NCBI GenBank assembly: GCA_963722255.1
Contig: CAVRJO010000002.1
Coordinates: forward strand, 128,001 to 192,000
Direction of reading: 5' to 3'
Origin: Candidatus Babeliales bacterium
Lineage (GTDB): Bacteria; Babelota; Babeliae; Babelales; JANWKD01
DNA: 64,000 nucleotides
Within the stretch, counting starts at the first letter, position 1; every line of letters begins with the position of its first letter. Shown one piece after another: positions 1 to 64,000 of the stretch. Both the position numbers and the translations under genes were made by a program. The notes beneath the pieces are model-generated. The model saw only the letters and a list, made by a program, of their open reading frames with translations. It made no database searches and was not told the DNA's origin.

Positions 1-968
1 AAGAAAATATGTATTTTTGCACAATAGATGAGAGAAGTTATGCAATTAAGCCTATGAACTGCCCTGGAGCAATTCTTGTATACAAAGAACGCCCTCACTC
101 CTACAGAGAATTGCCGCTACGATATGCTGAGTTTGGTCTTGTACATCGTCATGAACTTTCAGGTGTTTTACAAGGGCTATTTAGAGTGCGTGCTTTTACG
201 CAAGATGATGCCCATATTTTTTGTATGGCTTCTCAGCTTAAAGATGAATTACATTCAATGATCGCCCTATTTTTCACCGTATATAAAAAATTTGGATTTG
301 CATCAATCAATGTTGCGCTTTCAACGCAGCCTAAAAACTATATCGGCAGCAATGAGCTTTGGCAAGAAGCAACTGAGGCATTACGTAGTGCCCTTGAAAC
401 CTTAAAAATACCCTATGTCGTTAATGAAGGGGATGGCGCATTTTATGGACCAAAAATAGATTTCCGATTAGAAGATTCTATGAAACGAGAATGGCAATGT
501 GGTACTATACAAGTAGATTTTTTCCAACCTGAAAACTTTAACCTAACCTATATTTCAGATCAGGGTACAAAAGAGAGGCCTGTTATGATTCATCGAGCAA
601 TTTACGGCTCTATTGAACGTTTTTTTGGCATTCTTATTGAGCATTATAAAGGACATTTCCCCCTATGGCTTGCACCGGTTCAAATGCGTATTTTAACGAT
701 TACTGATGAACAAAAGCCCTATGCTCATGAACTTATGAAAAAGCTAGAAAACAATGGATTTCGCGTTGAAATTGATGAATCATCAGATCAAATTTCAGGA
801 AAAATTAAGAACGCGCAGCTTGATAAAATTCCTTGGATGCTTGTTATTGGCAAAAAAGAGGTCGAAAATAACACAATTACCCTACGTTTTACCGACGGAA
901 AACAAGAATTTGGTATCACCTTTGACGATCTTCTGAAAAAAGCACAGGTTGCATGTTGCGATGAATAA
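1..968 (+). CDS. thrS: Threonyl-tRNA synthetase, C-terminal part (5' end outside window)
   Basis: Motifs KPMNCP, HRHELSG, RVRAFTQDDAH, GAFYGPKID, HRAIYGSIERF and an anticodon-binding domain; frame is open at the window edge. Confidence 0.97.
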   Translation, partial: ENMYFCTIDERSYAIKPMNCPGAILVYKERPHSYRELPLRYAEFGLVHRHELSGVLQGLFRVRAFTQDDAHIFCMASQLKDELHSMIALFFTVYKKFGFASINVALSTQPKNYIGSNELWQEATEALRSALETLKIPYVVNEGDGAFYGPKIDFRLEDSMKREWQCGTIQVDFFQPENFNLTYISDQGTKERPVMIHRAIYGSIERFFGILIEHYKGHFPLWLAPVQMRILTITDEQKPYAHELMKKLENNGFRVEIDESSDQISGKIKNAQLDKIPWMLVIGKKEVENNTITLRFTDGKQEFGITFDDLLKKAQVACCDE

Positions 969-1122
969 TTAATTACAATAAAAAATAATTTTTTCTAAAT
1001 TTTTTTATTTAATTGTGTGATTGTTTTTAAAAAACCATTGACTTGTTTGCATCATTTTCTGTACATTGAGATTGTAGGGTTTAATTTAATGTACTATTAA
1101 TCTCAAATTAAGGAGAGATGCA

Positions 1123-1488
1123 ATGGTGATAAAGAAGAAAACTGCAGCTAAAAAGACAACTGCAAAGCGTAAAACAGCTGCAAAACGTAAAACAACCGCA
1201 AAAAGAGCGGCTCCAAAACGCAAAGTTGCCAAACGTGCTGCACCTAAAAGAAGAACAGCTGCTAAAAAAAGCGCTGTAGCTAAATTGGCTGCATTCATGG
1301 CTGGCGGAGCAAAGAAAAAAGCTGCTCCTAAACGCAAAGCTGCAAAACGTGCTGCACCTAAGAGAAAATCAGCTGCTAAACACGCTGCTCCTAAAAGAAC
1401 AGCTGTAAAACGCGCTGGCACAAAGCGTAAAGCAGCAAAAAGAGCTGCGCCTAAACGTCATGTTGCTAAGAAATTAGCACATAGCTAA
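1123..1488 (+). CDS. Histone H1-like Lys/Ala/Arg-rich DNA-binding protein (chlamydial Hc2-like composition)
   Basis: 121 aa built from TAAKRK/RAAPKRK repeats, no acidic residues; AGGAG RBS at 1111; downstream terminator. Confidence 0.85.
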   Translation: MVIKKKTAAKKTTAKRKTAAKRKTTAKRAAPKRKVAKRAAPKRRTAAKKSAVAKLAAFMAGGAKKKAAPKRKAAKRAAPKRKSAAKHAAPKRTAVKRAGTKRKAAKRAAPKRHVAKKLAHS

Positions 1489-1522
1489 GGCGGAATCGCT
1501 TAATAACACTCCTCTTGATCGT

Positions 1523-1560
1523 AAAAAATGGGCAATGCTTTGAACATTGCCTATTTTTTT
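1523..1560. terminator. Bidirectional intrinsic terminator
   Basis: A6-TGGGCAATG-loop-CATTGCCTA-T7 between convergent genes. Confidence 0.8.
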
Positions 1561-2209
1561 ATTTTTCCATAAACTTTTCGATAAATGGCTTACACACTCG
1601 CATATTTTGTCCGCACATTACTAAAAGCCTCGAATATTCAATCCAATGATTTTTAGGCACAACCATTTCTAACTCTTTTTCAGTTTGAACGGGCGTTTTA
1701 GTATGCACGATACCTAATTTATTTGAAAGTTTATGAACATGCGTATCAACACAAAGAGCAGGAGTTCCATAAGCAACCCCTAGGATTAAATTGGCTGTTT
1801 TTGGTCCAACGCCTTTTATAGAAAGCAGTTCTTCTTTTGTTTTAGGAACTTTTCCATCGAATCGTTCAAGAAGTTCATGGCATACCGAATAGATAGAGTT
1901 TGCCTTGTTTCTATAAAATCCAATTGAATGGATCATACGCTCAAGCTCTTTACGAGGAATTTTCAAAAATTGCTGTGGTGTTCGTGCCTTTTTAAAAAGT
2001 TCAACGCAGATTGGGTAGGTAACTACATCACGTGCGCGCAAACTTAAAAGGCAACTGATTAAAATAAGAAAAGGATCATCATGATACTGCTTTTTAATCA
2101 GATCACTCATAGGACGAGGAAGGCCTTTCGTGGCCTTGCAAAGAGTTTGTATAAGTTTGAGTGCTCTTTTCTTGCGTTCAGCAATTGTTTGATCTGTTTT
2201 CATGGTCAA
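1559..2209 (-). CDS. nth: Endonuclease III (HhH-GPD glycosylase), apparently lacking the full 4Fe-4S motif
   Basis: PFLILISCLLS, IGFYRNKA, HhH LLSIKGVGPKTAN, VDTHV. Confidence 0.88.
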   Translation of the reverse strand: MTMKTDQTIAERKKRALKLIQTLCKATKGLPRPMSDLIKKQYHDDPFLILISCLLSLRARDVVTYPICVELFKKARTPQQFLKIPRKELERMIHSIGFYRNKANSIYSVCHELLERFDGKVPKTKEELLSIKGVGPKTANLILGVAYGTPALCVDTHVHKLSNKLGIVHTKTPVQTEKELEMVVPKNHWIEYSRLLVMCGQNMRVCKPFIEKFMEK

Positions 2210-2329
2210 CTTCTTTATTCAAAATAAGGTATCTACCAACTATAGTTCAAAACTAATCAAAAGTTCTTGCATAAGCAAGCACCATTCTATATCCTAACAG
2301 AGAAACTCGACAGCATAGGAGAATGGAAT

Positions 2330-3256
2330 ATGACTCTCAAAGAATTTAAAAATAAAATTGAACAATTTTTAGTTTATATCGAAGTTGAAAGAAATCTTTC
2401 AGAAAATACGCACAAAGCATATGCCCGAGATTTGAATCAAATTTACCATTTTTGGAATGATTCTACGCTTCAAGAAAAAAAGGAACTACCCTTCAGCAGA
2501 ATCCTTGAGCGCTTTCTTGTCATGCTGTACCACAAAAAAATAAATAAAAGCTCGATTGCACGCAAACTTTCAGCACTACAATCATTTGAAAAATACGTTC
2601 TCTCAGACGGCATTCAATTAAACCTTAAGGTTATTCGTCCAAGAATTGACAAAAAATTACCGGTTTATTTAAGCGTTGATGAAATCTTTTATCTCCTTGA
2701 TTCCATAAAAACTGAAGATTTACCAACACAACGACCGTTTCGAGATAAAGCAATTTTTGAGCTTCTCTATGCAACAGGAGTTCGCTGTTCAGAACTGATT
2801 TCAATTCGTATACAAGACATTGATACCGATCAAAAAACGATTAGAATCATGGGAAAAGGAAATAAAGAACGAGTCGTGCTTTTTGGCACTAAAGCCGCTA
2901 CAAGCCTAGCTGCGTATATTGACCATGAACGCTCACCCATTCTTAAAAACGATGAATTTCTTTTTCTCAACCACCGCAATGAGCAACTTACCAGTAGATC
3001 TATTCAACGCATCATGGAAATGTTTCGATCTTTTTTAAAAATTGATCGCCCCATAACACCGCATAAAATTAGACATTCATTTGCTACACATTTATTAAAT
3101 GAAGGCGCTGATTTACGTGCAATTCAAGAACTTCTGGGTCATGCAACATTGGCGAGCACCGAAAAATATACGCATGTTTCAACGACAGAACTCATAACTA
3201 TGTGTGATACTTTTCATCCCCTTAAGGAAAAAAAATATTCACCTGATAAATCGTAA
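2330..3256 (+). CDS. xerC: XerC/XerD-family tyrosine recombinase
   Basis: RDKAIFELLYATGVRCSEL, GKGNKER, HKIRHSFATHLL, QELLGH, catalytic Y in TEKYTHV; XerC vs XerD not certain. Confidence 0.85.
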   Translation: MTLKEFKNKIEQFLVYIEVERNLSENTHKAYARDLNQIYHFWNDSTLQEKKELPFSRILERFLVMLYHKKINKSSIARKLSALQSFEKYVLSDGIQLNLKVIRPRIDKKLPVYLSVDEIFYLLDSIKTEDLPTQRPFRDKAIFELLYATGVRCSELISIRIQDIDTDQKTIRIMGKGNKERVVLFGTKAATSLAAYIDHERSPILKNDEFLFLNHRNEQLTSRSIQRIMEMFRSFLKIDRPITPHKIRHSFATHLLNEGADLRAIQELLGHATLASTEKYTHVSTTELITMCDTFHPLKEKKYSPDKS

Positions 3257-4977
3257 TGTTTATGGATATTTCGTATCAATATGCTAAAAAAATAAAAACT
3301 TTTATCTCTCTTCTCTCATGCTGCTTTGCCATAATTCTTGTTCGGTTACTCTATTTACAAATTATTTTAAATCATAGTTTCTTTGCATTAAGTGTAAAAA
3401 ATTTTTTAAGAACAGAAACAATAGCTTCGCCTCGTGGTAATATTGTAGATTGTAATGGTATCTTGCTTGCAACTAACAGACCAATAACCTCAGTCTATTG
3501 GCATGGGACTGGAAATAGTAACTTAACGAACAAACAGCAACAACTTCTTCAGGCAATTGAAACTATTATCGGTCCTATTGAACATTCTAAAATTATGCGC
3601 ACAGAACAACGCAGTAGCACTTTGTTGCTAGCACAAGATATCTCTTTTGTACAACTGAGTAAAATTATTGAGCTATTTCCTAATAATAGTAACATACATT
3701 TTTCTACCAATTTTAAACGTTATTATCCAAACCAAAAAATCGCAAGCCATATTTTAGGCCATTTAAGCAGTTTCAATAATTTCGAAAATATCGGAAAAAT
3801 GGGGCTTGAAAAAATTTTACACGACACTTTACAAGGGCAAAAAGGTCAATTACTTAAAACTATCAACTCATTCGGCATTAGCACGCAACAATCCGAAATT
3901 AAAACTGCTTCACCTGGTCAAGATATTACAATCACCTTGGATAGTAATTTACAAAAACTAGCTGAAGATCTTTTCCCTGCCAATTACAATGGTGCTCTTA
4001 TTCTCATGGATCCTAAAAATGGTGCATTACGTGCAGTAACTTCGCGCCCTAATTTTGACCCTTCACTTTTTTTAGATCCGATAACACAGCCTGATTGGAA
4101 AAATCTACAAAATGGTAATCCATTTTTAAATCGACCATTTTATGCATGTTATCCACCGGCCTCAATTTTCAAACTTATTAGCATTAGCGCAGCTTTAGAA
4201 AATAATTTTATAACACAAGAAGATACTATTAACTGCTGTGGGTACTATCGTTTTAAAGGAAGAAAACACTATTGTGATCGACGAGTTGGCCATGGCACCT
4301 TAAGCATAAAAGATGCTGTAGCAAAATCTTGTAATATTCTTTTCTATGAGATTGCTACTCGTATGCCCATTGAAATTTTAGCAAACTATGCTCAACGATT
4401 CGGCCTCGGGAAAAAGACAAATCTCATATTTCCTGAGCAAGAAGGACTTGTACCAACACCTGATTGGAAACAAGCAACAAAAGGTGAACGATGGTGGCCG
4501 GGCGAAACATTATCCTGTTCGATTGGTCAAAGTTATCTTTTGGTTACACCCATTCAAATTGCATGTATGATTGCAAGCATTTTTGAAGGGTATATCGTTA
4601 CACCGCGTATTTTGGAATCTGAAATCATTACGCGACGACCTTTAAATATTTTTGATTCAACACGTAAATTTTTATGCAAATCAATGAAATCAGTTGTACG
4701 TCTAGGAACCGGTATGGCTGTAAGTAAAATCGAAGATATAAAAGTATACGCAAAAACAGGAACTGCTCAGGTAGTTGAGTTATCGGCTAAGTACGATCCA
4801 ACTAAACCTAAGGCCCATTCATGGTTTGTCGCCTATTTTTATTATAAAGACCACGATCCTCTCATACTTGTTATCCTTCTTGAGCATACTGGAAATTGTC
4901 GGCCTTCAAAATTATTTGCCAAAAGATTTTTGATGCACTACAGAGCATATATGAAAAACAAATATGCTCTGCAATAA
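3256..4977 (+). CDS. mrdA: Penicillin-binding protein 2 (class B transpeptidase)
   Basis: N-terminal TM, PRGNI, KRYYP, SxxK (SIFK), SxN (SCN), KTGTAQ; start overlaps the recombinase stop (TAATG). Confidence 0.88.
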   Translation: MFMDISYQYAKKIKTFISLLSCCFAIILVRLLYLQIILNHSFFALSVKNFLRTETIASPRGNIVDCNGILLATNRPITSVYWHGTGNSNLTNKQQQLLQAIETIIGPIEHSKIMRTEQRSSTLLLAQDISFVQLSKIIELFPNNSNIHFSTNFKRYYPNQKIASHILGHLSSFNNFENIGKMGLEKILHDTLQGQKGQLLKTINSFGISTQQSEIKTASPGQDITITLDSNLQKLAEDLFPANYNGALILMDPKNGALRAVTSRPNFDPSLFLDPITQPDWKNLQNGNPFLNRPFYACYPPASIFKLISISAALENNFITQEDTINCCGYYRFKGRKHYCDRRVGHGTLSIKDAVAKSCNILFYEIATRMPIEILANYAQRFGLGKKTNLIFPEQEGLVPTPDWKQATKGERWWPGETLSCSIGQSYLLVTPIQIACMIASIFEGYIVTPRILESEIITRRPLNIFDSTRKFLCKSMKSVVRLGTGMAVSKIEDIKVYAKTGTAQVVELSAKYDPTKPKAHSWFVAYFYYKDHDPLILVILLEHTGNCRPSKLFAKRFLMHYRAYMKNKYALQ

Positions 4978-4990
4978 CTTAAAATTATCA

Positions 4991-5620
4991 TTAATCAATA
5001 TAATAGCTCAGTGTAGGAAATGGGTACTCTAAACCACATTCAATGCGTAGTGTTCTATTAGACCCTTCTAAGGCCTTTGCAAATGCCTCTTCAACCGATG
5101 TATATTCATCAAACATCAGCTCACATTCTAATCGCAATTCATCAAAAAAATGACAGAGTTGCCCTATCAATTCGCTGAATTCAATTTGTTCATGCTCCGT
5201 TAAGGTTTCATAAAATGGCTGCAGCTCCTTTTCAAGGACACATTCAGTACTATCTTTACGAAATTCATGTTTAATAGTTTCTATATTTTCTATACTACAT
5301 CCAACTGTGCTTTTAATACTCTTTTTTTGCATGAACTGTTTATATTTTTCAAACAGTGGATTTTCTTTTATGTGTTTAATACAATAGGTTTGCATCTTGA
5401 AAAAAATAGACCAAATATCATCAATCATTCTACTAAATTCTTCGCGAATACCGTGTGTCATTGTATCAAAAATCTCAGCAAAATTTTCATTATTAGTAAG
5501 ATTGCTTTTAAAAATTGTCATTGCTTCTACAAAATCAGCAGGCATAGCATCTAAAGATGACTTAACAGCCTGAGAGCGACATACCAAAAAGAGCAGTATA
5601 ACAAATAGCATTTTCTTCAT
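4991..5620 (-). CDS. Hypothetical exported acidic helical protein
   Basis: 209-aa ORF with Sec-type signal peptide (MKK-hydrophobic-SQA). Confidence 0.7.
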   Translation of the reverse strand: MKKMLFVILLFLVCRSQAVKSSLDAMPADFVEAMTIFKSNLTNNENFAEIFDTMTHGIREEFSRMIDDIWSIFFKMQTYCIKHIKENPLFEKYKQFMQKKSIKSTVGCSIENIETIKHEFRKDSTECVLEKELQPFYETLTEHEQIEFSELIGQLCHFFDELRLECELMFDEYTSVEEAFAKALEGSNRTLRIECGLEYPFPTLSYYID

Positions 5621-5756
5621 TTTTTCATCCTTTTTTAACTTTGTGATTTTTTAGTAATAATTTTTATGAACCATACCATACGGCTTATTTTTTTGCAAAG
5701 CATACACAAAAAAAACGCTCACTTTTGAGGCTTTAAAATAAAATTCTTCTATTAGA

Positions 5757-6239
5757 TTATGCTGGTAATCTACCAACTAGCCAGCTTCCAAAACTTACTA
5801 ATACCATACATCCTGCTATGGATAAAGTTGCGGTGAGAGCGCCACTAATAAAGGCTTTTTTTTGAGATTTTTCTCTGCAAGCATCAACTTTGTTTTGCAA
5901 AATTTCTAATTCCGCTTTCTTCTCTTTATCTTTATCTTCATTTAAACGTAAAATGAATAATGCTTTTTTACCATTAGCCGGAGAACCCTTCTCAGCCGAC
6001 ATCATTAACCATTCTTTAGCTTTTTCTTTATCTGTTGCATCGTTACGAAGTTTGTCATAGTGATCTTTGTCCAAGGCTTCATATGATTCCTCAAGAGGGG
6101 ATTTCAATTCTTTTTGCTCTTCCTTCTCAGTTTGTTCATGAGACGGAAATTGATCAGATTGACCCTCTAACGCATTCAAACCTATACAACTAAATAAACA
6201 CAACATTGATACTACAAAAAAACGTTTTGAAATAAGCAT
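5757..6239 (-). CDS. Hypothetical exported protein with coiled coil and C-terminal TM anchor
   Basis: Signal peptide ending LNA, charged middle, C-terminal hydrophobic helix; start chosen at MLISKR. Confidence 0.7.
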   Translation of the reverse strand: MLISKRFFVVSMLCLFSCIGLNALEGQSDQFPSHEQTEKEEQKELKSPLEESYEALDKDHYDKLRNDATDKEKAKEWLMMSAEKGSPANGKKALFILRLNEDKDKEKKAELEILQNKVDACREKSQKKAFISGALTATLSIAGCMVLVSFGSWLVGRLPA

Positions 6240-6323
6240 ATTTGTCCCTTTACTACTAATTACCGATAAAAATTCAATCATAGTGTAACTTATTAAAAAA
6301 ATTTTACTATAATTATATATAAT

Positions 6324-7505
6324 TTATACAATAACTCGAAGAAATTCCTGTAGTGAAATAATACCCTGAGTAAGCTTTTGAGAAGCATCATGCATAAGTG
6401 TTTGCATATCCTGCTCTAAAGCTTTTTGGTATAAAAGTTCATAGTGTGGATTATGTATAATAAGTGCTCGTAAAGAATCATTCATTACTAAAAGTTCAAA
6501 AATTCCCGTACGTCCCTTATAACCCAAATTAAAACAGTGCGAGCACCCAACTCCTTTATAAAGTTCTTTAGGAGAAATGGATAACTTCTCCAGCATCTTT
6601 GACTCTTCATTAGTTGGTAAAAATTTTTCTTTACATTGCGTACAAATTTTTCTTACCAATCGTTGAGCAAGAACCCCGGTTAATGAGGCATTTATCAGAA
6701 AAGGTTCTATACCCATATCCATCAAACGCATAATTGAACTACATGCATTATTAGTATGCAAAGTGCTTAATACAAGATGACCGGTTAAAGCAGCTTCTAT
6801 GGCAATTCGTGCAGTTTGTTTATCGCGAATTTCACCAACCATCGCAATATCGGGATCTTGACGCAATAATGAACGCATACCTCGTTCAAAAGTAAATCCA
6901 GCTTCAGGATGAATTTGTCCTTGCGTAATTCCTTCAATATTATATTCAATAGGATCTTCAAGCGTTATAATATTCTTCTCCGGTGAGTGTAATGAAGTAA
7001 GCGCAGCATAGAGTGTTGTTGTTTTTCCAGAACCGGTAGGTCCTGTTGTTAAAAAAAATCCATTGGTGCGTTGTAAAAGATTTTTGAAATTCTCAAGAAC
7101 ATTTGGTTGCAAACCCAATTTTTCAAGTTCTATGGTATGTTCTGATCTATCTAAAATTCTAATAACTACCTTTTCACCATGCAGGGAGGGAAATGTTGAA
7201 ACGCGCAAATCTGTTGGAGTTAAGGTACCATGAACTGTAAATTTTCCATCCTGTGGAATACGCCGTTCAGCAATATTAATGCGTGCTAAAATTTTTATTC
7301 GTGATACAATTTGCAAACCAAGATCTTTATTAATTTTCTGCTCATCATACAAAACGCCGTCTATGCGATAGCGAACACGTAATTCATAGGTTGTTGATTC
7401 TAAATGAATATCTGAAGCATTACGTTTAATTGCTTGAACTATTAAATCATCAACACGAGTTATAACAGAAAAATCATTGCTTATTTTTACCTGCGATTCT
7501 AACAC
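6324..7505 (-). CDS. GspE/PilB-family secretion/pilus ATPase (core only)
   Basis: ASDIHLE, ERRIPQDG, Walker A GPTGSGKTT, TLEDPIEY, LRQDPD, GEIRD, TGHLVLSTLH, zinc CxxC..CxxC. Confidence 0.93.
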   Translation of the reverse strand: MLESQVKISNDFSVITRVDDLIVQAIKRNASDIHLESTTYELRVRYRIDGVLYDEQKINKDLGLQIVSRIKILARINIAERRIPQDGKFTVHGTLTPTDLRVSTFPSLHGEKVVIRILDRSEHTIELEKLGLQPNVLENFKNLLQRTNGFFLTTGPTGSGKTTTLYAALTSLHSPEKNIITLEDPIEYNIEGITQGQIHPEAGFTFERGMRSLLRQDPDIAMVGEIRDKQTARIAIEAALTGHLVLSTLHTNNACSSIMRLMDMGIEPFLINASLTGVLAQRLVRKICTQCKEKFLPTNEESKMLEKLSISPKELYKGVGCSHCFNLGYKGRTGIFELLVMNDSLRALIIHNPHYELLYQKALEQDMQTLMHDASQKLTQGIISLQEFLRVIV

Positions 7506-8053
7506 TAATCTTCCTCGGAATACTCTTCAATTTCTTTGTAGGCTTCTTTTTCAATCTCATCTTCTTTTTCTGGAACAAGATTATCATCAAGTTCATGATC
7601 AGTTAACGATTTATCATAAAATTCTTCTATAGTTTCTACAATTTCTGAAGCTAATCCTACCCGAAATTCAATATCATATGATACATATTTCCCTAGTGCC
7701 GGCAAAAGATCTTCATCATCCGGGTCATTGGCTAAAACCATAAGAATAGCATCATCGATCACCTCAATAGGAATTATTAGATTACGCAACAAAAAATCTT
7801 TAGGAAATTTCACTATAAGATAATGATCAAAAAAATAACCAATTGGATCCATTAATGGAATTTCGTAATAGTTAGATAATGCTCTTAAAATATCTTCTTT
7901 TTCAATAAGCCCTTCCTCAAGAAGAAAATCTTCAAAAGCAACATCAGATCGATTTTCAAAGTTTTTTTGTAAATCTATTGATTGTTGATGAGAAACAACA
8001 CCATTTTTTTCAAAAATTTTACATAATGCTTCTACAAATCCTTTTTTCTTCAT
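7505..8053 (-). CDS. Stand-alone GspE/PilB N-terminal (MshEN/T2SSE_N-like) domain protein
   Basis: FLLEEGLIEKEDILRALS-like repeat, FPKDFLLRNLIIP, LANDP; stop overlaps the ATPase start. Confidence 0.7.
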   Translation of the reverse strand: MKKKGFVEALCKIFEKNGVVSHQQSIDLQKNFENRSDVAFEDFLLEEGLIEKEDILRALSNYYEIPLMDPIGYFFDHYLIVKFPKDFLLRNLIIPIEVIDDAILMVLANDPDDEDLLPALGKYVSYDIEFRVGLASEIVETIEEFYDKSLTDHELDDNLVPEKEDEIEKEAYKEIEEYSEED

Positions 8054-8062
8054 TAGTATCCT

Positions 8063-8449
8063 TTATCCAATTTTATATCCTGCAATAAAACCAAGAGCAA
8101 CCGATACTGATAAGGGAATATTATTAGTAACCCAGTTCCAATATAAGGTTGCAACATCTGCAAGCGTAGCCTTATGAGCAAAACCCAAGTAAAGTTTCAA
8201 TTTATCGCTATGCACCGTAATAAAATCTGTAGATTCAAGTCCATAAAGAATACAACCTGTTAAAATCGCAGCAACAAACAGAGTTGTTCCATACCGTTTT
8301 AAGAGGAAACCAAACGCAAAACCTACGCCACCATAAATCGCAAGTTTTTTGAGCGCATCATAGGACAAATCGAGTGATTCAAAAAAATCACTTATCTTTT
8401 GTTTTGCTACTTCAAACCAACTCTCCTGAACGTTTGTCGTTTTAGACAT
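8063..8449 (-). CDS. FUN14-family small membrane protein
   Basis: GGVGFAFGFLLKR...GCILYGL...FI-V..., C-terminal GFIAGYKIG. Confidence 0.65.
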   Translation of the reverse strand: MSKTTNVQESWFEVAKQKISDFFESLDLSYDALKKLAIYGGVGFAFGFLLKRYGTTLFVAAILTGCILYGLESTDFITVHSDKLKLYLGFAHKATLADVATLYWNWVTNNIPLSVSVALGFIAGYKIG

Positions 8450-8532
8450 GCCGTAACTCCAATTCTATATATAATTCAATACCTATAAAGTGCTTTAAAG
8501 TATACCGTGAAAATTCATGCATATGCAACTAC

Positions 8533-8572
8533 AAAAAAAAGAGAAAGATTTTTTAGATCTTTCTCTTTTTTT
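8533..8572 (-). terminator. Intrinsic terminator downstream of HU
   Basis: A8-GAGAAAGAT-loop-ATCTTTCTC-T7. Confidence 0.75.
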
Positions 8573-8589
8573 AAAATGTAACAAACAAT

Positions 8590-8865
8590 TTATTTTGCAA
8601 CAAGTGATTTTAATTCTTTACCTGGCTTAAATTTAGGAACTTTTTTAGCAGGTATAGGCATCTTTTTGCGTGTTACAGGATTAACTCCAACTCGTGCTTT
8701 TCTTTTCATAACAGAAAAAGTACCAAATCCAGTAAGGGTCACTTGACCATTTTTTTTCAATACTTCACCAATAACGTCCATAAAAGCTTCTAAACAACGT
8801 TTTGTCGTTGCTTTAGTCTCTTTAGAAAGTTTCGCCATGCGTTCAACCAACATCGCTTTATTCAT
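8590..8865 (-). CDS. hup: DNA-binding protein HU
   Basis: MNKAMLV, VTLTGFGTF, ARVGVNP, PKFKPGKELK. Confidence 0.95.
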   Translation of the reverse strand: MNKAMLVERMAKLSKETKATTKRCLEAFMDVIGEVLKKNGQVTLTGFGTFSVMKRKARVGVNPVTRKKMPIPAKKVPKFKPGKELKSLVAK

Positions 8866-9104
8866 ATGCCTTCCTTTATGTGCTGATCAGCTTTAATAAA
8901 TTTTATAAATAAACAATTATATATTTAAGGCAAACAATACTAGTACTACTAGTGTACAATAGTATGAGATAAACTTTTGTCAAGTTTTTTTGATTTTTTC
9001 CATCACAACCAAAAAGCGACAAATTTTAGTTCTTGCAAACCTCCAACCATAGTTTTACCCCAACTAAGGCGTGCACAGGCCTTGATAAACGAAATCTAGC
9101 AAAG

Positions 9105-9151
9105 CCAGTCGTAGTTTGCCGAGCCGGAAGGCCCGGATAAACGAAGACTGG
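9105..9151 (-). repeat. tRNA-CCA-anchored hairpin element (copy at tRNA-Leu UAA)
   Basis: tRNA strand reads CCAGTC-TTC-GTTT...AAAC-TAC-GACTGG; closely similar to 37737-37786 in inverted orientation. Confidence 0.75.
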
Positions 9152-9235
9152 TGCCGAGGGCCGGACTCGAACCGGCACGAAGAAACCTTCGAAGGATTTT
9201 AAGTCCTTTGCGTCTACCTATTCCGCCACCCCGGC
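9149..9235 (-). tRNA. tRNA-Leu(UAA)
   Basis: GCCGGGGTGGCGGAATAGGTAGACGC...CT-TAA-AA...long variable arm...GGTTCGAGTCC...CACCA. Confidence 0.95.
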
Positions 9236-9269
9236 TTTAATTAATTCAAAGAAAAAATGGAAATAAATC

Positions 9270-9343
9270 TGGAGGCGGCACCCGGATTTGAACCGGGGAT
9301 CACGGATTTGCAGTCCATTGCCTTACCACTTGGCTATGCCGCC
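9270..9343 (-). tRNA. tRNA-Cys(GCA)
   Basis: GGCGGCATAGCCAAGTGGTAAGGC...CT-GCA-AA...GGTTCAAATCC...CTCCA. Confidence 0.95.
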
Positions 9344-9376
9344 ATTAACCTTCTGCAGATTATAGTAACACGATTG

Positions 9377-9877
9377 TTAATGAATCGCAAATTCTTCAAT
9401 CTTTTTCTTTAAATCTTCAACAGAAATTACAGCAACCGATTTCTTTTCAGCATACATTTCAGGCTTTTGATAGTTCACTAAATATGATTGTTGACATGCC
9501 CCAACAACAGAAATGCCAAACTGTTTTGCTTCCGCTGTTCCTCCCTCAAAAGCCCATACACGCTTAAATCCAAGCTTTGTTAACATTGTATAACCATCTC
9601 CACTTGCTGTGCATAAATAGTTGCTACAATGAAGAACAATTTCTGTTGTATCTTTATTCCAACGCTTTAATGCATATTCTTTTAAATCCATAAAGGGTAC
9701 ATTGATTGAGCCTTGAATATGACAATCATCAAATGATTCTTTATCAAGAACATTTACAATAACAAACTTTGGTGTTGTTGCTTGGCCACCAACAAAACGC
9801 TCACAACTACATGCAGATAATGCAATCATTATGATAACATTTATAATTGCTAAAAAAAATCGAACAAACATCATCAT
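9377..9877 (-). CDS. Rhodanese-like domain (lipo)protein
   Basis: HIQGSINVP, IVLHC, LGFKRVWAFEGG; lipobox-like LSAC. Confidence 0.8.
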   Translation of the reverse strand: MMMFVRFFLAIINVIIMIALSACSCERFVGGQATTPKFVIVNVLDKESFDDCHIQGSINVPFMDLKEYALKRWNKDTTEIVLHCSNYLCTASGDGYTMLTKLGFKRVWAFEGGTAEAKQFGISVVGACQQSYLVNYQKPEMYAEKKSVAVISVEDLKKKIEEFAIH

Positions 9878-9880
9878 TTC

Positions 9881-10756
9881 CTAATAAACAAATTGAAAGA
9901 ATCTACTCCAACGAACACGCTTCCAGAAATCAATTGGATGCTTCAAAAGGTCAAAAATAAACCATGATTCATTGCTATCAATTGACCATAGACGTATAAG
10001 AATTTTTCCATGAATCAATTTTGTAGCAAGCGGGCCCCAATAACGTGAATCAAGGCTGCCTTTTCTATTATCTCCCATTGCCCATACTTGATCAGGACCA
10101 AGATGAACATCATACTCATCAATATTGTGATTATCATCAATAGTCGGCGTATACGGCATTCGCTTCCATTCTATTCCATAACGTTCCATTATTTTTTTAG
10201 CTAATTCAACATCAGCTGCAGTCATTTGATAATAAGGTTGATCTTCAAATGATTTCGATTCATCATAAGAACGTGTATACCACGGTGGCATTTTTCCTTC
10301 AGCATAAACTCCAATAAGAGGATTTTTATTTACATACGGCTCATCAAGCTTTTGACCGTTTCTATAGACTACGGGTTTACCATCTTCAATCTTGCCTTGA
10401 ATATGATCGCCAGGAAGTCCAATAAGACGTTTCGTCCAATTTGAAGGCCCCCAAACATACTGTTGGAAAAGTTCCATAAAATAGTTGTTTGAATAAGCAT
10501 ATGTCGGATCATTGAAGGTAATAATATCTCCATGCTTCAATGGCGTGAAAAGAACTGTAAACTTATCGGCAAAAAAACGCTCACCAACTAGCATTGTTGT
10601 TTCCATTGAGCCAGTCGGTACTTGATATAATCCATAAAAATAGGTTCTTATAACAAATGCCAAAGGAACAACCACAACAAAAGTTTCTATATATTGCGCT
10701 ATCGTTGACTTATTCGGTCTTCTTACCCATGTCCAAAATCTATGCAGTGCATTCAT
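9881..10756 (-). CDS. lepB: Signal peptidase I
   Basis: VPTGSMETT, KRLIGLPGD, MGDNRKGSLDSRYWG. Confidence 0.93.
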   Translation of the reverse strand: MNALHRFWTWVRRPNKSTIAQYIETFVVVVPLAFVIRTYFYGLYQVPTGSMETTMLVGERFFADKFTVLFTPLKHGDIITFNDPTYAYSNNYFMELFQQYVWGPSNWTKRLIGLPGDHIQGKIEDGKPVVYRNGQKLDEPYVNKNPLIGVYAEGKMPPWYTRSYDESKSFEDQPYYQMTAADVELAKKIMERYGIEWKRMPYTPTIDDNHNIDEYDVHLGPDQVWAMGDNRKGSLDSRYWGPLATKLIHGKILIRLWSIDSNESWFIFDLLKHPIDFWKRVRWSRFFQFVY

Positions 10757-10791
10757 ACATGTTCTTTCGATTATAAAAAATAAATAAATAA

Positions 10792-11679
10792 TTATCTTAA
10801 AATATACAGAGGATTTATTCTCTTGCCAAATAAATCTATCACTTCAAAATGCAAATGCGATGCATCATGCTTTCCACGAACCAATCCCGTTGCACCAACA
10901 CATCCAATTTGTTTTGATACGGTAACTTTTTGACCAACTTTTACCAATATTTCATCAAGATGTGCATAGCGTGTTTTACAATTTTTATGACTTACTACAA
11001 TCGATTTGCCATATCCCTTTGGTGTGTAAGAAACTTCAACCACTGTTCCATCAGCTGCTGGATATATGGGTGTTCCTTTTAAAGCTGCCATATCAATTCC
11101 ATAGTGAAATCTTTTTTTTCGCGGGCCAAAATGTGAACTAATCCAAAACTGTTTTTTATTAATGGGCCATGCCAAAGAAAAATCATACAGATACTTAGGA
11201 ATGAAGGTGTTTCTTTTGGTAAGGCGAGTGCTGCCTCTTTGATTCAGTTGTGGCTTGGGTTTAAGGCAATTGCGAATAACGGAAGAATAGTTTGTATCCC
11301 ATCTACCTCCTTCGTACAAAGGCTTAACAACTTTTTCAAGATTATGTGCTTTTCCAAATCCGAGTGCGGCATTGCGTAAATAAAGCACTTCGCGATTTAC
11401 AGGATTCAATCTAGCTTCTGAACTATCATCAATCCATGTATCATCAAAAGAGTCTTCTTCTGAATCAGTATCATGCAAGAGTGATCTCTTTAAAAAATTG
11501 ATCTGTTTTAATGAATAAAGATAGTCTTGATAATCTTTCTGCAACTCCAACATACGCAAAGCTTGCTGTTTAAAAAATCGGTATTCAACAAATAATGCAA
11601 CAGTTATAAGTGACATAATAAAAAATAATAGCCCACATAAAACAACAATGAGCGAACAGGCGGATTCTTTAATTTTCAT
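10792..11679 (-). CDS. M23-family metallopeptidase with N-terminal TM
   Basis: HYGID, TRYAHL, HLHFEV. Confidence 0.9.
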   Translation of the reverse strand: MKIKESACSLIVVLCGLLFFIMSLITVALFVEYRFFKQQALRMLELQKDYQDYLYSLKQINFLKRSLLHDTDSEEDSFDDTWIDDSSEARLNPVNREVLYLRNAALGFGKAHNLEKVVKPLYEGGRWDTNYSSVIRNCLKPKPQLNQRGSTRLTKRNTFIPKYLYDFSLAWPINKKQFWISSHFGPRKKRFHYGIDMAALKGTPIYPAADGTVVEVSYTPKGYGKSIVVSHKNCKTRYAHLDEILVKVGQKVTVSKQIGCVGATGLVRGKHDASHLHFEVIDLFGKRINPLYILR

Positions 11680-11692
11680 TTCATATGCATAG

Positions 11693-12412
11693 TTAAATTA
11701 TAATAATGTTATCCTCTAAAATCCACCCAGTGGCTTCATTTGTTGCTACTTTTACCCATTTACCTTGCTTCTCATACACTCTTATTTCTTCACCTTTTAT
11801 AAGTGTTGCCAATTTTGAAAAACGCTCATCAGTACCAGCAACAAGAGATGTTTCTTGAGCTACAATAGCATTTTTTTTCGAAAGACCCCAATGCTTAATT
11901 CCTAAACTGCTTGTTGCAATGCACAGCAGAATAAGGAATGTCCCCACCACGAATTTATATTTTTTTGTATCAAAAAATAGTATCACTATACACACTGTTA
12001 TAAGTATCACAAGAACAAGCAATTGCCAGCAGAATAGTGAATAGTTCATAATACCACGAAATAAAGGTTCATACCAACCATTACATTCACGAATTCCCAA
12101 AATCTCTTGAACATGTTTAGAATTAGATTCCACATCAGCATACCAAGCAGAGCGACCGTTTGCTAACGAACGCTTCCAACATACAAGAGCCTCAGGATAT
12201 CGTTCTAAATGATAATAACAGTTACCAAGATTATACCACACTGCTGCACCCTTATTATCAATTGATTCATAAAGCCTCTGTGCTGCATCATAATCACCGT
12301 GAGCATACAGACTATTAGCATGCAAAAATTTTTCTTGTGTTGTAGCTAAAGAAAGATGGCCTATTCCAAAAAAGCTGAAAATAAAAAAGGAAAAAAGATG
12401 CCATTTCTTCAT
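11693..12412 (-). CDS. batE: BatE-like TPR/TM/SH3b protein
   Basis: TPR YNLGNCYY, two TMs, C-terminal SH3b-like W..V...GWI; last gene of the bat cluster. Confidence 0.75.
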   Translation of the reverse strand: MKKWHLFSFFIFSFFGIGHLSLATTQEKFLHANSLYAHGDYDAAQRLYESIDNKGAAVWYNLGNCYYHLERYPEALVCWKRSLANGRSAWYADVESNSKHVQEILGIRECNGWYEPLFRGIMNYSLFCWQLLVLVILITVCIVILFFDTKKYKFVVGTFLILLCIATSSLGIKHWGLSKKNAIVAQETSLVAGTDERFSKLATLIKGEEIRVYEKQGKWVKVATNEATGWILEDNIIII

Positions 12413-14127
12413 AATTTTTCCTCCAACTGGTTAATCCACATTAATGCGCGCTTGAAAAGATCATCAGGAACTTGCGTAATTGCTTGTCTTGAATATGCTA
12501 ATTCAGCTAACTGTAAAAAAAATCTATTCCATTGTTCAAGCGATTCTCGCACAAATCCTGCATCTTTAAGCCTCTCTTCAATGGTCTGTGCGGTAACTTG
12601 CGCCGGCAATAACTGACAACGATCTCTAAATAATTGACTAAAAACATCATAAAGCTGAACATAATTATTATGCTTTTTTAATTGAGCTAATTTTCTTCGT
12701 GTAAATTTAAAAGCATTTTTTCGTTTTTGAGCTAACCAATAATCTGAGCCAAGGCTTTGTAAATAGTTTTTAATACCAACAAAAAGTGTACCTCCTATGA
12801 TTATAAGCAGATAGAAAAAAAACCATCCTAATGGGATAGACCGTTCAGACGTATAAGTCCATGGGCCATCTGTTTTGAGAGGACCTATTTTTTCATTATC
12901 AAATAGTTCAATCGATGGATCATTTTCATTCTGCTGATCATATATTTTATTATTCTCTTTACCACCATTAATTTCCAAATGCACAGGATTTGTCTTGAGT
13001 TGTTTATAAGTTCGCACATAGGGGTCAAAAAAATTATAAACTTGTGAACTAATTTCAAAATTACTATCTTGGGTAGCTTGTATAATATACTCACAAGATT
13101 TTTTATATAAGCCATTTGATAATTTTTCTACTGATGCTTTTGAATCATAATATTTTAATCCAGCGGGAAGGCTCAATGGTGGTGGTAGAACATCGTCTAG
13201 ACCCTCTTTACCAATAATATCTAAAATAGCTACTATGCCTTCTCCCCTCATAGCGCTTTTTTGTTTACAGCGCAATGAAATCGAATCAAATAATCCAACG
13301 CCTAATAAATGATCCTTTGTTGGTGATAGCGGCAACGCAGCAACCTCTATTTCCATAGGATCATTAGTATAAAACCATGTATCTTGCGATCCATGCATTG
13401 AAAAACCAAATCCCCAGAGTCGCTGTTGTTTTTGGCTTTGCACCCTACATAACACGCCAATTTTTGGTATTATAAGTTTTCCGGTTTTTTTTACAAGTAA
13501 CGTGACGGGAATTTCATAACACGCATAATTTTTCCCATCAATTATTTGTGTTGTTTGTGTATGATTTGGTAACTGAACAAATTCTCCAACTTCAGGATCC
13601 AATGGTGGGATCTTAACATCAAGAAGTTGAGAATTTATGCAACTATTTATACGCAAGACGCCAGTGATACGTTGGCCAACCACTATTGATTTTTTAGCAA
13701 CTATAAGTTCTACAATAATATCCGATTGTTCTTGCTGTTCAACTTTAATCGTCAAAGCATTTGAAGTAAGCGTTACACCATTTTTGGTTACCAATTGTAC
13801 AGGTCCTAAAGAAAATGTACCGAGCTTATCAGCACGTATAACATAGGAATGAACCGTTGTAATATGTGACATTAGATTTAAATGGCTTGCGCCACAAAAT
13901 TCGCTATGGAAATTTTCTAATCCGGGAATAGTGCACTTGTAAAGATCTTGAGCGCCTTCCGCTTTAATTTCCAAGGTATAAGGATGACCCAAAGATAATG
14001 TTGTAACAGCAGTATCATTAGTTCGATTTACAACACGTAGCTCTAATCGTGGTGCAGCATCAAGCAAACCGAAAAATCCAAAAACTATACCAATGATTTT
14101 ACGATAGTTACCAATTTTTATATCCAT
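12409..14127 (-). CDS. batD: BatD-family protein
   Basis: Signal peptide, repeated beta-sandwich segments, C-terminal TM; position in the batABCDE order. Confidence 0.75.
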   Translation of the reverse strand: MDIKIGNYRKIIGIVFGFFGLLDAAPRLELRVVNRTNDTAVTTLSLGHPYTLEIKAEGAQDLYKCTIPGLENFHSEFCGASHLNLMSHITTVHSYVIRADKLGTFSLGPVQLVTKNGVTLTSNALTIKVEQQEQSDIIVELIVAKKSIVVGQRITGVLRINSCINSQLLDVKIPPLDPEVGEFVQLPNHTQTTQIIDGKNYACYEIPVTLLVKKTGKLIIPKIGVLCRVQSQKQQRLWGFGFSMHGSQDTWFYTNDPMEIEVAALPLSPTKDHLLGVGLFDSISLRCKQKSAMRGEGIVAILDIIGKEGLDDVLPPPLSLPAGLKYYDSKASVEKLSNGLYKKSCEYIIQATQDSNFEISSQVYNFFDPYVRTYKQLKTNPVHLEINGGKENNKIYDQQNENDPSIELFDNEKIGPLKTDGPWTYTSERSIPLGWFFFYLLIIIGGTLFVGIKNYLQSLGSDYWLAQKRKNAFKFTRRKLAQLKKHNNYVQLYDVFSQLFRDRCQLLPAQVTAQTIEERLKDAGFVRESLEQWNRFFLQLAELAYSRQAITQVPDDLFKRALMWINQLEEKL

Positions 14128-15108
14128 TGCGCACCATCTCATTTTTTAACTTGTTTTGTAATAAAAACTTAGTCATGTGAGCATCTTCATTCTCAACTTC
14201 TTGCAATAATAAAGTTTCAGCATCTGCATCTTCTTCATCTGATTTTTTTCCTGTAAATTTTTTCTCTTGAGAAGCTTGTGCAGCTTCTTTTGAAGGCTTC
14301 GATCCACTAGAATTTTGTGTATCTTTTTTGCCCACATCTTTTTGTTGTCGTGGATCTTCTTTTTGTTTATGAGAATCTTCAGACTTTTTTTCATCATTTT
14401 GTTTTTGATCGCCTGGCTGCTGATCTTGCTGAGGATTATCCTTTTTTTGATTATCAGAATCTTTGCCGCCTTTATCATTTTTTTGATCATTTGAACCATT
14501 ATTCTTCGAATCATCCATTGGATCATTAGGATCTTTTTGATCACCACTCTTATCTTTCTGTTGATCAGAATCTTGTTGATCTTTTTGATCTTCTGATTTA
14601 TCATTTTTATCTTTTTTATCTTGTTGATCTTTTTGATCATTTTTCTCGTTTTTATTCTTATCTTGCTCTTGCTGCTTCTTTTGCTCTTCTTCCTGAATTC
14701 TTTTTTTAGTTGTTCAACCATCTTTTTTGCTTGTTCATGGTTAGGATTTTGTTTTAATACCGCTTCAAATTGATCAAGAGCTTTTTGCCATTCCTGCATT
14801 TTAACAAAACTATTTCCAAGATCATACAGCGCTTGCTCTTTTAACAATGGAGGCATCTCATCAACTTCTAATGATTTCTCAAAATATGCTTGCGCTTTTT
14901 CATATTCGCCTTTTTTGTAGGAAATTTTACCTAAATTGTAGAGGGCATCAGCAGCTTGCGGATTATCAGTCACGAGCGTATCAAAATAGTGCTGCGCAGT
15001 TTCAAGATCATTATTTTTATAAGCAGTAACTCCTTTATATGTAGTTATCATTGCATCAACAGAGGTAAACCAAACAATACTAATAATGGTTACTAAAATT
15101 CGTTTCAT
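14108..15108 (-). CDS. batC: BatC-like TPR protein with Q/D/K-rich tail, split by a -1 frameshift at an A7 run (14701-14707)
   Basis: TPRs (ALYNLG, ALYDLGN); adding one A joins them to the low-complexity tail ending in the Bat-typical KNW. Confidence 0.75.
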
Positions 15109-16112
15109 AAAAGCCACTCAATAATAAAACAAAGTAAACTAAGTGCAATACAATAATGATATTGTTCTTGTAATGATTGAACTTTTTTATCATCAAATCG
15201 TTCTTTTTCCATACGTTCAACATAGGAAACAACTTTTTTCAAATCTTGTAAATCACCGGTAGCTCGTACATATAAACCGCCTAATGAAGATGCCAAGCTC
15301 GATAAAATTCCCTCATTCAAACTTGAAATTACAACAGCGCCTTTCTCATCCATTTGATAGCCGGATTTATTTCCTTGCTCATCGATAAGAGGAATTGGCG
15401 CTCCTTCAGGTGTTCCTATACCAATAGTAATAATTCGTAATCCCATTTTTTGAGCTTCTTGTTTAATACCGGATAAATTGCTAGAAAAATCTTCGCCATC
15501 GGTAAATACAACTAATACTTTGTTTTTCTTATGCTCTATTGTTTTAAACATATCTACAACTTTTTGAATAGCCGAATCTAATGCTGTTGTACCCGATGAC
15601 ATCGTTGTATAATCAATTTGATTTAAAAACATCTTGAATGCATCAAAATCTGAAGTTAAAGGACATTGAACAACTGAACTACCTGAAAATAACAATAACC
15701 CAACTCTTTCAGACCCGAGCATTGCAAGCAAATTAGAAATTTTTGATTTAGCAACGGTGAGTCTATTAGGGAAGATATCTTGTGCAAGCATGCTTTTTGA
15801 AATATCTAATGCAATAAAAAGATCCCTTCCCTCTTGTATAATCGGCTCCTCTTTTTTATCCCATTGTGGTTGCAAAAAAGCCAAAAATAAAAAGCTAAAA
15901 CCAAGGGTTAATGCCATTTGTTTAATAAACTGCTTGTGTGGACTATAATTCATCACAAGGAAAGATTGCCATTGTGGTGCTGCTAGCGTTGCAACCACGC
16001 GTTTTTTTGTAAGGTAATACCAGATAATAATGCCAATAACAACCATTAGGACGGGCAAGAAAAGTAGATTATTGGCTGAAGCAAATGTGATCCCAAAAAA
16101 TCTTGTTTTCAT
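15105..16112 (-). CDS. batB: BatB VWA-domain membrane protein
   Basis: MIDAS DISKS, PNRL, CPLTSD, TDGE, IGIGTPEGAPIP. Confidence 0.85.
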   Translation of the reverse strand: MKTRFFGITFASANNLLFLPVLMVVIGIIIWYYLTKKRVVATLAAPQWQSFLVMNYSPHKQFIKQMALTLGFSFLFLAFLQPQWDKKEEPIIQEGRDLFIALDISKSMLAQDIFPNRLTVAKSKISNLLAMLGSERVGLLLFSGSSVVQCPLTSDFDAFKMFLNQIDYTTMSSGTTALDSAIQKVVDMFKTIEHKKNKVLVVFTDGEDFSSNLSGIKQEAQKMGLRIITIGIGTPEGAPIPLIDEQGNKSGYQMDEKGAVVISSLNEGILSSLASSLGGLYVRATGDLQDLKKVVSYVERMEKERFDDKKVQSLQEQYHYCIALSLLCFIIEWLL

Positions 16113-17092
16113 ACAGTAATCCAAATAAAAGATGATGAAACTAATTCTAACAATGCCAATGCTGATGCTATACAAAGAAATGGTTTGAAAACATCATGAA
16201 AATGAGTAAATACTGACGTTTCATATTCAGTCTTTTCAAGCATATCTATTGTTGTATAAATCGCCTTCATATCATGAGGTTTTTTTGCTGCAAAATAACG
16301 GCCGCCAGTATGTTCAGCAACAAATGTCAAATCTTCTTTATTTACACCTTGAATCGGCTGAATACCAAAAGGAGTCTGCACATAACTAATACCATCAGGA
16401 CCAATACCAATAGTATAAATTTTTATACCAAATTTTTGTGCAACTGCAACCACTTGCTCACGTGTTTTAGTATCTTCGTATGCAGCTCCATCTGTTAATA
16501 CAATCATAATTTTAGATGATCCCTTGCAAGCTTTCAATCTATTTGCTGCTAAAAGCATACCGGTATACAATAACGTTCCTCTTCCATCAACAGTTCCTAT
16601 TGCGGTATCTTGTATAATTTCTTTCAAGATTTTTTTATCAAGCGTTAAAGGACAGCGCGAAACAGCATCGCGGCCAAAAATAGTTAATCCAATTGGATCA
16701 TGTTCACGATTTTCTATAAACCGAATTGCCTCTTCCTTTGCAATATCAAGACGAGTTCGTGAATCACGATCATCATCAATAATTTGCATACTATTTGAAA
16801 CATCCAATACTAAAATCATATCAACACCTTCACCATGTATTTTCGATTGGTGATCTATAGTGCGTGGCTTTGCAACCAATAATGCAAGAATAGAAAGAAC
16901 GGCTACTCTTAAAAAGAATATATATTTTGTATGAATGCTTGAAGCATTAAATCCCATTGAATCGATAGTTGTTGCCAATGAATAACGATATCGTATTGGT
17001 TTATACGAGTAAAATCGATATACACTTATTATTGCAATACAAGGGATTAAGAGCCATAAAAGCCACGGATATGCAAAATATATAAAGTCCAT
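16109..17092 (-). CDS. batA: BatA VWA-domain membrane protein
   Basis: FAYPWLL, MIDAS DVSNS, CPLTLD, LTDG, IYTIGIG, TGGRYF. Confidence 0.85.
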   Translation of the reverse strand: MDFIYFAYPWLLWLLIPCIAIISVYRFYSYKPIRYRYSLATTIDSMGFNASSIHTKYIFFLRVAVLSILALLVAKPRTIDHQSKIHGEGVDMILVLDVSNSMQIIDDDRDSRTRLDIAKEEAIRFIENREHDPIGLTIFGRDAVSRCPLTLDKKILKEIIQDTAIGTVDGRGTLLYTGMLLAANRLKACKGSSKIMIVLTDGAAYEDTKTREQVVAVAQKFGIKIYTIGIGPDGISYVQTPFGIQPIQGVNKEDLTFVAEHTGGRYFAAKKPHDMKAIYTTIDMLEKTEYETSVFTHFHDVFKPFLCIASALALLELVSSSFIWITV

Positions 17093-17095
17093 AGA

Positions 17096-17815
17096 TCATT
17101 CCTTATCGTGCTCTAAAAACCAGAATCGAACTCGATCGATAAATTCTTCATCTGTTTCTTTTTGCCCTAGCATACATTGTTTTCCAATAACTACCTTAAT
17201 TGGATGATACCTCACAAAAAAACTTCCCATTGGATATACTTTATAGGCATCCTTAATCATTACTGGAACAACAGGTTTTCCTGTCTTCCTTGCTATAATA
17301 GCAAATCCCCATAAAAAATCATGTACCTTTCCATCAGAATATCTACTACCTTCAGGAAAAATAATAAGGCTTTGTCTATGATCTTTTGCTCTACGAATTC
17401 CTTCAAGCAGCCCTGCCAATGCCTTTCTTGGCGTTGTTCTATCAACTGCAATATTCATTCGCTTTGCCATAAATCCAAACAACGGAATTTTGCATAATTC
17501 TACTTTAAAAAACCAGCAATGCGGCTTATTTTTAAGTAAAACTCCAAGTAGAAGCACATCTAATGCTGATTGGTGATTTGCCACATATAATGCTGAATTT
17601 TTTGGAAGATTTTCTTTTCCCTCAAAAGTTATAGGGATGCATAATCCAGCGAGAGCTATACGATAAAATAGATTCATAAAAAAATAGTATATTTTATTAT
17701 CGTATCGTATACGCGTCGGTAGTAGTGAAAGTATAAAACAAGGAATTAAGCCAACAACAATCGCGATAAGAAAAAAGATATAAAAAATAATGGTTCTAAA
17801 AAAAGTAATTATCAT
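17096..17815 (-). CDS. plsC: 1-acyl-sn-glycerol-3-phosphate acyltransferase
   Basis: NHQSALD and FPEGSR motifs. Confidence 0.92.
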   Translation of the reverse strand: MIITFFRTIIFYIFFLIAIVVGLIPCFILSLLPTRIRYDNKIYYFFMNLFYRIALAGLCIPITFEGKENLPKNSALYVANHQSALDVLLLGVLLKNKPHCWFFKVELCKIPLFGFMAKRMNIAVDRTTPRKALAGLLEGIRRAKDHRQSLIIFPEGSRYSDGKVHDFLWGFAIIARKTGKPVVPVMIKDAYKVYPMGSFFVRYHPIKVVIGKQCMLGQKETDEEFIDRVRFWFLEHDKE

Positions 17816-18651
17816 AGCGCATACCTATCATAATGATCATGCACTTGCTTAGTGTACAAAGTATAAAATAAACAAAAAATGAAAGGAATTATAAGCTTGG
17901 TTGCATTATCAGCAATAATCTCAAGCAGATGATAGGAATCTGCATGCTTTTCAAAATATAACCAACCTAACATACTGACAATTGAGTTTATTATTATAAA
18001 CTCTAGTAAAAAAGCAGCTAATGAAATTATGAACCAAACTATTAAACAAAATGGATACGTATAAAAAACAGCACAACATGCTGACCAGAGTCTTGTTAAA
18101 AAATATCTGATTTTTTTTGAAGAATCTAAGTAAAAAAAAGTATACACTATCAAAAATGGTGAAAAATAGACTGTTGAAAGCCCAGGAAAATTTCTTATAA
18201 AAAGCAGATAATCAACCCCATCAAAAAACCACCCTAAAAATTTATTAATAATCGTACTATTCATACTATAAAAACGTAGTGCCCATACAGCAGCCGTTAC
18301 AAAAACAAACCAGCAGTATGAGTTCCAATAACTTGCATAATACCAACAATCTTTTATATCAAGCGAAGATCGCACCATAAGAAAAAGAATGCACGCTACT
18401 AAACTCCAGAGTAAAAACCATACAACCAGAAGGGCGCCACTAAAAATAGGTAGTAGATGCATTCTGGTTACGACATCAACAACTATACATACGCAAATTA
18501 ACCACCAAAAACCCTTAAATAGCTCTGTGTAGGTTTCTTTAGATGCTTTGAGCGTAACAAGCCAAAAGCGTTTATCCATTAGAAGCTTTAACGATTCTCG
18601 CCAGCTTATGCCCACTTCTTTAAAGAAAGACCCTATTCTTGTAAAAATCAT
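17812..18651 (-). CDS. Hypothetical polytopic membrane protein
   Basis: 279-aa ORF with several hydrophobic helices; stop overlaps the plsC start. Confidence 0.7.
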   Translation of the reverse strand: MIFTRIGSFFKEVGISWRESLKLLMDKRFWLVTLKASKETYTELFKGFWWLICVCIVVDVVTRMHLLPIFSGALLVVWFLLWSLVACILFLMVRSSLDIKDCWYYASYWNSYCWFVFVTAAVWALRFYSMNSTIINKFLGWFFDGVDYLLFIRNFPGLSTVYFSPFLIVYTFFYLDSSKKIRYFLTRLWSACCAVFYTYPFCLIVWFIISLAAFLLEFIIINSIVSMLGWLYFEKHADSYHLLEIIADNATKLIIPFIFCLFYTLYTKQVHDHYDRYAL

Positions 18652-18720
18652 AGAAAATCCTAACTTGTATTAATAAAATGGCTTAAAATAGTAAAACTCT
18701 AGGCCAATTTATAAAAATAT

Positions 18721-18750
18721 TTGACATTTTGAAAATATTTATTTTATTAT
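18721..18750 (+). promoter_or_regulatory. Candidate sigma70 promoter of topA
   Basis: TTGACA-18 nt-TATTAT upstream of topA. Confidence 0.5.
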
Positions 18751-18847
18751 TAAGTACAAATGAGAGTACTTTGGTACTATACCATTGCATATTACCGTAA
18801 AACCATTATTATTTATAGAAATTTCTTGTATATAGTAAAGATATCAT

Positions 18848-21097
18848 ATGAAAAAATTATTAATTGTAGAATCGCCAGCAAAAATTAAGACAATCTCTAA
18901 GTTCTTAGGGAAAGATTTCAAAATTATGTCCACTATAGGCCATATAAAGGATCTTCCTACAAAAGAGCTTGGCATTGCCATGAAAAAAAATGAAATTGTT
19001 ATTGATTATGTTGTTTTAGATACAAAACAAAAGGTAATTAATGATATAAATAAAGCAGCTCAAAGCGCCGATGAGATTTATCTAGCTCCTGACCCTGATC
19101 GTGAAGGAGAAATCATTGCTTGGCATGTTGCTGAAGAAGTTAAAAAGAATCTTAAAAAAGGTGCAAAAATACATAGAATCACTTTCAATGAGATCACAAA
19201 GCCTGCAATTATAGAAGCATTAGCACATCCTTCAACGATTGATATGCAAAAAGTTGCTGCTCAACAAGCACGCAGAGTTCTAGATCGATGGGTTGGCTAT
19301 GAAGTATCACCCATTTTATGGAGAAAAATAAGCAAAGGACTTTCTGCAGGACGTGTACAATCGGTTGCTCTTAAATTAATTTGCGATCGAGAAGAAGCGA
19401 TTCGAGCTTTTAAGCCTGAAGAATATTGGTCAATCACTGGAAATTTTGTTGCAGATGATTCAAAAATAACTGCCCCATTAACTCATATTAATAAGAAGAA
19501 AGCAGTTATTGCCAATGAGCAAGAAGCAAAAAAAATTTTAGAACAACTTAAAAAAAATTCATATAATATTGAATCTATTGAAGATAAACAACGGATAAAA
19601 AATCCTAATGCGCCCTTCATGACCAGTAGTTTGCAACAAACTGCTTACAATAGGCTTGGTTTTCAAGTAAAAAGAACAATGGATGTTGCTCAAAAGCTTT
19701 ATGAAGGTATTCCTTTAGAAGATGAAAGCACACCCGTCGCTCTTATTACGTATATGAGAACAGATTCCTTGCGTATTGCTGACAGCGCTCTCAAAGAATG
19801 TCGCTCATTTATTGAAAATGATTATGGCAAAGAGTATCTCCCTTCAAAAGCTTATGTATATACTAAAGGGAAAGCGCAAGATGCACATGAAGCTATTCGA
19901 CCTATTTCAGTTTCAATTACCCCAGCTTACGCAAAAAAATATTTACCACCTGATGCTGCAAAATTATATGAACTTATTTGGCAACGTTTTGTATCATCTC
20001 AAATGAAACCTGCGCTTTATGCACAACGAACGGTTACCATTCAAGGAGGTATTTATACCTTTAAGGTAACAGGATCAACCTTAATTTTTGATGGTTTTTT
20101 AAAAGTTTATGGTATTGAAGAAGATGAGGATGAAGAAAACAGCGTAATTCCAAAAGAGATTAAAGAAAAAGAAGCATTAGCTCTTTCAAAAACAACTTCT
20201 AAACAACATTTTACTCAACCACCTGCTCGATTTACTGAAGGTTCGCTGGTGAAAGAGTTAGAAAAAGAGGGCATTGGAAGGCCTAGTACCTATGCAACAA
20301 TATTAAATACCATTCGTGCCCGATCCTATACCACTCTTGATACAAAAAAAAGATTTAATCCAACTGAACTTGGAATGACCGTAACCAAAATGCTCAGTGA
20401 TAATCTCCCTAAAATAATGGATTACAAATTTACCGCCGTTATGGAAGAAGATCTTGATAAAATTGCACACGGAGATCTTGATCGCGATGAACTATTACAT
20501 CAATTTTATGAAGCGTTTGAAAAAGATCTCGATACGTTCCGCGGTGAAGCACGAAGACCTGCTGAACCGATTGGTATGAAATGCCCTGAATGCGGAACGG
20601 GAGAACTTGCAATTCGTGTTGGAAAAGCCGGCCATTTTATTGGATGCCTTAACTATCCTGAATGTAAATTCACCAGCAATTTTAAACGTAAAGAAGATGG
20701 TAGCATTGAACTCGTCGCTGCTGAAGGCCCTAAGCTTCTAGAAGAAAAATGTCCCAATTGTGGCAAACAACTACGCAGCGTAATGGGCAAATTTGGTCCC
20801 TTTATTGCATGTTCCGGATATCCTGAATGTAAATATATCCAACAGGTTAAAGCTCATTTTCCTTGTCCACTTGATAAAGGAGAAGTTCTTAAAAAGCAAT
20901 GGAAAGGAAAAACATTCTGGGGTTGTAAAAACTATCCTGAATGCAAATTTGTCATCTTTGGAGATATTGAAGAAGAACAATGTCCTCAGTGTAAAAATCC
21001 ATACCTTCTCAAAAAGTATGAAAAGGATGGATCTATTACACTCAGTTGTCCAACAAAAGATTGTGGATTCAAAAAGAAAGTTCAGCCTCAGGCTTAA
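18848..21097 (+). CDS. topA: DNA topoisomerase I with C-terminal zinc ribbons
   Basis: IVESPAK, DPDREGE, SAGRVQS, ITYMRTDS, GIGRPSTY, several C4 zinc ribbons. Confidence 0.97.
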   Translation: MKKLLIVESPAKIKTISKFLGKDFKIMSTIGHIKDLPTKELGIAMKKNEIVIDYVVLDTKQKVINDINKAAQSADEIYLAPDPDREGEIIAWHVAEEVKKNLKKGAKIHRITFNEITKPAIIEALAHPSTIDMQKVAAQQARRVLDRWVGYEVSPILWRKISKGLSAGRVQSVALKLICDREEAIRAFKPEEYWSITGNFVADDSKITAPLTHINKKKAVIANEQEAKKILEQLKKNSYNIESIEDKQRIKNPNAPFMTSSLQQTAYNRLGFQVKRTMDVAQKLYEGIPLEDESTPVALITYMRTDSLRIADSALKECRSFIENDYGKEYLPSKAYVYTKGKAQDAHEAIRPISVSITPAYAKKYLPPDAAKLYELIWQRFVSSQMKPALYAQRTVTIQGGIYTFKVTGSTLIFDGFLKVYGIEEDEDEENSVIPKEIKEKEALALSKTTSKQHFTQPPARFTEGSLVKELEKEGIGRPSTYATILNTIRARSYTTLDTKKRFNPTELGMTVTKMLSDNLPKIMDYKFTAVMEEDLDKIAHGDLDRDELLHQFYEAFEKDLDTFRGEARRPAEPIGMKCPECGTGELAIRVGKAGHFIGCLNYPECKFTSNFKRKEDGSIELVAAEGPKLLEEKCPNCGKQLRSVMGKFGPFIACSGYPECKYIQQVKAHFPCPLDKGEVLKKQWKGKTFWGCKNYPECKFVIFGDIEEEQCPQCKNPYLLKKYEKDGSITLSCPTKDCGFKKKVQPQA

Positions 21098-22335
21098 GGT
21101 AACATATCTTGTAAACGTTCTAATTTAGTTACCAACTGTTTAAGATTTATAATAAGAGCTTCATTCATGCCTTTCTTAGGTTGTACACGTATTGGCTTTT
21201 TGGTTGTTGGGGCTTCCTTTTTAAAGCGAACAATATTTCCATTCTCTTGATTACGATAATCTTTATAATTTTTATACCAAATAAAATCATCATCCTCATT
21301 AGCCAGACCCAATAATTCAGCTCGCACCCGCATAAGCACTTGTCCAAGAAGATTTGTTCCTTCACCTTGAGCCCCGGCTCCCCAAAATGCATCATTTGCT
21401 CCGGCATCTTCAACAAGAATCTTATCGCCTGTATTAAATAATAAATGTTTTAAACGCATATTTTCATTAAACTTACGACGTACTGCATCAAGCATAACAG
21501 CGACACTTCTTTTATTCCATGCATTTTGATCATATTCATTTTTATGTTGACGTGCAAAATCAAAGGCTTGGCGAGGAGTAGTTAATCTTTTCATTTGATT
21601 ATATAATTGTGGATTATCTACAAATTTTTGTGCTTGAAAATAGTTCTCACTTGTTGGCCATTCATGGCCTTGTGCATCAATTACTGAATCGGTGTCAAAA
21701 TTTGTAAACTCATAATAAGGCTTACTACTTTCATAAAAATAAATAGCATTACCTAACCCTTTCCATGAATCTTTAGACGCCTTTATCTGCTTTTTAGTAT
21801 CACCACCAAGCTGTTGTACTGCCAGATCCCAAAGATCCAAAAGGTCCTGCGTTTCGCGTGAAAACCTATAATCGCGCTGTTTGCCTCTAACTTGTTCAGT
21901 AATAGAAAATTTACCAATAATCTTATCAATTGGTAACCAGGCATAATCATTTTTTATATTATTGGCAAATTTCCCCTTCTCTTTCATTTTTTTATAAAGA
22001 AACTTTGCTGAAACATATTCAGTTGGTACAAAATGCACTATATCTCCATTTGGTCGTTTAAACCATGGCTTACCTTTTAAATAATTTGGATCGAGTTCGA
22101 TTATATTATTTGTTTGTACAAACAGTGCATCAGTGGCAAATTTTTGTGCATTTTCTTTACCATGTGCGGTCTCTCCAAAAAAACTCCATTGTCCATTAGC
22201 CGAATCCTTACCTAATAATACATTCCATTCATTAGTATTCTCATTCCATGAAACTGGAACAATAATTGCCTGCCAACACTCAGCTTGATTAAATGTCAAC
22301 GCCATAATCAAACACAATAACATTGATATTTTCAT
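21094..22335 (-). CDS. Exported protein: degenerate Nudix-like domain fused to a NADAR (YbiA-like) domain
   Basis: Signal peptide; NADAR motifs FTNF, WPTSENYFQAQKF, LLFNTG..LVE, DAFWG, GTNLLGQVLMRVR; N-terminus aligns by eye with ORF 42781. Confidence 0.8.
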   Translation of the reverse strand: MKISMLLCLIMALTFNQAECWQAIIVPVSWNENTNEWNVLLGKDSANGQWSFFGETAHGKENAQKFATDALFVQTNNIIELDPNYLKGKPWFKRPNGDIVHFVPTEYVSAKFLYKKMKEKGKFANNIKNDYAWLPIDKIIGKFSITEQVRGKQRDYRFSRETQDLLDLWDLAVQQLGGDTKKQIKASKDSWKGLGNAIYFYESSKPYYEFTNFDTDSVIDAQGHEWPTSENYFQAQKFVDNPQLYNQMKRLTTPRQAFDFARQHKNEYDQNAWNKRSVAVMLDAVRRKFNENMRLKHLLFNTGDKILVEDAGANDAFWGAGAQGEGTNLLGQVLMRVRAELLGLANEDDDFIWYKNYKDYRNQENGNIVRFKKEAPTTKKPIRVQPKKGMNEALIINLKQLVTKLERLQDMLP

Positions 22336-22393
22336 ATGAATTCATCCTTCGTATATTTTTAAGAACTACAATCGACTACAATTTCATGCTACC

Positions 22394-23161
22394 TTAAACT
22401 CTAGAATTTTTCATAGGCTTCTTTGCAGCAACTTTCATTGATTTCGTAGTATAACGATTGTGACGGTGAGAAGTAGCCAATCGATTGCGTTTAGTTTGCA
22501 CTTTCGCAATTTCAACTACCGGTTTTTGCTCAGCAGGCTTTGTCACTCTTTTTGCACGATATGCCACTTTCTTTTCATCCCTTTTTGCATATGCTAATGC
22601 TTTTTCACGATTAACTGCAGCATTCAACTGAGGTTGTAATAGTGATTCCCAATGGTTATTAAAAACCGATTTCGTAAAATTATCAAATTTGTAACGCATC
22701 TTCATATTGCGAGCCGTTCTGACAATGGTAGTACGTGATAAAAGTTCCTCCATAGGAATCCATACAAATTTATCTTTTCTTATATCCTGATCTACCGAAC
22801 TAACCATCTTTCTTTGCAACATAGGAATAGTCATATGCTCGACCGGCACACAATAAACAACATCACCACTTCTAAAAGCAATTGATGATTGAAGCTTTTG
22901 CATACCTTCTTTTTCAAACGAATAAACTCCATTGGTTTGTTCTTTGAGTGTTTGCAAAGCTGAGGTAAGCATGTCAGCATCAGATTCTTGCTCAATTTTT
23001 TGCTTAAAGGTGCTCCACAAACCGCCTGCATCGCGACCAAAAAGCCCACACCATTTTCCTGTTAACCTCTCTTGATAGAGTGGAACAATATGAACTTCCT
23101 TAGAAATAATTAGTGTTGTATACTGTAATATAACTAAGAATAGAGTTATAATTTTTTTCAT
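22394..23161 (-). CDS. Exported degenerate Nudix-like protein with basic tail (paralog of neighbour's N-terminus)
   Basis: IVP..., LFGRD..GLWSTF, EQTNG, KDKFVWIP match the neighbour and ORF 42781. Confidence 0.65.
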   Translation of the reverse strand: MKKIITLFLVILQYTTLIISKEVHIVPLYQERLTGKWCGLFGRDAGGLWSTFKQKIEQESDADMLTSALQTLKEQTNGVYSFEKEGMQKLQSSIAFRSGDVVYCVPVEHMTIPMLQRKMVSSVDQDIRKDKFVWIPMEELLSRTTIVRTARNMKMRYKFDNFTKSVFNNHWESLLQPQLNAAVNREKALAYAKRDEKKVAYRAKRVTKPAEQKPVVEIAKVQTKRNRLATSHRHNRYTTKSMKVAAKKPMKNSRV

Positions 23162-23223
23162 AGCATCCTTTTTTTATGAGCATTATTCGTAAACTTCTTA
23201 CACGATAATAATGGTTTTTGCCA

Positions 23224-23868
23224 ATGTCAACGAAACAATCTACTCTTTCAAAAAATATATCAAAAGAGATCATAGGGTATTATTTACCACCAAATCCTAT
23301 TATTGTCGAAGCGGGTGCACATATTGGACGTGATACCCTTAAAATGAAAAAACATTGGCCTCAGTGTACAATTCATGCATTTGAACCGGTGCCCGAACTA
23401 TTTGCAGCACTCATTAAAAAAACCCAAGATTATTCGAGCATTCATTGTTATCCATATGCTTTAAGCTCCTTTTCAGGAGAAAAAATAATGTATATTAGTG
23501 CTGGCCGTTCAACGGCAACCAGCTCACTCTTTAAACCAACAGGTTATAGCCTTGAACATCCTGAAACAACCTTTACCCAACGCCATGTCCAAACAATCAC
23601 GCTTGATGATTGGGCAAAGCAGTATGGAATAGATCATGTTGATGCCCTTTGGCTTGATATGCAAGGTGGAGAGTTAGATGCTTTATGCGGTGCTCAGAAC
23701 CTTTTGAAAACTATATCAGTTATCTATACTGAGGTTTCGCTGCATCAACGTTATGAAAACACCCCTTTATACCATGAATTGAGGGCCTGGCTTGAACAAC
23801 AAGGCTTTTCTGTAGCTCATGAAGCATTTCGCGATACTCTTTGGGGCAATGTTTTATTTGTGAGATAA
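23224..23868 (+). CDS. FkbM-family SAM methyltransferase
   Basis: EAGAHIG, AFEP, TITLDDW, LDMQGGE, IYTEV. Confidence 0.88.
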   Translation: MSTKQSTLSKNISKEIIGYYLPPNPIIVEAGAHIGRDTLKMKKHWPQCTIHAFEPVPELFAALIKKTQDYSSIHCYPYALSSFSGEKIMYISAGRSTATSSLFKPTGYSLEHPETTFTQRHVQTITLDDWAKQYGIDHVDALWLDMQGGELDALCGAQNLLKTISVIYTEVSLHQRYENTPLYHELRAWLEQQGFSVAHEAFRDTLWGNVLFVR

Positions 23869-23891
23869 CAGTTCTTAATCTCTAATGTTTG

Positions 23892-24620
23892 TTATTTTTC
23901 CAAAGGATAATTTAATTTCATTTGAAGTTCTAAAACTTTGTCGCTATATTCTTCAGGTGCTTTTTTGCTTTCAGACACAAAAGGTACCAGTAATGAAGCA
24001 GTTGGTGTACCGAGTGAATAGTCTTGCTCTTCATCAGCTCTATTATTTTCTTTATTTACTCGTTTAATACCTGTGCAATATAAAGAAGCTTCTGCCAATT
24101 TTTTTTGAAGATCTAAAAACTCATCACTATATTTTACTTCGTCGTTAATATCATCTTTTTCATTTAAATGAGAAGATCCATTTATATTTATCTTGCACCT
24201 ACAAGAACTTTTTTGGTTTTCTAATTCTTTTATTCTTTTCTCTTGTGATTCAACACAAGCTTTTAATTCGACATTATTACGCATTACAATTTCAATAATC
24301 TTCGTTAAATTTTCTTTATTTTCTTTTCGATCCTTTGCAGCATCTTTTTTTAAAGACATAAAGAGCATACGTGTTTGATTTACCAACATAGCTTGATTTC
24401 GTTGTTGCTCTTGCAATTCAACTATTGCTTGATTTTGTAGTTGATTTTGAGCTCCGTTTGCTATATCTGAGCAGCTTAACGATCTTACTAAGTACGATTT
24501 AGGTTGTTTTTTTACTCTTTCAACAACCTCTTCTTTTTCCATAGCACCTATCATCGTGGACAATAAAAGTGATGCAATGCAACCTAAGCCAAATGATTGT
24601 TTTATAAATACCTGTTTCAT
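23892..24620 (-). CDS. Hypothetical exported coiled-coil protein
   Basis: Signal peptide ending IGA then ME; heptad-rich middle. Confidence 0.7.
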   Translation of the reverse strand: MKQVFIKQSFGLGCIASLLLSTMIGAMEKEEVVERVKKQPKSYLVRSLSCSDIANGAQNQLQNQAIVELQEQQRNQAMLVNQTRMLFMSLKKDAAKDRKENKENLTKIIEIVMRNNVELKACVESQEKRIKELENQKSSCRCKININGSSHLNEKDDINDEVKYSDEFLDLQKKLAEASLYCTGIKRVNKENNRADEEQDYSLGTPTASLLVPFVSESKKAPEEYSDKVLELQMKLNYPLEK

Positions 24621-24851
24621 GATTCCCTTTCATGTAAAATACAAAGTAGTGAAATATATACCCTAAAAATATTATTACATTATTTATATCAAGTTTTATA
24701 TAAATTGACTAATTTACTATTAATTTATTATAAATTCAGCACCAGAAAAAATAGACCTTTCGCTCTAAAATTATTTTATTGATCTCTTTATTTACACATC
24801 ACTACTAACTACGTTATCCTAATGCTAAGAAGCAAAAAAAAGGAAGCTCTT

Positions 24852-25908
24852 ATGAAATTATTAGTTGCAGAAGAGTCATATCGTACTAATTCAAAATTAA
24901 CCTGGCTCTTAATTCTTTTAGCTTTGCTCATTAACTTAGCTTTGTTATTTTTACTTTTTATCCTCCAAACGGATAACAACTTTTTTCAATTTCCCTATAA
25001 GACTGAACCAGAACACTGAAGAGGCTCCCGTACTTTTTCAAGAAATGCCGGAATCACCTGCTCAGGCTGAGCCACCACCACCTCCAGTAACAAATGAAGT
25101 TGCTGCATTAAAGCCCGGGGCTTCAAATTTTGGTATTCCTGACGAATATAAAGAAGATGAAATGGTTGCTCACATCAATGAACTTGAACCTGATGAAAAA
25201 GAACCTGAGCCAGAACTTGCAGCAGTGCAAGAAAAAAACGAAAAAGATCAAGAAGAAGAAACGCTACCTTCTCAACCAATATCAGAATCACTACTGCAAG
25301 AAAAAGAAGAAGAGCTTGCTCAACCACAACCTATTGCCCCAACAACTCTTGAAAAAACTATGGAACAACCAAAACAGCCTGATGCTCCTCTACAACCAAA
25401 ATTGCAACCAAAACCTCCAATGCAAAAAGCTCCCGAAACGCAGCAAAAGATTAAAGCTCCTTTAAAAAAAGAGCTAACGTTCAATGATATTGCTAAAGGA
25501 TTTTTATCATCACTTGATGAGGGAGGTAATGATCTGGTAGAACGAAAAGGCAATGAAAATATTCGCCCTGACTTTGAAGAGATGCGTATTTTAAGCTATC
25601 AACATAAGCTATTCTGGTATATGCAAAATGAGTGGGCTCGCATTAATCTTTCACTTAATTATCCCGTTCCTCCCTTTGTCGTTACTGGCATTTCAATGAC
25701 AATTGATAAGGATGGCAATTTAAAAAAGGCTTCAGTATCTCATAGTTGCGGCATTCAACAACTTGATGATGCAATTCTACAAGGCATCAGATCTGCAAGC
25801 CCTTTCCCACCGTTGCCAACCTACTTAAAAAAGGATAGTTATACTTTTGAATTTGGGGTTAAACATGTCCAAAAATCTCCTTCAGGACTTACTAATCGTT
25901 ATCGCTGA
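24852..25908 (+). CDS. TonB/TolA-like protein (TM, Pro/Glu/Gln-rich linker, TonB_C domain), frameshifted near 25000
   Basis: TM ORF to 25019 and ORF 25045-25908 differ by +1; C-terminal IDKDGNL..SCG...LDDA...ASPFPPLP. Confidence 0.7.
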
Positions 25909-25981
25909 TAAAGCTATTTAGCTTTTTAAGATTATACGTTACACTTAAATGGCATATAACCATTATAAGGAAATCATTTGT

Positions 25982-27636
25982 ATGAATAGTCTTGAGACAT
26001 TAAAAAAATCATTTTTCACCTTTCTTGCAACAACTTTTAATCTTGAACCAGAGCTTTGTAATGCAATAAGCTTTACCATCAACAACGATGCAACAAAATC
26101 AGAATTTGGGGATGTAAGTTCAAACGCAGCTATGGTTCTTGCAAAACATTTAAAGAGTAATCCAAGAACTGTTGCACAAACAATTGTTGAAAATTACAAA
26201 AACCATTCTGTTAAATCAATTGAAATAGCCGGCCCGGGATTTCTCAACTTCTATTTGGCTCAAGAATTTTTTATAGCAGTAGCTCACGCCCTTTTTACAA
26301 CCGGCAGCCGTTATTTTGCCCTTAACCCGGAAGATCATAAAGAAAAGTTTTCGATCGAATTTGTAAGCGCAAACCCTACAGGCCCTTTGCATCTAGGACA
26401 TGGCCGAGGCGGCATTATAGGTGATGTATTGGGCACAATTTTATCATTTTTGGGCCACAATGTAGTTAAAGAATTTTATATTAATGATGCCGGGACACAG
26501 ATCGAAAAACTTGGTCTTTCATTAAAAATTCGATGCCAGCAGCAGCTTGGGCTTGATGTTGCAATTCCTGAGGATGCCTACCAAGGTGATTATATTAAAG
26601 ATCTAGCAAAAGAGTTCATACATGAATTTGGAAATGATGCTCTCAATCAACCAATTCAAATTTTCTCTCAGTTTGCTCAGACTCGATTATTAAAAAATAT
26701 TAAAAAAACTCTTGAAGAATATGGTATCACGTACGATGTATGGTTTTCTGAAAAAACATTACATGACTCTGATAAAGTTGCGCAAGCTCTTCAAACTCTT
26801 GATCAAAGAGGTTTCACCTATGTGCAAGATAATGCAACATGGTTTAAATCTACTGAATTTGGTGATGATAAAGATCGTGTTTTAAAAAAAGGCCAAGGTA
26901 ATTACACCTATATAAGTGCAGATATTGCGTATCTACAAAATAAGATTAGGACGCGGATTTACTAAAATAATCATGGTCTTAGGGCAAGACCACCACAGCT
27001 ATGTAATGCGCATGAAAGCAATTATGCAAGCATTAGGCAATAACCCTGACAACTTAGATATAATTTTATATCAGTTGGTTATCACTCAAAGAAGACGGTC
27101 AACAAGTGCGCATGTCAAAACGCGCAGGTGCTATCGTAAATTTAGAAGAAGTTATTGAATGCGTAGGTAAAGATGTTGCGCGGTTCTTTTATCTTCATCG
27201 TAAAGCTGATGCTCATTTAGAATTTGATCTTGCGTTAGCATTAAAAAAAACTGAAGAAAACCCTGTTTATTATATTCAGTATGCTTACGTTCGAACGCAC
27301 AGTATCTTAGAAAAAGCTGCTCTGCATAAAGAATTTGAAGCTATTAAAGCTTCTGATCTTAAAGAACTTGGACCTGATGAGATTCTTTTACTTAAAAAAA
27401 TAGTTGAGCTCAAAGAACTCCTTGTTACCTTAAGCACCAATTTTCAAACACATCTTTTGGCCTATTACGTTATAGAATTGGCGCATGCTTTTCATCGCTA
27501 TTACAGCAAAAATCGCGTTATTAATCTTGAAGCACCCAGCTTAAGCAGAACACGATTGGCATGCATTCAACTTCTCAATCGAACCTTTAAACTCTGCTTA
27601 GATTTATTAGGGCTCAATGCGCCTACCAGCATGTAA
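25982..27636 (+). CDS. argS: Arginyl-tRNA synthetase, interrupted by two +1 frameshifts (about 26945 and 27080)
   Basis: EFVSANPTGPLHLGHGRG, GDDKDRV, GQDHH, MSKRAG, NPVYYIQYAYVR spread over three consecutive frames. Confidence 0.92.
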
Positions 27637-27641
27637 CAAAA

Positions 27642-27671
27642 ATGGCCATTGCTGTTAAAAACAATGGCCAT
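27642..27671. terminator. Hairpin terminator between convergent genes
   Basis: ATGGCCATTG-loop-CAATGGCCAT with a T-run on the minus strand. Confidence 0.6.
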
Positions 27672-27702
27672 AAAATCTCTTAAAGATTACTTATATTTTT
27701 TA

Positions 27703-28590
27703 TTATCGCTTAGATAAAGCATAACCACTTATACCACCAATGAGAGTAGAAATGCCCAACAAGGGTAAGGTATAGACCGACTTATAATTTTGCAAATAGG
27801 CTGAACAGGCCATTTTTAATGCATAGCCACAAGAAGTTCCAATAAGAATCCCTAAAGCTGTCATTCCCGCGGCATATTCTTTTGATTGTGAACGGTATGC
27901 TCGATTAAAGGCTTCCTGAAATTCTCGCAAATCAAGCAATTCTGGATTCTGTCCGTCTTGTCGCTTGCCCATCATCATAGCAACTAAATTTACAATAGCT
28001 TTTTTATAACGCACTTTATTAGCTTTATTAAGCTTTGAAAGCATTGGGCTCCAAAGAGTAATCGTAGTATAGGGAGAATTTTGGTTAAAAGTTTGTGTAG
28101 TTTGATCCAGACGACCTATTCTTAGACTTATTGTTTTAATATATTTCTGGATTTTTTCACCAATATCTGGGGTACTAACATTTACATGATTATATGTTTC
28201 AAAAACTTGTTCTAAACATATAAGATCAGCTGATGCATTACAACAAAGCGTATCATACATATATGCCAAAGCAGTTAAAAGATTTTTTTGTTTTTGTGTA
28301 GTGTTAAAATTATTAGCTTTGACTTGCACTATTTCAGGCGTATCCTTGATGTCTATAGTATACACGACTTGGGAATTAACAAATCTTAAATCAAAATGGG
28401 GATGCTGCCATATTGTATTATTAGCTTCATCGATTTTTTGCTTTTCTTCTTCAGTAAGAGTTGGCGCATAATGCGCGCACGAACTACCTGGCACTCCCTT
28501 GCCGAATTCACCAAGATTCATCGCGTTCAATAAACCAAATCCATAAATAGGGAATAAAGCTATTGCTATTATATTAACTCTTGATATCAT
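27703..28590 (-). CDS. Hypothetical exported protein with two C-terminal TM helices
   Basis: Signal peptide ending LNA then MN; C-terminus resembles the neighbouring ORF. Confidence 0.7.
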   Translation of the reverse strand: MISRVNIIAIALFPIYGFGLLNAMNLGEFGKGVPGSSCAHYAPTLTEEEKQKIDEANNTIWQHPHFDLRFVNSQVVYTIDIKDTPEIVQVKANNFNTTQKQKNLLTALAYMYDTLCCNASADLICLEQVFETYNHVNVSTPDIGEKIQKYIKTISLRIGRLDQTTQTFNQNSPYTTITLWSPMLSKLNKANKVRYKKAIVNLVAMMMGKRQDGQNPELLDLREFQEAFNRAYRSQSKEYAAGMTALGILIGTSCGYALKMACSAYLQNYKSVYTLPLLGISTLIGGISGYALSKR

Positions 28591-28707
28591 AATTTAACCT
28601 GCCTTTTATTTATTTAAAATACTATATTTGTAATTAAATTATAGCCTACATATTGCAATCTGTCAAGCGGATAATGCCGATTTTTGGCTGTTTTTAAGCA
28701 AAAAGAT

Positions 28708-29628
28708 CTATTTTCTTCTGAATAACCAAGGGGTACAGCAATATCCACTTAAACCACCAAGAAGAGTAGAAAGGCCTATTAATGGCATCGTAAGCCTTGG
28801 GTTTTCTTGAAGATATTCATGTAAAAAATACTTGAGTGTAAAGCCAAGATTTAATCCAAATGAGAGACCTGTAAGAATGTTATGAAAGCTGTTATTTTTG
28901 TATAAGGTTATTTTTGCTTCTTTGATAGATTCATCTTTTGATGCTTCTTCCAAAATAGGTACCACAGGCATCAAATTGTATTCTTTTCCTAAATCTATCA
29001 CCCCTAACCTAAAGAAATCAAGATTAAATACTCTATGAGTATCTTTCGAACAGAATGGATTAAGAAGTCCATTAGATAAATGAATCAATTCAGCACGATA
29101 CTTTATTAGAGCATCTCCAGCCAGCAATGGCAAAATATTACTCATAACACTAAGCCGTACATGTTGTTCAACTTCACTATTATTGCTCCTAGCTGTAAGT
29201 AGCCTTGGTAACCTCAACGTATAAGTAGCTTTTGGATCCGCTTCTAATCCAGTAATAGTTAACTCACTTGTAACAAAATTATTATCTTGCGGAGTAACAT
29301 AATAACAACCTTTAAAAATACCAAGCATAACGTCTTCTAAAGGACGTACATCAAAAAAATTATCGTTCAAATGCAAATAAAAAAGATTAAGGGCAGTTGC
29401 TAATGATTCTTGTTTTTCCCCAAAATAAGTTAATGAAAGTTTACCAAAATTTTTACTCAAACCCCATGTCACATATTCAGAACGATCGAGTTCAACATCG
29501 CTCGGAAAATCAAGAAAACAAAGATCCGGGCCAATCGTTTTTTGGCCGTCGTACATCATAGATTGCACGTTGCTTAATCTTGCCAATACAAACAGTAACC
29601 CTACCATCAACACTCGTCTAAAATTCAT
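28708..29628 (-). CDS. Hypothetical exported protein, paralog of 27703-28590
   Basis: Signal peptide ending VQS then M; KQESLATAL vs KQKNLLTAL; PLIGLSTLLGGLSGY vs PLLGISTLIGGISGY. Confidence 0.7.
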   Translation of the reverse strand: MNFRRVLMVGLLFVLARLSNVQSMMYDGQKTIGPDLCFLDFPSDVELDRSEYVTWGLSKNFGKLSLTYFGEKQESLATALNLFYLHLNDNFFDVRPLEDVMLGIFKGCYYVTPQDNNFVTSELTITGLEADPKATYTLRLPRLLTARSNNSEVEQHVRLSVMSNILPLLAGDALIKYRAELIHLSNGLLNPFCSKDTHRVFNLDFFRLGVIDLGKEYNLMPVVPILEEASKDESIKEAKITLYKNNSFHNILTGLSFGLNLGFTLKYFLHEYLQENPRLTMPLIGLSTLLGGLSGYCCTPWLFRRK

Positions 29629-29837
29629 ATTGCGTCTACCTCAAAAATTTCTATTCACATATTTATATTATTTTTCTAAATCAATCCCACTCTATTCTAA
29701 TGCAAAAAAGATGATTTATAAAGCAAAATTCTCATAAAATTTTTGCCGTTTTTTTAATTTATTAGTATACTAAAAGCAAATTTACATATCTGATAAAAAA
29801 TTGTTGAATCAATTCCATTACTGTTAGCTAAAAAACC

Positions 29838-30965
29838 ATGAAACAAGATTATTATGAAATACTTGGTGTTTCCAAAACGGCAACCCAAGACGAAATCAAA
29901 AGCGCCTATAGAAAATTAGCACTCAAATACCATCCAGATCGAAATCCGGACAATAAAGAAGCTGAAGAAAAGTTCAAAGCTGCAGCAGAAGCATATCAAG
30001 TGCTTTCAGATCCAGAAAAGCGTAAACGCTATGATCAATTTGGTACCGCTGATATGGGAGCAGGCGCAGGTTTTGGTCAAGATATGAATATGGAAGATAT
30101 CTTTGATAATTTTGGTGATATATTTGAAAATCTCTTTGGTGGCGGTGGTCGTAAAAAAGGAGCTAAAAGCGCAGGGCCAACTGCTCGAAAAGGACATGAT
30201 CTTCATAAAGAAATCACCATTAGCCTTAAAGAATCTTATTTAGGAACAAAAAAAGATTTAAGTTACTATCGCTTTGTTTTATGCCAAACCTGTAATGGTA
30301 AAGGTGCGCAACCAGGAACTTCGGTTCAACAATGCACCACCTGCCAAGGAACCGGGCAGCAGTTTTATAGACAAGGATTTTTTAGTTTTAGTCAAACTTG
30401 TAGCACCTGCGGAGGTCAAGGGTTTACTATTCCTAGCCCGTGCACCAACTGTAAAGGTCAAACACGAGTACAATTTCTTGATACTTTCAATGTAACAATT
30501 CCGCAAGGAATTTTTGACGGTGCTGATCTCCGTATCTCTAATAAGGGAGACGCCGGAATTTTTGGTGGACCTGCCGGAGATCTTTTCTTGCGTATTCATG
30601 TCGCAGAAGATAAAAAATTCAAACGAGTTGATGATAATTTAGAATGCACAGTCATGGTCACCTATCCCGAGCTTGTTTTTGGATGCCAAATTGAGATAGA
30701 AAGTATCGATGGGACAAAAGAGACCATAAAGATTCCAAAAGGCAGTCCTGTTAATTATAAGGTAACCTTGCCGGGAAAAGGATTTGCACAAATACGAAGC
30801 AAAGCTCGTGGTAATTTAGTGGTCACAATCCAATGCCATATTCCAACGAAACTTTCTTCTGAGGCAAAAGAAGTTTTAAAAAAATACTCTGAGCTTATTG
30901 GAACTGAAGTGACTGATACTCAGACGGGAACAATAGCAGGATTTTTTAAGAAATTTCTAGGATAA
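29838..30965 (+). CDS. dnaJ: Chaperone DnaJ
   Basis: HPD J-domain, G/F region, four CxxCxGxG-type motifs. Confidence 0.97.
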
Positions 30966-30971
30966 AGAGAT

Positions 30972-31006
30972 AAAAAAAAGGCAGATGTTTAAATATCTGC
31001 CTTTTT
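30972..31006. terminator. Bidirectional intrinsic terminator
   Basis: A8-GGCAGAT-loop-ATCTGCC-T5. Confidence 0.8.
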
Positions 31007-31012
31007 AAAAAA

Positions 31013-31567
31013 TTATAATGATTTTTCTGAAGGATCATCCGACTCAAATTCTTCATCATTTGAAGGCTGCTGATCAAGAGTTTTCATATAATCTTCAAAT
31101 TCTATTTTTAGTTTATACTCATTTTCTCTCAAGGTTTGCAAAGGAATAATTTCATCTCTGTTATAAGAAGGTTCTTGTTCTCCATCAACTTCTGTAGGAA
31201 ATAGAAGAGTAAACATTCTATTATTTAAACCATTTTCCTTAATTTTTTTTGCTTTTGCATCTCTCATAGCAGCTTGACGTTGTGCTTTGATACTTGGCGG
31301 TGCAACTACGTTATTTGAATTTATTACATCATGTTTTCTTTTTTTTTGAACTTTTCCTACATTAAACAAGTCTCTATATACACCAAAATTACCCACGATA
31401 AGAGGCTTTTGATAAGATAGTCGTCCAAAAACCGCGTCATATTCCTCAAGACCATCGGACTTGCTTTCCATAGAAACATTGTTTTCTTCTTCTGGGGCGC
31501 CCAGCCCCTCCATGCCATAGGCATATGAATTAAGAATAAAAATAGAAATTAGTAATAATTTCTTCAT
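31013..31567 (-). CDS. Hypothetical exported protein
   Basis: Signal peptide ending AYG then ME; basic patch KVQKKRKH; acidic tail. Confidence 0.7.
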   Translation of the reverse strand: MKKLLLISIFILNSYAYGMEGLGAPEEENNVSMESKSDGLEEYDAVFGRLSYQKPLIVGNFGVYRDLFNVGKVQKKRKHDVINSNNVVAPPSIKAQRQAAMRDAKAKKIKENGLNNRMFTLLFPTEVDGEQEPSYNRDEIIPLQTLRENEYKLKIEFEDYMKTLDQQPSNDEEFESDDPSEKSL

Positions 31568-31802
31568 ATTTTCCCTTTACACACTAAAGTTATAACTATT
31601 TATTATATACTATATTGTAACAAAACAATTACAATATGCAAATTTATATAAAAAACAGTTAATACCCTTAACCACTACAACTATACAAGAATTAGGCTAT
31701 CACAATTGCTTTTTATGCATATTTTTGTATGCTAGGAAATGTAACATTCTTTATAAATTTAAAAAGCGTTCAAATAGCACTAAAACCATAAAGGAATTTA
31801 TA

Positions 31803-32858
31803 ATGATAAAAAAAGCGATTCTTTGCCTAGCTCTTCTTAATTTAGGAATTCAAAATCAACTGCAAGCTTCACAGAGACACAGTAACTCTGCATACTATAA
31901 TCAACAAGATTGTGAGATCATAGAAACAGGAGCGAAGGTTGCACTCGTTTCTATAGTTATTGCATCATGCACCTATGCACTGTATAAAATTGGATCATGG
32001 CTTTTTACAAAAACTGATGAACAAATTTTTCAAGAAGCTTTTATTGCGTATCACCAAACCAAAAAAGAGTACAAAAAATTAAGAGAAGTTTGGATGCAAG
32101 AGATTGCCTATCAAACCGATGAACATTTCTTAGCATCACTTCCCCTTGATGGTGCATCAACTATATATAATCTCGGTAGATCTTTAGAAGCTCTTGAAGA
32201 ACATAAAAAAAAGATAGAAGAACGATTAATAGCATTTAAAAATGGAAAAAAATTAAACAGCCTTCTAGAAAGCCGCATGAAAAAATTACGTGATAACATT
32301 AAAGTTTTACACAAGTCACTTAAGCCTATTCATTCATTTTTAGCAAAACACAGCGATTATTATCAACTTGTACAAGAACTACACACCATTAAAAAAACCT
32401 ACTATAAAGAGATTACAGCGCTCGAACAAAACCGTTTTGATGAGCAAACAATACATAAACTCTTAACATCGCACATTATGAGTAATGCCGAAAACAATCG
32501 CTATCCATATATTCATTATATTGAAAACTTATCAAACAGACTTAAAGAATTGATGCAAACCATGGATAGTTGTAAACACTCATATCCAAAGGTTGAGCGT
32601 ACAGCACAGCAACTTAAAGAATATCTTGAGTGCATTCATTCATTAATTCTTATCCACAATGCTTACCATCTTGAATTACAAGAACGAGAACGGAATAGAT
32701 TAAAAGAAGAAAAAATTGCGCTTGAAAAAGCAAAAGTAAAAGCACAACAGGATCAAGCACGAGCACTTGAAAAACAGAATTGGTTGCGCACCCAAGAAAT
32801 TTATAATCAAGAAAAAATTTTGCGAAAGCTTGATAATTCCAATTCTTGTAAATACTAA
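31803..32858 (+). CDS. Hypothetical exported/membrane coiled-coil protein
   Basis: Signal peptide, a second hydrophobic helix and long heptad regions. Confidence 0.7.
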   Translation: MIKKAILCLALLNLGIQNQLQASQRHSNSAYYNQQDCEIIETGAKVALVSIVIASCTYALYKIGSWLFTKTDEQIFQEAFIAYHQTKKEYKKLREVWMQEIAYQTDEHFLASLPLDGASTIYNLGRSLEALEEHKKKIEERLIAFKNGKKLNSLLESRMKKLRDNIKVLHKSLKPIHSFLAKHSDYYQLVQELHTIKKTYYKEITALEQNRFDEQTIHKLLTSHIMSNAENNRYPYIHYIENLSNRLKELMQTMDSCKHSYPKVERTAQQLKEYLECIHSLILIHNAYHLELQERERNRLKEEKIALEKAKVKAQQDQARALEKQNWLRTQEIYNQEKILRKLDNSNSCKY

Positions 32859-32938
32859 GTGCGGGATCTTTACTTTGCTCATTTTTTCATTATGCTCTAC
32901 AAAGAAATAGTAACTTTTTAAAAATGAGAGAAACACAT

Positions 32939-33481
32939 ATGAATAATAAAACCGTTTTAAGCTATTGCCTCGGTGCATGTTTAGTTATTGCAACTACCGG
33001 CTGCAATTGTCAAAAAGACGAAACCAAAAATGAATCAATCAATCAGTCACCTATAGAAACAACCCAAGAATCAACCACTAAACCTCAGGATCAAAGCATT
33101 ATGAATACACCACAACGCGTTACCACACCATCAGGCCTTATCTATGTAATTATCAAAGAATCAAAAAATGATAAAAAGCCAACAAAAGGTTCTAACGTTA
33201 CGGTTCATTACACCGGTTGGTTAGCCGATGCGCAAGGAAATGCACGCCTTGATAAAAAATTTGATAGCAGCCGCGATCGTAATCAGCCCTTTCAATTTAC
33301 AATCGGCGTTGGTAAAGTTATTAAAGGGTGGGATGAAGGCGTCATGGATATGAAGATTGGCGAAAGACGACTTTTAATTATCCCAGCTTCACTAGCCTAT
33401 GGTAATCGTGCGGTTGGTGGAGATCTTATACCTGCTAATTCAACACTTGTTTTTGACGTTGAACTCATTGACGTTAAATAA
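32939..33481 (+). CDS. FKBP-type peptidyl-prolyl isomerase (likely lipoprotein, Mip-like)
   Basis: VTVHYTGWL, FDSSRDR, VIKGWDEG, IPASLAYG, IPANSTLVFDVEL; TTGC lipobox-like. Confidence 0.93.
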   Translation: MNNKTVLSYCLGACLVIATTGCNCQKDETKNESINQSPIETTQESTTKPQDQSIMNTPQRVTTPSGLIYVIIKESKNDKKPTKGSNVTVHYTGWLADAQGNARLDKKFDSSRDRNQPFQFTIGVGKVIKGWDEGVMDMKIGERRLLIIPASLAYGNRAVGGDLIPANSTLVFDVELIDVK

Positions 33482-33568
33482 TTTATTATAAAAGAGTTGC
33501 GTGTTTTAGTGTGATCTTTGTATGCTACGGTTGCTTTTATAAACAATCTTGCATAAAGTGAGTTACCA

Positions 33569-34291
33569 ATGGCACGCAATCTTCTTTTTTTTATATGCAT
33601 ACTCGGCACTTTAGAATCTACCTATCTTAATGGCATGGAATCACCCGAAGACACTGAATCTATTTATTCAAAATGGATACTACTCTTAGAAGACGAAGAT
33701 TATCAAACCGATACTATCTTACCTTTAACAACAGTCGAAAAACAAATTCGTAATACATTAGAATGGACTATAAAAAAAGGTGGCCCACCGAAAATTATCA
33801 AAAAACTTGCACCTCCAGAATTACATCCAAAACTATTACGAAAAGCTCGTTCAAATTTTATACAGATTAATGGAAAAAAATTTGCACTTGAAACGGCGAT
33901 TTTACAAAATAATCTCAATTTTATAAAAGCTCTTCTTTCACAAACGGACGATAACTCTTTCAAGGCAATGGCATTTTCCTTTGCATTACTTCATGGCAAA
34001 CGCAAAACAGTGCAATTCCTTGCTCATACGACGCCAGAACTCATTAACCAAAGCACTATGTCTATAGTGTATGATTTGATTTCAAAAACCGTACAAGAAG
34101 AGTCTATTAGACCACTTAAATTACTCTTCAAAGACATTACTATTTTTGATCCTTTTCAACGTGAACGCATAATTATCTATGGACTACAAGAATCCGAAAA
34201 ATCTAATTTTACACGCGGAACGCTTTTTTTTAAAAAGCAACAACAAATAGCTGAAAAGACACAGGGTATTTTCATGAGAAATACCCTGTAA
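33569..34291 (+). CDS. Hypothetical exported protein with ankyrin-like helices
   Basis: Signal peptide ending LNG then ME; ALETAILQNNLNFIKALL and AFSFALLHGKRKTVQFL resemble degenerate ankyrin repeats. Confidence 0.6.
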   Translation: MARNLLFFICILGTLESTYLNGMESPEDTESIYSKWILLLEDEDYQTDTILPLTTVEKQIRNTLEWTIKKGGPPKIIKKLAPPELHPKLLRKARSNFIQINGKKFALETAILQNNLNFIKALLSQTDDNSFKAMAFSFALLHGKRKTVQFLAHTTPELINQSTMSIVYDLISKTVQEESIRPLKLLFKDITIFDPFQRERIIIYGLQESEKSNFTRGTLFFKKQQQIAEKTQGIFMRNTL

Positions 34292-34299
34292 ACTCATAC

Positions 34300-34327
34300 T
34301 TGACAATTCTTATAAATAGCATATAAT
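34300..34327 (+). promoter_or_regulatory. Consensus sigma70 promoter
   Basis: TTGACA-16 nt-TATAAT upstream of ORF 34380. Confidence 0.6.
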
Positions 34328-34379
34328 AATTACTAATATATAATTTTATTTGAAAATAATACTATTTTAGGGGTAATTT

Positions 34380-35003
34380 ATGAATTATAAGAAAGCTATT
34401 ATTGTACTAGGATTTGGTCTTTTAGCAGTACAATGTGAAAAGATACAAGGGATGGAGCAGGGACAAAACTCATACCTTAACGCTTTGCTCGGTAAATTTA
34501 CTCATACTATAAAACCAGAGTTCACTTTTAGGGCACAATTTTGTACTGAAACTGAAAAAATTCTTTCCATTATAAAAAATCATTTTTTAGTTGAAAGAAA
34601 TGAAGATCAAAATCAAATTTCTACTGATACTGATTATGCACCAGATGACAGTGAAATTAAACCTACAGAATATATTTGTACTGCATTTGATAATTTTGAT
34701 TTTACTAATTTTGTTTTTCAACTATATAATGCAGGGTACAATAACTCACATGATGCATTAAGAAAAGAAAACAATGAACTTGCACAAGCTAATGAAGAGC
34801 TAAATGCACAAAATATTCATTTAAATAATCGACTTCAAAAAAGATTTAAATACGCAGAAACAATTGAACAACCAGTGCTAAGAGAAACGATCAGAAATCC
34901 TAAAAAACCAAAATCATTATTTTGGAATAATGTGGGATTTATCGGTTTGGGTGCAGGAATTGCTAGCATAGGAATATGGTCTTATTTACATTTTACAAAG
35001 TAA
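34380..35003 (+). CDS. Hypothetical exported coiled-coil protein with C-terminal TM anchor
   Basis: Signal peptide ending IQG then ME; tail VGFIGLGAGIASIGIWSYLHFTK. Confidence 0.7.
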   Translation: MNYKKAIIVLGFGLLAVQCEKIQGMEQGQNSYLNALLGKFTHTIKPEFTFRAQFCTETEKILSIIKNHFLVERNEDQNQISTDTDYAPDDSEIKPTEYICTAFDNFDFTNFVFQLYNAGYNNSHDALRKENNELAQANEELNAQNIHLNNRLQKRFKYAETIEQPVLRETIRNPKKPKSLFWNNVGFIGLGAGIASIGIWSYLHFTK

Positions 35004-35081
35004 GTTAAAGATCATCATACAATGTTTTGCTTATTAATTTGAATACAATATAGGAATCAGACTAAATTTCAGTGAGAAGAA

Positions 35082-35181
35082 TGTCATCACAAGGGCCTCA
35101 AAGAGGTCCGTGGTGACCCAGTAATAAAAATAAAAAATGAACTATTTATCCACTGGGTTGCTTCGCAAGCTCGCAATGACA
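35082..35181. repeat. About 100-bp palindromic element (TGTCAT...ATGACA), copy 1
   Basis: First 48 bp match the reverse complement of the end of 49955-50049 with one mismatch; nested inverted repeats. Confidence 0.8.
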
Positions 35182-35445
35182 ATCTTAAATTTATTGTTCT
35201 CTAAAAGTATCTTTTTTGCATTGCTTTTTTATGCCTAGATCCCACCGTTTTCGCTTCGTTAAAACCTAAGGATGACATCTTGCCAAGGGAAGAATTATAA
35301 CTATCTCTCCGATAGTGCATCGTGCACCCGAAATCTTGAGGCAAAGCCTCAATGATGTGTGGTGCATATACGCACGGAAGAGGAATCCAAGGGAACATTG
35401 GTGTCCTTTTGGTTATTAGGTATTTTTGACATTCAAAATACTTAA

Positions 35446-36378
35446 TTATTTATTCTCTTTTATATATCTCTCAGCATCCAAAGCAGCCATACAACCAGCT
35501 CCAGCAGAAGTAATTGCTTGGCGATAGCGATAATCAGAAACATCACCGGCACCAAAAACACCAGGAACCGAGGTATGCGTATAATTTGTTAATTTTAAAT
35601 AACCATTTTTCTCTAACTCAAGCTGACCTTTAAAAAGTTCTGTAGCAGGATTTAATCCAATTGCAACAAACGCAGCACTCACCGTGATCTCTTTTTGCTC
35701 TTTTGTTTTTTGGTTAGTAATAACAACACTCGTTACATGCTTGCCATCACCCTTCATCTCAGTTACCGTGCTTTCATACATAATCTTAATTTTTGGATTA
35801 TTAACCACACGTTCTTGCATAGCTGCTGACGCCGTTAACTTATCTAAAATATGCACAAGAGTAATTTGATCGGTAAAATTAGTCATAAATGAAGCATCTT
35901 CCATTGCCGTGTCGCCACCACCAATAATAATAACCGGTTTGTCTTTATAAAATGCACCATCACAAACAGCACAGGTTGTAACACCCTTTCCCCAATACTG
36001 ATCTTCACCGGGACATCCAAGCCGCTTATATCGTGCTCCTGTAGCAATGATAACAGAATGCGTTTGCACTTCTGTATTATTTGAAAGAAACAGCGTAAAA
36101 GGTTTTTGTTTAAAATCAACACGAGTGACTGATGCTTGAAGTATACTACATCCCAATTGTTTCGCTTGTTCGCGCATGTCAATCATTAATTTGGGTCCTA
36201 AAATCGAACGCGTGCCGGGCCAATTTTCAACAAACGTTGTGCCCATAAGTTGCCCACCCGGTTCTTTTCCTTCAATAATAATAGGATTAAGATTAGCGCG
36301 TGCAGCATAAATGCCCGCAGTCAAACCAGCTGGTCCTGAACCGATAATAACAAGATTAGCAATTGAGTTCTCTTTCAT
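35446..36378 (-). CDS. trxB: Thioredoxin reductase
   Basis: IIGSGPAG, GGQL, CAVCDG, IGGGDTA, TSVPGVFGAGD. Confidence 0.96.
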   Translation of the reverse strand: MKENSIANLVIIGSGPAGLTAGIYAARANLNPIIIEGKEPGGQLMGTTFVENWPGTRSILGPKLMIDMREQAKQLGCSILQASVTRVDFKQKPFTLFLSNNTEVQTHSVIIATGARYKRLGCPGEDQYWGKGVTTCAVCDGAFYKDKPVIIIGGGDTAMEDASFMTNFTDQITLVHILDKLTASAAMQERVVNNPKIKIMYESTVTEMKGDGKHVTSVVITNQKTKEQKEITVSAAFVAIGLNPATELFKGQLELEKNGYLKLTNYTHTSVPGVFGAGDVSDYRYRQAITSAGAGCMAALDAERYIKENK

Positions 36379-36380
36379 AG

Positions 36381-37688
36381 CTATTTTTTCGTTAAATTAT
36401 GAATTATATGATTAAATGTCATCTCACGTAGGCCGCATTGTGCCAAAATTACTGCAGACGACAAAGGTATTTCTTGACCATCTAGTTTAGTAGTTGGAAG
36501 ATTAAAGTAAACAAATTCTTTTGTGCGTGGTCGATTTATTAAATTTAAATACCCTTTTAAATCATTGGGCCGTAACACGATGTTTTCATGAAACATAATT
36601 TGGTCGATCAACAACATCTCTTTTGCCTGTTTAAGTGCCAATTGACGAATCTGTTCTTTGAAATTAGGTTGTGTTTTATAGACTTGATAATCGGGATTTG
36701 CCGTTACTGCCTCTAGAACAATTTTTTGCTGTCGTAAAACTAACGAATTTGGCACATCAAAGGGTATTTTCGAAAGAAGCATTTTAAATGCTTCTTCAGC
36801 TATTGCTCTGCGCAATGACAAATCATTACGATATGAAAAAACTTCAATAAGTTTTTGATGAACTTCTTTATTAGATTTTAAACGAAAGTGGTGTTTAAAA
36901 TGGTCAAAAGAAAAAAAAGCGTGGTGAACAACGTCAACTATGTGAATATAAAAAAGACAATTCGTGTTTATAACCGTTGCAAAATATTCTTGAAAACATT
37001 TTTCATCGCTATAAAATAAATCATTTTTCTTTTTTCCGACAAAGACCTCTTGAAAGGGAATATCGGCTTCCTCATTACCAATTTTTAACCATAGATTTTC
37101 TTTATACTGAGCCAACGGATTTTTTGAATCTTCTTCAGTGAGTGCAATATCAAAACAGACCCAATCACCAATGCTCACTACATCAAAACCCTGATGCTTT
37201 TTCATATTGACCTGCTCATCTTTAATAAAAGATTCTACTTGCCGATCAATATCCTTATAATTTTTTCTTTTTGGTGCTTTAAAGGGCAACATCTTCCAAC
37301 GACTTACATCCATTGAAGGAACCAAGGAGAGTTCAAAATGAAATTCAGCATCATCTGAATCAAGAACTATATCATGCAAGCGCGGATCGCCGGCAATCAA
37401 CATTTTTTTAGAGAAAAGTTCTTTATACAAAAAACCTAAAACATAATATTTAAAAAGGAATTCTTTGACGTGATCGAGCAAACTCGCTTTATAATTTTGC
37501 TCAATATATTGAAGAGGAGTTGCACCCTTTGCAAATCCATACGTATGAATTTCGTTTTTTTGTGCAAGCGAAGCGTGCCGATAAACACTTGCAACAAAGA
37601 TTTTAGGTACTATAACAATTACTTTAGCGAAACTAGATTGAATATACTCAACCTGCAATTTTAGTGCTTCATTAATTGCCGGATTCAT
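36381..37688 (-). CDS. tig: Divergent trigger factor
   Basis: GFAKGATP (ribosome-binding GFRxGK-like), FKBP-like GD.V..D..., 435 aa. Confidence 0.65.
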   Translation of the reverse strand: MNPAINEALKLQVEYIQSSFAKVIVIVPKIFVASVYRHASLAQKNEIHTYGFAKGATPLQYIEQNYKASLLDHVKEFLFKYYVLGFLYKELFSKKMLIAGDPRLHDIVLDSDDAEFHFELSLVPSMDVSRWKMLPFKAPKRKNYKDIDRQVESFIKDEQVNMKKHQGFDVVSIGDWVCFDIALTEEDSKNPLAQYKENLWLKIGNEEADIPFQEVFVGKKKNDLFYSDEKCFQEYFATVINTNCLFYIHIVDVVHHAFFSFDHFKHHFRLKSNKEVHQKLIEVFSYRNDLSLRRAIAEEAFKMLLSKIPFDVPNSLVLRQQKIVLEAVTANPDYQVYKTQPNFKEQIRQLALKQAKEMLLIDQIMFHENIVLRPNDLKGYLNLINRPRTKEFVYFNLPTTKLDGQEIPLSSAVILAQCGLREMTFNHIIHNLTKK

Positions 37689-37736
37689 GGTACATCTCTC
37701 CTTTTTATTCTTTAATTGGCTGCTTCAGGTATAGTC

Positions 37737-37865
37737 GTCCAGCCTTCGTTTATCCGGGTCTTCAGACTCGGCAAACTTCGGCGGACAGCCTACTTCAATT
37801 TTCTATTAATATATTTCAATCCATTTGAAAATGGTGTAGCCAGCCGAAGCCTTGGCGTAGGCTGG
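37737..37865. repeat. Inverted hairpin doublet anchored on the CCA of tRNA-Leu(UAG)
   Basis: 37840-37865 reads CCAGCC-TAC-GCCAAGGC-TTC-GGCTGG on the tRNA strand; opposite-orientation copy at 37737-37786. Confidence 0.75.
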
Positions 37866-37949
37866 TGCAAGAGAAGGGACTCGAACCCCCACTCCCTTTC
37901 GGGAACTGGATCCTAAGTCCAGCGCGTCTACCAATTCCGCCACTCTTGC
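37863..37949 (-). tRNA. tRNA-Leu(UAG)
   Basis: GCAAGAGTGGCGGAATTGGTAGACGC...CT-TAG-GA...GGTTCGAGTCC...CACCA. Confidence 0.95.
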
Positions 37950-37972
37950 GTAATTCATTTCAAAGATTCGTT

Positions 37973-38146
37973 CCTACTTCGCTCCTTCGAGCTACAGGCT
38001 TTTCAAGTAGTCCATTCTTCGCTTTTAGCGTAAAACTTCGAAGTCTTATAAAGCTACGAAGGACAATCTTCGCTCCTTTTGTTGGCGTCAGCCAATCGTA
38101 GCCGTAGGTCCACTTCGTAGTAGCAACCCACGTAGGCGAAGATTGG
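37973..38146. repeat. Hairpin cluster anchored on the CCA of tRNA-Lys
   Basis: 38092-38146 reads CCAATC-TTC-GCC...GGC-TAC-GATTGG on the tRNA strand; opposite copies at 38010-38064 and 37973-37998. Confidence 0.7.
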
Positions 38147-38219
38147 TGGGCCGCATTGGAATCGAACCAATAACCTGCAGATTAAGAGTCTGTCGCTCTA
38201 CCAATTGAGCTAGCAGCCC
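38144..38219 (-). tRNA. tRNA-Lys(CUU)
   Basis: GGGCTGCTAGCTCAATTGGTAGAGC...CT-CTT-AA...GGTTCGATTCC...CACCA. Confidence 0.95.
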
Positions 38220-38290
38220 TCAACAAAAAATTTCAAAGCTTTCATAAACCACTACAAAAGTGTACCATATCGTAAAATAAAAAAAAGAGT

Positions 38291-38875
38291 TTAAACCGTT
38301 TTTATTTCATTTTCTTTTTTTTGAGCCATTTGCTCAACAACAAGAATAAACTTATCGGTAATTTTTTGTAAAACATCAGCAAGACGACGTCCATGATCCT
38401 CTGATATCTTTTTACTTTTTTCAGTATCTCTTACAAGATTATGAAAATCTTTTCGAACGTTTCTAATCGAAATACGTGCTTCTTCCAGCTTTTTATGTAA
38501 AATTTTTACTAATTCATCTCGTCGAGATGTAGATATTTCCGGAAGCCGAAGACGTATTAAATTTCCATCATTAAAAGGAGTTATTCCCAAATCAGAATTA
38601 GAAATTGCTTTTTCAATTTCAGGAATCAACGATTTGTCCCATGGCTCAATAACTAACATACGAGCTTCGGGCGCGGAAATAAGCGCAATTTCTTTTAATC
38701 CACGCAAGGTATCATAACAGTTTACCTTTATACTTTCCACTAAAGCCGGATGTGCTCTACCCGTTCTAATCGTTATTAATTCACGTTCAAAATGCTTAAC
38801 TGCTTTATCCATTTCGCTTTGTAAGGCAGTCTCAAACTCTTTAATATTACTGTCAGTTAATTTTAATTCTATCAT
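38291..38875 (-). CDS. frr: Ribosome recycling factor
   Basis: IRTGRA, IEPWD, RISIRNVR. Confidence 0.95.
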   Translation of the reverse strand: MIELKLTDSNIKEFETALQSEMDKAVKHFERELITIRTGRAHPALVESIKVNCYDTLRGLKEIALISAPEARMLVIEPWDKSLIPEIEKAISNSDLGITPFNDGNLIRLRLPEISTSRRDELVKILHKKLEEARISIRNVRKDFHNLVRDTEKSKKISEDHGRRLADVLQKITDKFILVVEQMAQKKENEIKTV

Positions 38876-38906
38876 ATGCCCATAATCCTCAATCGTTATA
38901 GTAGTA

Positions 38907-39620
38907 CTAAATATTTTCTACAATAGTTCCAAAATGCATATTTGTTGCAGCTTCAATAAGTGCATTATCCTTAAAAATATTAAAAACACGAATTTTCATT
39001 CCTGTATCTTTTGCTAATGCAAATGCCGTAGCATCAAGAATTTTTAAATTTTGCGCTAAAGCGTCTTGATAGCTTATTTGCTTTAATAAATGCGCATCAC
39101 TCACTTGTCGAGGATCAGCATCAAAAATACCGTCAACATTGGTTCCTTTCCAAACACAGTCAGCACCAATTTGTAAACCACGCACAATTGCTGTTGTATC
39201 AGTACTAAAAAACGGATTCCCCGTCCCACCAGCAAAGATAAGATAATCTCCACGATCAATGGCTTTTTTTATATTTTGCGCAGATGTTGCAATGCCAATT
39301 TCTGTTGAGGCCATTGCTGAAAATAAGGTTGTTGATAAACCTACTTGTTCAAAAAGGTCTTTTATAATCAATCCATTCATCAAGGTGGCAACCATACCAA
39401 CTTGATGCCCAACGGCAGGCGAAAGACCAAGCTGAACACCTTGTTTATTGCCTCGAAAAAAATTTCCGCCACCAATAACAATACCAAAATGATGCGTAGA
39501 CTGTAACTGAATCATTTGCTGAGCAATGTTTTTAACGAGAGATCCATCGAGCCTGCCCATCTGATTATTCTTAAGCAGTTCCCCTGTAAGTTTTAATAAA
39601 ATAATTTGTTTTGACTTCAT
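38907..39620 (-). CDS. pyrH: Uridylate kinase
   Basis: LLKLTGE, VIGGGNFFRG, GTGNPFFSTD, VDGIFDADP. Confidence 0.95.
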   Translation of the reverse strand: MKSKQIILLKLTGELLKNNQMGRLDGSLVKNIAQQMIQLQSTHHFGIVIGGGNFFRGNKQGVQLGLSPAVGHQVGMVATLMNGLIIKDLFEQVGLSTTLFSAMASTEIGIATSAQNIKKAIDRGDYLIFAGGTGNPFFSTDTTAIVRGLQIGADCVWKGTNVDGIFDADPRQVSDAHLLKQISYQDALAQNLKILDATAFALAKDTGMKIRVFNIFKDNALIEAATNMHFGTIVENI

Positions 39621-39646
39621 ATGATCTCAAGAGCTCACTGCTATGT

Positions 39647-40243
39647 TTAACTACCAATTTCAAAACGAGCAAAACGCTTGATTTTGATATTTTCACCCAA
39701 TTTGGCGATAAGATCTTTCAAGACATCATCAATGGTCATTTTATCATTTTTAACAAAAGGTTGTTGCATTAAGCAAATTTCTGTATATAATTTTGAGATT
39801 TTACCCTCAAGAATCTGTTCTACGATCTTTTCAGGCTTACCGGATGCAGCCAGTTGTTCTCTAAAAATTGAACGTTCTTTTTCAAGAAATGCTGAATCAA
39901 CCTCTTCAGGAGAAACATACTGAGGTTTCATCGCAGCAATGTGTAAACATATATCAGCAGCAAATTGCTTTAATGCATCGGTACGAGCAACAAAATCAGT
40001 TTCGCAATTAATCTCTAAAAGAACCCCAATTCGACTTCCGGGATGGATATAGGCATGTACAAGACCTTCAATGGTAACATTTCCAGATCTTTTAGCTGCA
40101 ATGGCCGCACCTTTTTTGCGCAAAAGTTCGATTGCTTTTTCAATATCGCCATTACTTTCTGTAAGAGCCTTTTTACAATCCATCATTCCTACGCCTGTTT
40201 TATCGCGTAGTTGCTGGATTAATTCCATCGTTATTGTTGACAT
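39647..40243 (-). CDS. tsf: Elongation factor Ts (short form)
   Basis: LRDKTGVGMMDCKKAL, EINCETDFVA. Confidence 0.97.
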   Translation of the reverse strand: MSTITMELIQQLRDKTGVGMMDCKKALTESNGDIEKAIELLRKKGAAIAAKRSGNVTIEGLVHAYIHPGSRIGVLLEINCETDFVARTDALKQFAADICLHIAAMKPQYVSPEEVDSAFLEKERSIFREQLAASGKPEKIVEQILEGKISKLYTEICLMQQPFVKNDKMTIDDVLKDLIAKLGENIKIKRFARFEIGS

Positions 40244-40324
40244 AAGAAACTCCTAAAAATTATCATTAATAAATTTTCTATAGTTTCTAGTTTGCCAAAA
40301 CTATTGTATTTATCAATATTAAGG

Positions 40325-41230
40325 TTAGTAAGACAGAAGTGCCTGAAGCTTAGAACAATCGGCTTCAATTCTTTTAATATCACCCGGTCTGACTGGTTGA
40401 AATATAATCTCTTGATTATACTGTGGAAATTCATGCTGAAGCTTATGAACCACCTCTAAAAGAGTAACACTTTTGCCGGATGCTACATTAACTATTTCAC
40501 CGGAGACTTTCTCAGCTGACAACATACCAACAGCCATATTTGCTTCAACTACCGTATGAACCGACACAAAATCGCGGCTTTGCAAACCATCGCCATAGAG
40601 TATAATCGGTTTATTATGCCTCATATTATAGTTAAATCGAGCAATTGCTGCAGCATAAGCTCCTAATGCATCCTGACGTTCTCCATAAACATTAAAATAT
40701 CTCAAACAAACCGTCTCAAGATTAAAAAAAGTTGTATAATTTTTACACAACTCTTCACCTATTTTTTTTGAAACTCCGTAAATTGAAGTAGGATTACAGG
40801 GAAGATTTTCTGTGCATCGCCCCTCCCGCTCTCCGTAGACTGCTGATGAGGATGAAAAAACAAATCGTTTAACCTTATGACTTAAGGCCGCCTGCAAAAG
40901 AGTATAGGTTCCTTGAACATTCACCGTATAGGAATATAACGGATCTTCCATTGATTGAGGAACTGAGGTTTGAGCTGCGCAATGAAAAACTATATGTTGG
41001 TTTTGTAATGCACGATTACACGTTTGCCTATCGGTTATTGAACCCCCAATAAGCGTTATTCTATCAGCAACCGAAGCAAGATTTGCTAGAGTCCCTGTTG
41101 AAAAATCATCAAGCACCGTTACAAGTGCGCCAGCAGCAATTAAAGCTTCAACCAGATGTGAGCCAATAAATCCTGCACCACCGGTCACCAGAACCTTACA
41201 ATTGGTATATGATGAAGAGAAATGATTCAT
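40325..41230 (-). CDS. NAD-dependent nucleotide-sugar epimerase/dehydratase
   Basis: GGAGFIGS, SSSAVYG, YxxxK (YGVSK), LRYFNVYG, RDFV. Confidence 0.92.
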   Translation of the reverse strand: MNHFSSSYTNCKVLVTGGAGFIGSHLVEALIAAGALVTVLDDFSTGTLANLASVADRITLIGGSITDRQTCNRALQNQHIVFHCAAQTSVPQSMEDPLYSYTVNVQGTYTLLQAALSHKVKRFVFSSSSAVYGEREGRCTENLPCNPTSIYGVSKKIGEELCKNYTTFFNLETVCLRYFNVYGERQDALGAYAAAIARFNYNMRHNKPIILYGDGLQSRDFVSVHTVVEANMAVGMLSAEKVSGEIVNVASGKSVTLLEVVHKLQHEFPQYNQEIIFQPVRPGDIKRIEADCSKLQALLSY

Positions 41231-42588
41231 GATAACTCCTTGTGATTACTATATTCGGGCATTGAAACAAAATAGTCCTTTTTTGCGGGCACAACAACAA
41301 GTTCTTCTGCAACTTTTTTACCATCTAATACTGCTTCTTGCATACTTGAATATTTCCATGCACCGTATCTTCCAATAGAATGCACATCCTCCTGATGCAA
41401 TCTGCCAAGCAACTTAGAAAGATTTTTTTCTCGCCAAAAATCGTATATTACGTATGCATGCGGTATTTCTATTATTTTCTCAGTCATGATGTCAGATTCA
41501 TTGATAGTAAAAAGTCTCTTAGTTAACTGCAAAGCTTCTTTCAAGGTTCGATCTTTATAGCTTTTCGATTTTTTTATAGAAGAAAATTCTCCATATAAAG
41601 AGCTACATCCTTGTGGCACTGTTGCTTGAGAAAAATTATGAGGGAACCCAATTCTATAAAAGGGATACTTTGATTCAGGAAAATATATCCAGTGTTTATC
41701 AGAAAGGTCAGCTCGGTTAACGCCAATATTGAAATTAACGACTGAATTACACAAAAGATTTTGGCTTTGTTGCTTTAAGGCGCATGAAGATTTTTCTCGT
41801 AACCGATTTAATAAATGATCTAAAGGAATAGTTGAAATCAAGCTATCATATTTTTCATATTCTCCATTTGAAAAAATTACGACTTTGGATCTAAGATCTA
41901 TAGTTTCAACCTCATACCCCTTTTTGATAGGATTTTGTAATGTTTGAGCTATTTTATCAACCCAGAAAAAAATTCCACCCTGTTTTGGATAATAAAAATG
42001 GGCATTATAGCCAACACCTACTTGTCGTGCAGGATCTAAAACTGCTCCTTGAATCATTTGAGTAAGCGAAGTTGATGGTACAAAGCGGCCCGTCCAGGAT
42101 GAAGTTATTTTTTTAATATCATACGCAAATATCTTTTTTTGATAAGGGAAAAAAAAGTGCTGCGCAATTCCTTTGCCAAAATATGACAATGCCCATTCAT
42201 AAAATGAGGCTTTCGGTTTTGTTTTTTTTCGAGCAACAAAACCTTCAATGCATTCGGCAATCACATGAGGCGGCAGCCCATACAAATTGATTTGAAAAGG
42301 ATAATGTGAATAAACATCATGCGAATAGATAAACGAACGTCTATGGACACTTTCAAAGTTTTCAAAACCGACAACATTAGTAATCAATGATTGAAAATAT
42401 CCATCATTAACGTGTAATAAATGGCCCGTGTAATCAAAGGTAAATCCATCTTGAATGATTGTCCTGCACAATCCTCCAATGGTCTCATCTCGTTCAAATA
42501 TTTTGTAATCAAAAAAACCTTTTTTTTCTAAATGATAAGCGGTTGATATTCCTGTTAGCCCCGCTCCAAGTATTACTATTTTTGCCAT
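41227..42588 (-). CDS. FAD-dependent oxidoreductase (UDP-galactopyranose mutase-like/HemY-like)
   Basis: GAGLTG, GGLCRT, GFTFDYTGH, GRYGAWKY; coupled to the epimerase. Confidence 0.75.
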   Translation of the reverse strand: MAKIVILGAGLTGISTAYHLEKKGFFDYKIFERDETIGGLCRTIIQDGFTFDYTGHLLHVNDGYFQSLITNVVGFENFESVHRRSFIYSHDVYSHYPFQINLYGLPPHVIAECIEGFVARKKTKPKASFYEWALSYFGKGIAQHFFFPYQKKIFAYDIKKITSSWTGRFVPSTSLTQMIQGAVLDPARQVGVGYNAHFYYPKQGGIFFWVDKIAQTLQNPIKKGYEVETIDLRSKVVIFSNGEYEKYDSLISTIPLDHLLNRLREKSSCALKQQSQNLLCNSVVNFNIGVNRADLSDKHWIYFPESKYPFYRIGFPHNFSQATVPQGCSSLYGEFSSIKKSKSYKDRTLKEALQLTKRLFTINESDIMTEKIIEIPHAYVIYDFWREKNLSKLLGRLHQEDVHSIGRYGAWKYSSMQEAVLDGKKVAEELVVVPAKKDYFVSMPEYSNHKELS

Positions 42589-42780
42589 CTACTCCTTTCA
42601 ATGCTTCATTGCTTTTGTGTGGGCTGGCATTATTTATAAAACGAAAGAATATAAATGTCTAGAAAAAAGTCCAATTCTATAGTTCCAATAGATTTATAGA
42701 AGTAGCACTAATTTTATTGCATAAGAAAAAACTAATTTAGTATCATTTTTTTATAATTACTTTTGGTCAAAGGAGTTTTA

Positions 42781-43671
42781 ATGAAAAAGCTTATTATACT
42801 ACTTATTTTTTTTCATATGTCTCTCGAAGCATATAATGCAGGTATACTTCCTTATACAAAAATTAAAGGCAAAATTTACTTCTTGTTGGGCAGAGAAGCT
42901 GGCGGAAGTTCACGTGGTACATGGGCAGATTTTGGCGGAAAAGGAAAAGGATATGAGTCTACAAAGGAAACCGCAATGCGTGAATTTACAGAGGAAACAA
43001 AAGCTGCATTTGCTCAATTTATCGATCCCAATGTAAAAGACTATAAAAGAGCAAAACAATTAAGCAACCAATATATTTCTCCAAGAATGTCACAGCCGAT
43101 TAATAATCCTGGACCAAAAGTATTTTATACCATGTATCTTGCAGAAGTAGATTATATTTCACCGGATGATATTAAAAAAGGAATCTATAGAGATAAGGAA
43201 AAAGATGCATTTGAATGGGTGGATGCTAATGAATTTTCAATACAGTTAAGCCGCAAAACTGCCTATCTTCAAGATTATTATAACTCATTACAAACCAAAC
43301 AAACTACACGGTTTGCCCCATCATTTGGTGATAAAAAAATCCGTCGACCATTTGCAACCTACTTTGTTGATCCTAGAACAAATGCACAGATTAGAAGAAT
43401 CATAGGCCTTCCAAGTCACGGAGCTCCTATAGAAGAAGGAGGCTGGATAAAGCCTGGAAAGGAAGAAGAAGAAGGGTTTTGGGAAGAAGCATACAAAGAA
43501 CCTTACGAAGAAGAAGAATGGATCGTAACGCCAGTTAAAACAACCCCCAAACCTCCATCAGGAAAATTGCCATCAAGAAGCCATGATTACTTAATTCGGT
43601 CATTAAAGAAAACTGCAAAAAAATTACGTAAGCTGAAAGCATTATTGCCTTCTCAAAGGCGTGCATGGTAA
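42781..43671 (+). CDS. Exported Nudix hydrolase
   Basis: Signal peptide; AGILP, FLLGRE, WADFGG, Nudix box G-x5-E-x7-REFTEET. Confidence 0.8.
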   Translation: MKKLIILLIFFHMSLEAYNAGILPYTKIKGKIYFLLGREAGGSSRGTWADFGGKGKGYESTKETAMREFTEETKAAFAQFIDPNVKDYKRAKQLSNQYISPRMSQPINNPGPKVFYTMYLAEVDYISPDDIKKGIYRDKEKDAFEWVDANEFSIQLSRKTAYLQDYYNSLQTKQTTRFAPSFGDKKIRRPFATYFVDPRTNAQIRRIIGLPSHGAPIEEGGWIKPGKEEEEGFWEEAYKEPYEEEEWIVTPVKTTPKPPSGKLPSRSHDYLIRSLKKTAKKLRKLKALLPSQRRAW

Positions 43672-43726
43672 TATCGTATTTACATATTTTCTAGAGATAT
43701 CATAAAAAAACTGCTATATTTAGAAT

Positions 43727-44794
43727 ATGAATATAGCAGTTTTAGTTTCAGGCGGCGTCGATAGTTCCGTAGCATTACGCCTCTTGAAAGATCAAGGACA
43801 TTCAGTCACCGCTTTTTATCTGAAAATCTGGCTTGAAGATGAACTTTCATTTTTGGGCACCTGCCCTTGGCAGGAAGATTTACGTTATGTAGAAGCTGTT
43901 TGCAAACAAGCAAATGTACCTCTTGAGATTGTCTCATTACAAAAAGAGTATTGGGATCGCGTTGTCTCTTATACCATTGCTCAAGTAAAAGCAGGATTTA
44001 CTCCTAATCCCGATATTTTGTGCAACCAGCAAGTAAAATTTGGCAGCTTTTATGCAAAAATAGATGCCTCATTTGATGCAGTTGCCACCGGCCATTATGC
44101 CCAACTTCTCACCGTTAACGGTAAACGAGAATTACATTGTGCTCCTGATCCTATAAAGGATCAAACCTATTTTTTGTCCTATTTGAACCAAGATCAAATA
44201 AAACGAGCTCTTTTCCCCATTGGCCATCTTCAAAAGTCTCAAGTACGAGAAGTTGCTCAATTCTATGATCTGCCTAATAAAGATCGAAAAGATAGCCAAG
44301 GAATATGTTTTTTGGGAAAACTAAAATTCGATCAGTTCCTTAACTACCATTTGGGAGAAAATCCTGGTCCATTGATAGAAATTGAAACCGGGAAGCAATG
44401 GGGAACACACAAAGGTTTCTGGTACTATACCATTGGGCAACGCCAAGGAATCGGTTTAGCCGGTGGTCCATGGTATGTTACTCATAAAAATCCTGAAGAA
44501 AATATTGTGTATATTTCACGCTCCTATTATTCTGCTGAAAAACAACGAAACAGCTTTACCATTGGTAACTGCCACTGGATTTCAGGAGTAGCTCCAGAAT
44601 CTTCCGAACTTTCCGTAAAATTACGGCATGGTCAACATACGCATAATTGTATTTTAGAAAATGCCCAAACTACCAATGCTCTGGTTACACTTAAAGACCG
44701 CGATCAGGGAATTGCTCCCGGACAATTTGCTGTTTTTTATGAGGGGACCAAATGTTTAGGCGCAGGTATTATTAAAGACCATTCTTCTCCATAA
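43727..44794 (+). CDS. mnmA: tRNA 2-thiouridylase
   Basis: SGGVDS, TPNPDILCN, ATGHYA, KDQTYFL, DSQGICF, TIGQR, APGQ. Confidence 0.96.
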   Translation: MNIAVLVSGGVDSSVALRLLKDQGHSVTAFYLKIWLEDELSFLGTCPWQEDLRYVEAVCKQANVPLEIVSLQKEYWDRVVSYTIAQVKAGFTPNPDILCNQQVKFGSFYAKIDASFDAVATGHYAQLLTVNGKRELHCAPDPIKDQTYFLSYLNQDQIKRALFPIGHLQKSQVREVAQFYDLPNKDRKDSQGICFLGKLKFDQFLNYHLGENPGPLIEIETGKQWGTHKGFWYYTIGQRQGIGLAGGPWYVTHKNPEENIVYISRSYYSAEKQRNSFTIGNCHWISGVAPESSELSVKLRHGQHTHNCILENAQTTNALVTLKDRDQGIAPGQFAVFYEGTKCLGAGIIKDHSSP

Positions 44795-44907
44795 CTCCGA
44801 TAATGCCATAAGGTATTAAATTCAGATTGAAATTATAAATATTTCCTGTATACTGAGATATTAGTAACTATTTATTATTAACAATCTAACCTAAAAAATG
44901 GAGTTTT

Positions 44908-46434
44908 ATGAAGGTCACCTCTTTATCCATAGCTTTTATAGTTTGTAGTATACTACAAACTGTTGATTCACAAGCAATGATTCCAGGCAGAAACTTTAAT
45001 GGTACACAAAACGTAGAAACAATGATCACTCTTCAACTTATAGACGATAGTACAGCGACACATTTCTGCATAAAAAGCGTTGCACTTCCTCTTAAACAAA
45101 TTGCGCTTTGTCAAACATTAAGTAATTGTTTAGCAACGGTGACGCAAGAAGAACCACTCATACTCTTCAGCTCATCTATCGTACCTGAAATTTTTGATGT
45201 AGTTGTATCTTTTTTAAATCAACTTGATACACAACCGGCAACCAGAAAAATAATGGAAGATATCATTATTGAAAATTTAGAATGCTTTGCTTTACATCAT
45301 CTTATACCCCTGCTTGATGCAGCATGCCATCTTGATTGCCCTCTTCTTTATGATCTTTTTATTTTTCTCGCCCATGCAAAAATTGAAGAATATTTATTTA
45401 AAAAAAATAATCCTAATGCTGTACTCGTACTCACAAAAAAAATAGAAGAAACGATACACAATAATCAGCTTTTTAAGCATGTCCAATCAACTATAAAAAA
45501 TAAATTAAGCGTAGAGAATCTTGCATTATCATATACAAACTTTTCTTCACCTGATTTCAGTAAAGTAACAACTCGTTTAACAGCTCATGATGCACTTTTG
45601 GTTCTTAATAAAGGAACAAGCTCAATTTCTCTTACTGATTTTTACACACAAAAACTATTAGCTGCCATTGACTCAAATAATGGAATGTGCAATTCAGCCT
45701 ATCTTTCCGGAAATGGGGAAAAAATTGCATCAACAACATGGGAAAACTGTATACGAATTTGGGATGTTTTGGCTCCTGATCGTATTACAGAAATTAGTGC
45801 AGAAAACTGTTTCTTTGATTCAATATGCCTTTCTTATGATGGTGCATATTGTGCTTCTGCAAAACCCGGCGATAGTTCTATCTTCATCTGGGAGACAGCG
45901 ACAGGTAATTGCATCTGTACAATACCTACAAACTTTCCTATTAACGCACTTTGCTTTGTTTCTCAATCATTAACGCTTGCTCTTGTAACCAGCAATCATA
46001 CTATAGTGCTTATAGATACAAATTCAGGTTCTTGTATTGGCAAATTTAGAGGACACAAAGATACGATAACCGGAATTTGTTTTAGCCCCGATAATGATAC
46101 CATTATTTCTTCCTCACGAGATGATTCTATAAAAATTTGGGACATACAAACTGGTAAATGCTTACAGACAATTGTGAGTAGTAACCCATTAGAATCAATA
46201 CACTGCACTTCTGACAATACGCTCATTGCGATTATTTCGACGCATAATTCGATACAAGCAATTTCTTTAATGGATGTAAATAATGCATTCACTCTTTCTT
46301 CGCTTCTTTTTCTTGACTATATGCTTGAAAAAAAAAGAACAAACTCACCGTTCATAGTAAATAATCGCACTCAAGAATTGTATACCCTTTTACCTCAATC
46401 ATATAAAAATGAATTAAAAGAAGCATATATTTAA
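44908..46434 (+). CDS. Exported protein with Skp1/BTB-like N-terminal domain and WD40 repeats
   Basis: WD40: GHKDTITGICFSPD..IISSSRDDSIKIWD; N-terminal LCQTLSNCL..EPLIL and LIPLLDAACHLDCPLLYD. Confidence 0.7.
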   Translation: MKVTSLSIAFIVCSILQTVDSQAMIPGRNFNGTQNVETMITLQLIDDSTATHFCIKSVALPLKQIALCQTLSNCLATVTQEEPLILFSSSIVPEIFDVVVSFLNQLDTQPATRKIMEDIIIENLECFALHHLIPLLDAACHLDCPLLYDLFIFLAHAKIEEYLFKKNNPNAVLVLTKKIEETIHNNQLFKHVQSTIKNKLSVENLALSYTNFSSPDFSKVTTRLTAHDALLVLNKGTSSISLTDFYTQKLLAAIDSNNGMCNSAYLSGNGEKIASTTWENCIRIWDVLAPDRITEISAENCFFDSICLSYDGAYCASAKPGDSSIFIWETATGNCICTIPTNFPINALCFVSQSLTLALVTSNHTIVLIDTNSGSCIGKFRGHKDTITGICFSPDNDTIISSSRDDSIKIWDIQTGKCLQTIVSSNPLESIHCTSDNTLIAIISTHNSIQAISLMDVNNAFTLSSLLFLDYMLEKKRTNSPFIVNNRTQELYTLLPQSYKNELKEAYI

Positions 46435-46654
46435 ATTCTCAATTAGAAATTATTGTATAATTTCTAATTGTTGAGTATTGTGGACTATTTTCAATCTGTT
46501 ATACTTAAGAGCATATAATTAATCCATCAAGTAAAGGAATGCTCATGAAAACGGTCTCTTGAGCTTGATTTAAAACACAATACAGTATTTAAATAAAGTA
46601 GTAGAGGAGCCTCTTTTTTGTTAATCTTAGGTCAAATAACAATTAATAAGCAGA

Positions 46655-47311
46655 ATGAAATTAATGTGTATAAATTTATTCTGCCGTAACAATAACTCGG
46701 GATCATACGTGGATTATACTGCAAATTCAAATTCAAACCAATGGCGTATTACTATACCAACCCTCTTTACATTGGCACGTATTTTTCTTACGCCTGTAAT
46801 TGTCTACTCTATGGTTCAGCAATATTGGCAACAGGCCTTTTATCTTTTTTTAATTGCAGCGGTAAGCGATGTCATTGATGGGGCATTAGCGCGATTATGC
46901 AATGCTAAAACATTTTTGGGTGGATGCCTTGATGCTCTTGCTGATAAATTCTTATTGTTATCATGCTTTGCAACCTTGGCTTTTATACAAACCCCTCATT
47001 TTATTATTCCACGTTGGTTTGTAATCATAGCGTTGCTCAAAGAGTGTATACTTATTGCCGGTTCTTATATCATATTTAAAATGGCTGGGGCGGTCGAAAT
47101 TAAGCCAACAGTTTTAGGAAAAGCTACGACGTTTTTACAGATCTGTTTTATTATCTGGTTTTTCTTTTGTTATTTTTTTCACTGGTTCCCCTTAAAGACC
47201 TATGGACTGATGTTAGGAATATTGCCTACCTTACTTGTTGCATCATTACTTCAATATATCTATATTGGTCTTTGTTTTGTTCAAGAAAAAAAAGGAAACG
47301 GTCATGAATAA
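46655..47311 (+). CDS. CDP-alcohol phosphatidyltransferase (PgsA/cardiolipin synthase-like)
   Basis: TIPTLFTLARI, DVIDGALAR, LGGCLDALADK. Confidence 0.88.
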   Translation: MKLMCINLFCRNNNSGSYVDYTANSNSNQWRITIPTLFTLARIFLTPVIVYSMVQQYWQQAFYLFLIAAVSDVIDGALARLCNAKTFLGGCLDALADKFLLLSCFATLAFIQTPHFIIPRWFVIIALLKECILIAGSYIIFKMAGAVEIKPTVLGKATTFLQICFIIWFFFCYFFHWFPLKTYGLMLGILPTLLVASLLQYIYIGLCFVQEKKGNGHE

Positions 47312-47705
47312 AAACCATGCATTCATCATAACCATTTTTTTAGTTCTATCACTCGTTGCTGCTGAAAAATTAGGTAAAGAATCATTCATCGCACAACCAA
47401 AACCCAAAAAAGAATCTCGTTCAAGCCTTCAAGAAGATATTGCAACACTACTCATGCACACTACACAACAAAATCCACACATCATTGAACGTGAAGCACG
47501 TGTAGAACAACGTCTTCTTCGCTATGGTTCTCAACTTCTTGCGCAAGATAAAAATAGTTTTTTTGCAACTGCCGGCATTAAAGAATTACAAGAATTTCGA
47601 GCACTATTACAAGAACTATCTTCTGCACAAGAAACATATTCACAATTCTTGGTACAATTAGATACAAAATTCAACAAACTTATGTGCAGTTCTGCTAAAA
47701 ATTAA
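47304..47705 (+). CDS. Hypothetical exported helical protein
   Basis: N-terminal hydrophobic segment; overlaps the upstream stop; AAGGA RBS. Confidence 0.6.
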   Translation: MNKNHAFIITIFLVLSLVAAEKLGKESFIAQPKPKKESRSSLQEDIATLLMHTTQQNPHIIEREARVEQRLLRYGSQLLAQDKNSFFATAGIKELQEFRALLQELSSAQETYSQFLVQLDTKFNKLMCSSAKN

Positions 47706-47805
47706 AATTGTTTTTCATTACTTCATTTTAATTTCGCCATTTAAATCAATACTTTTTGTGCTATACTAAAAAAGCTTATTAACCATTACACTGAAAGGAT
47801 TTTTT

Positions 47806-48369
47806 ATGGCTAGCTATAATCGAATTATTATAATTGGAAATTTAACCAGAGACCCGGAGTATAAACAACTACCATCAGGACAACCTGTAACTCGTCTTGG
47901 TATTGCGTCAAATCGCCAATATAAAAACAGACAAACAGGTTCAATGATCCAAGAAGTATGTTTTATTGATGTTGATGTTTTTGGACCTCAAGCAGAAAGC
48001 TGCCGCCAGTATTTACAAAAAGGCCGACCTGCTTTAATTGAAGGTCGTTTAAAATTTGACACGTGGCAATCGCCCGATGGACAAACTCGAACAAAACATT
48101 CAATTGTTGCTGATCGCGTAGTATTTTTAGGATCGAGCCAAGGAGCATCTGAAGTTGAAACTGAAGTTGGGTCCGATTCTTCACAAAGCTCATCCGCTGT
48201 CGATCTTTCAGATCCTAATGTTTCTGCAGCACATGAAAAATTGGGCCGCATTCAAAGCAAAAAGAAATCAACAAGCTTTTCTGGCGCTTCAACGAATGCT
48301 ACCTCATTACCGGCAGGAGAATTTGATTTTAAAGATGAACCACCTTTCCAGGATGACTTACCTTTTTAA
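47806..48369 (+). CDS. ssb: Single-stranded DNA-binding protein
   Basis: NRIIIIGNLTRDPE, IEGRL, acidic tail DDLPF. Confidence 0.96.
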   Translation: MASYNRIIIIGNLTRDPEYKQLPSGQPVTRLGIASNRQYKNRQTGSMIQEVCFIDVDVFGPQAESCRQYLQKGRPALIEGRLKFDTWQSPDGQTRTKHSIVADRVVFLGSSQGASEVETEVGSDSSQSSSAVDLSDPNVSAAHEKLGRIQSKKKSTSFSGASTNATSLPAGEFDFKDEPPFQDDLPF

Positions 48370-48381
48370 TAAAAGAATACT

Positions 48382-49083
48382 ATGAAAAATTCGGTAAAAT
48401 GTTTTGTTATAATGCTTGGTTGCACTATGTTACAGTGTTCTGGTATGCGAAATAGAACACAAGATCTTTCTGCTGAATCTCAAAAATTTGCAGAACATGC
48501 TCGTGAAATTCGGAAAGAAGCTCAACGGCAAAATGCACAAATGGATAATGCTCTAAATATTGTAACCTTTGGGCTTTACGGTTATTTCACCGGATCAAAC
48601 AATCAATCGCAGCAGCAAGGATCTCTCATTACTGATGGACCGCGTTCATATACTATATCAAATGATCGTGAAAAAGAAGAACGGCAAAGGCAAAGACAAC
48701 AATATCAACGTTACTCAAGAGAAAATGAGGACGAAGATGAAGACGATATCCTTGCTACTGCACGTGAAGATGCCAAAAGAGAACGCCTTGGGCTTGATCT
48801 TGACTGGGAAATTGAAAGGACAAAAGATTTATCTGCATCATCTAAAAAATTCTTGTGGCAAGCAGAGAAAAGCAAAAAAACAATCTTTACAATATTGTTA
48901 CACAGTATAACGTGTCCAACTACACGCGATATAGTAGGGCTTACCGGATGCACAATTTGTTGTTATGTGGGCATTAAAAGTTTATTATATCACCATGAAA
49001 ACAGATTTTTCGGTTATAGCGCTACCTTTTTTGGCGCCACCGGAGCAGCTGCTAAGCTTTATGACCTTTTTTTAAAAGAATAA
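48382..49083 (+). CDS. Hypothetical exported protein with two C-terminal hydrophobic helices
   Basis: Signal peptide ending CSG then M; charged middle. Confidence 0.65.
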   Translation: MKNSVKCFVIMLGCTMLQCSGMRNRTQDLSAESQKFAEHAREIRKEAQRQNAQMDNALNIVTFGLYGYFTGSNNQSQQQGSLITDGPRSYTISNDREKEERQRQRQQYQRYSRENEDEDEDDILATAREDAKRERLGLDLDWEIERTKDLSASSKKFLWQAEKSKKTIFTILLHSITCPTTRDIVGLTGCTICCYVGIKSLLYHHENRFFGYSATFFGATGAAAKLYDLFLKE

Positions 49084-49287
49084 TCTATTTTTTTAGGAAA
49101 CTCCTTGAGGAGTTTCCTAAGGTCGTTTACTAAATCTATTCATCTTTCATCAAAACATTTATTGGTATGCCAAAAGAATTTAGCATACTCGCAAGCATTT
49201 CAAATAAATAATACAAATTTATTGACTATTTGAATATAATTTTGAGAATATAAGATTGGAAGTCATTGTCATTGTGAAAGGCATTTC

Positions 49288-49803
49288 ATGAATTCTTATA
49301 GAAGAGCAAGTAACGTAGTGCATTGTTTCAAAAAAAGTTACTATAGTCTAAAATCACTAGTAAAAATTGTATACTTCATTGTTTTGTGTAGTTATTGGCA
49401 ACAAATTAATACCATGAATGGCTACCCAACCTACCCTACTCCGGCATTTCATAAGGTAGAAAAAATAAGCAAAGAATTGCTCATAGATATTAATGCACTT
49501 ACTTTTAATAATGAATTATATGAATTATGGGTTGAAAAATCAGATTATTTATTTAATCAATTTTTAATTTTTGCACGTGCAATTGATGAGCTTGTAACTA
49601 ATCAAGAAGAGTGCCGCTCGTATCTTTTGGAAGATTTACATTATCTTAAAGAGATACTATTCTTAGTAGAAAATTCTTATACAACTATTAGTTGTAAAAA
49701 AATAGCTCATACTAGTAATGAAACTATGTTCACAATCATTCAAGAGAGCAAAACAAAACTAGATGCGCTCTATATTTTAAATCAAGAAATAGTAGCTTCC
49801 TAA
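49288..49803 (+). CDS. Hypothetical protein
   Basis: 171-aa ORF, hydrophobic segment ending INT then MN; start uncertain. Confidence 0.55.
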   Translation: MNSYRRASNVVHCFKKSYYSLKSLVKIVYFIVLCSYWQQINTMNGYPTYPTPAFHKVEKISKELLIDINALTFNNELYELWVEKSDYLFNQFLIFARAIDELVTNQEECRSYLLEDLHYLKEILFLVENSYTTISCKKIAHTSNETMFTIIQESKTKLDALYILNQEIVAS

Positions 49804-49879
49804 CGCTAATTCTCAAGAACTCCTGCTTAACTCAAGATTATTTGTCTTGCATTTTGAACTGCAGTAATCATAAATAGTA

Positions 49880-50144
49880 TATCAGGGCAAACGCATTTAA
49901 AGTGTCGAATTCAAAAGGGAAATAACTTTCTTGAAGCAACAATAAATTCCCGCCTGTCATTGCGAGCGCATGCGTGGTGACCCAGTTATAAAGACTTTTA
50001 ATTTTATTACTGGGTCACCACGGACCTCTTTGAGGCCCTCGTGATGACATTGTGATTAATTTGTTAACTTTGCTTTGATAAATCACAGTAATCTTGTATC
50101 AATATAAGCTTAAAATCTGAATTTTTAGTGCAATTGCCCTGATA
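49880..50144. mobile_element. Candidate MITE with about 22-bp imperfect terminal inverted repeats and TA flanks
   Basis: TATCAGGGCAAACGCATTTAA at left vs reverse-complemented right end TATCAGGGCAATTGCACTAAA. Confidence 0.55.
49955..50049. repeat. About 95-bp palindromic element, copy 2
   Basis: TGTCATTGCGAG...GTGGTGACCCAGT...ACTGGGTCACCAC...CTCGTGATGACA; inverted homolog of 35082-35181. Confidence 0.8.
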
Positions 50145-50335
50145 GTATCTAGTAACTCTAAAAAACCTACCGTGCAAAATTTTTGTTATAGAATTTCATA
50201 GCATTCAAGAATTAAAACTTAATAAAAAAATAAGTTGCCACTAGAAAAAATATTATTCTATAGTATTGCCTTGTTTGGCAAAAATATGGTTTTATTTTGA
50301 TGGGATTTAATTTTAAATAAAACTTAGGGGTAGTT

Positions 50336-52717
50336 ATGAATCCAAAATCATTAAGCAAAAAGATGTCTTTTTTAATTCTCATTTCTCTTATTTTTCAGCC
50401 AATTTCAATACAATCAAAACAGCATAGTACAACCCAAGAACCATCAAGCGTCTCCCTTTCATCAACTCACATGAGCATCACTCCTGATAATCTGATGGGA
50501 ATACATTTAGATGAACTCTTAAGAATTGTTATTGAAAATGCTCTTGAAAATCACACGTTTCATGAGCTTCCGCCAATTATTATGGACTGTTATAAACAGC
50601 TTCAAAATGGTGCGCAGTCTTTTAACATTCAAGATTTGGCTCAAATATTACCAATCGCCGTTGAACAATTAACCTCTATAATGAAAGCTGAACGAGCACT
50701 CCGTCCTGATGCTCCAGGTAACGCCAATGGTGCATCGGTAGGGACATCTCTTGAATGCAATTTCTCTGAAGTTCTTCAACCCCTTAATCGTTTAACCCAT
50801 ATTGTTGTTCAATGCTGTACTATGATACAACAAGATTTTAATGCTACATGGACAATTCTTGCTGATCTTAAACAAACTATCACAACAGACATCAACGGCA
50901 CATTCACTGCGATTGCTGCTATTGTTGCAGGGTCATGCGATCTTTCCGGCGTTTACACAACTCTCAATGATATTGATACTACCTTAACTACTTGTTGCTC
51001 TAACATCCAAAATGATTTTGAAGTAACCTGGACAATTTTAGCTGATATCAAACAAACTATTACCACCGATTTCAATGGCACCTTTACGGCTATTGCCGCA
51101 ATTAGTTTAGACACCAATAGCACCTTCACAGCACTTGCTGATATTAAGAATTCCTTAACGACTTGTTGTTCTAAACTTCAAAATGATTTTAATAATACTT
51201 GGACAATTTTAGCAAATATTTCCAATAGCGGTTGTTCCAATATACCAATAACACAAGCAGATATTAATGCTGCTGGAGGAAGTTTAGCTATCAATAATCC
51301 GGGCAATTATTTTTTAGTTGAAGATATTATAGCCGCAGGCGCAATGGGTTCCGGTATTATTACAATTAATTCAAGCGATGTAACTCTTGACCTTTGCAAT
51401 CGCTCATTAAGCGGTACTCCGGGAAATAGCACTTCGGGAATTTTTATAAATACATCTACGAATGTTAGTATCAAAAATGGTATCATTCAAGATATGCTCG
51501 TTGCAGGGGTTGTCGTAAATGGTGGAACAACTGACTTAGAGTTTGATCATCTTACAACCCTCAGTTGTGGAATATTTGGTTTCCAGTTGGGTAATGTTCC
51601 CTTAGTAAATCCGGTATCAAACTCTTCTCCAATCAGCAATCTGCGCGTTACAGATTCTAATGCATTATTCTGCGGTTTGCTCTTTGGACGGAATGTCTCA
51701 TTTCAACAACTTTACACTACTCATCGTTTCACACTTGCAAATAGTGGTGGCTTAATAGCAACAAACTGTTCTAATCTTATTATTAAAGAGAGTTTATTCA
51801 ATCTAAATGATGCTGTTCAAGTTTTTGGATTAAGTTTTATACAATGTTCAGATTCTAAAATAATCAACTGCTCTATGAACGATAATAGTGCATCTGAATT
51901 TTGCGCAGGCCTATTATTAGAACTCTGTAATGGTATATATGTTGCTAACTGCAACTTTAATAATAATCTGGGAAATGGAATAACGCGTTTTAGCCTTGGA
52001 TTCGGCGCCGGAGTAAGTCTTGAAAATTCTACAAATTGTGTTTTTTTTAACTGTCAAGCCACTAATAATGCTGGCGATTCTTCAGCGGGCTTTGCAACTG
52101 ACAGCGGAGCACAAAATCTATTCCGCAACTGCATCGCAACAAATAATAATGGAGCAGATTTTACAGGATATGGCTTTTATGTAACAAATGAACTTGATAC
52201 CCAACTTCTTGAATGTGAAGCATTAAGCAATATAGGACTCTTAGAAGGTAGTGGTTTTATAGGTCTTGACGGAACCGGTAATTCATTTAAAAATTGTCAA
52301 TCCGTTGATAATACAGGAACAAATACCGGTGCCGGATTTATTTTACGCGCAGAAACCGGTTCAACAATCGAAAACTGTGATAGCAAGGACAATTTTGCAA
52401 GCAATATTACTGCAGGATTCAGTTACGGAATTCTCTTAGACACTGATATCAGCTTCGGAATAAATTGCACCAATTGTTACATTAATCATAACTCATTATC
52501 TAATAACATTGGACAATTTGCTAGTTTTGGAATCCTAGATACAGCAATTAATGCAAGCAGTAGTTATGTTGGCAGCAACTTTGCTTATAACAATGGCCTT
52601 AATTATTCTGTCACCTATCCTGTAGCAACATTGCCGGTTGTATCAGGAAGTTTCAGTGGTGCATTACCTGCAACAGGAACCACCGGTAGTTTTGATAATA
52701 TCTCAATCAATCCTTAA
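50336..52717 (+). CDS. Exported fibre/adhesin-like protein: short repeat stalk plus right-handed beta-helix domain
   Basis: Signal peptide; DFNxT(F/W)T repeats; PITQ..I..PGNYFL.E.I..I.INS.DVTLDL cap followed by Asn/Cys-rich PbH1-like rungs. Confidence 0.75.
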   Translation: MNPKSLSKKMSFLILISLIFQPISIQSKQHSTTQEPSSVSLSSTHMSITPDNLMGIHLDELLRIVIENALENHTFHELPPIIMDCYKQLQNGAQSFNIQDLAQILPIAVEQLTSIMKAERALRPDAPGNANGASVGTSLECNFSEVLQPLNRLTHIVVQCCTMIQQDFNATWTILADLKQTITTDINGTFTAIAAIVAGSCDLSGVYTTLNDIDTTLTTCCSNIQNDFEVTWTILADIKQTITTDFNGTFTAIAAISLDTNSTFTALADIKNSLTTCCSKLQNDFNNTWTILANISNSGCSNIPITQADINAAGGSLAINNPGNYFLVEDIIAAGAMGSGIITINSSDVTLDLCNRSLSGTPGNSTSGIFINTSTNVSIKNGIIQDMLVAGVVVNGGTTDLEFDHLTTLSCGIFGFQLGNVPLVNPVSNSSPISNLRVTDSNALFCGLLFGRNVSFQQLYTTHRFTLANSGGLIATNCSNLIIKESLFNLNDAVQVFGLSFIQCSDSKIINCSMNDNSASEFCAGLLLELCNGIYVANCNFNNNLGNGITRFSLGFGAGVSLENSTNCVFFNCQATNNAGDSSAGFATDSGAQNLFRNCIATNNNGADFTGYGFYVTNELDTQLLECEALSNIGLLEGSGFIGLDGTGNSFKNCQSVDNTGTNTGAGFILRAETGSTIENCDSKDNFASNITAGFSYGILLDTDISFGINCTNCYINHNSLSNNIGQFASFGILDTAINASSSYVGSNFAYNNGLNYSVTYPVATLPVVSGSFSGALPATGTTGSFDNISINP

Positions 52718-52871
52718 AAAGATGTAAACATTTACTTACCTGTAATGGTATTATCAATGTTTATAATTGCCACTAGAAAAAAAAATTACTCCATAGTATT
52801 GCCTTGTTTGGCAAAAATATGGTTTTATTTTTGATGGGATTTATTTTTAAATAAAACTTAGGGGTAGGTTT

Positions 52872-55800
52872 ATGAATCGAAAATCATTAAGCAAAAAGAT
52901 CTCTTTTTTAATTCTCATTTCTCTTATTTTTCAGCCAATTTCTATACAATCAAAACAGCGTATTTCGACTGAAGAACCATCAAGCGTCTTCCTTTCATCA
53001 ACAATCAAAGATCCTTGTATAAAAAATAACTCAGTTCACATGAGCATCACTCCGGATAATCTGATGGGAATACATTTAGATGAACTCTTAAAAATTGTTA
53101 TTGAACATGCTCTTGAAAATCACACGTTTCATGAACTTCCGCCAGTTATTATGGACTGCTATAAACAGCTTCAAAATGGTGCGCAGTCTATTAACATTCA
53201 AGATTTGGCTCAAATATTGCCGATCGCCGTTGAACAATTAACCTCTATAATGAAAACTGAACGAGCATTCCGTCCTGATGCTCCAGGTAACATTAATGGT
53301 GCACCGGTAGGAACATCACTTGAATGCAATTTATCTGAAGTTCTTCAACTTCTTAATCGTTTAACCCATATTGTTGTTCAATGCTGTGCTATGATACAAC
53401 AAGATTTTAATGCTACATGGACAATTCTTGCCGATATCAAAGATACTATAACCTCTGACTTCAACGGCACATTTACCGCAATTGCTGCTATTTTGACCGG
53501 ATCATGCGATCTTTCCGGAGTTTATACAACTCTTGCCAATCTTGATACTACCGTAACCTCCTGCTGTGCAACCATTCAAAACGATTTTGATTTCACCTGG
53601 ACCATCTTAGCTGATATTAAACAAACCATCACCACCGATTTCAATAGCACCTTCACAGCTATCGCAGCTATTGTTGCAGGTGCATGTGATTTAAATGGTG
53701 TTTACACAACATTAAATGCTGGCTTCAACGCTACTTTTACTGCTATCGCTTCTATCGTTGCCGGTTCTTGCGATCTTTCTGGAGTTTATACAACTCTTGC
53801 CCATCTTAACGATACCTCAACCACCTGCTGCACTGCTCTACAAACCGATTTCAATGGAACCTTCACAGTACTTAATGGAATAGCAGCGGCTCTTGAAGCT
53901 ATTCCAGCAGCTCTTGCTGATATCAAACAAACCATCACCACCGACTTTAACGGTACCTTTACTGCATTGAATGCATGTTGTGGTAATGTGAACAACACGT
54001 TCACGGTGCTTGCCGACATCAAGCAAACTATAACCACCGATTTTAATGGAACGTTTACGGCATTGAATGCATGTTGCACCAATCTTGCTAATGATTTTGC
54101 CAATACCTGGACCATCTTAGCTGATATCAAACAAACGATAACCAATGATTTTAATGGAACATTTACTGCCATTGCTGCTATCAATTTAAATGCAGAAAAT
54201 ACCTTCACGGTGCTTGCAGACATCAAACAAACAATAACAACAGATTTTAATGGAACATTTACGGCATTGAATGCATGTTGCACCAATCTTGCTAATGATT
54301 TTGCTAATACCTGGACCATCTTAGCTGATATCAAACAAACTATTACCAATGACTTTAATGGAACGTTTACTGAATTCAATGGCACCTTTACTGCTATTGC
54401 CGCTATCAACTTAAGTACAGTAAATACTTTTACGGTGCTTGCAGACATTAAGCAAACTATAACAACAGATTTTAATGGCACCTTCACAGCCTTGAATGCA
54501 TGTTGTATCAACCTCTCTAATGATTTTGCTAATACTTGGACCATCTTAGCGGATATTAAACAAACTATTACCAATGATTTCGATGGGACTTTCACTGCTA
54601 TTGCTGCTATCAATTTAACTGCAGTAAATACCTTCACAGTGCTTGCCGATATTAAGCAAACTATTACTAACGATTTCAATGGCACCTTTACAGCACTCAA
54701 TGCGTGTTGCACTAATATTACTAATGAATTCAACGGAACATTTACTGCGCTTGCAGATATCAAACAAACGATAACTAACGATTTTAACGGGACGTTCACC
54801 GCTATTGCCGCTATCAACTTGAATGAGGTAAATACTTTTACAGTGCTTGCAGACATCAAACAAACAATCACTAATGATTTTAACGGCACCTTTACTGCAT
54901 TGAATGCATGCTGCACTAATATCACCAATGAATTCAACGGAACATTTACTGCGCTTGCAGACATCAAACAAACCATCACCAATGATTTTAACGGCACTTT
55001 CACGGCATTGAATGCATGCTGCACTAATATTACTAATGAATTCAACGGAACATTTACTGCGCTTGCAGATATCAAACAAACAATTACTAATGATTTTAAT
55101 GGCACCTTCACTGCACTCAATGCATGCTGCACTAATATCACCAATGAATTTAATGGAACATTTACTGCGCTTGCAGATATCAAACAAACAATTACTAATG
55201 ATTTTAATGGCACCTTCACTGCACTCAATGCATGCTGCACTAATATCACCAATGAATTTAATGGCACCTTCACTGCACTTGCTGATATCAAACAAACGAT
55301 AACTAACGATTTTAATGAAACTTTCACTGCTATAGCCGCTATCAACTTAAGTGCAGTAAATACCTTCACGGTGCTTGCAGACATCAAACAAACGATTACT
55401 AATGATTTTAATGGGACCTTCACGGCCTTGAATGCATGCTGCACTAATATCACCAATGAATTCAATGGCACCTTCACTGCGCTTGCAGATATCAAACAAA
55501 CGATAACTAACGATTTTAATGGAACTTTCACTGCTATAGCTGCTCTCAGCTTGAATGCAATAAATACCTTCACGGTGCTTAATGATATTAAAAATACTGT
55601 TTCTCAAGATTTTATTAACACCTGGACTATTTTGGCCAGTCTTAGTAGTAGTTGCTCAATGACTCCTATAACGCAAGCAAAAGTCAATGCAGCCGGTGGA
55701 AGCTTTACTATTAGTAGCCCAGGCAACTATTTCTTAGAGGAAAATATTTCATCATCAGGTCTTTTAGGAAGTGGAATTATTAGAATTAATTCCAATGATG

Positions 55801-57071
55801 TTACTTTAGATCTTTGTAATCGCTCTATAACAGGACTAGCGGGTAATGCAACGTCAGGTGTCTTTATAAATACTACCACAAATGTTACCGTAAAAAATGG
55901 TACTATTGAAAATGTCTCAGTCTCGGGTATTGTTGTTAATGGTCAATCAACAGATATACTACTCGATCATGTAACAACTCTTAGTTGTGGAATATTTGGG
56001 ATACAATTTGGCACAGCTGCAACTAATGCACTTCCAAACTCTAATATAATAGGCGATTGTCGTGTTCTATATTGTTCAGCACTATTTTGCGGTCAAGCTA
56101 CACAATCAAATCCAACAGCAGGCCTTTTTGCCTTTAATTGTACAGACCTCATTATTGATCAAGGCTTATTTAATAATAATGTAAGTTTAACTATTAATGG
56201 TATGTTTCTTTCACAATGCTCAAACTGCACCGTAACCAATTCTTCCATGGATAATAATTCTGGCATTGGTGCTTTTAGTGAAGGTGTGGGATTACAAATC
56301 ATTACCCCTGGTGCAATAAGTTGTAACAATAACTATTTTGCTAATTGCACTTTTAATAACAACAGTGGAAATAGTTCTAATGGTAGTGCAATAGGAGTTA
56401 CTTCAAGTGGAGCAATAGCCAATGTTTACCTCAATTGCCAAGCAAACAATAATTCTGGCAGTACGGCTTTTGGTTTCTTTTTTCAAGATGGTAGTCAAAA
56501 TGTCTTTGAAAATGTAACAGCAAGTTTCAATACGGCTTTTGTTGGACAAGCTTATGGCTTTAATATTAGTGAAACTGCTGATCAATTTACTAACTGTACA
56601 GCTGCGACGAATTCAGGAGTGCTTGAGTGCGCAGGCTTCTATTATCAGGCTGGATCTCAAAATTTATGTCAATATTCTCAAGCAATAGACAATACCGCTA
56701 CATTTACCTGTGCCGGTATTATTTTACGCGCTGAAACAGCGAGTAATGTTGAAAACTGTACCCTAAAGGATAGTTTGGGCGCAAGCGGAATTTCATATGG
56801 TATATTATTAGACCAATTATCAAATACCTTCTGTCTCAATTGTTTTGTCCGTGCAAATAATCTTTCAAATAATAAATCCTTTGGAATAGCAGATACACAA
56901 AATCACAGCAGTACCTTTGTTGGAAGCAATTTTGCCTTTAACCAAACAACCAACTATAGCATTACCTATTTAGGTGCAACACTACCGGTTATTTCAGGAA
57001 GTTTTACTACAGGATTACCATCACCAACAGCATCGGGAGGAATCTTTGCTAATATTTCTATAAATCCTTAA
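52872..57071 (+). CDS. Long paralog of 50336-52717 with expanded 18/36-aa repeat stalk and beta-helix head
   Basis: Near-identical N-terminus and upstream DNA; same NISINP C-terminus; about 23 FNGTFT copies (hand count). Confidence 0.8.
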   Translation: MNRKSLSKKISFLILISLIFQPISIQSKQRISTEEPSSVFLSSTIKDPCIKNNSVHMSITPDNLMGIHLDELLKIVIEHALENHTFHELPPVIMDCYKQLQNGAQSINIQDLAQILPIAVEQLTSIMKTERAFRPDAPGNINGAPVGTSLECNLSEVLQLLNRLTHIVVQCCAMIQQDFNATWTILADIKDTITSDFNGTFTAIAAILTGSCDLSGVYTTLANLDTTVTSCCATIQNDFDFTWTILADIKQTITTDFNSTFTAIAAIVAGACDLNGVYTTLNAGFNATFTAIASIVAGSCDLSGVYTTLAHLNDTSTTCCTALQTDFNGTFTVLNGIAAALEAIPAALADIKQTITTDFNGTFTALNACCGNVNNTFTVLADIKQTITTDFNGTFTALNACCTNLANDFANTWTILADIKQTITNDFNGTFTAIAAINLNAENTFTVLADIKQTITTDFNGTFTALNACCTNLANDFANTWTILADIKQTITNDFNGTFTEFNGTFTAIAAINLSTVNTFTVLADIKQTITTDFNGTFTALNACCINLSNDFANTWTILADIKQTITNDFDGTFTAIAAINLTAVNTFTVLADIKQTITNDFNGTFTALNACCTNITNEFNGTFTALADIKQTITNDFNGTFTAIAAINLNEVNTFTVLADIKQTITNDFNGTFTALNACCTNITNEFNGTFTALADIKQTITNDFNGTFTALNACCTNITNEFNGTFTALADIKQTITNDFNGTFTALNACCTNITNEFNGTFTALADIKQTITNDFNGTFTALNACCTNITNEFNGTFTALADIKQTITNDFNETFTAIAAINLSAVNTFTVLADIKQTITNDFNGTFTALNACCTNITNEFNGTFTALADIKQTITNDFNGTFTAIAALSLNAINTFTVLNDIKNTVSQDFINTWTILASLSSSCSMTPITQAKVNAAGGSFTISSPGNYFLEENISSSGLLGSGIIRINSNDVTLDLCNRSITGLAGNATSGVFINTTTNVTVKNGTIENVSVSGIVVNGQSTDILLDHVTTLSCGIFGIQFGTAATNALPNSNIIGDCRVLYCSALFCGQATQSNPTAGLFAFNCTDLIIDQGLFNNNVSLTINGMFLSQCSNCTVTNSSMDNNSGIGAFSEGVGLQIITPGAISCNNNYFANCTFNNNSGNSSNGSAIGVTSSGAIANVYLNCQANNNSGSTAFGFFFQDGSQNVFENVTASFNTAFVGQAYGFNISETADQFTNCTAATNSGVLECAGFYYQAGSQNLCQYSQAIDNTATFTCAGIILRAETASNVENCTLKDSLGASGISYGILLDQLSNTFCLNCFVRANNLSNNKSFGIADTQNHSSTFVGSNFAFNQTTNYSITYLGATLPVISGSFTTGLPSPTASGGIFANISINP
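53400..55640 (+). repeat. Coding tandem repeat array (54/108-bp modules)
   Basis: ADIKQTITNDFNGTFTAL / NACCTNITNEFNGTFTAL / AIAAINLxxxNTFTVL modules in mosaic order; boundaries approximate. Confidence 0.9.
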
Positions 57072-57086
57072 AAATCATTACTCTAT

Positions 57087-57123
57087 GGTATGCATAAGAA
57101 CCAACAATCTTATGCATACCTTT
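57087..57123. terminator. Hairpin terminator between convergent genes
   Basis: GGTATGCATAAGA-loop-TCTTATGCATACC-TTT. Confidence 0.7.
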
Positions 57124-58396
57124 AAAAGCACCACTCAATATCAATGCCAACTGATGCAACGGCCATAGTGGTATCAAAAATTCTCTTTCCCCCAATAATC
57201 CAATTATAGAAAAAGCCAATTCTTGGGCCAATATCTGAAGGTTCATGTGCAAAATCATATTCTAAAAACCAATGAATAACATGCATCTGCCAACTTCTAA
57301 AACGTTGATCACTATTTACAATTTCCGGAATAAAAATATTTGTAGTATCAGGTTTAATACAATCACGCTCTTTAAGAGTAAAACAATATCCAACCAAGAG
57401 CGAAAGACCCCTGAAAATATGATCAGCTTTAGTATACGCAGCAATATCCCAAATGGTACCTGGATCTACTAAAGCTTTTCCTGAGGTTAAAAAAATAAAA
57501 CCGTTTTGATCATGAGCAGTTTTCATTGCAATACATCGCGATCGATCAAATAAAAACAATGCACCAATATGAGCACCACATGTCAACCATTCCCAATAGC
57601 CCATAGAACAGTCAAATTTTAATGGCATACCATAAAATCCATCATATCCAAGGGGAAGATCAAAAGGATTACGCAATGATCGTTTTTTACCGGTGGGAAA
57701 TAATATCCCAAACTTTGCAGTAACATCATAATAATCAGCATAGGTTGTATCTTGATTATTAAAAGTCCAACCTGCTAACAAAGTTAAATCTCCTATTCCC
57801 ATTCTATGTACATTTGTTATCGATCGACCATAACGTGCTAAAATTTGTGAAAAATTGCCCAAAAATTGTATCCATTCTGGACTATTTTTATTTGGGACAA
57901 TAGTGTCTTCCGGAGACTTATCACAATATTGAATATTTTGTATGGTGAGACGTCGAATAGGAAGATAAAGTTGCAAAAAAAATCCGGAACACAAATTTTG
58001 ATAGCCATTTATTACTGCTTCGACAATAGAAAAATCTCCTTTAAAAAGCAGTTTCCCAAAATTATCACGGCAAGGCAGGTTGTTCAAATCAATAAGAATC
58101 CTATCCAGCTCATTTTGTTCATCGAGGCATGGTATATCAGCACCAAGATTTTGCATTGCATGCAAACCAAAAACATTAAGTAGAGCTGTCTTTTGACCAT
58201 TGCAGTTAAAAGCTTTTTTGGTGCTCCCTCCTGAAATGAGAAAATCCCAAGAGGTTAACCAATTTTTCTCAAACCTAGGTTCTCCCCAAAAAAAATTTGC
58301 TCTATAAAAATGAGGATTATCAATAGCAGTTGCAAAAGATATCGTTGCTAACCCAATAAATAAACATCGCATATAGTTGTAATGCTGCTTAATCAT
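57122..58396 (-). CDS. Putative outer-membrane beta-barrel protein
   Basis: Signal peptide, aromatic-rich alternating strands, GIGDLTL and ILFPTG motifs, C-terminal Phe (GIDIEWCF). Confidence 0.6.
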   Translation of the reverse strand: MIKQHYNYMRCLFIGLATISFATAIDNPHFYRANFFWGEPRFEKNWLTSWDFLISGGSTKKAFNCNGQKTALLNVFGLHAMQNLGADIPCLDEQNELDRILIDLNNLPCRDNFGKLLFKGDFSIVEAVINGYQNLCSGFFLQLYLPIRRLTIQNIQYCDKSPEDTIVPNKNSPEWIQFLGNFSQILARYGRSITNVHRMGIGDLTLLAGWTFNNQDTTYADYYDVTAKFGILFPTGKKRSLRNPFDLPLGYDGFYGMPLKFDCSMGYWEWLTCGAHIGALFLFDRSRCIAMKTAHDQNGFIFLTSGKALVDPGTIWDIAAYTKADHIFRGLSLLVGYCFTLKERDCIKPDTTNIFIPEIVNSDQRFRSWQMHVIHWFLEYDFAHEPSDIGPRIGFFYNWIIGGKRIFDTTMAVASVGIDIEWCF

Positions 58397-58554
58397 ACTG
58401 TATTCCTATACATTCTTTCACTCATTATGAGAGCATGAAAGGACAAAACCTTAATCATCAAGCATAATTGCTTGTCAGCCATGCTCAGTGTGTTATACTT
58501 TATTTAATACTTATACACTATAAATCATTATTCTAAGATCATAAAGGTTCAACC

Positions 58555-59067
58555 ATGGATACTATACAAGAACAAGCTCAATTTAACCAATCGTCTGAAC
58601 AAGAACAAAAGAATGACACTCTTCTACAGCAGTGCACAACCGAGCTACAAGAATTAAAAAATAGCTATGTTCACCTTATTGCAGATTTTGAGAATTTTAA
58701 ACGCAGGCAAGAAAAAGAACGGTTACAATGGAGCAGACTTGCTCAAATAGATATTATTGCACCATTATTGACTATTATTGATGATTTTGAACGTGCATTA
58801 GAACAAAAAGGAACTGCTGAAGCTTCCCAAAATTGGATCGCAGGATTTGAACTCATCTACAAAGAGCTTATAAAATATTTAGATAAAATAGGCATCAAAA
58901 AAATTGAAGTTAAGCCTCATGATCAATTTAATCCTGAATTACATGAATCGATTATGACGGAAAATGTTGATCAAACTCCCGATACTATTGTAAAGGTTCT
59001 TCAAAAAGGCTATATATTTAAAGACTATGTTATACGTCCGGCTAAAGTAAGTATTACTGCAGGCTAA
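58555..59067 (+). CDS. grpE: Nucleotide exchange factor GrpE
   Basis: ADFENFKRR, DDFERAL, FNPELHE, QKGY, IRPAKV. Confidence 0.95.
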   Translation: MDTIQEQAQFNQSSEQEQKNDTLLQQCTTELQELKNSYVHLIADFENFKRRQEKERLQWSRLAQIDIIAPLLTIIDDFERALEQKGTAEASQNWIAGFELIYKELIKYLDKIGIKKIEVKPHDQFNPELHESIMTENVDQTPDTIVKVLQKGYIFKDYVIRPAKVSITAG

Positions 59068-59074
59068 AAAGATA

Positions 59075-59779
59075 CTATTTATTCACCAAGCTTTTGTAAT
59101 ACTCAACCACATCTTCTGGATCTTCATGTACAGAAAGTGCTTTTCTATGAGCATCATTTTCTTGGCTCTTATACCACTTTTGTAATAACGATTGGTAGAA
59201 TGGTGTTTGATCTACCATACATTTTGCTAATGAACTAAAGGTGGTTACGGCGCCAATCTTTAATAAACGAAACTTCGTAGGCAAAGAAAAAAATGGCAAA
59301 CGAGCCGCTACCAAATTACAGGTACCAACGAGTCCCAAACCTAAACCACTATATGATTCCATACCTCTTTTAACATGATGATATAAAGCAAGATGTGCAA
59401 ACTCATGAAGAAATTCGTAGAGATTTATATAATCCGGTTTTTGATTACATAAGCGCTGATTAATCCATAGAGCATTTACCCAAGGTATAATAAAAATTGA
59501 GCCAAATCCCAATGCATGCTCAGTTCTTGAATTCATTTTTTTTACCGTAAATTTTTTCTTAATTCCCATTTTATTGCGTGCTATATCACTCATTAATTGA
59601 TAATGTGCAGTAGCACCTTCCTCTCCATAGGCCTTTGCATCTGCACTCAAAGAGTGAGGTAAATCAATCCAGCAGCTTGGAGAATTTGTTGATTTATTTG
59701 TTATCGTGCGCTCCATAGAATTAAGCGAACTGAATAGTATCATACTAACAAATAAAATTTTCCTACTCATTTTTTGCAT
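59075..59779 (-). CDS. Exported putative zinc metallopeptidase (HExxH, M48-like)
   Basis: Signal peptide ending LNS then ME; LHEFAH; downstream QENDAH. Confidence 0.6.
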   Translation of the reverse strand: MQKMSRKILFVSMILFSSLNSMERTITNKSTNSPSCWIDLPHSLSADAKAYGEEGATAHYQLMSDIARNKMGIKKKFTVKKMNSRTEHALGFGSIFIIPWVNALWINQRLCNQKPDYINLYEFLHEFAHLALYHHVKRGMESYSGLGLGLVGTCNLVAARLPFFSLPTKFRLLKIGAVTTFSSLAKCMVDQTPFYQSLLQKWYKSQENDAHRKALSVHEDPEDVVEYYKSLVNK

Positions 59780-59790
59780 TTTTTATCCTT

Positions 59791-60876
59791 TTATGCATTT
59801 CCTGATACAGCTTTTACGCGTTTACCACATTCAGCACGACATCTTGTTGCTTCCAAAGAACGTAATTCCATTTCTTTTACAGTAAGTTCTTTGCATTCAA
59901 AATTTTGATTCTCACATTGCTTAACACACAACGTATGATCTTTAATCGAAAAATTTTCTTTTAATTTTTCTTGTTTTTTAACCACTTGATTCATAAATTC
60001 CAGTTCATCTTCAGGCAAACCGGGAGCATCATTTAAATGGCTTAAAAATAGAGCTTTTTTTGCAAGATTTAATCGAGTAATACCAGTATCATGAAGTGCG
60101 GTGCTTTCTATCGCTGTAAATTTATGGTTTTGAACAATAGATTTTTCTAGAGGAGTTTGCGGAATAACCATTAAAGGCCCTACAAATGAGGTTGCCCAGC
60201 CCAATGCTTTAAAAACACCAGGACGTAATCTTTTTTTAACGTGCCCTATATTTTTTTTCACATGCACATCATCCCATGTTAATAAAGATGACAAGGATTC
60301 AAATGATTTTGCAGGTTCTATTTTTTGATCTGCCATTCGCTTCTTAGTTAGGTTTGCTTGGACAAAAAGTGTATAACTTGCTAATGCTACTAAGGATTCG
60401 CTCGCTATGACCATTTTTAAATCGGGATTGATAAGCTTTGCTTGTTCCACACCACAGGTTAACAAATATTCCTGTACTTCCTGAGGCTGCTTTTGTAAAA
60501 GTTCCTGATTAATCCATACCGTTTTTCTTCCAAAAAGATCCTTACTACCAAAAACATACGATCCATAGGTACCAAGTTTTTTTGCGGTTACTTCATTCAT
60601 CTGCTTAAACTGAATAGTCTTAACATTTTCACCTAATGATTCTGAATGCCTAGATTGTAGATCCGGATCAATAGCAATGGCACCATATTTTTTCATTTGT
60701 GCATTACGTGATGCAAGCACATGAATCGATTTTAAACGCTCAAAATATACTGACCATGATATTTGATTATAAAATCCAGCTTGCTTTTCACTTTCTTTGG
60801 GTAAATCCATAGCAAATTGATTGTACATGAAGAAAATAAGCGAAATAAATACAGAGGAACAAATTAATTTTTTCAT
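59791..60876 (-). CDS. Exported paralog of 59075-59779 lacking HExxH
   Basis: Shared K.MN...LG...F..WINQ.L...P...Y segment; signal peptide ending QFA then MD. Confidence 0.6.
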   Translation of the reverse strand: MKKLICSSVFISLIFFMYNQFAMDLPKESEKQAGFYNQISWSVYFERLKSIHVLASRNAQMKKYGAIAIDPDLQSRHSESLGENVKTIQFKQMNEVTAKKLGTYGSYVFGSKDLFGRKTVWINQELLQKQPQEVQEYLLTCGVEQAKLINPDLKMVIASESLVALASYTLFVQANLTKKRMADQKIEPAKSFESLSSLLTWDDVHVKKNIGHVKKRLRPGVFKALGWATSFVGPLMVIPQTPLEKSIVQNHKFTAIESTALHDTGITRLNLAKKALFLSHLNDAPGLPEDELEFMNQVVKKQEKLKENFSIKDHTLCVKQCENQNFECKELTVKEMELRSLEATRCRAECGKRVKAVSGNA

Positions 60877-60898
60877 AATAACCTTGCCATAGAATATA

Positions 60899-61862
60899 TA
60901 GCGACCCGCTTTAATTTCCGCACAAATGTGCTATACTATCCTTAAAATTTTAAAAAGGAGAAGCGAATGGCATTCAGTCTTGATTTAAGAGAACGAGTAA
61001 TAGGGGCAGTTGATGGTGGCATGCATATAGACGAGGCCGCTAAAATATTTGATGTCAGCAGAAGGGTAATTTATGAATGGTTAGAATTACGAAAAAAAAC
61101 TGGCGAGCTCAAACCAAAAACAGGTTATCAAAAAGGCCATAGCCACAAAATTACAGACTTGGAAAAATTCAAAGCATTTGCAAATTCTAATAAGCAATGT
61201 ACATCCCCACAAATGGTTATTAGATGGGAGCAACTTACAGGCGTGAAGGTCTCTGAAGACGTGATGCTACGGATGCTTAAAAAGATTGGTTTTACATCTA
61301 AAAAAAAACTTTTAGCTACGCCGAAGCAAATGCAAAAAAACGTGCCGATTTTTTAGAAGAAATTAAAGACATCGATCCAGCAAAAATCATTTACTCTGAT
61401 GAAACTGGAATTGACGATAATGAGGTCGTTCTTACTGGATGGGCACCACGCGGAGAACGTTGCCATGCGCAAAAAAAAGCTGAACGTAAAACACGTTATA
61501 ATATCACGGCAGCACTGAATTTAAATTTGTTGTTTGCGCCATTTTTGTTTGAAGGATATTCAAATTCTGCTGTTTATGAAACTTACGTAGAACAGGTTTT
61601 GGCTCCTGCGTTAGAACCTGGAATGGTACTTATAATTGACAATGCTAGCTTCCATAAATCTAAAAAAATAATTCAGCTTATCGAAGCCGCTTCGTGCAGA
61701 GTTATATTTTTACCCCCATATTCACCTGATTTTAACCCAATTGAGCATCATTGGACGGCTGTCAAAAATGCAATCAGAAAAGCTGCTGAAAATATTAAAG
61801 ATTTTTATGAAGCAGCTGTTTATGCATTGAGTGAAATGTGCGCGGCTTAACGAGGGGCGCTA
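60899..61862 (+). mobile_element. IS630-family insertion sequence, apparently intact
   Basis: Imperfect TIRs TAGCGACCCGCTTTAATTTCCGCACA / TAGCGCCCCTCGTTAAGCCGCGCACA, TA on both flanks, transposase inside. Confidence 0.9.
60967..61850 (+). CDS. IS630 transposase, HTH and DDE parts joined by a -1 frameshift at A9 (61300-61308)
   Basis: MAFSLDLRERV HTH; -1 frame is open from 61308 through YSDETG, IDNASFH, LPPYSPDFNPIE. Confidence 0.9.
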
Positions 61863-61951
61863 TAGAGTGTTAATAATATTATAATAGCACTAAATAAATA
61901 TTTGTCCAACAAGAGCTAATGTTTCTATTTGAAATTATTCCTCTGTGGTCT

Positions 61952-62539
61952 TTATATCAATGGTGAGTAAAGAACTGTATTACTAAATGATACATAATAG
62001 AGGTAGGCTGAGTATAAAGAAAAAAATAATGAACAGAATAATAGAATATGTTCAAGGGAAAAACCTAGAAAAAGTGAACTTCCCCAAAAACCATAATTTA
62101 AAATTGCAGAAACTATATAGAGCGATTGAAAAAAAGTTTTAATTTTACCAACCCATGATACAGGTATATCAAAATTCTGTTCTAATGCTAAAATTCGTAA
62201 ACCCATAATAAAAAATTCTCTGCCTATCAAAAGAATAGCCCAAAAGAAGAATAATCTTTGAAGCGCAACTAATGCTATGAGAGCAGAAAAGAAAAGAAAC
62301 TTATCTGCTAAAGGATCCAACGCTTTACCAATTATTGTTTCCTGATTATGTTTACGAGCCAAATAGCCATCAAAAAAATCAGTTAAACTTAAAATAATGA
62401 AAAAAAGTGCAAGCACACTATTTATCAGCATGTTATTATAGGGCAATAAATAGTAGATACCAAAAGGTAAAAAAAGGGGCGAAACAATAAGTCTTATTAG
62501 GGTTAATCGTAAAGGAATATTAAGAGCTTGTAGTTTCAT
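61952..62539 (-). CDS. pgsA: CDP-diacylglycerol--glycerol-3-phosphate 3-phosphatidyltransferase
   Basis: NIPLRLTLIR, TDFFDGYLAR, GKALDPLADK, REFFIMGLR, GKIKT. Confidence 0.88.
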   Translation of the reverse strand: MKLQALNIPLRLTLIRLIVSPLFLPFGIYYLLPYNNMLINSVLALFFIILSLTDFFDGYLARKHNQETIIGKALDPLADKFLFFSALIALVALQRLFFFWAILLIGREFFIMGLRILALEQNFDIPVSWVGKIKTFFQSLYIVSAILNYGFWGSSLFLGFSLEHILLFCSLFFSLYSAYLYYVSFSNTVLYSPLI

Positions 62540-62590
62540 AGTATATTAAAAACCATCTTAACGGGCCGTGCCAGGTATTTCCTTAACATT

Positions 62591-62693
62591 GCCCTACTGC
62601 GCCAAGGCTACGAAGGGCATACTTCACTATTAAATCCATTTGCCATTCCTTTAAAAAACTGGCTTGCCATACGAAGCTTCACGCGAAGTATGG
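62591..62693. repeat. Inverted hairpin doublet anchored on the CCA of tRNA-Met
   Basis: 62667-62693 reads CCATAC-TTC-GCGTGAAGC-TTC-GTATGG on the tRNA strand; degenerate opposite copy at 62591-62618. Confidence 0.7.
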
Positions 62694-62767
62694 TGGCGAC
62701 GCAGGGACTCGAACCCCGGACCTACGGATTATGATTCCGCCGCTCTAACCAGCTGAGCTACGTCGCC
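62691..62767 (-). tRNA. tRNA-Met(CAU), elongator type
   Basis: GGCGACGTAGCTCAGCTGGTTAGAGC...AT-CAT-AA...GGTTCGAGTCC...CACCA; paired G1-C72 argues against initiator; Ile2 not fully excluded. Confidence 0.9.
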
Positions 62768-62789
62768 TTCTGCTTTTCAATTGTGGCCA

Positions 62790-64000
62790 TTAAATTTTAA
62801 TAGTTTGCATACCAATAGTATAAAGGAAAAAATTAAAAATGGAACGCAAAAAGAACAATCCTGTAATAAGTGTTGCAACAATACCAATCATAAGCGTTAA
62901 CGCAAATCCTTGAATCGGGCCATAACCAAATTTATACAGTACAATTCCCACAATAAACGTAGTAATGTTAGAATCCAAAATCACTTCCATAGCTTCAGAG
63001 AATCCTACTTGAACCGCTTTCTTGGTTGGAACACCACCCTTTAATTCTTCTTTAATTTTTTCAAAAATAAGAATTGAAGCATCAATCGCCATACCAATCG
63101 TTAAGACCATACCTGCAATACCCGGAAGAGTTAATGTTGCTTTCAACCAGCCAAGCGCAAGTAAAATCAATAAGAAATTAAAGATCAGTGCCACGACAGC
63201 AAAAAGACCTGCAACTTTATAAAAGATTATACTAAACAAGAACAAGAGTAATAAACCAACAATACAAGCAATAAGACCTTGTCTAATTGATTCTTGTCCC
63301 AATGATGGTCCAATACGACGCTCTTCTTCAAAGGTTACCGGAGCAACAAAGGCACCTGATTTTAATAAGAGAGCTAATTCATTGGCTGATTCTGTGGTAA
63401 AGTTACCATGAATATAACCACTTGCACCAATTGGTGTACTTACACGAGGTGCAGAAACAACAACGCCATCTACGATCATTGCTATATGTCTATTAAAGTT
63501 TTTGCGCGTAAGTTCATAAAATTTTTCCCCGCCTTCAGGATTAAATACAAAATTTACCACAACTTCTGTTTGCATTTGTCCACCAAATCCGGTGAATGCA
63601 TCCTTTAAAAGTCGTCCTGTTAAATCGGTACTTGCAGGAACTAAATAGTAACGTTTGCCATGAACTTCGTTGCCTGGGACAATAATCATTCCTTCTGGAA
63701 GTTCCCCATCATACGCATCAAGAATTTCTTCAGGGCTATTACCTTCGCGTTCAACGAGTTTAACTTCAAGAAGCGCTGGCTTACCAATCATCTCTTTTGC
63801 TTTTTGAGGATCATCAATATCAGGCAACTCTACTATTATATATTTATCACCTTGAGCTGATATTGGAATTTCACCAACACCTAAACTATCCAATCGAGTA
63901 CGCAAAACATCAATATTTCCTTGCACTGCATGATCAGCGATTCTTTTTACTTGAGCTTCTTTAAAACTTATTTTAACAAGTTCGCCTTCAATAGAAACCA
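62790..64000 (-). CDS. secD: Protein translocase subunit SecD (5' end outside window)
   Basis: RLDSLGVGE, IIVELP, IGPSLGQ, TLTLPGIAG, IGMAIDA, DSNITT, GFALTL. Confidence 0.95.
   Translation of the reverse strand, partial: VSIEGELVKISFKEAQVKRIADHAVQGNIDVLRTRLDSLGVGEIPISAQGDKYIIVELPDIDDPQKAKEMIGKPALLEVKLVEREGNSPEEILDAYDGELPEGMIIVPGNEVHGKRYYLVPASTDLTGRLLKDAFTGFGGQMQTEVVVNFVFNPEGGEKFYELTRKNFNRHIAMIVDGVVVSAPRVSTPIGASGYIHGNFTTESANELALLLKSGAFVAPVTFEEERRIGPSLGQESIRQGLIACIVGLLLLFLFSIIFYKVAGLFAVVALIFNFLLILLALGWLKATLTLPGIAGMVLTIGMAIDASILIFEKIKEELKGGVPTKKAVQVGFSEAMEVILDSNITTFIVGIVLYKFGYGPIQGFALTLMIGIVATLITGLFFLRSIFNFFLYTIGMQTIKI

Follow-up and report, generated by a model that had tools for sequence, protein, structure and literature searches.

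Hairpin leaders on the CCA ends of four tRNA genes

Four different tRNA genes in the window (the whole stretch of 64,000 nucleotides analyzed here, from a Candidatus Babeliales genome) continue from their encoded CCA straight into the same fold, which raises the question of what kind of element this fold represents. The initial annotation had offered two answers, a non-autonomous element targeted to tRNA 3' ends or a pre-tRNA trailer that sequesters the CCA and gates 3' maturation. All four hairpins were re-found with their fold on the tRNA strand, which is the minus strand throughout, each beginning within the encoded CCA.

In the first copy, the CCA (9151-9149) of tRNA-Leu(UAA) (9149..9235, detected by both ARAGORN and Rfam) provides the opening three bases of hairpin 1, which belongs to a subtype with a long inner arm (9105..9151), and a degenerate TGGC-n-GCCA tail follows (9097..9107). 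The leader beyond hairpin 1 is decayed in this copy, and a search of it for a third arm and a second hairpin found neither. The tRNA-Cys gene (9270..9343, minus strand, ARAGORN) carries no hairpin, as originally described, and is bare in all four genomes compared.

The remaining three genes were likewise located on the minus strand with ARAGORN. Downstream of tRNA-Leu(UAG) (37863..37949) we identified hairpin 1 (37840..37865), a TGGC-n-RCCA tail (37832..37842) whose TGG could pair with a second CCA, a third arm (37786..37794) whose reverse complement agrees with the left arm of hairpin 1 at 8/9 positions, and an inverted hairpin 2 (37739..37785) that places the GWA/GWA loop on the tRNA strand. 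The same order is found at tRNA-Lys(CUU) (38144..38219), with hairpin 1 at 38092..38146, a TGGC-n-GCCA tail at 38083..38094, a third arm complementary to the left arm at 9/9 positions (38064..38072) and an inverted hairpin 2 (38012..38063). It is also found at tRNA-Met(CAU) (62691..62767), where hairpin 1 (62667..62693) is followed by a TGGC-n-GCCA tail (62660..62669), a third arm matching at 8/9 positions (62618..62626) and an inverted hairpin 2 (62592..62617). The stretch between the two TWC motifs measures 29 (Leu-UAA), 8 (Leu-UAG), 37 (Lys) and 9 nt (Met), in agreement with the reported range of about 8 to about 37 nt for the inner arm.

The hairpin is thus present as annotated, but the actual element is longer. 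It is a leader of 100-140 nt that consists of hairpin 1, a TGGC-GCCA tail, a spacer, a reverse-complement third arm and the inverted hairpin 2, the paired inverted hairpins being found in three of the four window copies. The inner-arm module of 9105-9151 recurs at 37739-37785 and reads the other way with respect to tRNA transcription, consistent with a signal in DNA. The hairpin may be recognized by a protein, and its GWA/GWA loop could form sheared G-A pairs. Thermodynamic folding of tRNA plus 150 nt gave mixed states, singling out neither a strand nor a state.

A match to an already described Rfam or REP family had been named as a possible refutation. Rfam gave no match for the leader: at the gathering score only five tRNAs were detected in the window, only tRNA and tmRNA reached that score in 20 cassette and control loci searched at E 1, and seven non-tRNA hairpin loci yielded no family. 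A sub-threshold match to Rfam sX4 extends across the tRNA plus trailer at one locus (L019). A low-threshold ARAGORN run allowing introns produced noise.

Genome-wide occurrence and covariation

The 1.62-Mb genome was scanned for the pattern CCA-NNN-TWC-G..C-TWC-NNN-TGG, with at least 2/3 outer pairs required. The pattern occurs 17 times, compared with 0-1 times per shuffle in 10 block shuffles. Against a background of 37,571 CCA triplets in the genome, 15 of the 17 hairpins begin precisely at the CCA of a tRNA or tmRNA (13 of 36 tRNAs and both tmRNA CCAs), and the other two start in displaced tRNA ends; the suspected enrichment at tRNA CCA ends therefore holds genome-wide. By pattern, 17/36 tRNAs in this genome lack a hairpin of either type; hairpin leaders follow 19/36 tRNA genes here and 27/36 in the related genome G001. 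Hairpins are also seen between tRNAs within one cluster (Lys then Leu; Val, Asn, Asp).

The covariation that had been noted in the outer stem was upheld in a larger set of 89 distinct hairpins, in which the tested positions were left unconstrained by the pattern. Watson-Crick pairing is seen in 86/89 hairpins at the first variable pair (shuffle mean 27, maximum 40) and in 75/89 at the second (shuffle mean 25, maximum 40), although the hairpins are mutually related and these counts are not independent events. The mismatches at the two variable pairs (T-C 11, G-T 4, A-C 1) do not indicate a strand. The third arm complements the left arm at the dinucleotide in 50/53 cases and at the middle base of the loop in 52/53, so two folds are possible. 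The base 3' of TGG is C in 85/89 hairpins, regardless of the discriminator base.

A GIY-YIG nuclease gene shares the leader

The initial annotation had found no cognate enzyme in the window, and mentioned similar repeats beside small GIY-YIG genes in other bacteria. The first statement needs correction, since a cognate gene is present in the same genome, outside the window; the suggested link is supported here and recurs in other phyla. The genome (G000) contains four intact 80-aa GIY-YIG genes, each headed by the shared leader. The Lys-CUU leader agrees with the one heading the gene at G000:C2:577881 (122 matches in 137 nt), the Met leader that of the gene behind tRNA-Asp at G000:C1:185423 (92 in 110 nt), and the Leu-UAG leader that of the gene at G000:C1:460793 (101 in 129 nt). 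A complete cassette accordingly reads [tRNA]CCA, leader, and an 80-aa Slx1/UPF0213-like GIY-YIG gene. These matches favor the first of the two original options, and it is likely that the window hairpins are gene-less leader copies of a tRNA-end cassette that normally carries the 80-aa nuclease, and that they are DNA spread by this nuclease. The cassette itself is probably selfish DNA.

The 80-aa proteins carry PF01541 only, a single GIY-YIG domain of <150 aa, and each of the residues Y5, Y17, R27, H31 and E63 is conserved in 196-200 of the 201 proteins compared. Their best solved-structure matches are PDB 1ZG2 (E 2e-5), Slx1 chains and 1YWL. In the comparison with SegB-type homing endonucleases, TIGR01453 scores 18-19 bits for two of the four proteins (cut-off 56) and does not match the other two. 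Identity to the genome's own Ssn-like protein is 33% over 58 residues, and in a quick tree a long branch with support 100 parts the nucleases from three Ssn-like rows. With the Ssn-like protein taken as a putative proxy for the cd10448 clade, the nucleases stand apart from it and match Slx1/UPF0213 structures. In the same tree, which is poorly resolved (support of at least 95 on 8/105 inner branches), nuclease genes from the same tRNA site and host lineage tend to cluster, which suggests that movement of the gene itself is rare.

Across many phyla, the cassette gene follows a wide variety of tRNA and tmRNA ends. A same-strand tRNA or tmRNA lies within 450 nt upstream of 80/104 de-duplicated nuclease loci (24 RNA types), and a strict hairpin lies upstream of 70/104, whereas neither was found at any of 18 Ssn-like control loci. 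In the full set of 198 loci, a tRNA is adjacent in 133 and a hairpin stands on the CCA in 94; the metagenome set, in which 60 loci had at least 300 nt upstream, is weaker, with 45/80 tRNA-adjacent and 21/80 with a hairpin on the CCA. Ten loci on viral contigs encode distant relatives only. A second hairpin type (ATTTC..GAAAT) was considered as the mark of its own nuclease clade, which fits two loci, but L251 and L253 score at least as high against the main type, and the idea is not upheld; nor is it SRM, a pattern found in 0/25.

Among 31 genomes of the order, scored for the nuclease at E 1e-15, 16 have both nuclease and hairpin, one the nuclease only, four the hairpin only and 10 neither (Fisher p 3.5e-4, a value that is overstated because kin are not independent). 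The four genomes with hairpins but no nuclease match at this threshold include G014 (99% complete, 8 hairpins), G028 and G030.

Filled and empty sites among relatives

Orthologous tRNA loci were compared in four genomes for empty sites, and such sites were found: of 36 loci, 13 are filled in all genomes, 18 are mixed and five are empty in all. For the window copies, orthologs of both Leu-UAG and Leu-UAA are bare in G003 and G004, the Leu-UAG ortholog of G001 carries another subtype, and the Met ortholog is bare in G001 and bears other subtypes in G003 and G004; being unrooted, the comparison is compatible with loss in G003/G004 as well as with gain in this genome. Where the ortholog is also filled (75 hairpins), the best same-genome paralog is closer in 64 cases and the ortholog in four, with seven ties (permutation, 0/2000 for genome labels and 283/2000 for ortholog labels). 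The hairpin subtype follows the genome rather than the tRNA, and is shared by unrelated tRNAs within a genome. Three single-copy tRNAs of this genome have no hairpin; a serine-recombinase gene follows each of them, and the hairpin is found 9-10 kb away on the displaced end.

The leaders might instead be old and cassette-borne but now homogenized by ordinary host gene conversion, with the nuclease playing no current part in the gene-less copies. The clustering of nuclease genes by tRNA site, albeit with weak tree support, and the hairpins kept in G014, G028 and G030 are consistent with this, as is a displaced Glu end in G004 that bears the main subtype of that genome, so that replacement may need only leader homology. 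We nevertheless regard it as rather improbable, as the filled/empty differences at 18/36 loci could not be created by conversion between filled sites, the hairpin pattern occurs in 0/10 nuclease-free "neither" genomes while the gene is present in 16/20 hairpin genomes, and the three-way covariation of the arms has been maintained.

The second of the original options, a trailer selected by the host to mask the CCA and to gate or protect 3' maturation, whose third arm and tail would offer an alternative fold that exposes the CCA, is unlikely. It agrees with a stem base formed by the CCA, with the complementarity of the third arm to the left arm, with a predicted pairing probability of about 0.8 for the Leu-UAA CCA (RNA folding) and with the 13 loci filled in all four genomes. 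As a required function, however, it is unsupported, given the 17/36 hairpin-free tRNAs, the same tRNAs bare in relatives, the island-interrupted single-copy tRNAs devoid of a hairpin and the 10/31 genomes with neither hairpin nor nuclease. A subtype that tracks the genome and not the tRNA, and the C after TGG irrespective of the discriminator base, also speak against it.

End duplications and a proposed mechanism

Behind the gene, an exact 16-19-nt copy of the cassette's own tRNA end was found in 6/130 tRNA-adjacent cassettes. The copied segment corresponds to about tRNA positions 58-76, and it begins at the base after the T-loop TTCG in four cases and one base later in one, involving five different tRNAs. 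No such duplication was detected in the other 124 cassettes or in any of the four window copies, and the proposed geometry of the cut is therefore based on a minority subtype, in which the second hairpin lies 3' of the gene.

Under the preferred reading of nuclease-spread, gene-less leaders, the hairpins would be the DNA recognition sites of the nuclease, with one GWA/GWA-loop hairpin per strand, and would be bound in single-stranded DNA. The nuclease, supplied in trans by the four intact genes, may cut the end of a tRNA gene near T-loop G57/A58 and at the CCA, and host repair would copy the leader or the whole cassette into the break. Such copying could both fill empty tRNA ends and overwrite existing leaders, leaving the tRNA intact because the insert begins after the CCA. 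Pairing of the CCA in the precursor RNA would then be a by-product tolerated by the host.

It is quite unlikely that the nuclease acts on RNA instead, recognizing the folded trailer and cutting the precursor at the CCA, which would tie tRNA supply to the cassette in the manner of an addiction system or of a domesticated processing function. The gene lies invariably on the tRNA strand just downstream in tRNA-adjacent loci and is therefore probably co-transcribed, and in Dunin-Horkawicz-type phylogenomics a fusion to a tRNA methyltransferase prompted the proposal that some Slx1-like domains of prokaryotes act on RNA (PMC1564403). However, Ssn, the nearest tested relative family, does not bind RNA (PMC11893778), hairpins remain in the near-complete G014 genome without a nuclease match, and the end duplications indicate a DNA event.

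We tentatively propose, as a bolder and clearly less certain extension, that an 80-residue nuclease with neither recombinase nor reverse transcriptase is guided by the fold of any tRNA or tmRNA gene end, cuts there in a stagger of 19 nt between T-loop and CCA, and inserts DNA with hairpin ends. The three covarying arms might form a two-state leader that builds a branched junction for Slx1-like cutting, and the whole might constitute a class of minimal, structure-targeted mobile elements with autonomous and non-autonomous members.

If the preferred reading of nuclease-spread leaders is true, widespread "GIY-YIG hypothetical" genes would be selfish cassettes for which tRNA and tmRNA ends serve as harmless places to land, and which seed hairpin leaders on as many as three quarters of the tRNA genes in a genome. 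They would be the second family, after Ssn, to pair a nuclease with hairpins, and would offer a defined target and a substrate of small size; transposase-free spread of small palindromic repeats would become testable. Island biology is touched as well, because serine-recombinase islands share the tRNA ends and push cassettes aside.

Comparison with known systems

REP/REPIN-RAYT systems combine inverted hairpin pairs, variable inner arms, one enzyme gene and many non-autonomous copies. That the window hairpins are REP elements of an HUH (RAYT/IS200-type) transposase, or ordinary intrinsic terminators, is very improbable and largely refuted by the gene association: there are T runs after some tails and 11 Y1 transposase matches in the genome, but none of these matches lies within the window and the gene after the leader is GIY-YIG, a terminator scan found nothing on the tRNA strand at hairpin 1 of Leu-UAG, Lys or Met and predicted a single weak site, with 5 pairs, at the tail of Leu-UAA, and hairpins lie between tRNAs of a single cluster. 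Inverted hairpin pairs are common to the cassette and the GTAG-/CGTC-tagged palindromes (PMC3733652), but the partner here is not an HUH tyrosine transposase and the terminal GTAG tag is absent. "GIY" does not occur in PMC3733652, where tRNA is mentioned in connection with synthetase and pseudouridine synthase genes.

A close parallel is Ssn with its NTS/SRM repeats (Chenal et al. 2025, PMC11893778), in which a single-domain small GIY-YIG gene likewise adjoins its own hairpin repeat, gene-less repeats are scattered in the genome as they are here, and a likeness to REP/RAYT is proposed. SsnA is described there as cutting single-stranded DNA at the flanking hairpin, and not RNA. Ssn differs in belonging to the other protein branch described above. 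The published degenerate SRM pattern matched 0/89 leaders and 0/104 flanks, a comparison of limited power given that only 2/18 Ssn-like control loci match. In addition, the cassette sits strictly on the tRNA/tmRNA CCA, while "tRNA" has no occurrence in the main text of the Ssn paper (PMC11893778).

Prokaryotic Slx1-like/UPF0213 stand-alone GIY-YIG proteins (PDB 1ZG2, 1YWL) share the minimal domain; a tRNA-end location or hairpin leader is not described for them in passages of PMC1564403. Nor did a search of openly accessible literature, main texts and listings, find a description of a tRNA-end GIY-YIG hairpin cassette.

Phage T4 SegB, free-standing in a tRNA cluster, is likewise a tRNA-linked GIY-YIG nuclease; its recognition site in tRNA genes includes the T-psi-C motif, and it cleaves phage DNA in double-stranded form and homes from one allelic phage region to another (PMC2330249). 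This T-psi-C motif is the start point of the end duplications observed here. Unlike SegB, the cassette encodes an 80-aa bare domain on bacterial chromosomes, has a hairpin leader and is accompanied by many gene-less copies on non-allelic tRNAs; the separate DNA-binding region of SegB-type homing endonucleases was not found in the 80-aa protein, which consists of the catalytic domain only. By analogy, the cassette would work like Ssn/SRM and SegB, yet it lacks the SRM pattern of the one and the separate DNA-binding region of the other. The clustering of the nuclease genes by tRNA site fits allelic homing, the gene-less copies nonetheless being located on non-allelic tRNAs.

Hairpins at tRNA ends

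All five tRNA genes in the window lie on the minus strand. The initial annotation described a common fold built directly onto the encoded CCA of four of them, and this fold was recovered for tRNA-Leu(UAA) (9105-9151), Leu(UAG) (37840-37865), Lys (38092-38146) and Met (62667-62693); tRNA-Cys carries no hairpin, as also stated there. The source genome (1.62 Mb, 34% G+C; contigs C1 and C2, with the window at C2:128001-192000) has 36 tRNA and 2 tmRNA genes. A genome-wide census with the pattern CCA-NNN-TWC-G..C-TWC-NNN-TGG yielded 17 copies, versus 0-1 in each of 10 shuffles. Of these, 13 start at the CCA of a tRNA, 2 at those of the tmRNAs and 2 at other places. Six further tRNAs (Arg(UCG), Phe, Val(UAC), Leu(CAA), Arg(ACG) and Ser(UGA)) and one other site (C1:74017) carry a second, loop-less type of hairpin that shares the CCA foot and the TGGC-GCCA tail. 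This type is the main one in the related genome G001 (16 tRNAs). The two tmRNA genes, both with the hairpin on their CCA, are 1.8 kb apart (C1:795232-795599 and 797383-797822), encode different tag peptides and are separated by a pair of unannotated ORFs, each about 200 aa long.

Leader anatomy and covariation

The hairpin is the opening part of a longer leader. Independently of the discriminator base, TGG is followed by C in 85 of the 89 distinct hairpins, and a second RCCA usually comes within a few bases. Beyond a spacer lies a third arm that reverse-complements the left arm of hairpin 1; next is hairpin 2, in inverted orientation, with TCC/CCC..GGA/GGG ends. Three window copies contain the complete leader, and the Leu(UAA) copy consists of hairpin 1 and a decayed tail only. 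An additional purine-loop hairpin-like stretch (window 37971-37995) is located 3' of the Lys hairpin 2, directly before tRNA-Leu(UAG).

The outer-stem covariation noted in the four window copies extends to the larger set: with the variable positions left free in the search pattern, 86/89 and 75/89 hairpins have a Watson-Crick combination at the first and the second outer pair (shuffle means 27 and 25), although all covariation counts given here overstate independence, as the sequences are kin. The third arm was detected in 53 of the 89 hairpins; in 50 of these its dinucleotide agrees with the left arm (shuffle mean 8.7, maximum 17; ten dinucleotide types). At the middle base of the left TWC it is complementary in 52, whereas within hairpin 1 the middle base of one loop shows no correlation with that of the other (TA 32, TT 30, AA 14, AT 9). 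The left arm thus has two partners, one across the 3x3 loop and one perfect. In DNA, loops of the GNA/GNA kind owe their stability to sheared G-A pairs.

The cognate GIY-YIG gene

The link to small GIY-YIG genes, mentioned for other bacteria in the initial annotation, is supported in this genome. Its six PF01541 matches comprise one long protein, four proteins of 80 aa, and one of 96 aa that resembles the known Ssn nucleases and has other repeats; the leader heads all four 80-aa genes. The best alignments of window leaders to three of these gene leaders match in 122/137 (Lys), 92/110 (Met) and 101/129 bases (Leu(UAG)), and the Leu(UAA) copy has no good match among the four. The 80-aa proteins show weak matches to UPF0213 and Slx1 structures, reach no NCBIfam cut-off, and have Babeliales/Dependentiae records as nearest named relatives, which probably places the genome in this order. 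The catalytic residues are kept in 196-200 of 201 aligned relatives, and an early stop is present in 9 of 197 loci.

We assembled 104 nuclease loci (80 from GTDB and 28 from relatives, two own loci excluded, minus four duplicates). A same-strand tRNA or tmRNA gene, of 24 RNA types in total, lies within 450 nt upstream in 80 of them; for 12 of the 104 the available upstream sequence was shorter than this. The hosts include Alphaproteobacteria, Nitrospirota, Verrucomicrobiota, Thermodesulfobacteriota and Patescibacteria-type records. Such adjacency was found at 0 of 18 loci of the Ssn-like control family. A metagenome set (second alignment) was weaker, with 45/80 loci tRNA-adjacent and 21/80 with a hairpin on the CCA; all loci together gave 133/198 and 94/198. 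Among 31 genomes of the order, 16 have gene and hairpin, one the gene only, four the hairpin only and ten neither; one hairpin-only genome is 64% complete, and another, G014, is 99% complete and holds 8 copies.

Turnover and putative insertion

In 36 tRNA loci compared among the source genome and its relatives G001, G003 and G004 (Ala-GGC, found in G004 only, was skipped), the CCA carries a hairpin in all genomes at 13 loci, in some at 18 and in none at 5; the mixed class is somewhat inflated by decayed copies missed by the pattern (e.g. Tyr in the source genome) and by island-displaced ends scored as empty. Clean empty sites were found in G003 and G004, where the CCA of Leu(UAG) directly adjoins the ribosome-binding site of the following gene (trigger factor in the window) and that of Leu(UAA) is followed by the HU promoter region. 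A filled ortholog was available for 75 of 83 hairpins; a same-genome paralog was closer in 64, the ortholog in 4, and 7 were ties. Near-identical pairs are enriched within genomes (0/2000 permutations) and not at orthologous tRNAs (283/2000). Leader sequences are thus renewed separately in each genome. The nuclease genes do not follow this; they cluster by lineage and tRNA site in a quick, poorly supported tree. That the hairpins are old relics, passively converted, is the alternative that fares best, and we consider it unlikely.

In 6 of 130 tRNA-adjacent cassettes, the terminal 16-19 bases of the cassette's own tRNA recur unchanged behind the gene; the remaining 124 match over at most 8 bases, the chance level. 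Four copies are of 19 nt, starting right after the T-loop TTCG, and one is of 18 nt (together on Arg, Val, Phe, Leu and Met); the 16-nt case, on Ser, is further off. Where similar leaders stand on different tRNAs, the copies differ, so that the copy comes from the target. In loci L052 and L248 the GGA end of the second hairpin adjoins the copy, which in L248 is followed by a different hairpin without a gene, as if the cassette had entered an occupied site. Three of the six cases also repeat the start of the cassette in tandem, and the window copies show no tRNA-end duplication. Tandem leader repeats were also observed at C2:577514-577820 and in the trailer of the G003 tRNA-Lys(CUU).

Probable displaced tRNA ends

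A serine-recombinase gene lies directly behind each of the hairpin-free tRNAs Arg(UCU), Arg(CCU) and Glu, intact (PF07508) behind both Arg tRNAs (C1:448629-450092 and C1:63844-65271) and degenerate behind tRNA-Glu (C2:568534-569624); similar genes stand behind tRNAs in G003 and G004. About 9-10 kb beyond each of the three, a short tRNA-end copy with a hairpin was found (C1:458132, a 10-nt exact match; C1:74017; C2:577514), and an additional cassette is located 2.5 kb past the first, at C1:460626. These off-tRNA hairpins may be the original tRNA ends, pushed away by islands that brought a bare replacement end, the Glu and Arg(CCU) matches being short. These three single-copy tRNAs therefore manage without the hairpin; a maturation trailer selected by the host seems a little less likely still than passive conversion of relics.

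Mechanism and relation to known systems

We suggest that the hairpins are probably DNA recognition sites of the nuclease. Leader anatomy, the nuclease association, the turnover and the occasional duplication are directly observed. By analogy with SsnA and SegB, the nuclease would recognise the purine-loop hairpins, one per strand, and cut at the end of the tRNA gene; a leader or cassette would then be copied into the break by host repair. SsnA cuts ssDNA at its own hairpin and cuts neither RNA nor dsDNA (PMC11893778), and SegB recognises the T-psi-C motif (PMC2330249). Folding does not discriminate between DNA recognition and the alternatives, and stem mismatches in the hairpin set indicate no particular strand. 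A nuclease that cuts RNA is very unlikely, and a terminator or a RAYT-type REP, whose RAYT enzyme is missing from the tRNA-end system, is the least probable reading.

The hairpin and nuclease would resemble the Ssn/SRM pair in how they work, but the SRM pattern occurs in 0/89 leaders (a weak test, since only 2/18 Ssn-like controls match), the 80-aa protein branches apart from the Ssn-like protein, and the extra domain of SegB is missing from it. Rfam holds no family for the leader, and a literature search confined to main articles and covering few subscription journals found no description of a tRNA-end GIY-YIG hairpin cassette. The tRNA-end hairpins are real. The window's own contribution lies in how they saturate the genome, in a turnover test that sets paralogs against orthologs, in their probable displacement by islands and in covariation among three arms.

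The 96-aa Ssn-like gene (C1:725297-725584) has inverted hairpin repeats on its flanks, which the published SRM pattern misses (0 matches in the genome), and relatives are present in 9 of the 31 genomes. Away from tRNAs, TCC..GGA-type hairpins also occur (C2:460775-460800, C2:498264-498289, C1:697457-697526, C1:572276 and C1:646013), in at least three cases nested in the loop of Ssn-like repeats, as if single hairpins enter other hairpins. IS200/IS605-type Y1 transposase matches were found at 11 places in the genome, all outside the window; several are near-identical and two contain stops.
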